Assembly (NCBI GenBank): GCA_010909165.1
Contig: VJWM01000220.1
Span: 1 to 64,000, forward strand
From: Anthoceros angustus
Taxonomy: Eukaryota; Plantae; Anthocerotophyta
Direction: 5' to 3'
DNA: 64,000 nucleotides
The notes under the pieces are model-generated. The model searched no databases and had not been told where the DNA came from. It was given only the letters and a program-made list of their open reading frames with translations. Below are positions 1 to 64,000 of this stretch, in pieces (the first letter of the stretch is position 1; each line of letters opens with the position of its first letter). Position numbers and translations under genes: made by a program.

Positions 1-954
1 CCTCATCAAATCTACGCACTTGATGACGGCGCAATCTCCTGGCGTCGAATTCCTACATGCTCATAGCTCCAACGTCCAAACAGATGCAGATTTCGCAGAT
101 CCTTCTCAGGCATCCAAGACCAATGATTTGGCTACGCGCCGCTCGATCTCACCAGCTAGATCAGCAGTCGTGGCGCCCTCGCATTTTGTGCCGATTGGTG
201 GAGAATCGCCCGGGTGCGGGTGCATCGAGGATCATGGCGGTTTTTGGCCATGTATGTGCTCGGAGCCGCAGAATTGGTGCCCCGGCCCGAACTTAAATCG
301 AGTTTCTTTTCGGTAGTTTTGACCCCGAATGAAACTCGCTGGAGTTTCTTTCACAGGGTATGAAAGCGGCTCCTCCGCTTTCTTCACATGTCCTCCTTGA
401 TATCACAGGGTTCACAGCACCCGAGCGAGGGCCCCTCGGTTAAGCTGGGACGGACTTTGGTATCTCGCCAACTCCTTATAAGTCGCCCCCTCTGCTCCCT
501 ACTAGAAAAGGCAGCCTATATTACAGCTCGTTGTTGCAATTTTATGTTACACTTCTAACTTGCAACATCATTTGGAGGCTTAGTATTAAGTTTGTCATTT
601 CTTTCCCCAAGTGGGCCTACAATCTTAACACGAACTGGCTCTCTCTCCTACCACTTCACCCTCTTAACTACATCCCTCTCTCATATGCATTGTTTATGAA
701 TTCCCTCATGCAATTGCAACATGATCAGAATAAGGACCCTCTCTCTTCTCTCCCCCATCTTTATTACACCCCATTGGGAGTACAATTAGTTAAGGTTTTT
801 CCTAGCGCTCTTCTTTGCACTCTCTTCACAACTATTTGTTAATGGTGCCGGACAATATCACAAACATGCCCATTAAGCATCACCTTTAAAGGTGACCTAA
901 ACATAATTATTTACCTATGTCTAAGTTCGTGGGTCCGAGGTCACTCTGCGTTCG

Positions 955-2170
955 GAGGCAAGGAGAAGGAGGGGAGAGGAGGAGGGGAGAGAGGTGGGGA
1001 GGAAGAGGAGGAGGAGGAAGGAGAGGCAAGGAGGAAATAGGGGAGAGGGATCCAGGAGAGGAGGAGGAGGAGGAGGAGGAGGAGGAGAGGAGGAAGGAGA
1101 GGCAATGAGGAAAGGGGAGAGGGATCGAGGTAGAGGAGGAGGAGGAGGAGGAGGAGGGGAGGCGAGAGAGGGAAGGAGGAGGAGGGAAAGCGAAGGACGG
1201 AGGGGAGATTATAAGGAGGAGGAGGGGAAGATGGAAAGAAGAGGAGCAAGAGGAGGGAGAGGGAAGGAAGAGGAGGGGAGAGGGAAGAGGAGGGGTAGAT
1301 GGAAAGGAGGAGGAGGGAGAGGGAAAGAAAGAGGCCCGTTCCATGCTGTGATTTCAAGTAAAGACCCGTTCAAGCGTTTCTAGTCTCAATTTTCTGATCG
1401 TAACCGGGTGACATGACGTAGGTGACGGATGGTGGCGGGATCACGTGTACACCGCATCTTGTACTTCTGTGATTTCCTCTCAAATTTTCAGCTGTTGCGT
1501 AACTAGCTAGTGTCATTTGATGTTAGAGAAGGCGATAGGCAAGGAGGAAAAGGGGACGGGATCCGAGGTAGATAAGGAGGAGGAGGAGGAGGCGGGAGAG
1601 TCAAGGAGGAAAAGGGGAGAGGGATCGAGGTAGAGGAGGAGGAGGTAGAGGCAAGGAGGAAAAGGGGAGAGGGATCCGAGGTAGAGGAGGAGGAGAGGCA
1701 GAGAGGTAAGGAGGAAAAGGGGAGAGGATCCGAGGTAGAGGAGGAGGAGGTAGAGGCAAGGAGGAAAAGGGGAGAGGAGGAGGTAGAGGAGGAGGAGGAG
1801 GAGGAGGAGGAGGGAGGAGGAGGAGGAGGAGGAGGAGGAGGAGGAGGAGGAGGAGGAGGAGGAGGAGGAGGAGGCAAGGAGGAAAGGGGAGAGGGATCAT
1901 ATAGAGGAGGAGGAGGAGGAGGAGGAGGAGGAGGAGGGAGGAGGAGGAGGAGGAGGAGGAGGAAATGGGGGAGAGGGATCGATATAGGAGGAGGAGGAGG
2001 GGAGGCAAGGAGGAAAGGGGAGAGGGATAGGAGGGGAGGAGGAGGAGGAGGAGGAAGGAGGAGGAGGAAGGAGGGAGGAAGGAGGGGAGATGGAAGAAGG
2101 AGGAGGAAGGAGGGGGGAAGGAGGAGATGGAAGAAGGAGGAGGGGGAGAGGGAAAGGAAGAGGAGGAGGC
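955..2170. repeat. Homopurine GA-rich minisatellite (two blocks, about 955-1333 and 1535-2170) with embedded (GGA)n microsatellite
   Basis: Recurring unit ggcaaggaggaaa(a)ggggagagggatc(c)gaggtagaggaggaggag about 10 times with variable (GGA)n; near-pure (GGA)n at about 1785-1872 and 1905-1962. Confidence 0.95.
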
Positions 2171-2600
2171 CCGTTCCATGCTGTGATTTCAAGTAGAGAC
2201 CCAATCCATGCTGTGATTTCCAGTAGAGACCCATTCCATGCTATGATTTCCACCTCAATTTTTCGATGCGTAACCACCTGACATGATGTTGGTGAAGGGA
2301 TGGTGGCAGGGCGGGATCACGTGTACGGCAAGCGGATCTTGTACTTGTAGAGCATTGCAAGGTCGTGCCAAGACCGCTCCAATCGTGATTTCCTCTCAAA
2401 TTTTCAGCTGTTGCGTAACTAGCTAGTGCGATTTGATGTTAGAGAAGGCGATAGTAGCATGGCGGGGTGTCTCGTGTACATGTACAACTGCAAGTAGTTG
2501 CAAGGTCAGGCCAAGACCCATTCCATGCTATTATTTCTTATCTCAAATTTTCAGGTGATGCGTAACCAGACTATGATGTGAAGTTAGGGAAGGCGATGGA
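1331..2600. repeat. Degenerate about 130-170 bp repeat unit interleaved with the GA blocks, plus a 30-bp tandem repeat x3 at 2170-2255
   Basis: Motif series ccatgctgtgatttc...tcaaattttc...gcgtaac...gatgt...gaaggcgat recurs at about 1340, 1468, 2240, 2385 and 2520. 1468-1537 nearly equals 2385-2454. 30-mer ccc(g/a)(t/a)tccatgct(g/a)tgatttc(a/c)agtagaga x3. Confidence 0.85.
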
Positions 2601-3113
2601 AGAAGGCAGAGGGAGGATAGGAGTGGAGCAACCAACAGCAGCCATGGTTGAGGCAAGGGCAAAAAGGCGCGTAACGGACATGAGGCAGTTGTCTAGGGGG
2701 AGAGAGAAGGAGGGAGGACTTGGAGCCAAACAACCCCACGCATAGCAAACATGGGTCCGCGTAGCACAAACTCGTAGGCACAAAAGGCACCGAGTGCTCA
2801 AGGACAAACTAGTAAACGATCGTGGGCGTGTACAAAGTATGTTTATCCGTGTGGCGATATGCTTATTTTATATAAAATAGAATATGACCATATATCACAG
2901 GAAATTACAATATAGTATATGTTACCATGAACAATACGTGTATTTTACAAAGAATGTATTCATACATGTATTTTATATATGTGTATTCATGAGTATCGGT
3001 GGAACTACTAAGTAAAACTAGGTATTCCATAGGGTAATAGTAGTAAAAGAGGAAGGTAGATGGGGAGGAGGTTCGGTACCAAGCACAAACTGTAAGAGGA
3101 TGTAACACTTTGG

Positions 3114-3320
3114 TTGTTGCAATTATGTTGAAATTTTGAGAGGGGACACAAACCACCTCTCACTACATTGCAACATAATTGCAACAAGACAATACATGTA
3201 ACAAGGTGGAGGTTGGTTTCCAAACCTAATCGTAATAAGGGGTCCCAAAAGTGTAACAAGACCCCAAGATTTTAACATAATTGCAACAAAGGGGTCCAAA
3301 TCTTAACATAATTGTAACAT
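3114..3320. repeat. 17-bp motif caacataattgcaacaa, four copies (one inverted)
   Basis: Inverted at 3114-3130 (ttgttgcaattatgttg); direct at 3171-3187, 3273-3289 and 3304-3320. Confidence 0.85.
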
Positions 3321-3719
3321 GTGCCCTTTTCTAGTAGGGTTCTTACACCTACTTGGCGTCGGCAATCAAACAAGAGCCCTTGTCGCCACGCGCCTTGGCG
3401 ACGCCATGCAATCACGCTACCTTTATGAGCAAGCAGGTGCCGCTCAAGAGCTGTTTCAGTTGGAGTGTCGACATCTTTGGGATCATCTTCACCAGCTTTC
3501 TGAGTCAGTGCAATCCGCTGCTCAAGCGGTTCAGCACCTTTCAACTGTCTATGCCCCTAATGATCGTGGCATAGTTCACTGGGCTATTTGACTTTACTCT
3601 TTGTCTTCATAATATTTCTGCTCATCAAGTTTTCTCATAAAACTATATTAGAAGCCCCTTCGGCTGCAGTCATAACTTACAGTCGGTGTTCCTTCTTTTA
3701 TATTATTATATTACAGCTT

Positions 3720-6700
3720 GATTATCAGAACTATGGCATCGACGTCCTCTTCTTTGACGACGCCACCTACACCAATTATTAATTATATGAATGTTTCTTC
3801 TGAATTCAAAGAAAAAGACCGTTTTGACGGCACAAAGTTTGAGATATGGGCCAAGCGTATGCGTTCCATACTCAACACTCGTGACTTGCTTGGCATAGTG
3901 GATGGCACCATTCAACGGCCTGTTGGTCCCTCTGCTGCTCTCGACTCTTGGGTCAAACAAGACAGGCTTGCACTTCACATTCTTATTTCAGGCCTTGACG
4001 AAGTTACCCTACATCATACTGATGGGGCTACTACTGCTGCAGAGGCTTGGCGGCAGCTAGTAGATATTTTTCAATCTACCAATGTTATGACATTATGTAT
4101 GTAATCTAATTTTATTCTTACGCATGCATAATAATGAGAGCATTGGTACTTATGTTGGGAAGTTTCGATATCTTCGGCCCAGCTTGCGCTTTAGGCACCC
4201 CTTATCGAATTTGAAGCTTGTGTCCAACTCGGCCTCCCTTCCCGCCACTTTCAAGCCTCTCGTAATGGCACCTCGAGAGGCTCATCAGTAAAGGCGGCAG
4301 ACACCCAACATTTCCATCTCCGAAATTGCCGGCGCCTCCTTCAAGAGGAGGCTTCAGATTCAACGCCGACTTCAAGCATGGTGGTGAACGAGTGTTCGTT
4401 AGCAAAGGCCGTCAACGCTCGCGAATGACGTGCCTCCTCCTCCACCGAGAGACGGCCTTCACTGCGCCTCGGCTCCGCGTCCTTCCTTCTCCAAGCTCGG
4501 TGGTTCCGCAAGCCGGTACTTGCAACTGTGCGATTCGCCACTGAGCCGACCGAGAAGAAAGCCGGTGAGCCTCGACTTCCAAGTCTCGCCAATATGGCCT
4601 CGACCTCTCAAACAGCCGACATTGCCCTCACACCGCTTGGTAGCCAATACAAGACCTCTTGGCTATTGGACTCACCGCTCCGCATATTTGCTGCCATCAC
4701 CATATGTTTTCTCGATTATCTCCTCAAGATCAACGCTTTTGTTCTTCTCGGCGATGACTCGGCCTTACTATTAACGGCACTTATTTTTACTCTTGAAGAT
4801 GGTTCATCCTTCTTTTAAGTGATGTGCTACATGTTCCGCAAATGGCGAAGAATCTTATCTCCGTCCGCACACTTGGTGAAGGACGGTACTTTCGCTAGAG
4901 TTTGCGAGGCGATTGCCTCCTCACAAGATCTGTTGCTCGGTCGGCGTGGTTGCTAGAGGTCGTCCGGCATGACCTCTATGTCTTCTCCGTACTGATCACG
5001 CCTCGACCACGCCCCGCCATGGCCATCGTCGAGAGGAGTTCTCGCAAAGGTGACTCCTATTATGGCATTCTCGGCTTGGACATATTAATCATGATAAGCT
5101 TTTAGAGATGTCTAGGCATGATTTATTTAGGGATAAGCTACCACACTTTTCATAGACTCCACCGTTATATGAACCTTATATATATGCTAAACAACGTAGC
5201 TTCCCCTATCCTACTCTACTTTGCCCGTCGAGCTACTCAGCCCTTGGAGTTGGTCCATGTTGATCTTTGTGGTCCACTCCTAGTCCCTTCATTTGGCAAC
5301 GCACTGCACTTTATGACTATTGTTGATGACTATAGTCGCTATACCTTTGCTATTCCGCTCAAGTTGAAGAGTGATTCCTTCGGCCCTTTTACTCCTTTTG
5401 TCACTATGGTATAGCCGGTTGCAAGCTTGATTGCATTAGATCGACAATGCGGAGAATTAAATAACCGCAATTTAAGGACTTCATCTTGAGAGGGATTATC
5501 CGTCGGTTCACGGTTCCTATACTTCTCGTAATGGGGTTCTTGAAAAGGCCAGCGGCGATCTCGCCATGGCCGCCATGCCAGCCGCGCTCCTCCCAAACCC
5601 TTGGCGGCGGTTATCTGCGGCGTATCTCCAGGGTTCTTTCCAAGTCGGTTCTGGCGGACACCCTTTGAGTCCCGGCATGGATATAAGCCTCTTATTACTC
5701 ATCTTGGATTTTTGGCTGCCCGCCTATGCTAATATTCCTTCGACGACAAGCTTTACCTCGCCATAGTGGTATTTATTTACTATGGCGAGGACCGTAAGGC
5801 TTATAAAGTGGTTGACTTGGATACCCATGCTATTGTATATGCTCGCTGTCACTTTTGATGAGGCTCGGTTAGCATCTGCGTTACGAGTCCATGGATTACC
5901 GGCTCCTTCGACACGCTTCCGACCAGGTGACCTTATGCACGAGTTTTGACTCACCTCTGTTTTCCCGGACTACGGTCACCGCGCTCCATCACGGCCTCTT
6001 CACCTCAAGCGGCACCTATACCTATTATTCCACCCGAGAGGGGAAGATGAGCGCCATTGTTGATCCTTATGAAAGCGAGGACTTTGGTGCTCTTAATTCA
6101 CAAGACCCGAGGCGGTTCCTGCTCCACCTTCTCCCGTAACACTTGATCCGGCCGGCGAAGGTATCCTTCGGCGTCATCACCGAGACACCTCGGTGAGATC
6201 CCTTTGATTTAGAGTTCAATCAAGTGGCTACACCACCGCTGCAGTCATTTCGCCTTTGATGTTGCCCTTGAGAGGAGATCCTCTCACTCTTCAAGAGGCA
6301 TATTCGATGCGGCTAAGTGGAAGTTTGCTATTGATGATGAATATAATTCTCTTATCAAAACAATACGGACTCTAGTAAACTTGAAAAGGCGTAACTCATC
6401 AAATGCAAGTGGGTTCTCAAAACTAAATTCCGGAGGTTGAACCTCGTATTCGCTATAAGGCGAGACTAGTGGCTAAGGGTTATAGTCGAAAGAGGGAGTG
6501 GACTATCGGCGATAAGGTATATTCACATAGTCAAGTGCTTGTGAGAATGCTCCAGCTTTATGTCTTAATGGAAATTTATTGCTTGATGTTTGTCTTGCTT
6601 TCCTTTATGGTCATCAAGAAGAGATCTATATGGATCAACGAAGACTATGAGGATGAGCAATACCCAAACAAGGTGTGTAAACTTATTCGTTCTATTTACG

Positions 6701-8100
6701 GACTAAAGCAAAGCCCACGTTTATGGTATGAGAATGGACTCTTACCTCAAGAAGATAGGGTTTATCCAAAGTGAAGCGACACCAATATCTATGTACTTCA
6801 TGAGGACTCCCTTGTCTTGGTTGCACTATATGTTGATGACTTAGTTATTCCCGGCAACAATATTGAACTAGTTAACAAGATTAAAGTGACCTTAGTAAAG
6901 AATTCGAGATGAAGGATCTCGGCAAAGTTAAATATATTCTTGGTATGCATGTACATAGAGATACCACGGTGCTATCTATCTCCATCAAGGAAGATATGTA
7001 GGTATGTTAAAACGCTTCAATTTGGAGAATGCCGCACGCACACAGCCGTAGGAGTTAAACTACTCACACAATCGAGCAGGAAAAGAAAGAGATGGAAAAT
7101 ATTCCTTATCGTATGGGAGTTGGTACTCTCATGTTCTTGAGTAATGGACAGACTGATATCTCAAATCATAAATGCTATTGCTCGCCTCGGAGAATCCGGA
7201 AAGGATCACGGGTTGCTCTCAAGCGCATCATGCGGTACCTCAAGGGTACTCCAAATTATGGCCTCTGCTTCAAGCCTAGCGGAAAGAAGCATCTCACATC
7301 GACATGCTTTGTCGATGCAGATTGGGCTTGACGACACCGAAAAGTATCTCAAAGATATTGCTTTCCGGCTCCATTGTTAATTGGTCTTGTAGAAAACAAG
7401 CTGCAATATCACTTTCATCAATGTAATCGAGTACAAAGCACTCACAAGCCACGAAAGAGGCCGAATGGGAAAGAAAGCTATGTGAAGATTTGGATATGAA
7501 GGCGGCCAATAAAGGCTTAATTGTGACAATATGTCGCCATTGCTCTTGTCGCTAATGTCTTTCATGCGCGCACAAGCATATTGAGATTCAACACCATTAT
7601 ATTCGTGACGCCGAGAGGAATTGTTAAGGTAGATGTATATTTACAATACAGCAGATATCCGACAAAATCCTTGCCAGTTCAACACCGCCCACAGAGAAGG
7701 GCTTGGATTGGTTGGTACTTTTGAAGTCGGACCGACCACACATTTGGTGAGGCGATCTTATCTCGAGCGTTCGATTACTTGAAGTTGACTATTGTAGACC
7801 GCTTGCTTCAATCTTACTTATGACGGTGACGATCGGTGAGTTGAGTTTAGTTGAAGACCGTAGTACTTATACAATACTCCAAATGCAAATGATTATTAGT
7901 TCTTTGATTTAGATAACCCAACTTAGTCGAGAGGAGAGTTAGAAATCGGATGCGTTGGTTATGGTTACCTTAGCTAAACCCATGGTCATACCCTTTGGTA
8001 TCTAGTACCAAGAGGTACAACTCTTGAACCACTAAAAGCCCACCTCTTGTAATCAATTGTATCAATTAGTAAAGCACTATCTTTGATCAAACGCCTGGCA
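3720..8100 (+). mobile_element. Ty1/copia LTR retrotransposon A, degenerate; 5' LTR not identifiable
   Basis: Gag (DRFDGTKFEIWAKRMRSIL, from 3733), protease (WLLDS), integrase (PLELVHVDLCGP...IVDDYSRY), RT (RSIYGLKQSPRLWY, tatgttgatgac=YVDD near 6829), RNase H (FVDADWA) in copia order. Purine tract gagaggagag at about 7929-7938, then LTR-like DNA to about 8100. Confidence 0.9.
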
Positions 8101-8109
8101 CCTCAAAGT

Positions 8110-10501
8110 GGCTAGGGTGCTACATCGTTAACACTCCCACTTAGCGCCTAGCTCTTAGGTTCTATGACCTTTCTTAAGCTATTATATATGTGGTAAGCTT
8201 CTTAATCCCATGTTGAAGGAATGTTCTTGGTGCTTCACTTTGCCGAGTGCCTTTGTTATCATCATCTCCGTTAGGCGATGAGGACTATAAATTTCATAAG
8301 CTCACGACTTGTCTTATAAAATGAAATTGTACCTCCACGTGTTTTGTTCGGATTTTGAATTTTATGGGTTAGCGAAATAGCCCCTGATTGTCGCAATGCA
8401 AGGGTCTTGGTATTTGCTGGATTTCTCCTAACTCGCAAGCTCGTAAAGTAGTCCTTCCTTGCATGCGTGGGTTAAGGAGCGATTTCAGCCGTGGTGGTGA
8501 GACTGCTTCTTGTTTTGCTCGACTTTTGTCCGAGTAAGAAGACATAGCTGCTTATGCTCTTCTGTTGTCTCTGCCTGGCATCAACGAACCCCTCGAGTTG
8601 TAGATGTTGGTCCTGTTGGATTTGAGAATGATAAAGTAATCCCATATCTGGGGTTGCTCTCAAATATCTGAAGATCCTCTTTACTGCCTTCCAATAAACT
8701 TGAGTAGGAGCGGATAAGAACTTAAATAAAGCTCCCACTGAAAATGCAAGGTCTGGTCTAGTGCAGACCATTAAATACATTAAACTTCCGAGGGCGGAAG
8801 AGTAAGGCACCTCGTCGGTGCTATGATCATTGGCATCATATTCTTGTTCATCATCCTCGCTTAGCTTTTAGTTAGTTTCATGGGTGTAGAAATAGGCTTA
8901 GAATCTATCATTTTGTACTTAACTAAAATCTCTTGTATGTATTTAGACTGATGGATGAATAAACTTCTAGCGCTTTCTATCTCTAACAATTTGAATACCT
9001 AGGCAAAAGGAAAGCTCTCGACATGTAGTCATTGAGAATCGCCAGTGAAGCATTTCTCGAGTGTTTTCTAGGACGTGCTTTGAGTTAGACATTAGTACGA
9101 TATCATCAACGAGACGCCTAGAACAATAAAATGACCATTAAGTCTATTGATATAGATATTGCTATCCGAGCTTAGTCTAGTGAAGCCCAGTCCCCTAAGG
9201 GTGACATCTAATTTTCATACCATTCAAGAGCACTTTGTTTGAGGTCAGAAGTTTGTCATCCAGCTCCTAAAGTGCATGGTATGTTGATCCACACAGTCGG
9301 TCTCACATTCGTCAGAAGAAAATAATAATGTGCATTATGCATAATGTCTACGTTGAGGCATATATGTCGTACTGTTTCCAAGCTTCACCGCGGTCTCTAC
9401 CGGATTTCTTCGGCGTTCCCGACCTCATGGATTGCATGAGGATGTTTTTAACTGTTGGTTTTATCTTCCTCCTCTTTCTCTCTGCCGCATGGCGGTGGAT
9501 GCTGGTTGTGCTTTGACGGAGGGTTTCCAACGCCACCAACGTGGGCCCATAGCTTACGCTCTTTCAAAATTTCGTATTCAGAAATTTCCAAAGCAGTGAG
9601 TGTCTTTGTTGGCCATCGGCGGTCCTCTTCGACAGTGATGGAGGATGTGGCCATTGTGGTAAGTGCTATAGATTGGCTGCTTAGAGGGTGATAAGCTGTG
9701 TGCCTAAGTATACATGTGGTTTCTACTTGGAGGTGAGTAGAATTTTATAAAAGTCTGAGTGGTATTGGGAGTATTGGCCTCTAAGTGCTGCAGTTCGAAT
9801 GATGTTGTTTTGAAATTCTCCAATTTCGGTGTTGAGGCAAGATGTAGAGGTTGTCGGTGAGCACTCGGCACTTTGAGGAGGCGCTTTGTCTGCAGAGGTT
9901 TTGTAGGCTTATATTATGGATTCCTTAACTTGTGCTGGATCAATTGGGGTGTGCACATCAATCGTAGTTGTAAACCTGATCATTGTGTGTTGTTTGGTAC
10001 CTTTTATTGTGTGTAGAGAAAGAGAGGTGTACGTATGCCCAATCATAGTCACGTGGGTGACAAAGCCTCTCAAGTATAGTTCTTCAGCAATTACAAGAAG
10101 CACGGAGTGTGTCCGGATCTGCATAGTGCCATAGGTTTCCTTCGCTTCCTTCGTAGCGCTTCTATGGCTTCTTTGAATTTCGTGGTTTGAGCAATTCTAT
10201 TTGCTCTTGAGCATACGCCTCCTCGTAAGCCCGCATGCTTATAGATATTTATGTCTCATTGTTATGTGCTGTAGATATCGGTGCGGTGGCGCCCCGCCCG
10301 ATACCATGTGAAGGTCGCATATGGACCGGGATCGATTGTTCGTGAATGGATTGAATCATAAGCATGGAGCGTATGCTCAAATACACAAGGGCTGTGCCCA
10401 AGCGTCATGTGTTGTAACCGCCACGTGACGCTTCGTTATGTGCCTATTAAGTTCGCTTATGTGAATCGTGCCCTAAGGGCTAGGGTGCTACATACGTTAA
10501 T
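8110..10501 (-). mobile_element. Ty1/copia element B, internally deleted (gag N-terminus fused to RT C-terminus/RNase H); 3' LTR truncated
   Basis: 5' LTR 10307-10501 with PBS (gatacca on +) adjacent. 24-bp LTR remnant plus PPT at 8110-8140. RT PYSSALGSLMYLMVCTRPDLAF at 8472-8810. Gag start MATSSITVEE at 9654. No protease or integrase. Confidence 0.9.
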
Positions 10502-10615
10502 GCATCAAGGTAGCCGTGTTTGCCGACATTGGACCTATTGTATGATTAATTCTTTGCATACATGTCTCCGGGCTTTGAATAGCTGTAGGACCTTGCCTTG
10601 AATGTGGCGAGGCGG

Positions 10616-13600
10616 TGTGAAGGCACATGGATTTCACGGAAGCGTAGAACAAAAGTGTATGAACTGAAAAGTGAACAACGACAATGTTTGAAGAGCATAT
10701 AAAAGTAGTTAGTAAAACTGAATCTAAGATGCCTATTCATATCATAGTAACTTAAGTAATGATTAAAGTATAATCTTCAAACGTGCCCTAACTAGGGCTC
10801 TAATAGCCATAACCTCTACACTCCCACTCACGCTTGAAGCAACATGAATGAGACTAACAATCTAACACGTCCAGTTCACTCTTGATAAGAACATAAATGT
10901 ATAGCAAGTTAGCGTATGTGCGAAGAGCTCCCACTTAAGATGAACCATTTGATAAGTCCACAAGGCCTAAAGCGTAAGAGAAATCGGTGCTTGGCCTTGG
11001 ATAAACCTTTGTAAATATATCTGCGGTTCTCCTCGTTGGGATGTACTCAATAGTTACCCGATGCTCGAGACTAGTCTAATAAAATGATGATAAACGCCTA
11101 TATGCTTAGTCCGAGCATGGTACTTGGCATTCTTGGTTAAAGCTATTGCCGACATATTGTCGCAATGCAACAAGGTAGGTGAGTCCTGAGCTTGATCCAT
11201 CTCCGCTAATAAGAACCTTCTAGCAACAGCTTCCTTGCCCGCAAGTGTTAAGGAAGCATACTCACTCTCAGTTGAGCTAAGAGACACACTCAGTAGAGAG
11301 TCCCAATATCCTTCATCTTGTACTTGGAACTAAGAGTGGTCTTCACTGTTGATAATAACTCCTGGCTATTAGTAGCAATTATGATGTCGTCCACATATAA
11401 AGCAATAATAACCAGCTTTCCATCTTTGCGTAGGAAATATACATTCTCATCAGAATTAAACGATAAGGGTACCATCAATATCAGCATACCACTTCAAAGG
11501 AGATTGCTTGAGTCCATAAATACACCTTAAGAGTCTACAAACTAAGTCCTTTGTTTTAGGATCTATAAACCCTTGAGTTGTTCCATGTAAATCAGCTCCT
11601 CTAATTTACCATATAGAAAAGCCGTTGTAACATCCATTTGTTGTGAGTCTAAATCTAACTCAACCGCTAATGCTAACAAGTATCTTATAGTCGCAACTTA
11701 ACTACGGTGAAAATGTTTCATGATAATCAACACCGAACTTGGCTATACCCCTTTGCACACAAAGCGTGCCTTGTAACGCTCTACACTACCATCCGCTTTC
11801 AATTTAATGCGAAATACCACTTACATTGTATAGGCTTTCTACCATAAGGAAGCTTAACTAATTCCCAAGTATTATTTTCTATTAGACTATTATACTGATT
11901 GAATAGCTGCCTCCCACTTCTCCTTGTCGAGTCCGACAAAGCCTCTTCACGTGTAGCGGGTTCAATAAGATCCGTGGTCGCTATGTAAGCTTGGACTAAA
12001 GAGGCATGTCCGGAAGTTAAAATATTGACATCTAAACTAGGATCATTTTCTGAATTAGGTAAAGGCAACTAAAGAATTATTGTTTTGGGTGTTTGAAATG
12101 GGTGGTGCAAAAGCAGGGCAACGGGCTCCGAGGATGGATTGGGGCACATATTCGTGTGCAAGGAGGAGGTCGCGTGACCGGATGTGCGCCAGTGCAGCAC
12201 GCGAGGAGGCGCCTCCCTAGGTGCCGTGTGTGCACCTTCAAGGTGTCTGGCTCAAGCCTGGTGGTGCGCGTCCTTGTGGATCGACGCACGGCGCCGCAGC
12301 GCTGTGAGGAAGATGCTCGTGCATCGACCAGCGATTGAATTCACGATGTCGCGGCCAAATCGTGAGGATCAGCCTGCGGATGTGTGGGATTAAGCGCTGC
12401 AGTGCGGCGGATTAGGTGGGTCTGGTTGAGCAGCTCGGGGGAGGTCGGGATCCGAGGAGGTGCAGCCGTGCATGTGGAGTGGGTATCGAATGGGCGGCCT
12501 TGTGCGGTGTGTGCGGTTGCGCTCCCATGATCCTCGGACTCCCACTCGGGGTTGTTGGTCAATCGCTCCACTCACATCGCAAGGTCGAATCCAAAGGAAT
12601 TGCAACCTTGCTGGATCTCTTCGGGCGTTGCGGGATGGTCCATTTCTCTCCCTCTGCTCCATTGCTCGTCAATAATCACACTCCTTGAATAAGTGACCAG
12701 AGTCTCGGGTTCACCGCTTATATCCCTTGAGTCCTTCAAGATAGCCCACAAACAAAGATCTTGCTGGCCTTGTCGTCAAGCCGAAGTTGTTTGGGAATGT
12801 GTGCATATGCAGTGCCTTGAAAATACGAAGATGCAGCAGATTGGGTTTACGACTGACCAGCCCTCATAAGGAGTGACACCCGATGTGAGGTTGGAAGTCG
12901 GTTCTTGATGTAAGTCGCCGTTGAAAATAGCCAATATGTGTAGAGAGATCCAGGCGGGCTGGCTCGAGCGGCTTCAACAAGCCATTGATGGCTTCGGCCA
13001 CGCCGTTTGAGCTTGAGAATAAGGTACACTTCTGCATGATTATGCCTCGGGAGTTGCACAGATGTGCAAAGGCACCACGAACTCCCTCCACCATCTGTCG
13101 CCGCCTTTCAGCATTAAGTTGTCGTTCATGTTAATATACTCAAGAAATCATCCGCAGCTTCGACTTATGCCGTAGAAAATATGTGTGAGTCATTACGGTG
13201 GCGTCGTCAATAGGCATGAAATAAAGGACTGATTAAAAGAAGCAATCGCATAGGACCACATAGGTCGTGGACCGATTCTAATGGATGTTGCTCGTGTTGC
13301 GGACCAAGAGGATAGGGGCTACACGGCTCTTGGCATACACACATGATTCACAAAATGGCAAAGGAGACAACGAGGTAGGGATTAAAGTGCAGTTGCTTTG
13401 GTGAGTTACCAACTTACGTGAGTTAACATGTGCTAGCCTATGGTGCCATAGCATGCATTGCTTAGGCTGAGTTAAATTGGCAATGTTGGTAGCAGTGTTG
13501 GGGATGACATCTATCCTGTATGGGTCATTGAAGGTCGACCAATGCGAGACATGACACACTAGGAGGACTAACTGTCCTGTCGGATCATGCAGTGTCTCAG

Positions 13601-15427
13601 CAAAATGAACGTTGTACTCATTTGATATTGTAAGTCTACGAACTAAGTTCTTTGACATTTGTGGGACATGGTAAACATCCTCTAACTTCTGCCTCCCTCG
13701 GAGGACAAGGCCTCTTCCTTGTACCAAGGCCACTATCATCACCCAGCAATATGAAACCACCGGTTCACAAGGATGGTAAAGCAAAAGAAGGACCTTGTGT
13801 GGCAAATATGAGATGAAGCACCACTATCAATGTACCAATGGGTATCATTCTTGAGGTAACCAAATATACGCTAAGAGTACTTGTGATTTTGCTGTACAAT
13901 GTTTGTTGAAGGTGGTAATCCTCTCCTAGGCTCTCCACTTTTCTTACGACACTCTTTTTCGTAATGGCCTTCTACTTGGCACCAATGGGAGGCTCCTTTC
14001 CTCCTTGGTGCTGATGATAAAGATGGCCTGTTGTTGTAAGGAGGACGGCCTCGTCCGCGTCCTCTCCCTCCTCGAACCACAAAGAGAGCTCGACCTTGGG
14101 CAGCATTTGATGTGCCCGCCACGTGTGGCTTCTTCCTCTATGAGAGCCCCAATTACTCAAGTGGTGAAATCAACCTTGCCCCTTTTGGCTGCAAGTTGTG
14201 CTTGTTTTATGACTCCATTTTGTGTGTCGCCTTGAAGGTACGATAACGCCGGAAGAGAACTCAGCAAGGCTATGGTCGCTGAGCCTCGATCAACGCCGTC
14301 CCACAAGATGCCAATCGAGCCCGTGCTCGAACTTCTTTATGTGTTCGGAACAGCTTCACTTTCACCCATCTGCATTTGGTAAAATGCCTTTGTTACATTA
14401 TTACACTCATTGCATCTACCGCGTCGTAGAGTTGGTTCAGTTGGTCCATCTGTGGCTGCTTCTACAGCCCCCACGTGATGAGCGTGGTCCTATCAAGTCC
14501 GAGATAAGATCACATTTCTTGCTTTTCTATCGGTCTTCTCCCATGCCGCTAAATCCACGATCTTGGATTTGTTCTGATGTGAGTTTGGGATAAGTGCCAT
14601 CAATGACTCCATGGGTCATTGTCCTCAAGAATGGATCGCATACGCATGGACCAAATGTCGTAATCGATCCCGAGAATCATCTTTTTCCTTAAAATCAATC
14701 TTAATTGTATTGTTGATTGTTGTTGTGGAGTTATTATTTTGAGGCCATGTTTGAGGGTGGAGTAACATTTGTTGGAGGATATTTGATGTGTTTATGCGTT
14801 ATGTGGGGTGACCACATCCGTGATTTCTAACCAAATCCTAATCGACTCTAGACCTGACAACTCACTAACAGCAAGATTGGACAGCATGTTATCCATACAC
14901 TGGATATTTGGTAAATTCCCATCTGTAGCTATTTTGACCTTTCTATTCTACACTGCCTTATGATTCAATCTTAAACGTTGTGAGACCTTTTGATCTAAAT
15001 AGTGTAATGCCCTGCGGGGTTATTTCGATTGCCTTTGAGTGATCAACTTAATCAAGTTGGATGTCATAGACGGTGACACTTCTCAAAGTTTTGAAGAAAA
15101 GCCCAAATCTGGAGTTGACAGATTCTATGGCCTCTATCTCGTAATTCAAAGGCTCGTGTGGATTGATAACTAGTTTGTCTAGTCGATGGTGGATTCCAAT
15201 CTTGGAATACATCCGCAATGTCTAGGTGTAGGTCTGTAAATTTGTTGTACCCGATGAGGGTTTCTTTGGCTTCTGTAGACCTGGTAATCTTCAATTATGT
15301 GCCCGTTCTAGTGCCTAGCCATTTTGCTAGCATTTGAACAACATGCTACAAATTGACATCGAGATTGTATGGCTCGATACCATGTGAAGGCACATGGATT
15401 TCACGAAGCGTAGAACAAAAGTGTATG
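10616..15427 (-). mobile_element. Ty1/copia element C; 5' LTR truncated; deletion between RT and RNase H
   Basis: 3' LTR 10616-10820 plus PPT; PBS ggctcgatacca 15371-15382; LTR remnant 15383-15427. Gag knuckle (HWCQVEGHYEKEC), GAG-pre-integrase LWHHRLAH...CESC, RT ALYVDDII, RNase H SSTESEY...CDNMSAI. YKMKDIG is joined directly to SLSSTESEY at about 11290. Confidence 0.93.
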
Positions 15428-15429
15428 GT

Positions 15430-15889
15430 AGCCCGAGTGGCCACCAAATTGCTTTTGTCACACATCTAGCTAATGTCGGTTATATGAAATTGAGACATTT
15501 GTAGTAGTACCGTGTAGGCTACACCGACAGTTCGGAGTTACATCGGTAGTTGCCAACAAGAGGTTATCTAAGTCCTCTCTCACGATCGCGCTTCCTGCAA
15601 AGCACCGATGATTGCAAAGGCCTTGAACTCAAGCAAGAGGCCACAATCGGCGCTTCAGCTCCATTCGCCACTTTACAAAGCCCTTCCCGAGTGTACCCTG
15701 CAATAGGAGACCTCCATGTCACCACATCCTCATGCACGACCCAGTGAAAACGCCCATCTTCCATTTCCTTGGCATACGAGGCGATTAACCACTATTTTCC
15801 CTTGCACTCTTTCCACAAGATGTGAGTGCAGCGGCCCGCCCACCTCTGCGCTAGAGTGCATGCACGGACCTTCGACGGCAAGCTCATGT
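15430..15889 (-). pseudogene. PLS-class PPR gene relic (continues at 22062-22180 past copia D)
   Basis: MEDGR...EDVVTWRSPIAGYTREG resembles the PLS-PPR pattern (MEDAxxVF...DVVTWxxLIAGY). Continuity across the insertion is shown by TSD catgt. Confidence 0.75.
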
Positions 15890-18800
15890 TGTGTGGCCGT
15901 TACGTTTTACGTGAAGCTCGTTTCTCCTTTTGTTTAGGGGCGCTATGAGCAGACGTGACTCTTCGCTCGCTCTTGTGTAATGCCTTTTTGCTCATAATGA
16001 AACACACTACTCGTTGTTCTTCTCTGTGTGCGGTCTAGATCGCTTTGGTTCATGGTATCGAGCATACATCCTAGAGCATGCCAGAATACATTACAAGATC
16101 GATGACTGACTCTGTGTCGATAATACAAAACTCAATGGATAGAACACAAAAATTCATCCGGAATGCTAGAAATTCGTAGACATTCTACTCAACATAGAAA
16201 ATGGAAATTCAGACATTCTAGTCAACATTGATCATAAACTTCCAAACATAAACATCTTGGTGATCTAGCCCAATGGCTAATCAACCACAGCCCGTTTCTA
16301 GGGCATATCAGATTGATAAGCTAACTAGTGTCAATTATCACACATGGGCTGCCGGGCTAGAAAATGCTCTTATTAAGAAATTCACTATGTATTAGCTCAA
16401 GCACAACCCAGCAGGTCATGCGACCTACCTTGGCAACTCAAAGATGCACAAGCCCATTCCGACATACTCCCGCATGTAGGAGATAGATTAATCCTATAAT
16501 CAAAAGACTAACCACATCAAAACAAATGTGGGATAAATCATCTACCTATGTAGAAAGCAGATGGCCTTTAAGTTGCACGCCCAGAACAATTATCATCCCT
16601 AAAATTGGCGGAAAATCTCCTAGATTTTCTAGAGACATGGCAAGGGTCCTTAGATTCTTGCATATCCTCGTGTCTAACACTAGATGATGAAACACAAGTG
16701 ATGCACCTTTTGAGAGCATTACCTCCTTCGTGGGGAAACTTCATCACGCACAAACCGAGTGTAATAGGTAATAACAATAATACTAACCTTAACTACACTC
16801 ATCGGAGGATTATGCATGAGACTAGGCGAGACAAGGTAACACTATTTCCAGCACTGGAATACTACCTCTGCTCTCTTTGCAAGTGGTAGGAAACGCTGGA
16901 ATCAAACTAGTAAACCCTCTTCTTCTACTTCTGGAGGAATTCACCGTCCTCCTCCTAATAATCCTGCGCATAAGAACAAGACATGTCACTATTGTCAAAA
17001 ACTAGGTCACATAGCACCTGAATGTAGGAAAAAGAAACGGGACAAAGCTGCAGGGATTCACAACCCTAATTCAGCACCAGCCTCAGTTAACACTGCACAA
17101 GCTGGACAAGACCCTTCCTACGTCTTCACTGCTCTGCGTGGAAACTTGGATTCTAAACATCCTTCTCAAGACCTGTGGCTCCTTGACAGTGGAGCAACAG
17201 AGCACATGTCACCTAGGAGGGATTGGTTTTTCCAGTATACCTCTTTGCCGGCTCCTCAACCTGTCTACATGAGAGATAGCTCTCCACATATGGCTGTTGG
17301 TAAGGGAGTGGTCAAAGTGCAGCTTCAAATTCATGTAGCCTTCATAAAAGGCGTCACGCTGCGTTCAGCGACACACAACTTGTCACGCAAGCTACTAGAT
17401 CTCCAAACAGCAAGATTACCTTCACACATAAAGGTTGTCAGATCTTCTTTAGACTCGCCTCCGGGCAGCTAGTGCAATTATTTTATCCTCAAAGTGGCAA
17501 GTTGTTTTATGTGGCTTCAGGCATCCTGCCCGAGTCACTAGGTTCAACAACCACCACACACAGTTTAGTAACTACAGATGCTACAACTACCTTATGGCAC
17601 TTACGCTTAGCCCACTTACATCTGCGGGGCATGCGGGATGTCCACAAAAATCTGGTTTTAGGGTTACCTCCTAAGTTAGGAGCTTTACCTCTATGTCCCT
17701 ATGTCGTAGGCAAGCACGCCACCTTATCCAAGATCCCATACCAAAACATCCCGTGTCCTTGAGTTGGTACATGCTGACCTTTGCGGACCGATGCAGACAG
17801 CAACTTTGTCAGGCAAATTATACATGTTTGTCTTGCTAGATGATTTCAGTCACTGGACACACCTTTATTTCCTCAAATACAAACCCGAGGCATTTCCCTG
17901 TTTCAAGACGTTCCAAGCTTATGCAGAGAACCACACTGGACAGAAGATCAAGATTTTTCGTACTGACAATGCAGGAGAACTTACCACACCAATTTTTGAG
18001 GGACATCTCCTCTCACACGGGATCCAACACCAAAGATCGTCCCATATTCACACCAACAATTGGGAAAGAGTGCCATCGCTCCATAATGGACGGTGTCCAG
18101 CTCTCGCACACCGCTAGCCTCCCAAATTATCGTGGGCGGTGCGCTTGCGTTTGCTATGTTCAAAATCGTTGTGGCACTTCCACGATTGAAGACAAGACAC
18201 CTTATGAAATCTGGAAGGGCGGCCGACGTCACCATCTTAGGATTTTTGGTCAGCCTACAAATATGTTCCGAAATTGCAAGAAATTGGACCCTCGATCCAT
18301 CCCACTTATCTTTGTCGGATATGGCGAAGACGCTGGTGTGAAAGGTTACCGGCTCTACAATCGCCACAACCGCAGCTTTCGTTAGCGAATGTCATCTTGA
18401 TGAAGCTTCTATTCAATGCTCCTCCTCGGGATCCTTCACCCGGCCTGATGACACCGCTCCTTCCTGTACCACCTATGCGGACGACGTCTTTCAACCGCCT
18501 CCCATTCCGTGCCACTTCCCCACCCAGAATCCCTAACTTAGCGGCCCGCTCCACCCCTTCCCAGCTCCCCTCCCGACCCTTACAACACGGTGGCTTTACC
18601 ACAAAAGATCCCGCTCCAGGGGGAATAGGACCAGATCCCGATGCTGAGCATGATGGATTTCAAGGACCGATCCTAATGTTGCGAGCACGATGGACTTCCA
18701 TCTTGACAACACAACACGACGCTCTACCAGGCCAGGATTCCAAGTGTAAAATTTCATGATCTCTCCTTTGACAAATCCCAAGGCCTTTACGCATGCTCTC

Positions 18801-21800
18801 TTTAGTGCGACATTGTTCTGCAAGGAAGCACTAAAGGACCCGAATCCAACTCCTGGAAACAGGCAATGGACAGTGAATATCAATCCTTGGTTTCTAACAA
18901 CACCTGGACCTTGGTTGATCCACCGAAAGGCAGAAACATCGTGGGCATCAAATGGGTCTTGAGAAAGAAGCACAACGCAGATGGCTCTCTGGCCAGGTTC
19001 AAGGCCAGACTCATAGCAAGAGGATTCACACAAAAGAGTGGAGTCGACTACTCTAAATCCAGTATCTTCAGCCCGGTAGTTAAACTCACCTCTCTTCGTG
19101 TGATGATAGCCCTAGCTGCTCTATATGGTCTCGCTATACATCAGTTAGATGTGGAGACCGCGTTTCTTCATGGAATTTTAAAAGAAGAAATCTATGTTCA
19201 ACGACCTCCGGATATGAAGTAAAGGCCAAGAGTCCAAGGTGTGCCTTCTTGAAAACACTCTATGGATGAGCGGTCTCAGGAAGGCGAGCATCTACTTGTA
19301 TTTACTCAGCACTGGGTTATGTTAAAAATCTGGACTCTAGCGTCTTCACAAGAAATAGGGGGCACAGATGCTTATGATGGGTCTCTATGTAGATGACCTC
19401 ATCATGGTTTCAAATGATGAAAAGTATTTAGCGGAGTGCAAATCTGCTCTTGGAAAGAGTTCAAAATGACTGATAATGGGAGTATGTCATATTGTCTTGG
19501 TATTCAGGTCGTTCAGAATTCGTCTAGTCATACTATCACCTTGCATCAGGATACGTATGTTTCTAACTTACTGACCAAGTATGAAATGTCTAGCTGCAAA
19601 CCTGTAGACACACCCATGCAAACAGGCCCAAGACTAAGTAAGACTATGTCACCTCAAGTAGATGATGAAGCTGCTGAGATGCAATCAGTTCCGTATGCAG
19701 GCGTAGTAGGCAGTGTTCAGCATTTAGCTCAATACACTAGACCAGATATAGCGTGTCCTAATGGCCACGTTTCTCAGTTCCTGTCCAATCCTGGAAAGTT
19801 ACATTGGGTAGCAGCTAAAAGAATCCTTAGATATCTTCAGCGAACGAGAACCCGTGGAATTCAGTACAAAGGAGGTCCTGATGCTGCAACCAAGCTTATA
19901 GGTTGGACTGATGCAGACTATGCAGGCGATCCTCACTCTAGAAAATCCACAAGTGGTTACGTGTTCATGCTTGCAGGGGGCCTGTGAGCTGGAAGTCGAA
20001 GAAACAAACCTCGATTGCACAGAGTTCAGCTGAATCTGAATATATTGCTGCTGCCTCAGCCGCCAAGGAAGGACTATGGATCGTTCAGCTACTTCGAGAC
20101 CTTGGTTACCACAAAAGATCCCGCCACCTTTCGTGAGAATAGGACCAGATCCGTTCTGAGCATGATGGATTTCAAGGACCGGATCCTAATGTTGCGAGCA
20201 TGGACTTCCATCTTGACAACACGACGCTCTACCGGGCCAAACAGAGGATTCCAAGTGTAAAATTTCATGATCTCTCCTTTGACAAATCCCAAGGCCTTTA
20301 CACATGCTCTCTTTAGTGCGACATTGTTCACAAGAAGCACTAAAGGACCGAATCCAACTCCACGGAAGCAGGCAATGGATGTGAATATCAATCCTTGGTT
20401 TCTAACAATACATGGACCTTGGTTGATCCACGAAAGACAAAACATCGTGGGCAAATGGGTCTTGAGAAAGAAGCACGCAGATGGCTCTCGGCGAGTTCAA
20501 GGCCGGACTCATAGCAAGAGGATTCACACAAAAGAGTGGAGTCGACTACTCACAATCCAGATCTTCAGCCCGGTAGTTAAACTCACCTCTTCGTGTGATG
20601 ATAGCCCTCTATATGGTCTCGCTATACATCGCTAGATGTGGAGACCGCGTTTCTTCATGGATTTTAAAAGAAGAAATCTATGTTCAAACCTCCGGATATG
20701 AAGTAAAGGCCAAGAGTCCAAGGTGTGCCTTCTTGAGAAAACACTCTATGGTGAGCGGTCTCAGAGGCTGATACGAGCATCTACTTGGTATTTACTCAGC
20801 ACTGGGTTATGTTAAAAAATCTGGACTCTAGCGTCTTCACAAGAAATAGGGGACAGATGCTTATGATGGGTCTCTATGTAGATGACCTCATCATGGTTTC
20901 AAATGATGAAAAGTATTTAGCGGAGTGCAAATCTGCTCTTGGAAAGAGTTCAAAATGATAATGGGAGTATGTCATATTGTCTTGGTATTCAGGTCGTTCA
21001 GAATTCGTCTAGTCATACTATCACCTTGCATCAGGATACGTATGTTTCTAACTTACTGACCAAGTATGAAATGTCTAGCTGCAAACCTGTAGACACACCC
21101 ATGCAAACAGGCCCAAGACTAAGTAAGACTATGTCACCTCAAGTAGATGATGAAGCTGCTGAGATGCAATCAGTTCCGTATGCAGGCGTAGTAGGCAGTG
21201 TTCAGCATTTAGCTCAATACACTAGACCAGATATAGCGTGTCCTAATGGCCACGTTTCTCAGTTCCTGTCCAATCCTGGAAAGTTACATTGGGTAGCAGC
21301 TAAAAGAATCCTTAGATATCTTCAGCGAACGAGAACCCGTGGAATTCAGTACAAAGGAGGTCCTGATGCTGCAACCAAGCTTATAGGTTGGACTGATGCA
21401 GACTATGCAGGCGATCCTCACTCTAGAAAATCCACAAGTGGTTACGTGTTCATGCTTGCAGGGGGCCTGTGAGCTGGAAGTCGAAGAAACAAACCTCGAT
21501 TGCACAGAGTTCAGCTGAATCTGAATATATTGCTGCTGCCTCAGCCGCCAAGGAAGGACTATGGATCGTTCAGCTACTTCGAGACCTTGGTTACCCACAA
21601 GAAGGCCCTTTGGAATTAATGTGTGATAATACAGCTACCATTGCTCTCTCAAAAGATCTGAGGTTTCATGAGCGATCAAAACACATAGAAGTAAGATATC
21701 ATTTCCTCCGTCTCAAGGTGGACTTAGGAGCGCTAGTGTTGACGTACGTATCCACTGAAGACCAGCTAGCCGACATTCTCACCAAGCCTTTGGGGAAGAT

Positions 21801-22061
21801 TAAACATGAGAGCTTCTGTTCAAGATTGGGACTCGTTGATTTGTGATACACTGCTGTTTTAGATCATCTCGCTTCAAGGGGTGTGTGAAACTGGTTACGT
21901 TTTACGTGAAGCTCGTTTCTCCTTTTGTTTAGGGACGCTATATGAACAGACGTGACTCTTCGTTCTGCTCTTGTGTAATGCCTTTTCAGGCTCATAATGA
22001 AACACACTACTCGTTGTTCTTCTCTGTGTGTCGTGTGTCTGGTCTAGATCGCTTTGGTTCA
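15890..22061 (+). mobile_element. Ty1/copia element D, both LTRs, with internal 1.5-kb tandem duplication
   Basis: LTRs 15890-16052 and 21882-22061; TSD catgt (15885-15889 / 22062-22066); PBS tggtatcgagc 16053; PPT aagggg. Knuckle CHYCQKLGHIAPEC, protease WLLDSGA, integrase HADLCGP, RT QLDVETAFLHG, RNase H WTDADYAGD...ADILTKPL. Confidence 0.97.
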
Positions 22062-22375
22062 CATGTAACATGGTCAGCCACAATTAGGCCCCTCCCGGTC
22101 CACTTGCCCATACACAACAAGCGCCTTTTGCCTCCAGTTCTCCATCATTGGGCATTACTCCAGTTCTCCGAATTTTGCATACAAGACGAGGTGAAAAAAT
22201 CTCTTGTCCCTCGTTGCTTAGCTCTCCCTTCGCTTAGTCTTGGCCAGCTTACTTCTTAGTGTTGTCCTTACCTCTTCCCTTGCTGGTTTCGTCTAAGTTT
22301 TTCTGTGATGATGGCAGAGTTCAGCAGACAAAGCGGGTCCCAGGTTAGAAAATTGGGACAGCAGCAGTACCACTA

Positions 22376-22960
22376 CTATGCCACATACAAGGCCATTGAT
22401 CCGGTGATGGGGTCTGTGCAAGTAGGGCAAGTAGGGTTCTGGTCCCTGTGCCGCTGCATGCACGAGTAATGAAAGCAAGGTAAGACCACGGTGTTCCTGG
22501 CCTCCACAAAGCAGATCTTACACATATTTTTCTCCTGCTCCGCCTCCAGGTCGGACGCAATTTGCTAACGCTCATTCCTAAGGTCAAGTGCAGCCGTTCG
22601 TTCAGAGGCTATATTCTCTCGCCTCCATGCTTTGCAGCTCGGAAACAACTGTTGCATGCCTTGCCTCCTCTCTCCCGCATTAGCGCGGCCTCCTCTCTCC
22701 ACATTAGCGCGGCCTCCTCTCCCTTCCTCATTCTCCTTTTCCACTATCTGCGCCATGGCCATGGTGGAGGAGCCGAGCTCATCAAGCTCCTCCAACTTCA
22801 TCCCCTGTACCTCGCCGCTCGCTTGCCAGGCTTCTGGTTTTCCGCCCTGCATGCAGAGCCTCGTGCAGAGAGACATCCTCCTGCACTCCGTGGCCCCTCC
22901 CAGGAATTCGCCCGTTAGTGGCATTGTCAATTTCACTGTCCCTCCTCCACATCCGATTTT
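22376..22960 (-). pseudogene. Coiled-coil + RING-HC family copy 1 (N-terminus missing, one RING Cys lost)
   Basis: Manual minus-strand translation: DLEAEQEKNMCKICFVEARNTVVLPCFHYSCMQRHRDQNPTCPTCTDPITGSMALYVA*. Upstream GEFLGGATE...EAWQAS...MAMAQIVEKE is shared with the 23.9-kb copy. Confidence 0.85.
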
Positions 22961-23095
22961 CAAGAAGGGAGGGCTTTGCACAAGGAAGGTAGAAGGTAGG
23001 ACGGTATCTCTAAACCTGCAGACCTTTGAGAAGGAAGGTAGGAAGGTAGCTCTAAACCTCCTGCAGGCCTGTGAGAAGGAAGGTTTGTCCCTAAT

Positions 23096-23140
23096 CACAT
23101 GTGATAAGGGATGTGTCACATCTTGCCCTTATCACATGTG
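23096..23140. repeat. Hairpin palindrome with 15-bp perfect arms (also at 62938-62983)
   Basis: cacatgtgataaggg ... cccttatcacatgtg; the loop is itself partly palindromic (atgtg-t-cacat). Confidence 0.95.
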
Positions 23141-23280
23141 CGGGTCTATCTGCGCATGTGCTTGCCCATGTGATTACAGACACCCGCCGCCTATTCATAC
23201 ATATATGCAACGGGTGTCTGTACGCCTCTGCCTTGCATGTAGGTTGAGGATACTGGGCTCTGCATCACGGCTGGCGAGGA

Positions 23281-24065
23281 ATGGCGGATAAGGAGGAGGG
23301 CAGTCTTGCTGCGGAACTGAAGCTGCAATCAGATAACATGCTTGAGGAAAGGCTCGAGTGAGGGAGAAAATTACGTTGGTGGCAAAGGTTGTTAGACACG
23401 GCACAGGGGGTCGAGAAGGGAAAGGGGGTCAAGGATATGAACTTGGAGAAGCAGCTTCAAATGATCCGCAACGACCGCAAAGAGCGTCAGCGCAGCCGAT
23501 GGGGCCTTGCTGCGTATCTGAAGGACCTGTCCGACGAGGAGCTGGTAACGAGGCTTGAGAAACAGAAAAAACGTTTGTGCGAAGCGGAGAGTACATCAAC
23601 TTCCCTGGACAAAAAGCTGAAGACAGAAACCGGATGTAGGAAGGTCATTGCATCCGGACGCCATATTGAAGAAGAATAAGGCCAAGGGCAAGATTCAAGT
23701 CATCCGCAACGAACGCAGAGAGCGTGATTGCAGCCAGGAGAAGATTGAGGCTTCCCAAAGATGCCGGAATGAGGTGGCGGATGCTCACTGGTCTGCAGGG
23801 GTTTAGAGCTACCGTCCACCTTCCTTCCGTGTGCAAATCCCTGGAGTCGTATTCAAGGGAGGAAAATGAAATTGAAGCCATTAACGTGTGCTTGTATTGT
23901 GCATAATTGGCGAATTTTCAAGGAAGGGGGCCACGGAGTTGCATGCGGCGAGGGAAAAACTAGAAGCCTGGCAAGCGAGCGGCATGGCCATGGCACAGAT
24001 AGTGCAAAAGGAGAAGGAGAGCATGAGGATGAGACAGCAGGCCGCGCTGTTGCGGGAAAGGGAGG
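23281..24065 (+). pseudogene. Coiled-coil + RING-HC family copy 2 (RING domain deleted)
   Basis: MADKEEGSLAAELKLQSDNMLEERLE*, then LQMIRNDRKERQRSRWGLAAYLKDLSDEELVTRLEKQ, RLPKDAGMRWRML and EAWQASGMAMAQIVQKE. It joins the shared 3' module without a RING. Confidence 0.75.
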
Positions 24066-24069
24066 AAAA

Positions 24070-25963
24070 GCATGCTACTGTTGGCAGCATCACAGAAAAA
24101 TTAGACAAGACCAGCAAGCAAGGGAAGAGGCAAGCTGGACAAGACCTAAGCAAGGGAGAGCTGAGCAAAGAGGGAAAAAAGGTGTTTCATCTCGTCCTGT
24201 ATAGGCCTGCTCCTCCTCTCCAGCTGGTCTAGGGTACATGCTGGTTTTTTATGAGAGAGGAGCGCTGGCTACCTTGCTTCATGGGCACCTACCCATGACG
24301 AAAGGTAGCCAGGTTTGCTGACATTGTCCTGTTATCCACAAAGTTAGGTGATGCTTTGCAGAGGCTGATGACATTGGTCTGTTGTCGACAAGATACAGTC
24401 TTTGCATACATGTCTCCCGGCTTTGACAGCTGTTTTCAGGAGCTTGCAATGTGCAAAGCCAGTAGCCAAGTTGATACTCTTGTGCTTGCAGACTGGCCAG
24501 CCAGCTGCTATTGCAACGCATCTAGCTAATGTCAGTTGTTGCTTTGTCCAATGGGTGGCCGTCCGAGCCCTTCAGCCTGTTCGTTTACTTGACAAGTCTG
24601 AGTTCTCTTCACACAGCGGTGAACCGAGGAGTGAGACTTTTGGATTGGTTTTGAGTCCGGAGTGCGCAGTCTGCAGGCTTGTGCCATGCCAGCCCTTTGT
24701 TGGTTTGCGCGGGCGCGGCTGGTGCCCTGCTCACCATACCTTTGATAAAATGGTACACTCACATACCTCGGATATGGCACTCGCGTTCGTTTGGCCTTCC
24801 TGCGTAAGGGTAGGTTCGGTGGTTAAACCGCTTGCCCCAGGCATGTTGTGTTGATGGGCAGCTGGTTTCTTTGGATATTCAGATGGGCCATGGTGCGTCG
24901 CCTTCCAATTCGAGCTCTCCGGACAAGCCAGAGCTTGGCGCGTGTGCAGGATCGTGAATGGGCGTCATGGCTCTATGGAGAATGTGGGAGCTTGAGGGAT
25001 GCTCGCAGGGGGTTTGATGGTGTTGCCAGGAGAGGTTGTTTCATCGATGACAGTGATGTAGTTGTTACTGTGCGTTTGTCTAGGGCGGCCGATTCATTTC
25101 AGGTACCGGTGAGATCTCAATGCTGTCTGTACAAGATAATCATGTCACAGTGGGGTTGTCCACGCAGTTACTCGTACGGAGTAGGCCTGCAATATTGGAC
25201 TGCTGAATGGTGAGGATATTTCTTTCCTGTGCAGCGTTTTGCCCTGGTGTGTTGTGAACAGAGTTAGTGATGGGTTTACTGCTTCATTTCTTTCGGGAAT
25301 CATTCGATTTTCGAGGGAGTAAGTGTTGCCAGTTGCTGGCAGCACCACGTTCTAATGTGATTGGTAACTATCTGGTCGACACGTGTGTCCCGCGAAATTC
25401 ACAAATAGAGTCTCTAATGTGGCCTTCAGCCTGAATTGTTTCCCTGGGCTCTTGCTTACATGTATGCTGATTGTGGCAGCATGGTGGACGCACACCATGT
25501 ATTTGAAAACTGACCTCAGCGTGAGAAACAATCCGTATATCGTACGGCTAGTATGTCCCAGAATATGACGGGCTTTCAAAAGCATCGTCATATCGAGCGA
25601 AACACCCTGATACATATCTCATCCTATCGTACCGCACTATTTGCACAAGTCCATTCTTAGAACACTGAGGAAAGTATGCAGGTGGTTCATTCACTCTTGA
25701 GCCTGCAAGAGTATGTGGGTCATTTATCAAATACATGCTGCTCGCGTCCACCCTGCTGCCACATTCAGCATGCATGTAAGCATCAGGCGTGGCAGAGTTC
25801 AGGTTAAGGCCACCTTTGAGAATTTCTTCAGGGTAAAGACCACAATGGAGAATTTACCAAGACCCTTCTGCATGATACCGATGCCAGCTGATTACTTGCT
25901 GGACAAAAGACTTCATGGATAGAAACTGCTAGAGCGCCTCCTCCGGCGGTGAGGCAGGTGTTC
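24070..25963. pseudogene. Shared downstream module with scrambled PLS-PPR relics in both orientations
   Basis: + strand YGECGSLRDARRGFDGVARR (about 24970-25030); - strand MHAECGSRVDA (about 25775) and MYQGVSLDMTMLLKA (about 25615). Homologous blocks at 31180-31590, 33990-34410, 35130-37110 and 61612-62250. Confidence 0.75.
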
Positions 25964-25964
25964 A

Positions 25965-28900
25965 TTGGGAAAAGAGCTGAGCCTTTATAGAGAGGAACAC
26001 AACACTCCCATACAATATGGGTTATATGCACTAGGCACACTAGATACTAGCACACAAGCACACAAGAACACTTGCACACACCACACCTTACAAGTAGGTG
26101 GGCTTGGCCTTATATAGTCCTAGCCTTGAATCCTACTGGTCACTTGACCTTGAATCCTATTGGTTACTTGACCTTGCCCTTTACTTTTGGACTTTCTAGA
26201 AGATACTTTCTAGAAGATACTTTCTAGAAGATGCATGACTTTCAAGTATGTTATTTTAGGGCACTCTTCATAACCTGCTTTTAGGGCACTCTTCATAACA
26301 TATTTTGATATGTTGTAATAAATCACTTCTAACACTCCCACTCAACATATCAAAATTATTCCCTTAGGCCTAGCATCTTGCTAAACCTAGCATGTTTTTC
26401 TAAAGTCAAGGCTTTGGTCAAAATATCTGCCGGCATGTCTCTGTTGGACAATACTCTAGCTTTACCTCTTTTGACTTTACCTTCTCTCTTATAAAGTGAT
26501 GTTTCACTTGATGTGCTTGGTTCTAGCATGAAAAGTTGCATTCTTGGCTAAGAAGATGCAACCTTGATTGTCGTTGAAGATTGTTGTTGCTTCCTTTGCT
26601 TGAATCCCATCTCCTCTAGCAAGTTACGCAACCATATCGCCTCCATGACCGCAGAGCATGTTGCCATATATTCTCAGAGGATAGAGCCACGAGGTTGTCT
26701 CCTACTATTCCATGAAATGGCTCCCCATTCGGCATAAGCGCATATCCGATCGTAGACTTGCGACTATCAACATCTCCGCCCGAATCACAATATCCTACCA
26801 CTCGGACTTCCTGCGATGCTGTTGATACACCAAATTCCAATGCTTTGTACCACTCAAGTACCTCATTATCCTCTTCACGGCTTGAAAGCTGTTGTCCGGG
26901 GTTAGCCATAAATTGACTTGCAACTCCACGCCTCTGCAATGTCGCCTTGTCCTCAGATAAATAGGTGAGGCATCCAACTGCGATAGAGAGTTTTATCTAC
27001 CTTCTCCTTCTCTTCTTGTAGGACTCATCTCCTTTGAGAGCTTCTCATTAAGCACCATTGGTGTCTTCACAGCTTGCACTCTTGCATTCCAAAGCGCTTG
27101 AGGACATTCTCAACATATGTCCTTTGGCTCAAAGAGATCTTCTTGTTAGCCTCTCTCATTACTTCTATCCCTAGAAAGTAATGAAGTTCACCTAGATCCC
27201 TCATATCAAAACTATCATTAAGACTCTTCTTGTACTCTCTAAGAGCTCCAAATCATTGCAAACAAGGATTAGATCATCCACATAGACAGCAATGATCATC
27301 ATGGACTCTCCCACTCTCTTCACATAGATGTTCCAATCTCCATTGGTTTTCTTGAAACCTCTAGCTTGGAAGAACTTGTCAATCTTAACATACCGGTAAG
27401 TGCAGTTGCTTAAGACCATAGAGTGCCTTTAGCAATTTACATACCTCACTTTCGCCCGGCACTTCATACCCTTCCGTTGGTTCATGTAGATCTCTTCTTC
27501 CAAATCTCCATTGAAACGCAGTTTGGACATCCATGTGATGTATCTCCGGATCCATGGTAGCGCTATTGCTAAGAGTATACGAATGGATGTTATCTTAGCA
27601 ATGGGAGAAAGTGTCGGTGTAGTCAATACACGCTTGTGTATATCCCTTCCCACCAGCCTTGCTTTGTATCGCTCTATGCTCCCATCAGTTGTGCTTGATC
27701 TTGAACACCCATTTGGATCCTATGCACTTCCTTCCTTGGGGTAGAGGAGTGATTTCCCAAGTCTTGTTCTTGATAAGTGAGTTATACTCACTATCCGTGG
27801 CTTCTTTCCACTCCTTCGCCTTTGGCCCTTCCAAGGCTTCCTTCAAGCTTTGCGGCTCATCAAGATCCGCCAACATAGCCTCTTCGTACTTGCATGCATT
27901 CATGGACTCCAAAATTTTCTCGAAGGTTTCCATCGCCTTGATGATCTCGATCGGGTGACTCCTCTTGGATTCTTGATCTCGCTCCTCTTCATCATCCTCG
28001 ATATCCGGGCTTCTCCACCTTCTATATCACCTTGTGGTAGAGGTTGCTCATGCTCGGGAACAGTTGAGCATGCTCAAGAGTAGGTTGCTCAAGAACCAAG
28101 TCTTGTGCTTCTTCACGCTCCTTCAACTCCTTGATGACAACTTGCGTTGCTCCCACTCCTTTGTTAGGTTCCACAACCTCATGAAAAACAACATCCTCGA
28201 AAATGATTTTCTTGGTTGTAGGGTTGTATAATCTATACCCTTTACCTCATCGAATACCCAAGCATGATGCACTGGATGCCTTTAGGATCCCACTTGGTTC
28301 GGTTTTGCTTTGGAACATGAGCATAAACCTCGAACCAAAGATCCTAAAATGACTCACGTTAGGTTTGACACTGACCATGCCTCCTCCGGTCATTCCAGTC
28401 TGACCTTGGTTGGAACTCTATTCAAAACATGAGTTCTGTAAGACCTCTCCCAAAACGTACCTCCAACCCACTTTGATGGAGCATGCACTTGGCCGCCTCC
28501 ACTAGGCTCCTTAGCTTGCGCCCGCCACTCCATTTTGCTCCGGTGTGTGAGGAATTGTTAGTTGCCTCCGAATGCCATGCTCCTTGCAAAAGCTTTTGAA
28601 TTGAGAAGAGATGTATTCTCCTCCATTGTCACTCCTAGTCTTGAGGCATTCTCCACTTTCGTTCTCCACCAAGGCTTTCCACTCCTTGAATGTCTTGAAC
28701 ACTTGGACTTCTCCTTCAAAAGGTATGTCCAACTCCTCCTTGTGAAGTCATCCACAAACACTAGAATGTAGCGGGCTCCTCCATGGGTAGGGTTCTTCAT
28801 TGGTCCACACATCGGTGTGTACAAGTTCCAACGCCTTCTTTTCGGCGCTCCAATCCTTGGGAACTTGGTTCGGTGAAGCTTTCCCATCATGCACCCTTGG

Positions 28901-30846
28901 CACAATCGCGGCTCACCAATATCTTTCAAATCCAAGCCGGTCACCATTTGTTGATTCTTCATCATCTTGATGTTGTCCACTCCAGTGCCCCAAGCGTTGA
29001 TGCCACAAATCTATTGACCCAGTGCTCTTAGGCGAGCTTGACACAAATGTGCAAGCTTGTTGATCACCTACGCACACACAACTTGTAGAGATTGCCTTCC
29101 GAACACCTCGAGCTATCACCTTGACATTAGGTGATTACGGTTGCTCGGGTTGGATCGACATCCTCGAGTTGAACACAATCTCATTCCGGTCGTGATTCTT
29201 GCTCGAAAGAAGATTCTTAAGACCAGCACATGGTGTACATCCTTGATTGTACCTTTGGATGGTCCTCCAGGGAGTTGAACTTTAATCACACCTCTTCCTT
29301 TGATCTCGTGTGACCTATTGTCTCCAAGCGCCACTTTATGCCCCGCCGGCATTTCTTCATAGCTTGAGAACCAAGGCCGATTGTAGGTGAAGTGTTGAGA
29401 TGCTCCAGAGTCGAGGTACAAACTCTCATCCTTCTTTGATGGGAGTTGTCGTACTCTTTCTACGGTTGAGACAGCGAAAAGATGTTCTTCCTTCTCACTC
29501 ACTTGATTGGCTTGTGACTCCTTTCCCTTCTTCTTCAAGTCAGCCAACCTTGTCCTACAATCCTTGGCATAGTGATTAGGCTTTTGCAATAATGGCAAGT
29601 ACCCCACACCTTTTCTTCGCACCTTTTCTCCTTGATCCTTCTTGAGTTGGCTTGTGAAGTCTTCCCACGTGTTGTTCCCTTCTTTGAGAAGAGCACCGAG
29701 TCTCCATTCTCTTCTTTCTTGAAGGAATTCTCCAGCTCCTCTTGTAGGAGCAACCCAACCACCTCATCCAACGTTGGTGGTTGGTCGCTTGGACGCATCG
29801 CTACCGACGTTCTAAAGGCCAACACAAATTGCTTGTATGCGGATGGTAAGCTACTCAGCAACACCACGATAACCTTTCTTCAAGGTTTGACGTCCGCCGC
29901 CTTCATTTGATCCACCAAGTTCTTCAACTTGTTGACGTGTTGTTGAATGGTGTCACCCTCGACCATCTTGAAGTTGGCGAATTGTTGCTCCAACAACATC
30001 TCATTCACCAAGCTCTTCTTCTCATACGTGTTGCAGAGGGTCGTCCACGCCGCTTTTGATGTTGCACACTCACTCAATTGAGAGAGTATGTCATCGGACA
30101 CATTGAGGAGAATCGCCGCCGTCCATCTTTCTCGGTGTCCACTTGGTGGGTGTTTCTCGAGGCCATTGTCGACAAACTTCCATAGTCCTCGATCGATGAG
30201 AAGCATCTTCAACTTCCACAATGTGAAGTTTGTGCCTCCAAACTTCTCCACTAGACGTGTCTCCATGCTTGTTGACGCCATGCCTAGTTTCCCTACAATT
30301 GATCTTGAAGACCAAAGCACCTCACTCACATGCACTACAAGATTAGTATCAAGACCTTTCCAATTGCACACAAGTTCTCACAAGCTCTAGGCTAAGAACT
30401 ATGCAATAGGACTTGACTCAAGTAACAATGCAAGGGGCATTCTATAAGGCTCTTGAACATGGCTCTATTACCATAAAGGAAAAGAGCTTAGCGTTTATAG
30501 AGAGGGAACACAACACTCCCATACAATATGGGTTATATGCACTAGGCACACTAGAAACTAGCACACAAGCACACAAGAACACTTGCATACACCACACCTT
30601 ACAAGTAGGTGGGCTTGGCCTTATATAGTCCTAGCCTTGGATCCTACTGGTCACTTGACCTTGAATCCTATTGGTTACTTGACCTTGCCCTTTACTTTTG
30701 GACTTTCTAGAAGATACTTTCTAGAAGATACTTTCTAGAAGATGCATGACTTTCAAGTATGTTATTTTTAGGGCACTCTTCATAACCTGCTTTTAGGGCA
30801 CTCTTCATAACATATTTTGATATGTTGTAATAAATCACTTCTAACA
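25965..30846 (-). mobile_element. Ty1/copia element E, full length (about 4.9 kb), relatively young
   Basis: LTRs about 25965-26334 and 30474-30846 with only a handful of differences; TSD tgttc (25959-25963 / 30847-30851); PBS tggtaatagagcc; PPT gagtgggag. Gag VEKFGGTNFTLWK, protease YLDSGASQH, integrase VDDFTR/SDNGGEY/PEQNGVA, RT AVYVDDLI, RNase H ADILTKAL. Confidence 0.97.
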
Positions 30847-31590
30847 TGTTCAACTCGTAATGCGCATCTAACCAGCTTCCACATTTAGTATACATGTCAA
30901 TACCAACAAACAAGCAACAAAAAAAGTGTTACCAACAGACACATTTGAATCGAAGTACTCACAAGCAGCTTCGACGTTGACCCTCTTTCGCTTTTCCAGA
31001 CAGGTTACTTTGATGTCCTGCCCATCCACGACCTCAGATTACTCCTGATAGGCAGGATGTTCGCAGGGCTAAATGTTGGCAGCTTAATGCATAAATGCCA
31101 TCATCTGGACACGTATCTTGTCGACGACCGCCTCTTCCATTGAGTGGTGGGCAACAGACCCTAAAGCTTCGATGCTGGAATGGGAGTACAAGAGGTGAAG
31201 CATGGTGAGTACAAGCAATCACAAAACCTACCTTTCTCGAATCTCAGCAAGAACTGACATCATCAGCAGGCACAAGAGTGGCAACTTTACTGGCTTTGCA
31301 CATTCTAGTCAAGCTCGTAGCTAGAATTATTGGAATGTAAGCAAACTCATTGCCTTTGTTCATAGCTCCCTTATCAATCAGCTCCTAGTATGGCTAGAGA
31401 GAAGCAGCAAGCCTATACAGGACAAGGTGAAAAATTCTTCTCTCCTCGCTGATTAGCTCTTAACTTGCTTGTGCAGATTTGTCGCTGGCAGAGTTTTCGC
31501 AAGTTGCAACACAGCCAGTCCCAGACTCAGACTGGGAGAATTGGGACAGCACAAGTTGCCCTAACACATAGATTAGGATCCGGTGGCACT
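30847..31590. pseudogene. PPR relic (interrupted by copia E) and inverted copy of the shared downstream module
   Basis: Minus strand VGIDMYTKCGSWLDAHYE at 30850-30913; 31180-31440 is the reverse complement of about 34090-34410. Confidence 0.75.
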
Positions 31591-31594
31591 ACTA

Positions 31595-32755
31595 CTATGA
31601 CACGAACACTGCCATTGATCCGGTGATGGGGACTCTGCAAGTAGGGCAAGGAATGGCCCGGTCCAGGGCCCGCTTCATACACGACTTGCACAACAGGAAA
31701 TGAAAGCAAGGTAAGACGATGCTGTGCCTGGGCTCCACATAGCAGACCTTGCACATACTCTTCTCCCGCTCTGCCTCCAGATCCTGACGCAGCGTGTCCC
31801 TCTCGGACTCAAGTTCCACAATCTGATTCCGATGCGTATTCCTACGGGTCAGCGCATCCCTTCGCGCAAAGGCTATACCCTTTCGCAGCTCGGCGTTCTC
31901 GTCCTCCAGCCTCCGCCGCTCAGCAGCGACATGTACAGCGGCATCCCTTGCCTCTCTTCTTCCTCACCTTCTCCTTCTCCTCCTCCAAAATCTGTGGCAA
32001 GCTCATGCCGGCGGACGCGCGTACAGCAAACCCCTCCATCTTCAGCGACATCCCTTTTACCCAGTCACTGCATTGCCTGTCCTCGAGCGCTTCCCCGCCA
32101 CATGCGACGCCGCCTGCATACAGGCACGCACCCGTGGACCCCGGCCCATCGTCTAGATTCCCCAATTCTGCACAAGACAAGTTACACAATGGCAATTTGT
32201 CTCTCCTCCGAAGTCGGAGTCGGTTTTGCATAAGGATCTCTAAACCTGGAGCCTCAGCTCTCTGCTCCTGACTGCGCTCCCGCTCTCTGCGCTCGTTTTG
32301 GATCACGTCGATCTTGCTGATGGCCTGCTTCTTCCTCCATGCGGCATTCGCGAGCACGGCTACCGAATCGTTTCTGGTTTGCCTGACCAATGCCGACAAC
32401 TTCAATATCGCGGACGCACACCACAAAAGCCTTCCTGCTCCTGGAGCCTCTCCTCCAGCTCCTTGTCGGACACCTGCCTCAGGTCCGCAGCCAGCATAGC
32501 CTCCTCCTTAGCCTGCGTGTTCTCCTCCGGATCCTCAGCCAACCTAGCCACCTCCTCAGCCTGTCTAGCCTCCTCATCAGCCAGCCAAGCCTGGTACTCA
32601 GCGCGCCTACCCTCCTCCTCAGCCAGCCTAGCCGCCCTCGGAGCCTTCTCAACTACCTTGGGTAGCCTAGCCTGCAGCTTGTTCATAGCTAGCTCGGCCT
32701 CTGCGCATGCCTCAGCCGCCATAGCTGGCCTGGACACTTCCACACGTCCCGCCAT
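31595..32755 (-). CDS. Coiled-coil + RING-HC (C3HC4) protein, putative E3 ubiquitin ligase; family copy 3 (about 2 frameshifts, possibly sequence errors)
   Basis: Three successive ORFs: MAGRVEVS...MLAADLRQVSDKELEERLQEQE; KQAISKIDVIQNERRERE; and intact RING CKVCYVEPRHSIVLPCFHFLLCKSCMKRALDRAIPCPTCRVPITGS. Shared leader and aATGGCGG start context. Confidence 0.75.
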
Positions 32756-33075
32756 TCTTCGCTACCAGCTTGCAGACCCAAGTGCGTTCACGCTCCCTTG
32801 CATGCAGAGGTGGAAGAGAACTTGGTTGGATGAGAATGACTTTGAGACACACATGGGAGCGTATTTATAATAAGAGCAAGCGTTGCTATACCCTAAAGCA
32901 AGGGCAGGGTACCGAGGCATCGTCCCACGCTGGCGGCTGGCCTTGATGATCGAATATCGAATATAAAATATCCAACCGGAACGGAGTATGCCATACAAAC
33001 CAGCTCACGGCATGGCTTGGTTTATACTAGCGTGAAAGGTGAGGATACTGGGCTTTGCATCGTGGCTGCCAAGGA

Positions 33076-33981
33076 ATGGCGGGTGAGAAGGAGGGTAACC
33101 TGGCTGACGATCTGATGCTGCTGAGCGACGACGAGCTGGAGGAGGAGTTCGAGGAGTAAAGTTGTGCGGCACTGTGAGACGAATTCTCAACAGGCCACGC
33201 ACAGGCTGCAACTGATCCGCAACGAACGGACAAAGCGTGACGACAGGCGGAGGAACCTGGCTGCGTCCCTTGAGCTCTTGTCCTACGAGGAGCTGCTGGA
33301 AAGCCTGAGGAGGAAAGAAGTTCTGCTTGACGCGAAGACAGAACTTCTGCTTTGCGCGGAGGAAGAAGTGACAAGCTGTGTCAGAAACGAACCCAAAAGG
33401 GTGCAAACAAACACAAAGCGTTGTACACACTGACCAAGAACCAACAGCAGACCAATCTCCGAGTCATCCGCACCGAGCGCAGGGAGCATGAGCTTATTAG
33501 AGAGCGTGAAGGGATTGAGCGTCCAGAAGGCTCTGGAACGCGGGCGGGACCCACGGAAGTGGAGGAGGGAAAGAGAGAGAGCAGCCAAGCGGCGGAGGAT
33601 GACGGAGGACATGGAGGCAACGGATCCGGATGCGGGTTTCGCTGCCGAGCTGCAGAGATTGGAGGAGGAGAAGGAGGCCTGGGATGCGGTGAGGGCGACA
33701 AGGGATTTGGCTGTCTGTACCAAACTGTGGAGGCTGCTGGAGGAGAACTCTTGGTTGCGGGCAGCTGTCGCCTTCCTTGAGTCGGACAGGAACGAGATGC
33801 GTGAGTACCTGGAGGAAGAGCAGGAGAAGATTATGTGCACGATCTGCTGGGAGCAGGCCAGGACACCGTCATCGTACCTTGCCGTCATTTCCTGTATTGC
33901 AACTCCTGCACGCAGCAGATGGGTGATTGCCCTGTTTGCAGAGTCCTGATCACCGGAACAATGGTCTCGTCTGTGCGCTAA
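33076..33981 (+). CDS. Coiled-coil + RING-HC protein, family copy 4 (stops/frameshifts; gene or recent pseudogene)
   Basis: MAGEKEGNLADDLMLLSDDELEEEFEE*, LQLIRNERTKRDDRRRNLAASLELLSYEELLESL, then ...EQEKIMCTICWEQAR. One added G restores DTVIVPCRHFLYCNSCTQQMGDCPVCRVLITGTMVSSVR*. Confidence 0.7.
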
Positions 33982-34413
33982 TAGTGCTGCTGCTGCTGTT
34001 CCAATTTCCAATTTGGGCCAGGAAAGAAGAGGCAAGCGACAAGAGTGGACACGCGAGGGAGCATGCAACAAACGGGAGAAATTAAAAGAAAAGAAAATTT
34101 CACCTTGTCCTCTATAGCTGCCTGTTGCTCCTTCCAGCTAGTCTTGGTACATACTGGTTTTTAGTACAGAGGAAAGCTGGTTGATCAAGGTAGCTATGAA
34201 CAAAGGTAGACAGGTTTGCTGACATTGGCCTTCTGTCCAGACGTGTCTGTGGACTTGAATACTTGTTTCTAGCTACGAGCTTGACTAGAATGTGCAAAGC
34301 CAGTAAAGTTGCCACCTTGTGCCTGCTGATAATGTCAGTTCTTGCTGAGATTCGGAAAGGTAGGTTTTGTGATTGCTGGCACTCACCATGCTTCACCTCT
34401 TGCCGTACTCACT

Positions 34414-34455
34414 CTGTTGTGAATTCCACCAAGCTTGTGGTGGAATTCACAACAG
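34414..34455. repeat. Palindrome with 18-bp perfect arms
   Basis: ctgttgtgaattccacca-agcttg-tggtggaattcacaacag. Confidence 0.95.
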
Positions 34456-34915
34456 TTCCACCACACGGATATAATGGCGAAGTCGGGACCCGTCCATGGC
34501 TTCTCAGGGAGAAGGAAATTGGTACCCATTTCGATAACATGATCTTTCATGACATCAGGGTCCGGCTGCCTGTGAAAGGGAACAACATGCTCACGAAAGT
34601 CGGCGCGTGGGGAAGGGAAGTGCAATGATTTTGCAGATATAACCCATAGTGTTTTTCCAAAAGTAAAGGCAGGGTATAACAAATTTTTTCTCACCTTCGG
34701 CAGCAGCTGGAAGGGGTGAGCGCCCTTCTATGACCCAAGCGGGGGCTAGTGGGGATCTGTGGACTCGGGCGATCTGCCGGCTCGGGTTGAACGTGTTGTG
34801 TCCGTGATGTGTCCGATCCAAGTCGGGAGTTGGGTGACAGACCTCTCCGAAGGGATGAGGTCTGGCGCTCGTTAGAGTGGGGGGACTGCGTGAGGCGGGC
34901 AACCGAGCAGCGACA

Positions 34916-36344
34916 ACCCTCCCCTCTCGGCAGTGGAGGGATAACATAGCATGACGACATCCCGATCAACCTTCCGACCGACAACCTGTGGACCTCCCCA
35001 CCCACCGTCACTTTTATGGCAACCCCACTCACTTTTATGGCAACCGCGGTACGGTTATCTATCTGGGTGAGATGCAAATGGCCTTTGTTTGCATGTTGGT
35101 AGCACCTGTGGCATTTTCACGCGTTAGTTTCAGGAAGTAATCAGCTGCCATCCGTATCATGCAGAAGGGGTTTGAGAAATTCTCCATTGTGGCCTTTACC
35201 TGAAGAAATTCTCAAAGGTGGTGGCCTTAACCCTGAACTCTTTGCCAGGCCTGATGCTTACATGCATGCTGAATGTGGGAGCAGGGTGGCCCAGCATTTG
35301 ATAAATTACACGGCTCACTCCTAAAAATCAGCATGTCTCGTACAGACAAGGGAGGGATGCCCGTGTGTTGTTCTTTCCTCGCTTCGCACAGGTCCGTGAA
35401 ATCGAACAGATCAAACGAGAATAAAACACACATACAAAACAACATCGTGATTTAGCAGAAACTGCTAAGAGCGCCTCCAGTGCGGTGAGACAGGGTGTTC
35501 GGCTAATGCGCATCAACCCAGCTTCCACATCTAGTATACATGTCAATACCAACAAACAAGCAACAACAAAAGTGTTACCAGCAGACACATTTGAATCGGA
35601 GCACGCACAAGCAGCTTCGACGTTGACCCTCCCTCTCGGCAGTGGAGGGATAACATAGCATGACGACATCCCGATCAACCTTCCGACCGACAACCCGTGG
35701 ACCTCTCCCCACCCACCGTCACTTTTATGGCAACCCCACCGTCACTTTTATGGCAACCGCGGTACGGTTATCTATCTGGGTGAGATGCAAATGGCCTTTG
35801 TTTGCATGTTGGTAGCACCCGTGGCATTTTCACGCGTTAGTTTCAGGAAGTAATCAGCTGCCATCCGTATCATGCAGAAGGGGTTTGAGAAATTCTCCAT
35901 TGTGGCCTTTACCTGAAGAAATTCTCAAAGGTGGTGGCCTTAACCCTGAACTCTTTGCCAGGCCTGATGCTTACATGCATGCTGAATGTGGGAGCAGGGT
36001 GGCCCAGCATTTGATAAATTACACGGCTCACTCCTAAAAATCAGCATGTCTCGTACAGACAAGGAGGGATGCCCGTGTGTTGTTCTTTCCTCGCTTCGCA
36101 CAGGTCCGTGAAATCGAACAGATCAAACGAGAATAAAACACACATACAAAACAACATCGTGATTTAGCAGAAACTGCTAAGAGCGCCTCCAGTGCGGTGA
36201 GACAGGGTGTTCGGCTAATGCGCATCAACCCAGCTTCCACATCTAGTATACATGTCAATACCAACAAACAAGCAACAACAAAAGTGTTACCAGCAGACAC
36301 ATTTGAATCGGAGCACGCACAAGCAGCTTCGACGTTGACCCTCC
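34916..36344. repeat. Tandem duplication, about 710-bp unit
   Basis: 34916-35625 repeated as 35626-36337; accctcc at all three boundaries. Confidence 0.95.
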
Positions 36345-37110
36345 TTCCCTTTTGCACACATGTTACTTTGATGTCCTGCCCGTCCACGACCTCAGATTAC
36401 TCCTGATGGGCAGGATGTTGGCAGGGCTAAATGTTGCATACATGTGAGCAAGAGTCCAGGGAAACAATTCAGGCTGAAGGCCACATTAGAGACTTTGTGA
36501 ATTTCTCGGGACATACGTGTCGACCAGATAGTTACCAATAACATTAAAACGTGGTGCTGCCAGCAACTGGCAACACTTCCTCCTCGAAAATCGAATGATT
36601 CCCGAAACAAATGAAGCAGTAAACCCATCACTAACTCAGTTCACAACAGACCAGGGCAAAACGCTGAACAGGAAAGAAATATCGTTACCATTCAGTAGTT
36701 GCAGGCCTGCTGCGTACAAGCAACTGCGTAGACAACCCCACTGTGACATGATTATCTTGTACAGACAGCATTGAGATCTCACCGGTACCTGAAATGAATC
36801 GGCCGCCCTAGTAAATCGCACAGTAACGACTACATCACTGTCATCGATGAAACAACCTCTCCTGGCAACTCCATCAAACCCCTGCGAGCATCCCTCAAGC
36901 TCCCACATTCTCCATCGAGCCATGACGCCCATTCACGATCCTGCACACGCCAGGCTCTGGCTTGTCCGGAGAGCTCGGATTGGAAGGTGACGCACCATGG
37001 CCCATCTGAATATCCAAAGAAACGAGCTGCCCATCAACACAACCTCCCTTGGGCAGGCTGTTTAACCACCGGACCTGCCCTTACGCTGGAAGGCAAACGA
37101 ACGCGAGCGC
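35130..37110. pseudogene. PPR-relic module, largely inverted relative to 24780-25920
   Basis: 36440-37110 is the reverse complement of 24780-25465; 35130-35310 is the reverse complement of about 25720-25905; 36170-36435 matches 25920-25963 plus 30850-31080 without copia E (empty site). Confidence 0.8.
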
Positions 37111-37177
37111 GTCTCCGAGTCACATGAGCCACTCGAACCGTTAGATTCAGCACAAAGGTGACGACTACTGAATGGCA

Positions 37178-37490
37178 GGTACTAACACACAAGCACACTT
37201 GCACACACCACACCCTACACCTAGCTGGGCTTGGCCTTACATAGTACTCAGCCTTGAATTCTATTGGTCTGTTGATTTTTCATGTGCTTGAATCCATCAC
37301 TTGGCTTTACCATCTCTTGGGCTTTCTAGAAGATACATGAGTTTCTAGAAGGTATACATATTTGTAATTTTAGCGCACTCTTCATAACCTATTTTTAGGG
37401 CACTCTTCATAACCTATTTTGATATGTGGTACCAAATTATTTCTAACACTCCCACTCAACATATCAAAATTATTCCCTTAGGTCTAGTAT
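37178..37490 (-). mobile_element. Truncated copia fragment related to element E (3' LTR, PPT, last codons of pol)
   Basis: Matches 26045-26375 (e.g. ttagggcactcttcataac x2, ttctaacactcccactcaacatatcaaaattattcccttagg) but is more diverged than E's own LTR pair. Confidence 0.85.
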
Positions 37491-37970
37491 CCCTACGCTC
37501 CTTGCGCATCGCTTGATGCTTGGCCTCAGCCTAGTTCTTGGGCGCAAAAGCCTTCCAGCCATTTGTTGACTCCAATGCCGAGAGAAGTTGTTTCTGCTCC
37601 TCGAGCCTCTCCACCAAAGAACTCGCTGGATGAGCCTTGGGCGTGAAATCCTCTCGCTGCCACGCCCGAGCGCCCTTGTAAATTAGTTGAAGCTTGTTCG
37701 TGTCCTGCTCCTTCTTCAATATGGTTCCTCCTCTCCTCTCTTGTGTAGCCAAGACCGCTAAATTGCTCTTGTTCGCCTCCTCTCCCAACGCGACAAAATT
37801 TTTTCCCCGCCTCGACCTCCCTCCTCCTCCCCGATGCTCCTTTAGCTCATCGTCACCTGTGCCTTTAATCTCCACAATGTACTTATGTTTCCATACCCAT
37901 AGAGTGTTCTCCTCCAACTCCTCGTCGAGTTCAAGTTCGCAGGCAGATTCACCTCCCCTTCACCTACTAT
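37491..37970 (-). pseudogene. Coiled-coil + RING family copy 5 (5' half only, start codon ATA)
   Basis: Leader tgggctctgcatcgctgctgcaaaggaATA, NLPANLNS, DTNKLQLI, LVERLEEQKQ; reverse-complement homologue of 45040-45545. Confidence 0.7.
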
Positions 37971-38267
37971 TCCTTTGCAGCAGCGATGCAGAGCCCAAAA
38001 GTATCACGCATTCTCTTTAAAAAATGTCACGCTGCGATGGTTACATATTACAATCGCTATATATTACAGTCCACTACTTATTGCGATCGCTTCACACGAT
38101 TAAAAGCTTATATAGGTATATACATACATTAATTAAGTATACTGGTAGTTGACAAAGAACCAGACACACATGAAATTACCAGGAACCCGAAATTGACATG
38201 CCTAGTAGCCGCAAGGATTCAAAGGACTTTTAAATAAAATAATAAGAATTAATTTTGAGGTTTTTAT

Positions 38268-38460
38268 TAATGGTCGGATGAATTTAGAGACTGATTTTTA
38301 TATTCTGTATGATGAGTTTAGAGAATGATCTAGACCATAAGGCATCATGCTTTAATTAATGGTCCGATGAGTTTAGAGAATGATCTAGATCATAAGGCAT
38401 CCTCTTTTGATCCAATGTCTCATGACCTTAGAGAGTGATCTAGATGATGAGGCCTCCTCT
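38268..38460. repeat. Degenerate 40-57 bp tandem repeat (homologue at 44475-44885)
   Basis: atgagtttagagaatgatctagatcataaggcatc recurs about 4 times in each location. Confidence 0.8.
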
Positions 38461-40171
38461 CATCCGTTGTCCCCATGTTTTAGATCATGAGAAGTCCTGT
38501 TAAGTGGGGAATAATTTAATGGAAGGGGCATGCGCCTTAGGTATGGGCTTAGTCTCGAGTATGCAAAGACTTGTTAGAACAGGCCATGGTGTTTGATCTT
38601 AGAAGCTAGAGGAACTGGAAGGCTCAACTTGGGTCCGGTACAAGAACCCAAAGCCCATATTCGTGAGGCAATTGGTGTAGAAGCAGCTTGAGAGAGAGAG
38701 CGTGAGAATCGACCTCCGAATCACCGGATCCAAGTCTCTCGGATCGAACCCACATATTTCCACGTGGGATAAGTGTGGCCACCGGGCTAGCTGGGTGACC
38801 GGAGCGAACCCACCACAGTTTTGAAAAAGCAAGTTTCCTTGCTGGAGGACAAGCAGCTAGGCATCACTGTCTTTCCTTGTCACAAATAGCGCCGTAGCTT
38901 GTATGATTTTTAGTGGTGTTTGTTTGCATGCATGAGTGTATGTGAGAGGTTGAGTGGCACATCAGCCTTCTTACAAGAAGAAGAAAGGCCTAACCTCGCT
39001 TAGTTTTGTAGGTCCGGCTGAACCAGTAGTCTTGAGCGAGAGCCTGGAGGAGGTTAGAACCAAGATCCATACCCACATCCCATGTGCACTCTTCATGACC
39101 TCTTTTGATATCATGTTGTACTTAATCATTTCTAACATCTTGGGGCACCGTCCTCACTCATGTGTGGCCTCGGAGTGAGATTACTTATTTTATAAAGGTG
39201 GCCTTGAGGCGAGATTACTTGTTTTATAAAGATAAAACAAATCATCAGTAACTACCTCATTTCCGCACTGTGGGGTATTGACCCGAGTAGATAGAGGTAG
39301 GTAGAGAAAGGTTCCTACCTAGTTTGAAAGATTACTAGATATATTATTTTTATATTAAATATTTGATTTATTCTCACTTCACCTCCCTTCGCTCTCTCAC
39401 GACGCTTGAGGGTCACACTCGGACCCTCTATATCTATGTACCTCTATATACCTACCGAGGTCAGGTGACCATCATCTATGATTGGAGGTCTCATTGCTTT
39501 GTTAGACTTCAAAGCTTGGAGTCCAAAAGAAGAAGAAATAAATGCAACTCAAAAGAAGAAGAAATGTATTATAGTTAATCCACTAATTATACAAGGACAA
39601 ATGACGAGATATCATGGGACTAAAATGAAACAATTTACGTATGTTGGAACAAAAATGTAGAACTAGTTACCAACCACTCATAATATATAATTTTAATAGA
39701 TTCAATTTTGAAAGATAAAATCTTCATATCAATTTATAATATTCCAAGTCACCGTCCCCGCCTTCATGTTATAGGTTAATGGGTTAATGATTATCGAGAA
39801 CTTATCAAAGCCTCATACTATATATGGAGGGTTCACATCAATTAATGCATCCTTGTTTTGTCTTCCCTCTTATTTTTTATCCAATTAAGGAAAAACTAAA
39901 TCTCGAATACAAGTATCGTTATACAAACACATTTCACGGAGGATCGGCACACATCAAGGAAGCATTTGGAGAAATTGGAACATAATCATTCAATCTTCCA
40001 AGTGCGAGGATACTTGCGTTTGCAATCGCGGTCGTGGTCAAAACGTCATATTTAAATTCAGATTCCGTCATATTTTAATTCTAATACATCAAATTTGTTA
40101 ATGTATTGCATGTCTGACTTGCATGCAGGCCTGCTGAGGATACTCTACATTGACATTGCCGCTTCTGAGGA

Positions 40172-41292
40172 ATGGCGGATGAAGTGGAGGTGAACTTGGC
40201 TGCGAACTTGAAGTTGTTGTGCAGCCGAATTGCGTGGAGATGTTGAGGAGCGGTCAAAAGTTACTGGAATGGGAGTCGAGATGGTCTTGGGTGGGTCGGA
40301 CGAGTTGGCCAATGCGAAGCAAGCAATGGACAAGCTTCATCTTATCCACACCGAACTCAAAGAGCGTGAGACAAGTCGGTGGTGCCTGGCTGCATCCCTT
40401 AAGCTCATGTCCGATCAAGAGTTGCTGGAAAGCCTTGAGGAGCAAAAAAACAATTTCAAGCTCGAAGAGCAAAAAGAAACTATTTGGGGCATGGGGATCT
40501 CCGCTTTCCAAAAGAAAGCCAAAGAGAAAGCTAAATTAAGGAAAATGGAAGCTAAGGATAGAATTGTAATCCAACGAGCGCAGAGCGTGAAGATAGAGCT
40601 TGAAAAGATTATTCAACCTCCGGTTCGCCTCCCTTCCTTTGCAAAATGGACTAGCACTCGAATGAGCTGAGACAATGTCATAAACTTGTGCTTGCGTTAT
40701 GTAATTGGTGAATCTAGAAGACCCAACATGACGGGGCCACAAAATTGGTGAATCAAAAGGCCCAGGCGGAGCCTCTGGGAGAGAGAAGAAGAGCAAAGGT
40801 GTGAAGAGGAGGAGAGAGAAGAAGAGCAAAGGTGTGAAGAGGAGGAAAACGCTAAATCGAGAGGCAAGAGATTTGGCTTTCCTTGCTAGGATCCGGGAAG
40901 GGTGGAGAGAGAGGGGCCCTCTAGATGCCCTTGAGAGTTTTACAAGAAAACATTATGTTTTATTGAGGATATCATTTCCAGGCAAAGTTTGAAGGAGGAG
41001 AGGAAGCAAGGGATATGGCCGTCACTACCACACTCGACGCTAGAGGAGGAAAACGCTAAAGAGAGAGACCTTAGACTCACTTGAGTCCGACAGGAGACTC
41101 TACTTGAGGACCTCAAGGCAATGCTCGGAGAGTTAGAACCATATATAATCGAATAATCGCTTTGAGCAAGCCAGAATACATTATCTTACCTTGCAATCAT
41201 CTCTACTTTGCAACAAGTGCAGCATGAGACATGATGCGTGCCCCACTTGTGGACTTCCCATCAACGGGACAATGGACTTGTATGTGCCATAA
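40172..41292 (+). pseudogene. Coiled-coil + RING-HC family copy 6 (full length, disrupted)
   Basis: MADEVEVNLAANLKLL..., KQAMDKLHLIHTELKERETSRWCLAASLKLMSDQELLESLEEQK, and degenerate RING ...ILPCNH...CNKCSMRHDACPTCGLPINGTMDLYVP*. Confidence 0.82.
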
Positions 41293-41731
41293 TATATAGT
41301 GCTCATGCTATTGTCCCAATATTTTTGAGATTGGGAGCCACTGTGTGTTGAAACCCTCATGCAATATCACCCGAGATTACTCTTGTATAAAGTAGTAAAT
41401 GATTGGAACATCATAGAACAAAGTAGACGAGAGTAGGAAGGGAATAGTATGTAGACTATTAAATAGCCTATAGGAAGGGAATAGTATGTAGACTATTATA
41501 TAGCCTTTTACTTCATGTGTAATTTTTCACAACCTTTTAGGTCCTTAAATAGTCCACTCACATCTTATCGACATAAGTTGGAAAGTCATCAAATAAGTCT
41601 CCAACCTTATGTATCTCCTATATGCATCTCTTATATGTCTTATAGTCGCCGCTTTATATATCGCTATTATATATGACTTGTAGTATTGCCACCATTATAT
41701 ATTGCTATCAAATCTATTATGTGCTCAATTA

Positions 41732-43736
41732 AGGAGGAAAAGAACTCAATCGAAACTTGATCCCCGGGTCAAAAATAGATCGCCTAAGCGAAACCCGTGA
41801 TAGGGTGTAAGGCGCTCTAAATGGAAGGAACCCACCTTCCTAGCAATAGAGAATATGACGTCCGGACGGCATCATGCGTGAGCGATCGCCCACTTGGGAT
41901 GAGCCAAGTGTGTCCCAAAGTCATTGAGAGGGGCCGCAGAAGTTGAAAGAGAGCAAGCTAGAGGATGGACCAAGCTCGAGCGAAAATGCATCATGGATGG
42001 AAAAAGTTGCCGTGTGATATGGAACTGAATCGGGTCGAGCCGGTGAACCCGCCCTTCCCCGAGCAAGAGTGGAGACAGGCCCAGTGAGCCTAGGAATGGC
42101 GGAATCTCGAGGAGGGCCAACCGCCCTGCCTGACTGCTTCTCCGTGAGGGACGCTGCCCCGGTGCCCAACCTCGGAAGCGAGGAAAAGACGCATGGCAAC
42201 CCTTGTCTCGGAGGATAAAGAGTCCTGCTAATCTTAGCAAGGCCTACATGGGAAAAGTCCCCTGCTCAACGTCCGCGACAAAAGCCTCAGGATATGTGAA
42301 TACAAAATTAAGAAACGGAGGACAAGATGGGGTAGAGAGCCCAGCTCCTAAGAAAGCCTCTAGCCCAGAGGCCTCGTGGCCAGCAAACCAATGCCTCCAA
42401 AAGCAACGGGAAGGAACGCTCAAGATCCCCGGGTCAAAAATAGATCTAAGCGAAACCCCGTTGAGTGTGCTCTCTAAATGGAAGGAACCCACCTTCCCTA
42501 GCAATAGAATATGACGTCCGGACGGCATCATGCGTAGCGATCGCCGCCCACTTGGGATGAGCCAAGTGTGTCCCAAAGTCATTGAGAGGGGCCTCGCAGC
42601 AAGTTGAAAGAGCAAGCTAGAGGATGGACCAAGCTCGAGCGAAAATGCATCGCGATGGAAAAAGTTGCCGTGTGATATGGACGCTGAATCGGGTCGAGCA
42701 GGCGTGAACCGCCCCCCGAGCAAGAGTGAGGCAGGCAGGTGAGCCTAGGAATGGCGGAATCTCGGAGGAGGGCCAATAGCCCGCCTGCACTGTCTTTCTC
42801 CGGAGGGGCCTGAAGCCCCGGTGCCCAACCTCGGGAAGCGAGGAAAAAGGCATGGCAACCCTTGTCTCGGAGGATAAAGAGTCCTGGCTAATCTTAGCAA
42901 GGCCTACATGGGAAAAGTCCCCTGCTCAACGTCCGCGACAAAAGCCTCCGAGGATATGTGAATACAAAATTAAGAAACGGAGGACAAGATGGGGTAGAGA
43001 GCCCAGCTCCTAAGAAAGCCTCTAGCCCAGAGGCCTCGTGGCCAGCAAACCAATGCCTCCAAAAGCAACGGAAGGAACGCGCCGTCAAGATCCCCGGCCG
43101 CACACTCAAGGTGCCCGGGCCGATGATGTCGCCTAAAACCCCGCATAAGCCACTTGTCGAAATTCCTTAGGCTAGATAAGAATACCGGGAGGGGCAACCG
43201 TCGGAGAAGGTACCACAGGCCGGAGTGCAAAACAAAGGAGAGGATCCCAAATGCCACTTGCGGGTCTCCTAGTTGAGAAAGGTCGCCGATGTGCGCTAAA
43301 TCCTCAGCCAAAGTCGCGTCCACATAATCCTGGGTGAAGGCAGGAGGCCCAATCGGGACACCAAGAACCCGAAGCCCCGGCAGAGAAGCAATATCCCCCT
43401 CCGGATACCGAAGAAAGGGCACAACGCCAGAGGGAGACCAAACCTTACACTTAATGATTTTAACCTTCAAATCGAGGCAGATAGCTCTAAAACGAAAAAA
43501 TCAAATGCCACCTTAAACTTGTCTTTAGCCCCGAGGATATGGATATCATCGGCCACAGACGGATACAAACATTCTCACACTGAAGAGGCAGTTGAAGACA
43601 AAGCCCTGAAATGCACCATGGCAACAAGAGCACCCCCTAGGGGGCCACCTTACCTAGTGCCCGTCGCCGAGCTCAGCACAGAAACCCCTTCCACCGAGGG
43701 GCCATGCTGATAATAGAGGTTGGAAGGAGACCCATA
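41732..43736 (-). mobile_element. Non-LTR retrotransposon fragment, RLE-type (CRE-like): RT, thumb and CCHC region, with internal 665-bp tandem duplication
   Basis: Manual translation SSATGTR*GGPLGG (GxRQGDPL motif), SVADDIHILG (YxDD motif), KCKVWSP, LRVLGVPIG; downstream C...DFGTHL...HDAVR. Flanked by direct repeat tgctcaatta (41722-41731 / 43737-43746). Confidence 0.82.
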
Positions 43737-44513
43737 TGCTCAATTAGAGAGATGAAGTTTTGGTAGAAGAAGTGCCATAGCTTTTATGTCTAGAAGTTTG
43801 AGCCAGTTCAAAAATTGTAATGGGGGCCTTTTTCAAAGATAGGAGTTGCCTTTGTACCTCTTATTGTTTTCCTTGTACATGGTGTAATGATAATAATGGT
43901 CAATTGGTGGGCCTAGAAGCCTCTAATTGTTTTCCTTGTACATGGTGTGATGACGGCGAGTTAAGGCTAGGTGGGCCTAGAAGCCTCTTGCCTCCAGTTG
44001 TGGTAGAGTTTTGAGAGTGCCTACTTTGCATTGGTTTTAGTTATATCATGCAATAGAGTCCGGTCATTTACATCTCCTATGTTGACCCCTTGTTACATAT
44101 ATAATCCCAACCCGTACGTGCCTATTTCTACTCCACCAAGGGCGTTGCTATGAACTATTACCATTAACGAACCGCTCTTTGTCTAGGCTGGAGACTCTCA
44201 CAATTCTTAGATAACTCGCAGGCAACCCAAGTTCCTCTATTACCTGTTCTAACAAATCTTTGCGTAGTTCTTTGATAACCGAGGAACCCAAGTTCCTCCA
44301 TTGCCTATTCTAACTAATCTTTAGTACATACGATGCCCCTCCCATTAAACTATTCCCCATTTAACAGGACTCCTCATGATCTAAAACACTTTTTAACACA
44401 TCGACATGCCTAGTAGCCGCAAGGATTCAAAGGACTTTTAAATAAAATAATAAGAATTACTTTTGAGGTTTTAATTAATGGTCCGATGAGTTTAGAGAGT
44501 GATTTTGATATAT

Positions 44514-44766
44514 GTCCAAGCGAGATGGGGAATCCCATCTACCCAAGACCGAGGAGGAACAACCCAAAAGGGCTAATAGTAAAGGGAAGTCCTAGTCCTC
44601 AGATGCCTTTCCCATAACTACCCTGCACCATGGATATCGTGATCGGGGATGATGGAGGGCCTACCTATCACCGGTGCCAAGAAGCCGCTAGTCCTGCGCA
44701 TGTAGCCATCCTATAAGCAGTTAGCCAGCGTCATAGGCTATGGAAAGGGAGAAAGCCCTGCAGACC
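44514..44766. mobile_element. 253-bp insertion of unknown origin with 12-bp flanking duplication
   Basis: attttgatatat at 44502-44513 and 44767-44778; the paralogous site at about 38295 is empty. Confidence 0.7.
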
Positions 44767-45096
44767 ATTTTGATATATTGTATGATGAGTTTAGAGAATG
44801 ATCTAGATCATAAGGCATCGTGCTTTAATTAATGGTCTAATGAGTTTTAGAGAGTGATGTTTGACATGTTGTATAATGAGTTTAAAGTTCCGGTTCCTTG
44901 TAATTGCATGTCGGTTTTCTCGGTATATATAATTAATGTATATATATACCTATATAAGCTTTTAATCCCTGTGAAGCGATGGCAATAGGTAATGATGACG
45001 TAATATATAGCGATTGTAATATGTAACCGTGGCAGCGTGACATTTTTAAGAGAATGCGTGACATTTTGGGATGCATCGGCGTGATCACGTGAGGAG

Positions 45097-46110
45097 AATA
45101 AGCGCGGAGTGAAGGAGGCGAATCACTGCGAACTTGAAGTCAGCCTACGAGGAGTTGGAGGAGAACACTGTGGGTATGGAAACACTAGTACTGAGGAGAT
45201 TAAGGGCTGGGTGACGAGTGAAGGAGCACTGGAGTATGAGGAGGGAGGTCGAGGAGGCGGGAAAAAAGTGTATCATTGGGAGAGGCTGGCCGAACAAGGG
45301 CAATTTCTGTCTTGGCTACACAAGAGGAGAGGTGGGGGAGCCATATTGAAGACGGAGGCCACGAACAAGCTTCAACTCATTAGCTGGGCGTGGCAGGGGA
45401 GGGATTGCTGCCCTCCAGCCGGCAACTGTCAGCGGTGGTGGAGAGGCTCAAGGCAGAGCAACTTCTCTTGGTTTGAGACGGCCTGGAAGTCTTTTGCCCA
45501 AGAGCCAGTGAGGCCAAGCTTCAAGCGATCCGCAAGGAGCGTGGGGGAGGCTCAACCATGAGCCGAGTCGACCTTCCAAAAGAAAGTGGCATGAGATGGC
45601 GGATGTTCTCGGTTTGCAAATTTATAGCTCTCTTCATACGCTCTCAAAGGAGAGTCGACCTTCCAAAAGAAAGTGGCATGAGATGGCGGATGTTCTCGGT
45701 TTGCAAATTTATAGCTCTCTTCATCGCTTCAAAGGAGAGTCGACGCCATTAAGGTTTGCCGCCCTCCTTGAGCTTGTGCGTGCGAGCATGTCTCTCTTGC
45801 AGGCGTCGCAATGCTTCTTGCATGCGTGAGGAGAGTGGGAAATTAGAGAGGCAAGGTAAGGCAAGGGATGACGCTTATTGCGGAGATGGATGGACTCAAC
45901 TCTTGCTTTTTGGCCATGGCGGAGCTGGAGAAGGTAAGAAATCGACAGAAGAAAGGTGACACTGTTGGAGGAACGGAGGTAGGTGTCGGTGCCAAAGTGG
46001 GAGCTTGAGGAGGACAACAAGCCGCCGAGAATGCCCAACGACGGCTTAGCCTTGAAGTGAATCGAATGACTGGAGGCGAGCAGAGAAAATCAAACTCCGC
46101 CAGCATCTGC
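45097..46110 (+). pseudogene. Coiled-coil + RING family copy 7 (degenerate, no RING seen)
   Basis: EATNKLQLI and RVDLPKESGMRWRMF (duplicated, about 87-bp unit, gagtcgac junctions), matching RLPKDAGMRWRML of copy 2; followed by the shared downstream module at about 46130-46234. Confidence 0.7.
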
Positions 46111-46234
46111 GAAAATGGGACGACACCAGAAGGGAAGAGCTAAGCAACAAGGGAGAGAAGATTTTTTTTCAGGCACTTCCCTCTCCCGCCTAATTAGAGT
46201 ACGGGTTTTGTATCGAAAGGAGAGTCGTTGATCA

Positions 46235-48770
46235 TGTGAAGGTCGCATATGGACCGGATCGATTGTTCAGAATGGATTGAATCATAAGCATTGAGAAGTG
46301 CTCAAATACACAAGGGCTGTGCCCAAGCATCATGTGTTGTAAACGCCACGTGACGTTTCGTTATATGCCTATTAAGTTACGCTTTATGTGAATCGTGCCC
46401 TAAGGGCTAGGTGCTACATGCTAACACTCCCACTTAGCGCCTAGCTCTTAGGTTTTATGACCTTTCTTAAGCTATTATATATGTGTAAGCTTCTTAATCC
46501 CATGTTGAAGGAATGTTCTTGGTGCTTCACTTCTTTGAGTGCCTTTGTTAGCACATCTGTCATCATCTCCAGTTAGGCGTGAGTAAATTTGCGATCGCTC
46601 ACGACTTGTCTTATAAAATGAAATTGTACCTCCACGTGTTTCGTTCGGTGGAATTTTGAGTATAGGTTAGCGAAATAGCCCCACGATTGTCGCAATGCAA
46701 GGGTCTTGGTATTTCTTTGGATTTCTCCTAACTCTGCGAGCTCGTAAAACAGTCCTTCCTTGCATGCGTGGGTTAAGGAGGCGATTACTCCATTGAGTGA
46801 GGCTTTGTTGCCGTTTCTTTGCTCGACTTTTCTATCCACTTGAGACAAGACAGCTTATGCTCTTTCTGTTGTCTGATGCCCGTCGGCTCATTGGTTCTCG
46901 AGTTGTAGATGTTGGTCCTGGATTTGAGAATGATAAAGTAATCCCATATCCGGGGTTGCTCTCAAATATCAAGATCCTCTTTCTTGCCTTCAATGAACTT
47001 GAGTAGGAGCGGATAAGAACTTAGATAAAGCTCCCGAAAATGCAAGGTCCGGTCTAGTGCACCATTAAATACATTAAACTTCCGAGGCGGAAGGTAAGGC
47101 ACCTCGTCGTGCTATGATCATTGGCATCATATTCTTGTTCATCATCCTCGCTTAGCTTTTAGTTAGTTTCCATGGGTGTAGAAATAGGCTTAGAATCTAT
47201 CATTTTGTATTTAACTAAAATCTCTTGTATGTATTTAGGCGATGGATGAATAAACTTCTAGCTTTCTATCTCTAACAATTTGAATACCTAGGCAAAAGGA
47301 AAGCTCTCGACATGTGGTCATTGAGAATCGCTCGGGCATTTTACGAGTGTTTTCTAGGACGTGCTTTGAGTTAGACATTAGTACGATATCATCAACGTGG
47401 GCGCCTAGAACAATAAAATGACCATTAAGTCTATTGATATAGATATTGCTATCCGAGCTTAGTCTAGTGAAGCCCAGTCCCGAAGGGTGACATCTAATTT
47501 TCATACCATTCAAGAGCACTTTGTTTTGAGGTCAGAAGTTTGTCATCCAGCTCCTAAAGTGCATGGTATGTTGATCCACTGGTCGCCCCTACATTCAAGT
47601 CCAAGAAATTTTAATAGTGTGCAGTGTGCATAATGTATTGAGGCATATATGTGTACTGTTGTTTCCAAGCTTCTACATCTCTACGATTTCTTCGGGCGTT
47701 TACGACCTCATGGATTGCATGAGGATGTTTTTAACTGTTGGTTTTTATCTTCCCACTCCTCTTTCTCTCTGCGTGGCGGTGGATGCTGGTTGTGCTTGAC
47801 GTGAGGGTTTCCAACGCCACCAACGAGGCCCATAGCTTACGCTCTTTCAAAATTTCAGAATGCGAAATTTCCAAAGCAATAAATTGTCTTGTTGGCGTCG
47901 GCGGTCCTCTTCGACAGTGATGGAGGATGTGGCCATTGTGGTAAGTGCTATAGATTGGCTGCTTAGAGGGTGATAACGTGCCTAAGTATACATGTGGTTT
48001 CTACTTGGAGGTGAGTAGAATTTTATAAAGTCCGCAAGTGGTATTGGGAGGCATATTGGCCTCTAAGTGCTGCAGTTTGAATGATGTTGTTTTGAAATTC
48101 TCCAATTTCGTGTTGGAGGCAAGATGTAGAGGTTGTCCGTGAGCTGGCACTTTGAGGAGGCGCTTTGTCAGAGAGGTTTTGTAGGTGCATATTATGGATT
48201 CCTTAACTTGTCTGGATCAATTGGGGTGTGCACATCAATCGTAGTTGTAAACCGCCGATCATTGTGTGTTGTTTGGTACCTTTTATTGTGTGTAGAGAAA
48301 AGAGAGGTGTACGTATGCCCAATCATAGTCACGTGGGTCGACAAAGCCTCTCAAGTATAGTTCTTCAGCAATTACAAGAAGCACGGAGTGGATCCGGGCA
48401 TAGTGCCATAGGTTTCCTTCGCTTCCTTAGCGCCGCTTCTCTGGCTTCTTTGAATTTCCGGTTTGAGCAATTCTATTTGCTCTTGAGCATCTGGCCTCCT
48501 GCGTAAGCCCGGCATGCTTATAGATATTTATGTCTCATTGTTATGTCAGATATCGTGCGGTGGCGCTCGATACCATGTGAAGGTCGCATATGGACCGGAT
48601 CGATTGTTCAGAATGGATTGAATCATAAGCATGGCGAGCGTAGTGCTCAAATACACAAGGGCTGTGCCTGCCGCCATGTGTTGTAACCGCCACGCGTTTC
48701 GTTATGTGCCTATTAAGTTCGCTTATGTGAATCGTGCCCTAAGGGCTAGGGTGCTACATAATACGCTAAT
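46235..48770 (-). mobile_element. Ty1/copia element B, copy 2 (both LTRs, internally deleted, 2.5 kb)
   Basis: LTRs 46235-46426 and 48576-48770; TSD gatca (46230-46234 / 48771-48775); PBS gctcgatacca; PPT. Empty site ggttgatcaaggtag seen at about 34180. Confidence 0.95.
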
Positions 48771-48872
48771 GATCAAGGTAGCCAGTTTCGACATTGGACC
48801 TATTGTATGATTAATTCTTTGCATACATGTCTCCGGCTTTGAATAAATTAGGACCTTTGAATGTGGCGGCGG

Positions 48873-51800
48873 TGTGAAGGCACATGGATTTCACGGAAGC
48901 GTAGAACAAAAGTGTATGAAATGAAAAGTGAACAACGACAATGTTTGAAGAGCATATAAAAGTAGTTATTAAAACTGAATCTAAGATGCCTATTCATATC
49001 ATAGTAACTTAAGTAATGATTAAAGTATAATCTTCAAACGTGCCCTAACTAGGGCTCTAATAGCCATAACTCTACACTCCCACTCACGCTTGAAGCAACA
49101 TGAATGAGACTAACAATCTAACACGTCCAGTTCACTCTTGATAAGAACATAAATGTATAGCAAGTTAGCGTATGCGTAAGAGCTCCCACTTAAGATGAAC
49201 CATTTGATAAGTCCACAAGGCCTAAAGCAGAGAAATCTGGTGTGGCCTTGGATAAACCTTTGTAAATATATCCTCACGGTTCTCCTCGTTGGGATGTACT
49301 CAATAGTTACCGATGCTCGGAGACTAGCCGTCTAATAAAATGATGATAAACGCCATATGCTTAGTCCGAGCATGGTACTTGGCATTCTTGGTTAAAGCTA
49401 TTGTCACATATTGTCGCAATGCAACAAGGTAGGTGAGTCCCGAGCTTGATCCATCTCCGCTAATAAGGACCTTCCTAGCAATGTTCCTTGCCCGCAAGTG
49501 TTAAGGAAGCATACTCACTCTCAGTTGAGCTAAGAGACACACTCAGTAGAGAGTCCCAATGTCCTTCATCTTGTACTTGGAACTAAGAGTGGTCTTCACT
49601 GTTGATAATAACTCCTGGCTATTAGTAGCAATTATGATGTCGTCCACATATAAAGCAATAATAACCAGCTTTCCATCTTTATGAGAAATATACATTCTCA
49701 TAATTACAACGAACAAAGCCAATCTCGATAAGGGTACCATCAATATCAACATACCACTTCAAAGGAGATTGCTTGAGTCCATAAATACACCTTAAGAGTC
49801 TACAAACTAAGTCCTTTGTTTTAGGATCTATAAACCCTTCGGGTTGTTCCATGTAAATTAGCTCCTCTAATTTACCATATAGAAAAGCAGTTGTAACATC
49901 CATTTGTTGTAAGTCTAAATCTAACTCAACTGCTAATGCTAACAAGTATCTTATAGTCTGCAACTTAACTACAGGCGAAAATGTTTCATGATAATCAACA
50001 CCCGGAACTTGGCTATATCCCTTTGCACACAAACGTGCCTTGTAACGTTCTACACTACCATCTGCTTTCAATTTAATGCGAAACACCCACTTACATTGTA
50101 TAGGCTTTCTACCATAAGGAAGCTTAACTAATTCCCAAGTATTATTTTCTATTAAACTATTATACTCGGACTGAATAGCTGCCTCCCACTTCTCCTTGTC
50201 AGGTCCAGACAAAGCCTCTTCACGTGTAGCAGGTTCAATAAGATCTGTGGCTGCTATGTAAGCTTGGACTAAAGAGGCATGTCCAGAAGTTAAAATATTG
50301 ACATCTAAACTAGGATCATTTTCTGAATTAGGTAAAGGCAACTAAAGAATTATTGTTTTGGGTGTTTGAAATGGGTGGTGCAAAACAGAGCAAACGGGCT
50401 CCAGGATGCTTGGGGCACATATTCTGTGCAAGGAGGAGGTCGCGTGACGGATGTGCGCCAGTGCACGCGAGGAGGCGCTTCCCTCCCTAGGTCTTTGTGT
50501 GTGCACCTTCAAGGTGATACTGGCTCAAGCCAGCTGGTGGTCTGCACGCAGGATCGGCGCGCAGCAGCGCTGAAGATGCTCGTGCATCCGACCAGCTGAA
50601 TTCCCGATGTCTTGGCCAAATCGTGAGGATCAGCGCTGCGGATGTGTGGGATTAAGCTGCGTGCGGCGGATTAGGCGAGGTGCTGGTTGAGCAGCTGGCA
50701 GGCCGGGAGGTCCGGGATCCGAGGAGGTGCGGGCCGTGCATGTGGAGTGGGTATCGAATGGGCGGCCCTTGTGCGGTGTGTGCGGTGCGCTCCCATGATC
50801 CTCGGACTCCCACTCAAGCCTGTTGGTCGAATCGCTCCCACTCACATCTCGCAAGGTCGAATCCAAAGGAATTGCAACCTTGCTGGATCTTCGGGCGTTG
50901 CGGGATGGTCCATTTCTCTCCCTCTGCGGCTCCACGTGCTCGTCAATAATCACACTCCTTGAATAAGTGACCACGAGTCTCGGGTTCACCAGCTTATATC
51001 CCTTGAGTCCTTCAAGATAGCCCACAAACAAAGATCTTGCTGGCCTTGTCGCCAAGCTTCCGAAGTTAAAATATTGACATCTAAACTAGGATCATTTTCT
51101 AAATTAGGTAAAGGCAACTAAAGAATTATTGTTTTGGGTGTTTGAAATGGGTGGTGCAAAACAGAGCAAACGGGCTCCGAGGATGGATTGGGGCACATAT
51201 TCGTGTGCAAGGAGGAGGTCGCGTGACGGATGCGCCAGTGCGGCCGCGAGGGCGCTTCCCTCCCTAGGTCTTGTGTGCACCTTCAAGGTGATACTGGCTC
51301 AAGCCAAGCTGAGTGTGCGCGTCCCTTGGAGCGGCGCTGCAGCGCTGAGGAAGATGCTCGTGCATCCGACCAGCTGAATTCCCGATGTCATCGTGAGGAT
51401 CAGCCGCTGCGGATGTGTGGGATTAAGCGCTGCAGTGCGGATTGTAAAGGTCTGGTTGAGCAGGTGGTGCAGGAGTCAGGGATCGAGGAGGTGCGGGCCG
51501 TGCATGTGGAGTGGGTATGAATGGCCGGCCTTGTGCGGTGTGTGCGGTGTGCGCTCCCATGATCCTCGGACTCCCACTCGGGCACTGGTCATCGCTCCCA
51601 CTCACATGCAAGGTCGAATCCAAAGGAATTGCAACCTTGCAGATCTGCTAGTTCGAGACGTTGCGGGATGGTCCATTTCTCTCCCTCTGCGTATCAGATT
51701 GCTAAATCAATAATCACACTCCTTGAATAAGTGACCACCGAGTCTCGGGTTCACCGCTTATATCCCTTGAGTCCTTCAAGATATAGCCCACAGCATCTTG

Positions 51801-54440
51801 CTGGCCTTGTCGTCAAGCTTGGAAGTTGTTTGGGAATGTGTGCATATGCAGTGCCTTGAAAATACGAAGATGCAGCATTGGGTTTCTGACGACCAGCCCT
51901 CATAAGGAGTGACACCAATGCAGGTTGGAAGTCGGTTCTTGATGTAAGTCGCCGTTGAAAATAGCTTCACAATATTTGTGAGATGTCTGTTCAGATGGCT
52001 CGAGCGGCTTCAACAAGCCATTGATGATGCTCGGCCCGTTTGAGCTTGAGAATAAGGTACACTTCTGCATGATTATGCCTCGAGTTGCACAGATGTGCAA
52101 AGGCACCAGCTACGAACTCCCCTCCACCATCTCAGACGCACTTTTCAGCTTGACATTAAGTTGTCGTACCATGTTAATATACTCAAGAAATGTCTGCACT
52201 TATGCCGTAGAAAATATGTGTGAGTCATTCGGTGGCGTCGCCCACAATAGGCATGAAATAAAGGGGTGATTAAAAGAAGCAATCGGCATAGGACCACATA
52301 GGTCTGTGGACCGATTCTAATGGATGTTGCTCGTGTTGCAGGACCAAGAGGATAGGGGCTACACGGCTCTTGGCATACACACATGATTCACAAAATGGCA
52401 AAGGAGACAAGGGTAGGGATTCGAGCATTGCTTTTGGTGAGAGTTACCAACTTACGTGAGTTAACATGTGCTAGCCTATGGTGCCATAGCGCAGTTGCTT
52501 AGGCTGAGTTAAATTGGCAATGTTAGTTGGGGTGTTGACAGATCTATCCTGTATGGGTCATTGAAGGTCGACCAATGCAGACATGACACACTAGGAGGAC
52601 TAATCGTGTCTGGATCATGCAGTGTCTCCAAAGAAATGAACGTTGTACTCATTTGATATTGTAAGTCTACGAATCAAACTAAGTTCTTTGACATTTGTGG
52701 GACATGGTAAACATCCTCTAACTCGCCTCCTCGAGGACAACAAGAAGGCTCTTCCTTGTACTCAAGGCCACTATCATCACCAGCAATATGAAACCACCTG
52801 TTCACAAGGATGGTAAAGAAGAAGGACCTTGTGTGGCAAATATGAGATGAAGCACCACTATCAATGTACCATGTGGGTATCATTCTTGGAGGTAACCAAA
52901 TATACCTAAGAGTACTTGTGATTTTTTGCAATGTTTGTTGAAGGTGGTAATCCTCTCCTAGGCTCTCCAAATTTTTCTTACACTCTTTTTCGTAATGGTT
53001 TTCTACTTGGCACCAATGGGAGGCTCCTTTCCTCCTTGGTGCTGATGATAAAGATGGCCTGTTGTTGTAAGGAGGACGGCCTCGTCTGTCCTCGCCCCTC
53101 CCTCCTCCCAACCACAAAGAGAGCTCGACCTTGGGGTCAGAGCATTTGATGCCACCGCCACGTGTGGCTTCTTCCTCTATGAGAGCCCCAATTACTCAAG
53201 TGGTGAAATCAACCTTGCCCCTTTTGGCTGCAAGTTGTGCTTGTTTTATGACTCCATTTTGTGTCGCCTTGAAGGTACGATAATCGAAGAGAACTCAGCA
53301 AGGCTATGGTCGCTGAGCCTCACCAACGTCCCACAAGATGCCAATCGAGCCCGTCTGCTCGAACTTCTTTATGTGTTCGAAACGTTCACTTTCACCCATC
53401 TGCATTTGGTAAAATGCCTTTGTTGCATTTATTACACTCATTGCATCTACGTCGTAGAGTTGGTTCAGTTGGTCCATCGTGGTCGCTTCTACAGCCCCAC
53501 GTGATGAGCAAAGTGGTCCTATCAAGTCCAGATAAGATCACATTTCTTGCTTTTCTATCGGTCTTCTCCCATGCCGCTAAACTACCGATGTCTTTGGATT
53601 TGTTCCTCGCTGTGAGTTTGGGATAAGTGCCATCAATGACATCCATGGGTCATTGTCCTCAAGAATGGATCGCATACATGGACCAAATGTCGTAATCGAT
53701 CCCGAGAATCATCTTTTCCTTAAAATCAATCTTAATTGTATTGTTGATTGTTGTTGTGGAGTTATTTGTCGAGGCCATGTTTGAGGGTGGAGTAACATTT
53801 GTTGGAGGATATTTGATGTGTTTTGTACGTGTGGGTGACCACATCCGTGATTTCTAACCAAATCCTAATCGGACTCTAGACCCGACAACTCACTAACAAG
53901 ATTGGACAACATGTTATCCATACATCGGATATTTGGTAAATTCCATCCTGTAGCTATTTTGACCTTTCTATTACGCCTTATGATTCAACCTTAAAAGTTG
54001 TGAGACCTTTGATCTAAATAGTGTAATGCCCTCGAGTTGGTTATTTCGATTGCCTTTGAGTGATCAACTTAATCAAGTTGGATGTCGCTAGACGGTGACA
54101 CTTCTCAAAGTTTTGAAGAAAAGCCCAAATGGACAGGATTCTATGGCCTCTATCCGTAATTCAAAGGCTCGTGGATTGATAACTAGTTTGTCTAGTCGAT
54201 GGTGGATTCCAATCTTGGAATACATCCGCAATGTCTAGGTGTAGGTCTGTAAATTTGTTGTACCCGATGAGGGTTTTTCTGATGGTAGGTAATCTTCAAT
54301 TATGTGCCCGTAAATTCTACCGTGCCATTGCTAGCTAGCATTTGAACAACATGCTACAAATTGACATCGAGATTGTATGGCTCGATACCATGTGAAGGCA
54401 CATGGATTTCACGGAAGCGTGAACAAAAGTGTATGAACTG
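48873..54440 (-). mobile_element. Ty1/copia element C, copy 2, with internal about 770-bp tandem duplication
   Basis: 3' LTR 48873-49076; PBS 54379-54390; LTR remnant 54391-54440; 220-aa RT ORF 49679-50341 (YKARLCAKGYSQ, QMDVTTAFLYG, YGLKQSP); protease WYIDSGASSH. Confidence 0.95.
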
Positions 54441-54899
54441 GCCAGCCAGACCGCAAATTTTTGTCACACATCTAGCTAATGTTTAACGCTGAAATTCGAG
54501 ACATTTGTAGGTAGTACCCGGTAGGCTACACCGAAACTGTTCCGGAGTTACATCGGTAGTTGCCAACGAGGTTATCTACAGCCCTCTACACGCCACCGCT
54601 TCCCCTGCAAAGCACCAAAGGATTGCAAAGGCCTTGAACTCAAGCAAGAGGCCACAATCAGCGCTTCAGCTCCATTCGCCACTTTACAAAGCCCTTCCCG
54701 AGTGTACCCTGCAATAGAGACCTCCATGTCACCACATCCTTCATGCACGACCCCGTGGCTGCATCTTCCATTTCACGATTTGGCATACGAGGCGATTCGA
54801 ACCACTATTTTCCCTTGCACTCTTTCCACAAGATGTGAGTGCAGCGCCCGCCCACCTACGCTAGAGTGCATGCACGGACCTTCGACGGCAAGCTCATGT
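54441..54899 (-). pseudogene. PPR relic (duplicate of 15430-15889; continues at 61475-61610)
   Basis: Sequence match to 15430-15889; the continuation reads LVDMYAKFGELE on the minus strand near 61575-61607. Confidence 0.72.
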
Positions 54900-57800
54900 T
54901 GTGTGGCCGGTTACGTTTCGTGAAGCTCGTTTCTCCTTTTGTTTAGGGACGCTATATGAGCAGACGTGACTCTTCGCTCGCTCTTGTGTAATGCCTTTTC
55001 AGCTCATAATGAAACACACTACTCGTTGTTCTTCTCTGTGTCGTGTGTCCGGTCTAGATCGCTTTGGTTCATGGTATCAGAGCATACATCCTAGAGCATG
55101 CCAGGAATACATTACAAGACTGGACAGACTCTGACTCTGTGCCAGTTATACAAAAAACTCAATGGATAGAACACAAAAATTCTGTCCGGAATGCTCTGAG
55201 AAATTCAGACATTCTACTCAACATAGAAAATGGAAATGCAGACATTCTAGTCAACATTGACCATAAACTTCCAAACATAAACATCTTGGTGATCTAGCCC
55301 AATGGCTAATCAACCACAGCCCGTTTCTAGGGCATATTAGATTGATAAGCTAACTAGTGTCAATTATCACACATGGGCAGGGCTAGAAATGCTCTTATTA
55401 AGAAATTCACTATATGTAGGCTCTGAAGCACTGACCAGCAGCAGTCATGCTGACCTACCGCTTGGCAACTCAAAGATGCACAAGCCATCCGACATACTCC
55501 CGCATGTAGGAGATAGATTAATCCCTATAATCAAGAGACTAACCACATCAAAACAAATGTGGGATAAACGCATCTACCTATGTAGAAAGCAAGATGGCCT
55601 TTAAGTTGCACGCCCAGAACAACTATCATCCCTAAAATTGGCGGAAGGAAATTGTCCTAGATTTTCTAGAGACATGGCAAGGGTCCTTAGATTCTTGCAT
55701 ATCCTCGTGTCTAACACTAGATGATGAAACACAAGTGATGCACCTTTTGAGAGCATTACCTCCTTCGTGGGAAACTTCATCATCAAACCAGAGTAGTGTA
55801 ATAGCTAATAATCCTTTAACCTTAACTACACTCATCAGGAGGATTATGCATGAGACTATCGAGACAAGGTAACACTATTTTCCAAAGACTCGAATACTAC
55901 TCCTCTCTTTGCAAGTGGTAGGAAACTGAATCAAACTAGTAAACCCTCTTCTACTTGGAGGAACTCACCGTCCTCCTCCTAATAATCCTGCGCATAAGAA
56001 CAAGACATGTCACTATTGTCAAAAACTAGGTCACATAGCACCGAATGTAGGAAAAGAAACGGACAAAGCCGCAGGATTCACAACCCTAATTCAGCACCAG
56101 CCTCGATTAACACCGCACAAGCCGGACAAGACCCTTCCACGCCTTCACCGCCTCGCTGGAAACTTGGATTCTAAACATCCTTCTCAAGACCTGTGGCTCC
56201 TGGGAGCAACAGAGCACATGTCACCTAGGAGGGATTGGTTTTCCAAGATACCTCTTTGCCTCCTCAACTGTCTACATGGGAGATAGCTCACACATGGGCT
56301 GCTAGAAATGCTCTTATTAAGAAATTTATGGCGTAGTAATGCTCAAGACACCAGCAGCAGGTCATGCTGACCTACCGCTTGGCAACTCAAAGATGCACAA
56401 GCCTGCTCCGACATACTCCCGCATGTAGGAGATAGATTAATCCCTATAATCAAAAGACTAACCACATCAAAACAAATGTGGGATAAAATCTACCTATGTA
56501 GAAAGCAAGATGGCCTTTAAGTTGCACGCCCAGAACAATTATCATCATCCCTAAAATTGGAAGGAAATTCAGTCCTAGATTTTCTAGAGACATGGCAAGG
56601 GTCCTTAGATTCTTGCATATCCTCGTGTCTAACACTAGATGATGAAACACAAGTGATGCACCTTTTGAGAGCATTACCTCCTTCGTGGGAAACTTCATCA
56701 TCAAACCAGAGTAGTGTAATAGCTAATAATCCTTTAACCTTAACTACACTCATCAGGAGGATTATGCATGAGACTATCGAGACAAGGTAACACTATTTCC
56801 AAAGACTCGAATACTACTCCTCTCTTTGCAAGTGGTAGGAAACTGGAATCAAACTAGTAAACCCTCTTCTACTTGGAGGAACTCACCGTCCTCCTCCTAA
56901 TAATCCTGCGCATAAGAACAAGACATGTCACTATTGTCAAAAACTAGGTCACATAGCACCGAATGTAGGAAAAAAACGGACAAAGCCGCAGGATTCACAA
57001 CCCTAATTCAGCACCAGCCTCGCTTAACACCGCAAAGCCGGACAAGACCCTTCCCTCGCTCTGCTGAAACTTGGATTCTAAACATCCTTCTCAAGACCTG
57101 TGGCTCCTGGGAGCAACAGAGCACATGTCACCTAGGAGGGATTGGTTTTCCAAGATACCTCTTTGCCTCCTCAACTGTCTACATGGGAGATAGCTCACAC
57201 ATGGCTGTTGGTAAGGAGTGGTAAAAGTGCAGCTTCAAAATCATGTAGCCTTCATAAAGAGGCGTCCCGCCGCTCCGCCGACACACAACAACTTGATTCA
57301 AGCTACTAGATCTCCAAACAGCAAGATTACCTTCACACATAAAGGTTGTCGATCTCCTTTAGACTCGCCTCCGGTTAGTGCAATTATTTTATCCTCAAAG
57401 TGGCAAGTTGTTTTATGTGGCTTGGGCATCCCGCCCGAGTCACTAGGTTCAACAACCACCACACACGCTTAGTAACTAGATGCTACAACTACCTTATGGC
57501 ACTTACGCTTAGCCCACTTACATCTGCAGGCATGCGGATGTCCACAAAAATCTGGTTTTAGGGTTACCTCCTAAGTTAGGAGCTTTACCTCTATGTCCCG
57601 GGTCGTAGGCAAGCACGCCACCTTATCCAAGATCCCATACCAAAACATCCCGTGTCCTTGAGTTGGTACATGCGACCTTTGCGGACCGATGCGCAACTTT
57701 GTCGTGCAATTATACATGTTTGTCTTGCTAGATGATTTCACCATCGACACACCTTTATTTCCTCAAATACAAACCCGAGGCATTTCCCTTCAAGACATTC

Positions 57801-60800
57801 CAAGCTTATGCGAGAACCATCGACGTAAGATCAAGATTTTCATCGACAATGCGAGAACTTACCACACCAATTTTTGAGGGACATCTCCTCTCACACGGAT
57901 CCAACACCAAAGATCGTCCCATATTCACACCAACAATTGGGAAAGGCTGAGCCCATCGCTCCATTATGGACGGTGTCCAGCTCTACACCGCTAGCCTCCC
58001 AAATTATCTGTAGGCAGGCTGCTTGCTTTGCTATGTTCAAAATCTGTGGCACTTCCACGTGAAGACAAGACACCTTATGAAATGGAAGGCGGAAACCGAC
58101 GTCACCATCTTAGGATTTTTGGTCAGCCTACAAATATGTTCCGAATTTGCAAGAAATTGGACCCTCGATCCATCCCACTTATCTTTGTCGGATATGGAGA
58201 AGACGCTGTGTGAAAGGTTACCGGCTCTACAATCGCCACAACGCTTTTACTGGCTGTGAATGTCATCTTTGATGAAGCTTCTATTCAACGCTCCTCCTCG
58301 GGATCCTTCACGCAGCCAGTGATGACCACTCCTTCCTACTACCACCTATGCGGACGACGTCTTTCAACCGCCTCCCATTCCGTGCCCCCCACCCAGCAAT
58401 CCCTAACTTAGCGGCCGCCTTTACCACCCCTTCCCGCTCCCCCTCGATCCCTTACAACGGATGGCTTTACCACAAGATCCCGCCCGAGTCACTAGGTTCA
58501 ACAACCACCACACGCTTAGTAACTAGATGCTACAACTACCTTATGGCACTTACGCTTAGCCCACTTACATCCGCAGGCATGCGGATGTCCACAAAAATCT
58601 GGTTTTAGGGTTACCTCCTAAGTTAGGAGCTTTACCTCTATGTCCCGTAGTCGTAGGCAAGCATGATGACCTTATCCAAGATCCCATACCAAAACATCCC
58701 GTGTCCTTGAGTTGGTACATGCGACCTTTGCGGACCGATGCGCAACTTTGTCGTGCAATTATACATGTTTGTCTTGCTAGATGATTTCGATCCATGGACA
58801 CACCTTTATTTCCTCAATACAAACCCGAGGCATTTCCTGCTTCAAGACATTCCAAGCTTATGCGAGAACCATCGGATGTAAGATCAAGATTTTCATCGAC
58901 AATGCGGGAGAACTTACCACACCAATTTTTGAGGGACATCTCCTCTCACACGGATCCAACACCAAAGATCGTCCCATATTCACCAACAATTGGGAAAGGC
59001 GAGTGCCCATCGCTCCATAATGGACGGTGTCCAGCTCTCACCTGCTAGCCTCCCAAATTATCTCGTGGCAGCTGCCTTGCGTTTGCTATGTTCAAAATCG
59101 TTGGCACTTCCACATTGAAGACAAGACACCTTATGAAATCCGGAAGAAACCGAGCGTCACCATCTTAGGATTTTTGGCTGCACCTACAAATATGTTCCTG
59201 CAAGAAATTGGACCCTCGATCCATCCCACTTACCTTTGTCGGATATGGCGGGTGTGAAAGGTTACCGGCTCTACAATCGCCACGAGCTTTTCGTTAGCTG
59301 TGAATGTCATCTTTGATGAAGCTTCCTCAAACGCTCCTCCTCGGGATCCTTCACGCGGTGCGATGACACCGCTCCTTCCTGTTACCACCTATGTGGACGA
59401 CGTCTTTCAACCGCCTCCCATTCCGGTCCCCACCCCGGCAATCCCTAACCCTGCGCTCCTTTACCACCCCTTCCCAGCTCCCCCTCCGACCCTTACCGGT
59501 GGCTTTACCACAAAGATCCCTTTCTGCCACAGGGGAATAGGACCAGATCCCATGTTCCCGAGCATGATGGATTTCAAGGACCGGATCCTAATGTTGCTGA
59601 GCCGATGGACTTCCATCTTGACAACACAACACGACGCCTACCCAAAGCAGAGGATTCCAAGTGTAAAATTTCATGATCTCTCCTTTGACAAATCCCAAGG
59701 CCTTTCGCACATGCTCTCTTTAGTGCCGACATTGTTCCTAAGGAAGCACTAAAGGACCCGAATCCAACTCCTGAAAGCAGACAGTGAATATCAATCCTTG
59801 GTTTCTAACAACATGGACCTTGGTTGATCCACGAAAGACAAAACATCGTGGGCAGCAAATGGGTCTTGAGAAAGAAGCACAACGCAGATGGCTCTCGCCG
59901 TTCAAGGCCGACTATAGCAAGAGGATTCACACAAAGAGTGGAGTCGACTACTCAATCCAGATCTTCAGCCCGGTAGTTAAACTCACCTCTCTTCGTGTGA
60001 TGATAGCCCTAGCTGCTCTATATGGTCTCGCTATACATCGCTTAGATGTGGAGACCGCGTTTCTTCATGGATTTTAAAAGAAGAAATCTACGTTCAAGCC
60101 TCCCGGATATGAAGTAAAGGCCAAGAGTCCAAGGTGTGCCTTCTTGAAAACACTCTATGGATCAAGCGATCTCAGGAAATGATACGAGCATCTACTTGGT
60201 ATTTACTCAGCTGGGTTATGTTAAAAATCTGTGGACTCTAGCGTCTTCACAAGAAATAGGGGCAACAGATGCTTATGATGGGTCTCTATGTAGATGACCT
60301 CATCATGGTTTCAAATGATGAAAAGTATTTAGCGGAGTGCAAATCTGCTCTTGGAAAGAGTTCAAAATGACTGATAATGGGAGTATGTCATATTGTCTTG
60401 GTATTCAGGTCGTTCAGAATTCGTCTAGTCATACTATCACCTTGCATCAGGATACGTATGTTTCTAACTTACTGACCAAGTATGAAATGTCTAGCTGCAA
60501 ACCTGTAGACACACCCATGCAAACAGGCCCAAGACTAAGTAAGACTATGTCACCTCAAGTAGATGATGAAGCTGCTGAGATGCAATCAGTTCCGTATGCA
60601 GGCGTAGTAGGCAGTGTTCAGCATTTAGCTCAATACACTAGACCAGATATAGCGTGTCCTAATGGCCACGTTTCTCAGTTCCTGTCCAATCCTGGAAAGT
60701 TACATTGGGTAGCAGCTAAAAGAATCCTTAGATATCTTCAGCGAACGAGAACCCGTGGAATTCAGTACAAAGGAGGTCCTGATGCTGCAACCAAGCTTAT

Positions 60801-61474
60801 AGGTTGGACTGATGCAGACTATGCAGGCGATCCTCACTCTAGAAAATCCACAAGTGGTTACGTGTTCATGCTTGCAGGGGCCTGTGAGCTGGAAGTCGAA
60901 GAAACAAACCTCGATTGCACAGAGTTCAGCTGAATCTGAATATATTGCTGCTGCCTCAGCCGCCAAGGAAGGACTATGGATCGTTCAGCTACTTCGAGAC
61001 CTTGGTTACCCACAAGAAGGCCCTTTGGAATTAATGTGTGATAATACAGCTACCATTGCTCTCTCAAAAGATCTGAGGTTTCATGAGCGATCAAAACACA
61101 TAGAAGTAAGATATCATTTCCTCCGTCTCAAGGTGGACTTAGGAGCGCTAGTGTTGACGTACGTATCCACTGAAGACCAGCTAGCCGACATTCTCACCAA
61201 GCCTTTGGGGAAGATTAAACATGAGAGCTTCTGTTCAAGATTGGGACTCGTTGATTTGTGATACACTGCTGTTTTAGATCATCTCGCTTCAAGGTGTGTG
61301 AAACTGGTTACGTTTTACGTGAAGCTCGTTTCTCCTTTTGTTTAGGGACGCTATATGAACAGACGTGACTCTTCGTTCTGCTCTTGTGTAATGCCTTTTC
61401 AGGCTCATAATGAAACACACTACTCGTTGTTCTTCTCTGTGTGTCGTGTGTCTGGTCTAGATCGCTTTGGTTCA
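54900..61474 (+). mobile_element. Ty1/copia element D, copy 2, with two internal tandem duplications (gag-protease, integrase)
   Basis: LTRs 54900-55071 and 61295-61474; perfect PBS tggtatcagagc 55072-55083; TSD catgt (54895-54899 / 61475-61479); RT/RNase H ORFs 60337-61261. Confidence 0.97.
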
Positions 61475-61611
61475 CATGTAACATGGTCAGCCACAATTAG
61501 GCCCCTCCCGGTCCACTTGCCCATACACAACAAGCGCCTTTTGCCTCCAGTTCTCCATCATTGGGCATTACTCCAGTTCTCCGAATTTTGCATACATGTC
61601 CACCAGGCAGG

Positions 61612-62070
61612 TGCCCTTCTGAAGGTCTGTGCATGCACTGGTGCGTTACATCTTTGGAACGAGGACTGCAAGATAAAATACTGGTTGGTAACCGCCTCGT
61701 GAACAGGTGTGCCAAATTCGACGAAATGGAAGATGCACGCGGGGTTTTGACACTGCTTGGGCATGGAAGGACATGTAGAGCTCTTATTGCAGGTAGATGT
61801 GCTGTAAAAGCAGCTGGCTGGCCAGTCTGCAGGCACGCGAGAGTGTCAACACTAGCAACTGGCTTTGCACATTCAAGGCAAGCTCCTACAAACAGCTCTT
61901 CATTCAAAGCCCAGAGACATGTCTGCAAAGAATTAATCGTGTGGATAACAAGCAAATGTGGCTACCGGCTTTGTTCGTGGGTACCTTGTTCAACCAGCTC
62001 CTCTCTAACAAAAACCGGTATGCACCCAGACTAGCTGGAGAGGAGGAGCATGCCTATACAAGACGAGGTG
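61612..62070 (+). pseudogene. PLS-PPR relic, inverted paralogue of the 54.4-54.9 kb relic
   Basis: ALLKVCACTGAL and GLQDKILVGNRLVNRCAKFDEMEDARGV match PLS-PPR motif consensus (LLKAC; VGNALVxMYAKCGxxEDARxVF). Confidence 0.78.
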
Positions 62071-62250
62071 AAAAATCTCTTGTCCCTCGTTGCTTAGCTC
62101 TCCTTCGCTTAGTCTTGGCCAGCTTACTTCTTAGTGTTGTCCTTACCTCTTCCCTTGCTGGTTTCGTCTAAGTTTTTCTGTGATGATGGCAGAGTTCAGC
62201 AGACAAAGCGGGTCCCAGGTTAGAAAATTGGGACAGCAGCAGTACCACTA

Positions 62251-62800
62251 CTATGCCACATACAAGGCCATTGATCCGGTGATGGGGTCTGTGCAAGTAG
62301 GGCAAGTAGGGTCTGGTCCCTGTGCCGCTGCATGCACGAGTAATGAAAGCAAGGTAAGACCACGGTGTTCCTGGCCTCCACAAAGCAGATCTTACACATA
62401 TTTTTCTCCTGCTCCGCCTCCAGGTCGGACGCAATTTGCTAACGCTCATTCCTAAGGTCAAGTGCAGCCGTTCGTTCAGAGGCTATATTCTCTCGCCTCC
62501 ATGCTTTGCAGCTCGGAAACAACTGTTGCATGCCTTGCCTCCTCTCTGCTGCGCGGCCCTCTCCCTTCCTCATTCTCCTTTTCCACTATCTGCGCCATGG
62601 CCATGGTGGAGGAGCCAGCTCATCAAGCTCCTCCAACTTCATCCCTGTACCTCGCCGCTCGCTTGCCAGGCTTCTGGTTTTCCGCCCTGCATGCAGAGCC
62701 TCGTGCAGAGAGACATCCTCCTGCACTCCGTGGCCCCTCCCTTGGGAATTCGCCCGTTAGTGGCATTGTCAATTTCACTGTCCCTCCTCCACATCCGATT
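62251..62800 (-). pseudogene. Coiled-coil + RING-HC family copy 8 (duplicate of copy 1)
   Basis: Near-identical to 22376-22960, including the shortened RING (PCFHYSC). Confidence 0.85.
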
Positions 62801-64000
62801 TTCAAGAAGGGAGGGCTTTGCACAAGGAAGGTAGAAGGTAGGACGGTATCTCTAAACCTGCAGACCTTTGAGAAGGAAGGTAGGAAGGTAGCTCTAAACC
62901 TCCTGCAGGCCTGTGAGAAGGAAGGTTTGTCCCTAATCACATGTGATAAGGGGATGTGTCACATCTTGCCCTTATCACATGTGCGGGTGTCTGCAACGCA
63001 TGTGCTTGCCCATGTGATTACAGACACCCGCCGCCTATTCATACATATACACTGTTGCGGGAAAGGGAGAAAAGCATGCTACTGTTGGCAGCATCACAGA
63101 AAAATTCGACAAGACCAGCAAGCAAGGGAAGAGGCAAGCTGGACAAGACCTAAGCAAGGGAGAGCTGAGCAAAGAGGGAAAAAGGTGTTTCATTGTCCTG
63201 TATAGGCCTGCTCCTCCTCTCCAGCTGGTCTAGGGTACATGCTGGTTTTTATGAGAGGAGGCTGGCTACCTTGCTTCACGGGTACCTACCCATGACGAAA
63301 GGTAGCCAGGTTTGCTGACATTGTCCTGTTATCCACAAAGTTAGGTGATGCTTGCAGAGGCTGATGACATTGGTCTGTTGTCGACAAGATACAGTCTTTG
63401 CATACATGTCTCCCGGCTTTGACAGCTGTTTTCAGGAGCTTGCAATGTGCAAAGCCAGTAGCCAAGTTGATACTCTTGTGCTTGCAGACTGGCCAGCCAG
63501 CTGCTATTGCAACGCATCTAGCTAATGTCAGTTGTTGCTTTGTCCAATGGGTGGCCGTCCGAGCCCTTCAGCCTGTTCGTTTACTTGACAAGTCTGAGTT
63601 CTCTTCACACAGCGGTGAACTGAGGAGAGAGACTTTTGGATTGGTTTTGAGTCCGAGTGCGCAGTCTGCAGGCTTGTGCCATGCCAGCCCTTTGTTGGTT
63701 TGCGCGGGCGCGGCTGGTGCCCTGCTCACCATACCTTTGATAAAATGGTACACTCACATACCTCGGATATGGCACTCGCGTTCGTTTGGCCTTCCTGCGT
63801 AAGGGTAGGTTCGGTGGTTAAACCGCTTGCCCCAGGCATGTTGTGTTGATGGGCAGCTGGTTTCTTTGGATATTCAGATGGGCCATGGTGCGTCGCCTTC
63901 CAATTCGAGCTCTCCGGACAAGCCAGAGCTTGGCGCGTGTGCAGGATCGTGAATGGGCGTCATGGCTCTATGGAGAATGTGGAGCTTGAGGGATGCTCGC

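Follow-up and report, generated by a model that had tools for sequence, protein, structure and literature searches.

In known amplicons, the arms are more than 99% identical and are kept so by arm-to-arm gene conversion, and the genes they carry are intact and expressed, usually in reproductive tissue. Among plants, ORF162 is a multicopy, male-specific RING gene of the Marchantia V chromosome. In PMC9261002, ORF162 is described as a unique gene of this repeat-rich chromosome. A second kind of system is the plant E3-ligase or multigene birth-and-death cluster, as in RING, F-box, and MATH-BTB arrays, and tandem duplication among plant RING genes is described in PMC11720228 and PMC13667170. The locus presented here lies in a 64,000-nucleotide stretch of the Anthoceros angustus assembly (contig VJWM01000220.1, hereafter the window, to which all coordinates refer). 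The copies observed there, together with their orientations, defects, duplication structure, PPR-like relics, and neutral-looking substitution pattern, probably represent an ordinary, largely dead birth-and-death cluster of a lineage-specific small E3-ligase-type gene.

Copies of the RING gene and their defects

Self-BLAST, tBLASTN, and copy-versus-copy BLASTN place seven copies or fragments of one gene, encoding a coiled coil and a C-terminal RING-HC domain, between 22.1 and 46.2 kb in the strand order - + - + - + +; c62 (62.3 kb, minus) and c63 (63.1 kb, plus) bring the family to nine in the window. An earlier sequence-only reading had listed eight copies; all were recovered at their positions by the same searches, which also revealed a ninth, c63 (a fragment at 63.05 kb), and a RING remnant of c40 that had been overlooked. 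The limits given to the array, 22062 and 46234, coincide in self-BLAST with the edges of flanking Copia-type blocks. The strand order also bears out the description of units meeting head-to-head and tail-to-tail; alternating orientation is by itself not significant (at least five of six switches, p = 7/64). The array sits in a TE-rich, gene-poor setting. The copies and the features next to them are as follows.

22179-23205, minus: c22, 5'-truncated RING copy without leader and N-terminal modules; RING region 22345-22588, Cys5/Cys6 stretch gone, in-frame stop shared with c62; 3' module ends at about 22183, cut by the adjoining TE block
23227-24527, plus: c23, leader, ATG at 23281, two N-terminal helical modules, and middle part; RING segment deleted; 3' module (T) at 24082-24527
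31120-32790, minus: c31, 3' module 31120-31595, coding region 32755 to 31595; RING-HC intact (31598-31819); upstream of the RING, at least two frame breaks and a 21-bp repeat expansion (32477-32657); leader diverged in the leader alignment
33027-34402, plus: c33, leader, ATG at 33076, stop at 33981, 3' module to 34402; every RING ligand present, with a 1-bp frameshift within the RING and three more frame switches needed
37186-37491, plus: LTR-like fragment truncating c37, 74-78% identical to the Copia LTR
37491-38142, minus: c37, 5' half only (leader and two modules); start codon ATG changed to ATA in the leader alignment
40113-41323, plus: c40, leader, ATG at 40172, N-terminal module ORF 40230-40670; RING remnant 41164-41323 with the first Cys pair (Cys1/2) missing and a stop inside
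41759-43470, no strand assigned: unrelated repeat between c40 and c45, with a 660-bp tandem duplication and a 166-aa ORF for which Pfam gave no match
44923-46167, plus: c45, without RING; 87-bp tandem repeat at 45565-45744; 3'-module piece 46129-46167; TE block from 46233
61791-63049, minus: c62, 95%-identical duplicate of c22 with a complete 3' module (61791-62191); Cys5/6 lost, same stop as c22
63052-64000, plus: c63, 98%-identical duplicate of the c23 tail (24047-25006), without the 5' 840 bp of c23 and without RING; runs off the window end

A RING is kept in any form by five of the nine copies and is complete in two, c31 and c33, which are the only ones to retain all eight zinc ligands. 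Defects were read from three-frame translations and the leader alignment, and the structural defects in seven of the nine copies are beyond explanation by sequencing error. If the 1-bp frame breaks of c31 and c33 are assembly errors, these two could encode working ligases.

From its N-terminus, which is short and acidic, the encoded protein continues into two helical '..KLQLIRNERKER..LSDEEL..' modules and a coiled coil, and it ends in a RING-HC of the zf-C3HC4_3 type. The RING of c31 matches Pfam PF13920 (zf-C3HC4_3) at 47.8 bits against a cutoff of 27 (E = 1.3e-12), and an intact copy would be expected to act as a RING E3 ligase. The common 5' leader that had been proposed is confirmed by the leader alignment and by motif counts, with TGGGCTYTGCATC occurring 3 times against 0.31 expected and GGAATGGCGG at positions 23278, 33073, and 40169. 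In an exhaustive search of 1.84 billion representative proteins, the best match had E = 2.6e-13 and identities were 31-38%; the relatives are distant and come from Adiantum (a fern; MCO5587573.1), Psilotum (a transcript), Mesotaenium (ME000405S06992), and Marchantia (Mp7g19010). No close relative of the family was found in public protein sets, these 1.84 billion proteins included. A word-index protein search with the c31 RING piece and the c40 N-terminal module was blank, a result whose meaning is limited by the length window of that search. The closest relative found in Marchantia, Mp7g19010, has a locus name that points to chromosome 7 and is, by naming convention, presumably autosomal. Literature searches on the RING family, on Mp7g19010, and on RING arrays of hornwort sex or accessory chromosomes returned nothing specific.

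The 3' module, the spacers, and the PPR-like relics

Most of the genes are indeed followed by a common 3' module about 430 bp long, as had been claimed: alignment finds it after c22 (cut short), c23, c31, c33, c62, and c63, and c45 is trailed by a short piece of it only. The PPR relics that were thought to make up this module lie instead in the tail-to-tail spacers beyond it. Neither Pfam nor a PDB search gave any PPR similarity for the module itself. Its minus strand was also considered by eye as a DYW-domain relic ('GRHVCKDC'), a candidate that was dropped after phmmer against PDB returned nothing. The spacers contain the following features.

24767-25467, plus: segment A, with PLS-PPR-like relic LYGECGSLRDARRGFD at about 24971-25036
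25719-25901, minus: segment B, with PPR-like relic AYMHAECGS on the minus strand
25968-30846, minus: Copia LTR retrotransposon inserted in segment X; LTRs 25968-26334 and 30478-30846, 98% identical
30847-31078, minus: segment X, with PLS-PPR relic FVGIDMYTKCGSWLDAH; continues at 25921-25967 across the Copia
34414-34455, no strand assigned: perfect hairpin with an 18-bp stem, just outside the c33 3' module
34706-35001, plus: full-length 7SL (plant signal-recognition-particle RNA) gene in the c33/c37 spacer
34916-36347, plus: tandem duplication, 712 bp x 2, 99% identical, holding B' and X twice
36436-37119, minus: segment A', inverted copy of A with the same PPR-like relic

The relics are of the PLS type ('..IDMYxKCGS..DA') and lie 0.25-1.5 kb outward of the 3' module. 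A strict PLS-PPR motif has 10 matches against 0.5 in shuffled sequence, corresponding to three independent segments (A, B, and X), each of which has the '(L)IDMYaKCGs.edA..vF' helix-loop motif characteristic of PLS-class PPR proteins. In the PDB, segment A is matched best, and segment X exclusively, by synthetic PLS-PPR proteins, with whole-sequence E-values of about 1e-5 that reflect one short motif matched against several repeats, single stretches not being significant. In the Atlas, segment A has PPR clusters as neighbours (0.90-0.92). In Pfam, ten spacer and 3'-module pieces searched at E <= 1 and another ten searched at E <= 10 gave no PPR, E-motif, or DYW match, and a word-index protein search with piece A was blank, again within a length window that limits its meaning.

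The two tail-to-tail spacers have inverted pieces in common at 85-96% identity. Segment A matches 36436-37119 in inverted orientation at 92% identity and has a duplicate at 63762-64000; B is 85% identical, inverted, to 35131-35309 and 35844-36022; and X is 87-93% identical, in direct orientation, to 36169-36436 and 35457-35631. Both junctions of the Copia carry a copy of the target TGTTC(A), which the paralogous empty sites have only once, and this places the insertion after the duplication of X. A TATA-like box precedes the 7SL gene by about 35 nt, and a TTTT run follows it after 12 nt; the surrounding sequence gave no match to the plant Pol III upstream element TCCCACATCG. One simple palindrome centred at 32.9 kb was tried for the two spacers and does not fit: the X pieces share one orientation whereas those of A and B are opposed, and c23 is not closely related to c37. 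Overall, spacer pieces are 85-96% identical compared with 64-76% for the genes that they flank, so that a single simple duplication history is insufficient: either later conversion took place, or the spacers were duplicated again, or the genes evolved faster.

That the spacer pieces are more alike than the genes might also suggest that the units are transposon cargo, spread by a Pack-MULE- or Helitron-like element that captured RING and PPR fragments, with A, B, X, and the distal part of T as parts of the element. Indeed, the distal 138 bp of the c33 tail (34267-34402) are 96% identical, inverted, to c31 at 31189-31326, so that an inverted repeat flanks the c31/c33 pair, and the perfect hairpin stands just outside it. 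However, this repeat was rejected as a pair of transposon TIRs: it has no sharp end and no target-site duplication, and its first half is ordinary 3'-module sequence. Because this half aligns with the 3' modules of other copies, the repeat is a gene tail and not an insertion. The array has no transposase or helicase ORF, and A, B, and X are confined in self-BLAST to two spacers within the window, leaving the capture of these fragments by an element an improbable origin.

Inverted and direct duplication in the growth of the array

A large duplication in the window is direct. As detected by self-BLAST, it comprises the following.

8110-25006, plus: first copy of a direct segmental duplication; second copy 46405-64000

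The duplicated block is at least 17 kb long with 89-98% identity and a period of about 38-39 kb, and it contains nested Copia-type elements and the c22/c23 pair. It appears to be the latest growth of the array. The copy at 62.3 kb, counted by the sequence-only reading as a further array member, is therefore not an independent one, being the 95%-identical copy of c22 inside this duplication.

Spread by fold-back duplication, also proposed from the sequence, holds in part: inverted duplication is supported at the locus, but direct duplications are also visible. On the inverted side, c22 is a 5'-truncated partner of c23, abutting the c23 leader within about 25 bp and sharing pair-specific middle segments at 86-89% identity, and c37 and c45 are inverted relatives with 76% identity over 650 bp. 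On the direct side, the closest relatives often have the same orientation, as seen in c23, c33, and c40 for the 5' part and in c22 and c31 for the RING. The locus looks like an array grown by both inverted and direct duplications and not like a maintained amplicon.

The analogy that had been drawn with sex-chromosome amplicons can be weighed against the same data. Were the locus an amplicon or palindrome maintained on a non-recombining chromosome (sex or accessory), gene conversion between the arms would keep its RING genes functional. The alternating orientation of the copies, the inverted tracts at 92-96% (138 bp in the c31/c33 tails and 700 bp in A/A'), and the TE-rich, gene-poor setting would fit such an array. 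However, the gene bodies are 64-76% identical, far from the arms of known amplicons (>99%), seven of the nine copies are structurally dead, RING-region dN/dS is about 1, the tracts of high identity (138-700 bp, 92-96%) lie in spacers and not in genes, and the latest duplication is direct. On these grounds the analogy fails, and a maintained amplicon is very improbable.

Divergence and selection

The paralogues are clearly diverged, as had been stated: gene copies are 64-77% identical, with RING segments at 64-77% and 5' parts at 38-74%. A comparison of dN/dS among the copies, which had been suggested as a check, was carried out. In the RING region the Nei-Gojobori ratio is close to 1 (0.76 for c31-c22 and 1.07-1.15 for c31-c33); in the N-terminal module dN/dS is 0.28-0.59, a trace of past constraint. 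Since the RING values are about 0.8-1.15, no purifying selection is seen in this region. Substitution counts by codon position are flat (20:18:16, 30:34:27, and 9:9:8), and over the 107 codons compared between c31 and c33 no codon position stands out.

Recent duplicates carry about as many 1-bp indels as substitutions (9 versus 12; 8 versus 8), from which it follows that the assembly probably carries indel errors. Single frameshifts are accordingly untrustworthy, and some copies may be more intact than they appear. This bears on the possibility of a live, fast-evolving E3 family, in which c31, c33, and copies elsewhere are functional, the breaks are assembly errors, and a dN/dS of about 1 or more reflects diversifying selection, as in immunity or conflict ligases. 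A ratio of about 1 with zinc ligands kept would also fit diversifying selection, and all eight are kept in c31 and c33 in comparisons with a dS of 0.3-0.5. The indel excess implies about 3-5 spurious 1-bp indels per kb, enough to account for all of the breaks in both copies; a conserved leader and the low dN/dS given above for the N-terminal module point the same way. Nevertheless, the c31/c33 substitutions do not favor any codon position over the 107 codons, public protein sets hold no protein of the family, and most neighbouring copies are dead. A live family is unlikely. A still broader proposal, a conflict-driven, rapidly turning-over hornwort-type E3 family with live c31 and c33 and further copies beyond the window, in which the frame breaks are assembly errors and inverted duplication and short-tract conversion generate variants with a dN/dS of 1 or more and preserved zinc ligands, possibly on an accessory or sex chromosome, is very doubtful.

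Origin and significance of the cluster

Returning to a largely dead birth-and-death cluster, its history probably began with an ancestral RING gene adjoining a PLS-class PPR gene. The RING and PPR pair would then have been copied repeatedly as a unit, with inverted duplications producing the head-to-head and tail-to-tail pairs and direct duplications adding to them; the block of at least 17 kb with its period of about 38-39 kb would represent the latest direct event. Later, short tracts were probably exchanged between copies, for example the 138 bp at 96% in the c31/c33 tails, Copia and other elements invaded, and the copies mostly decayed.

If this ordinary reading is right, the value of the locus is mainly one of annotation, in that it contains a lineage-specific RING family without close database relatives. 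It also warns users that 1-bp frameshifts in the assembly are unreliable, and it provides a worked example of cluster growth by inverted and direct duplication with a PPR relic carried along. The locus would gain greater weight if copies were live and fast-evolving, or if the family were confined to a sex or accessory chromosome.

Comparison with known systems

At the level of the protein, the window family resembles streptophyte proteins with a coiled coil and a C-terminal RING-HC, in which the coiled coil likewise runs straight into the RING. In alignment, both have the RING signature ExE(R/K)(E/D)K..CxIC...PR....LPCxHF.YC..C...CPxCR.P(I/V).G, with 21-38% identity over about 100 residues. 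In contrast, protein searches recovered the two helical modules at the N-terminus of the window family neither in these relatives nor elsewhere. At the level of the array, the locus shares multicopy genes, inverted orientation, and repeat-rich DNA with sex-chromosome amplicons and Marchantia ORF162, but its arm identity is low and its copies are decayed. With plant birth-and-death clusters of E3-ligase and other multigene families it shares diverged local paralogues, many pseudogenes and fragments, TE insertions, and a mixture of direct and inverted duplications. It differs from these clusters in that the family lacks a close protein relative, nearly all copies here are defective, and the unit of duplication includes a PPR relic besides the RING gene.

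Layout of the Array

Self-comparison of the window shows that 8110-25006 recurs as a direct repeat at 46405-64000 with 89-98% identity. Nested Copia-type elements (with Pfam matches to gag, integrase, and RVT_2) make up this duplicated block together with the first two RING copies. Self-comparison also shows a set of weakly similar segments, in either orientation, between two TE blocks, one ending at 22061 and the other starting at 46233. By tBLASTN with ORF pieces and copy-versus-copy BLASTN, a single gene was resolved in nine copies or fragments, named here by kb position:

Copies and fragments of the RING gene
c22: 23205 to 22179, minus strand
c23: 23227 to 24527, plus strand
c31: 32790 to 31120, minus strand
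c33: 33027 to 34402, plus strand
c37: 38142 to 37491, minus strand
c40: 40113 to 41323, plus strand
c45: 44923 to 46167, plus strand
c62: minus strand, duplicate of c22, 95% identical
c63: plus strand, duplicate of the c23 tail, 98% identical, without the first 840 bp of c23

All eight copy positions proposed in the sequence-only reading are correct and its observation of an array is largely right; c63 and a RING remnant of c40 (41164-41323) are additional. There is a small probability that the RING units are transposon cargo, but a limited search within the window found no transposon termini around them, and no transposase ORFs were found either. At 900-2600 lies an array of ~110-bp repeats (70-79% identical), GC-rich and purine/pyrimidine-skewed, that yields long Pro/Ser/Leu-rich ORFs and more likely represents a simple repeat than a gene.

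Gene and Protein Family

Three-frame translations reveal a gene layout that is consistent among copies. A conserved leader ending in GGAATGGCGG (leader alignment) precedes an N-terminus that is short and acidic. Two helical modules follow ('..KLQLIRNERKER..LSDEEL..' and '..IQVIRNERRERE..'), then a coiled coil, a C-terminal RING-HC domain, and a shared 3' module of ~430 bp (3'-module alignment). The RING of c31 is a zf-C3HC4_3 domain (Pfam, E = 1.3e-12). When 1.84 billion representative proteins were searched exhaustively with HMMER, the closest relatives of the c31 coiled-coil/RING piece proved only 31-38% identical (best E = 2.6e-13), and the named matches are hypothetical proteins of Adiantum (a fern), Psilotum, Mesotaenium (an alga), and Marchantia (Mp7g19010, 162 aa). 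When aligned, these proteins show the family's RING signature along with the coiled coil leading into it. They lack the N-terminal modules, for which a separate word-index protein search returned no relative. The family is thus a lineage-specific branch of an ancient group of small coiled-coil RING proteins in streptophytes. In c31, a 21-bp (7-codon) repeat has expanded to about five copies at 32477-32657 (minus strand), within the N-terminal coding region, and gives an Ala/Glu/Arg-rich coiled-coil stretch that other copies lack.

Inverted and Direct Duplication

The array had been attributed to fold-back duplication, and several relationships do support inverted duplication. The 5'-truncated c22 begins about 25 bp from the c23 leader, and the middle segments of these two copies, 86-89% identical and including a 45-bp repeat, are absent from all others. 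Likewise, c37 and c45 are inverted with 76% identity over 650 bp and have a lost start codon in common, while pieces of the two tail-to-tail spacers (c23/c31 and c33/c37) are inverted relative to each other: identity is 92% for segment A, 85% for segment B, and 96% for the 138-bp distal stretch of the 3' module. Fold-back is nevertheless only part of the mechanism, as other features point to direct duplication, namely the repeated block found by self-comparison, which spans at least 17 kb, the direct orientation of segment X between the spacers, and the frequent closeness of same-orientation copies (5'-part identity of 59-64% among c23/c33/c40 versus 38-49% to other copies; RING identity of 76% for c22/c31 versus 71% for c31/c33).

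The spacer pieces are 85-96% alike versus 64-76% for the genes they flank, an excess that would require later conversion, re-duplication of the spacers, ectopic gene conversion by other paralogues, or genes that evolve faster. A Copia element at 25968-30846 (LTRs 98% identical) is flanked by a duplicated TGTTC(A) target, and its paralogous sites are empty. Its insertion into X therefore came later than the duplication of X. The polyprotein frame of this young element is heavily fragmented.

Smaller duplications are also present. Just upstream of c37 and c45 (38192-38531 and 44333-44858) lie short pieces with 90-94% identity, one of them inverted and others direct. They include a 55-bp tandem repeat and probably stem from a small repeat or a MITE-like element, not from the RING unit. 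Six two-copy tandem duplications of 0.66-1.5 kb (18596/20106, 34916/35626, 41759/42424, 50286/51062, 55367/56288, and 57428/58477; 86-99% identity), several within Copia elements, make the density of kb-scale local duplications in these 64 kb unusually high.

PPR Relics and Other Spacer Features

In the two tail-to-tail spacers, the PLS-class motif '(L)IDMYaKCGS.eDA' survives as three short, independent relics:

PPR motifs in the spacers
24971, plus strand, segment A
25775, minus strand, segment B
30895, minus strand, segment X

Further copies of these motifs occur at 35.2-37.0 kb and 63.97 kb. Matches to a strict PPR pattern number 10 versus 0.5 in shuffled sequence, and the Atlas clusters nearest segment A are PPR families. 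Synthetic PLS-PPR proteins are the best PDB matches of A and the sole ones of X, with whole-sequence E-values that derive from a single short motif aligned to several repeats. These spacer results uphold the earlier claim that a PPR relic travels with the RING unit. The relic was misplaced, however: it sits 0.25-1.5 kb beyond the 3' motifs to which it had been assigned, and the 3' module has no PPR or DYW signal in Pfam or PDB searches.

The c33/c37 spacer also contains a full-length plant SRP (7SL) RNA gene at 34706-35001 (plus strand; Rfam RF01855, 127 bits versus a cutoff of 105), with a TATA-like box about 35 nt before its start and a TTTT run 12 nt beyond its end; a 712-bp tandem repeat duplicates its last ~85 nt. 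In the distal 3' module of c33, an imperfect hairpin of ~82 nt (34299-34380), inside a tract 96% conserved in c31, is followed by a perfect hairpin with an 18-bp stem (34414-34455). Folding of 34260-34470 gives z = -3.8, and neither hairpin matches an Rfam family at a meaningful score.

Decay and Selection

Only c31 and c33 of the nine copies keep all eight zinc ligands. The RING stretch with Cys5/Cys6 is missing from c22 and c62, which have an in-frame stop in common and lack both the leader and the N-terminal modules. The entire RING segment is gone from c23 and c63, the first Cys pair from c40, and c45 has no RING. In c37, an LTR-like fragment truncates the gene after the second module, and ATA stands in place of the ATG. 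These defects cannot be sequencing errors. Frame breaks require more cautious reading, since recent duplicates show nearly as many gap events as substitutions (9 versus 12 for c22 at 22179-23205 against c62 at 62056-63049; 8 versus 8 for the tail of c23 at 24047-25006 against c63 at 63052-64000). With about half of the 1-bp gaps in homopolymers, we infer an assembly indel error of ~0.3-0.6% per base, equivalent to some 3-5 spurious frameshifts per kb. At least two frame corrections are required for c31, and four for c33.

Where pieces of the coiled-coil/RING region are frame-consistent (dS 0.3-0.5), the Nei-Gojobori method gives dN/dS of 0.76 for c31-c22 (differences by codon position 20:18:16) and 1.07-1.15 for c31-c33 (30:34:27 and 9:9:8). 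There is thus no sign of purifying selection in the RING region among copies within the window. The N-terminal module, with dN/dS of 0.28-0.59 at dS of 0.6-1.8, still shows a trace of earlier constraint.

Comparison With Known Systems

The array had been likened to the amplicons of sex chromosomes, with possible sex linkage or selfish behavior. Literature searches covering the family, Mp7g19010, and hornwort RING arrays on sex or accessory chromosomes returned nothing specific. The defining feature of such amplicons is near-identical arms with intact genes, and in this respect the array differs. The reading as an amplicon, as sex-linked, or as selfish is unsupported. The pattern is the one shared by plant birth-and-death gene clusters.
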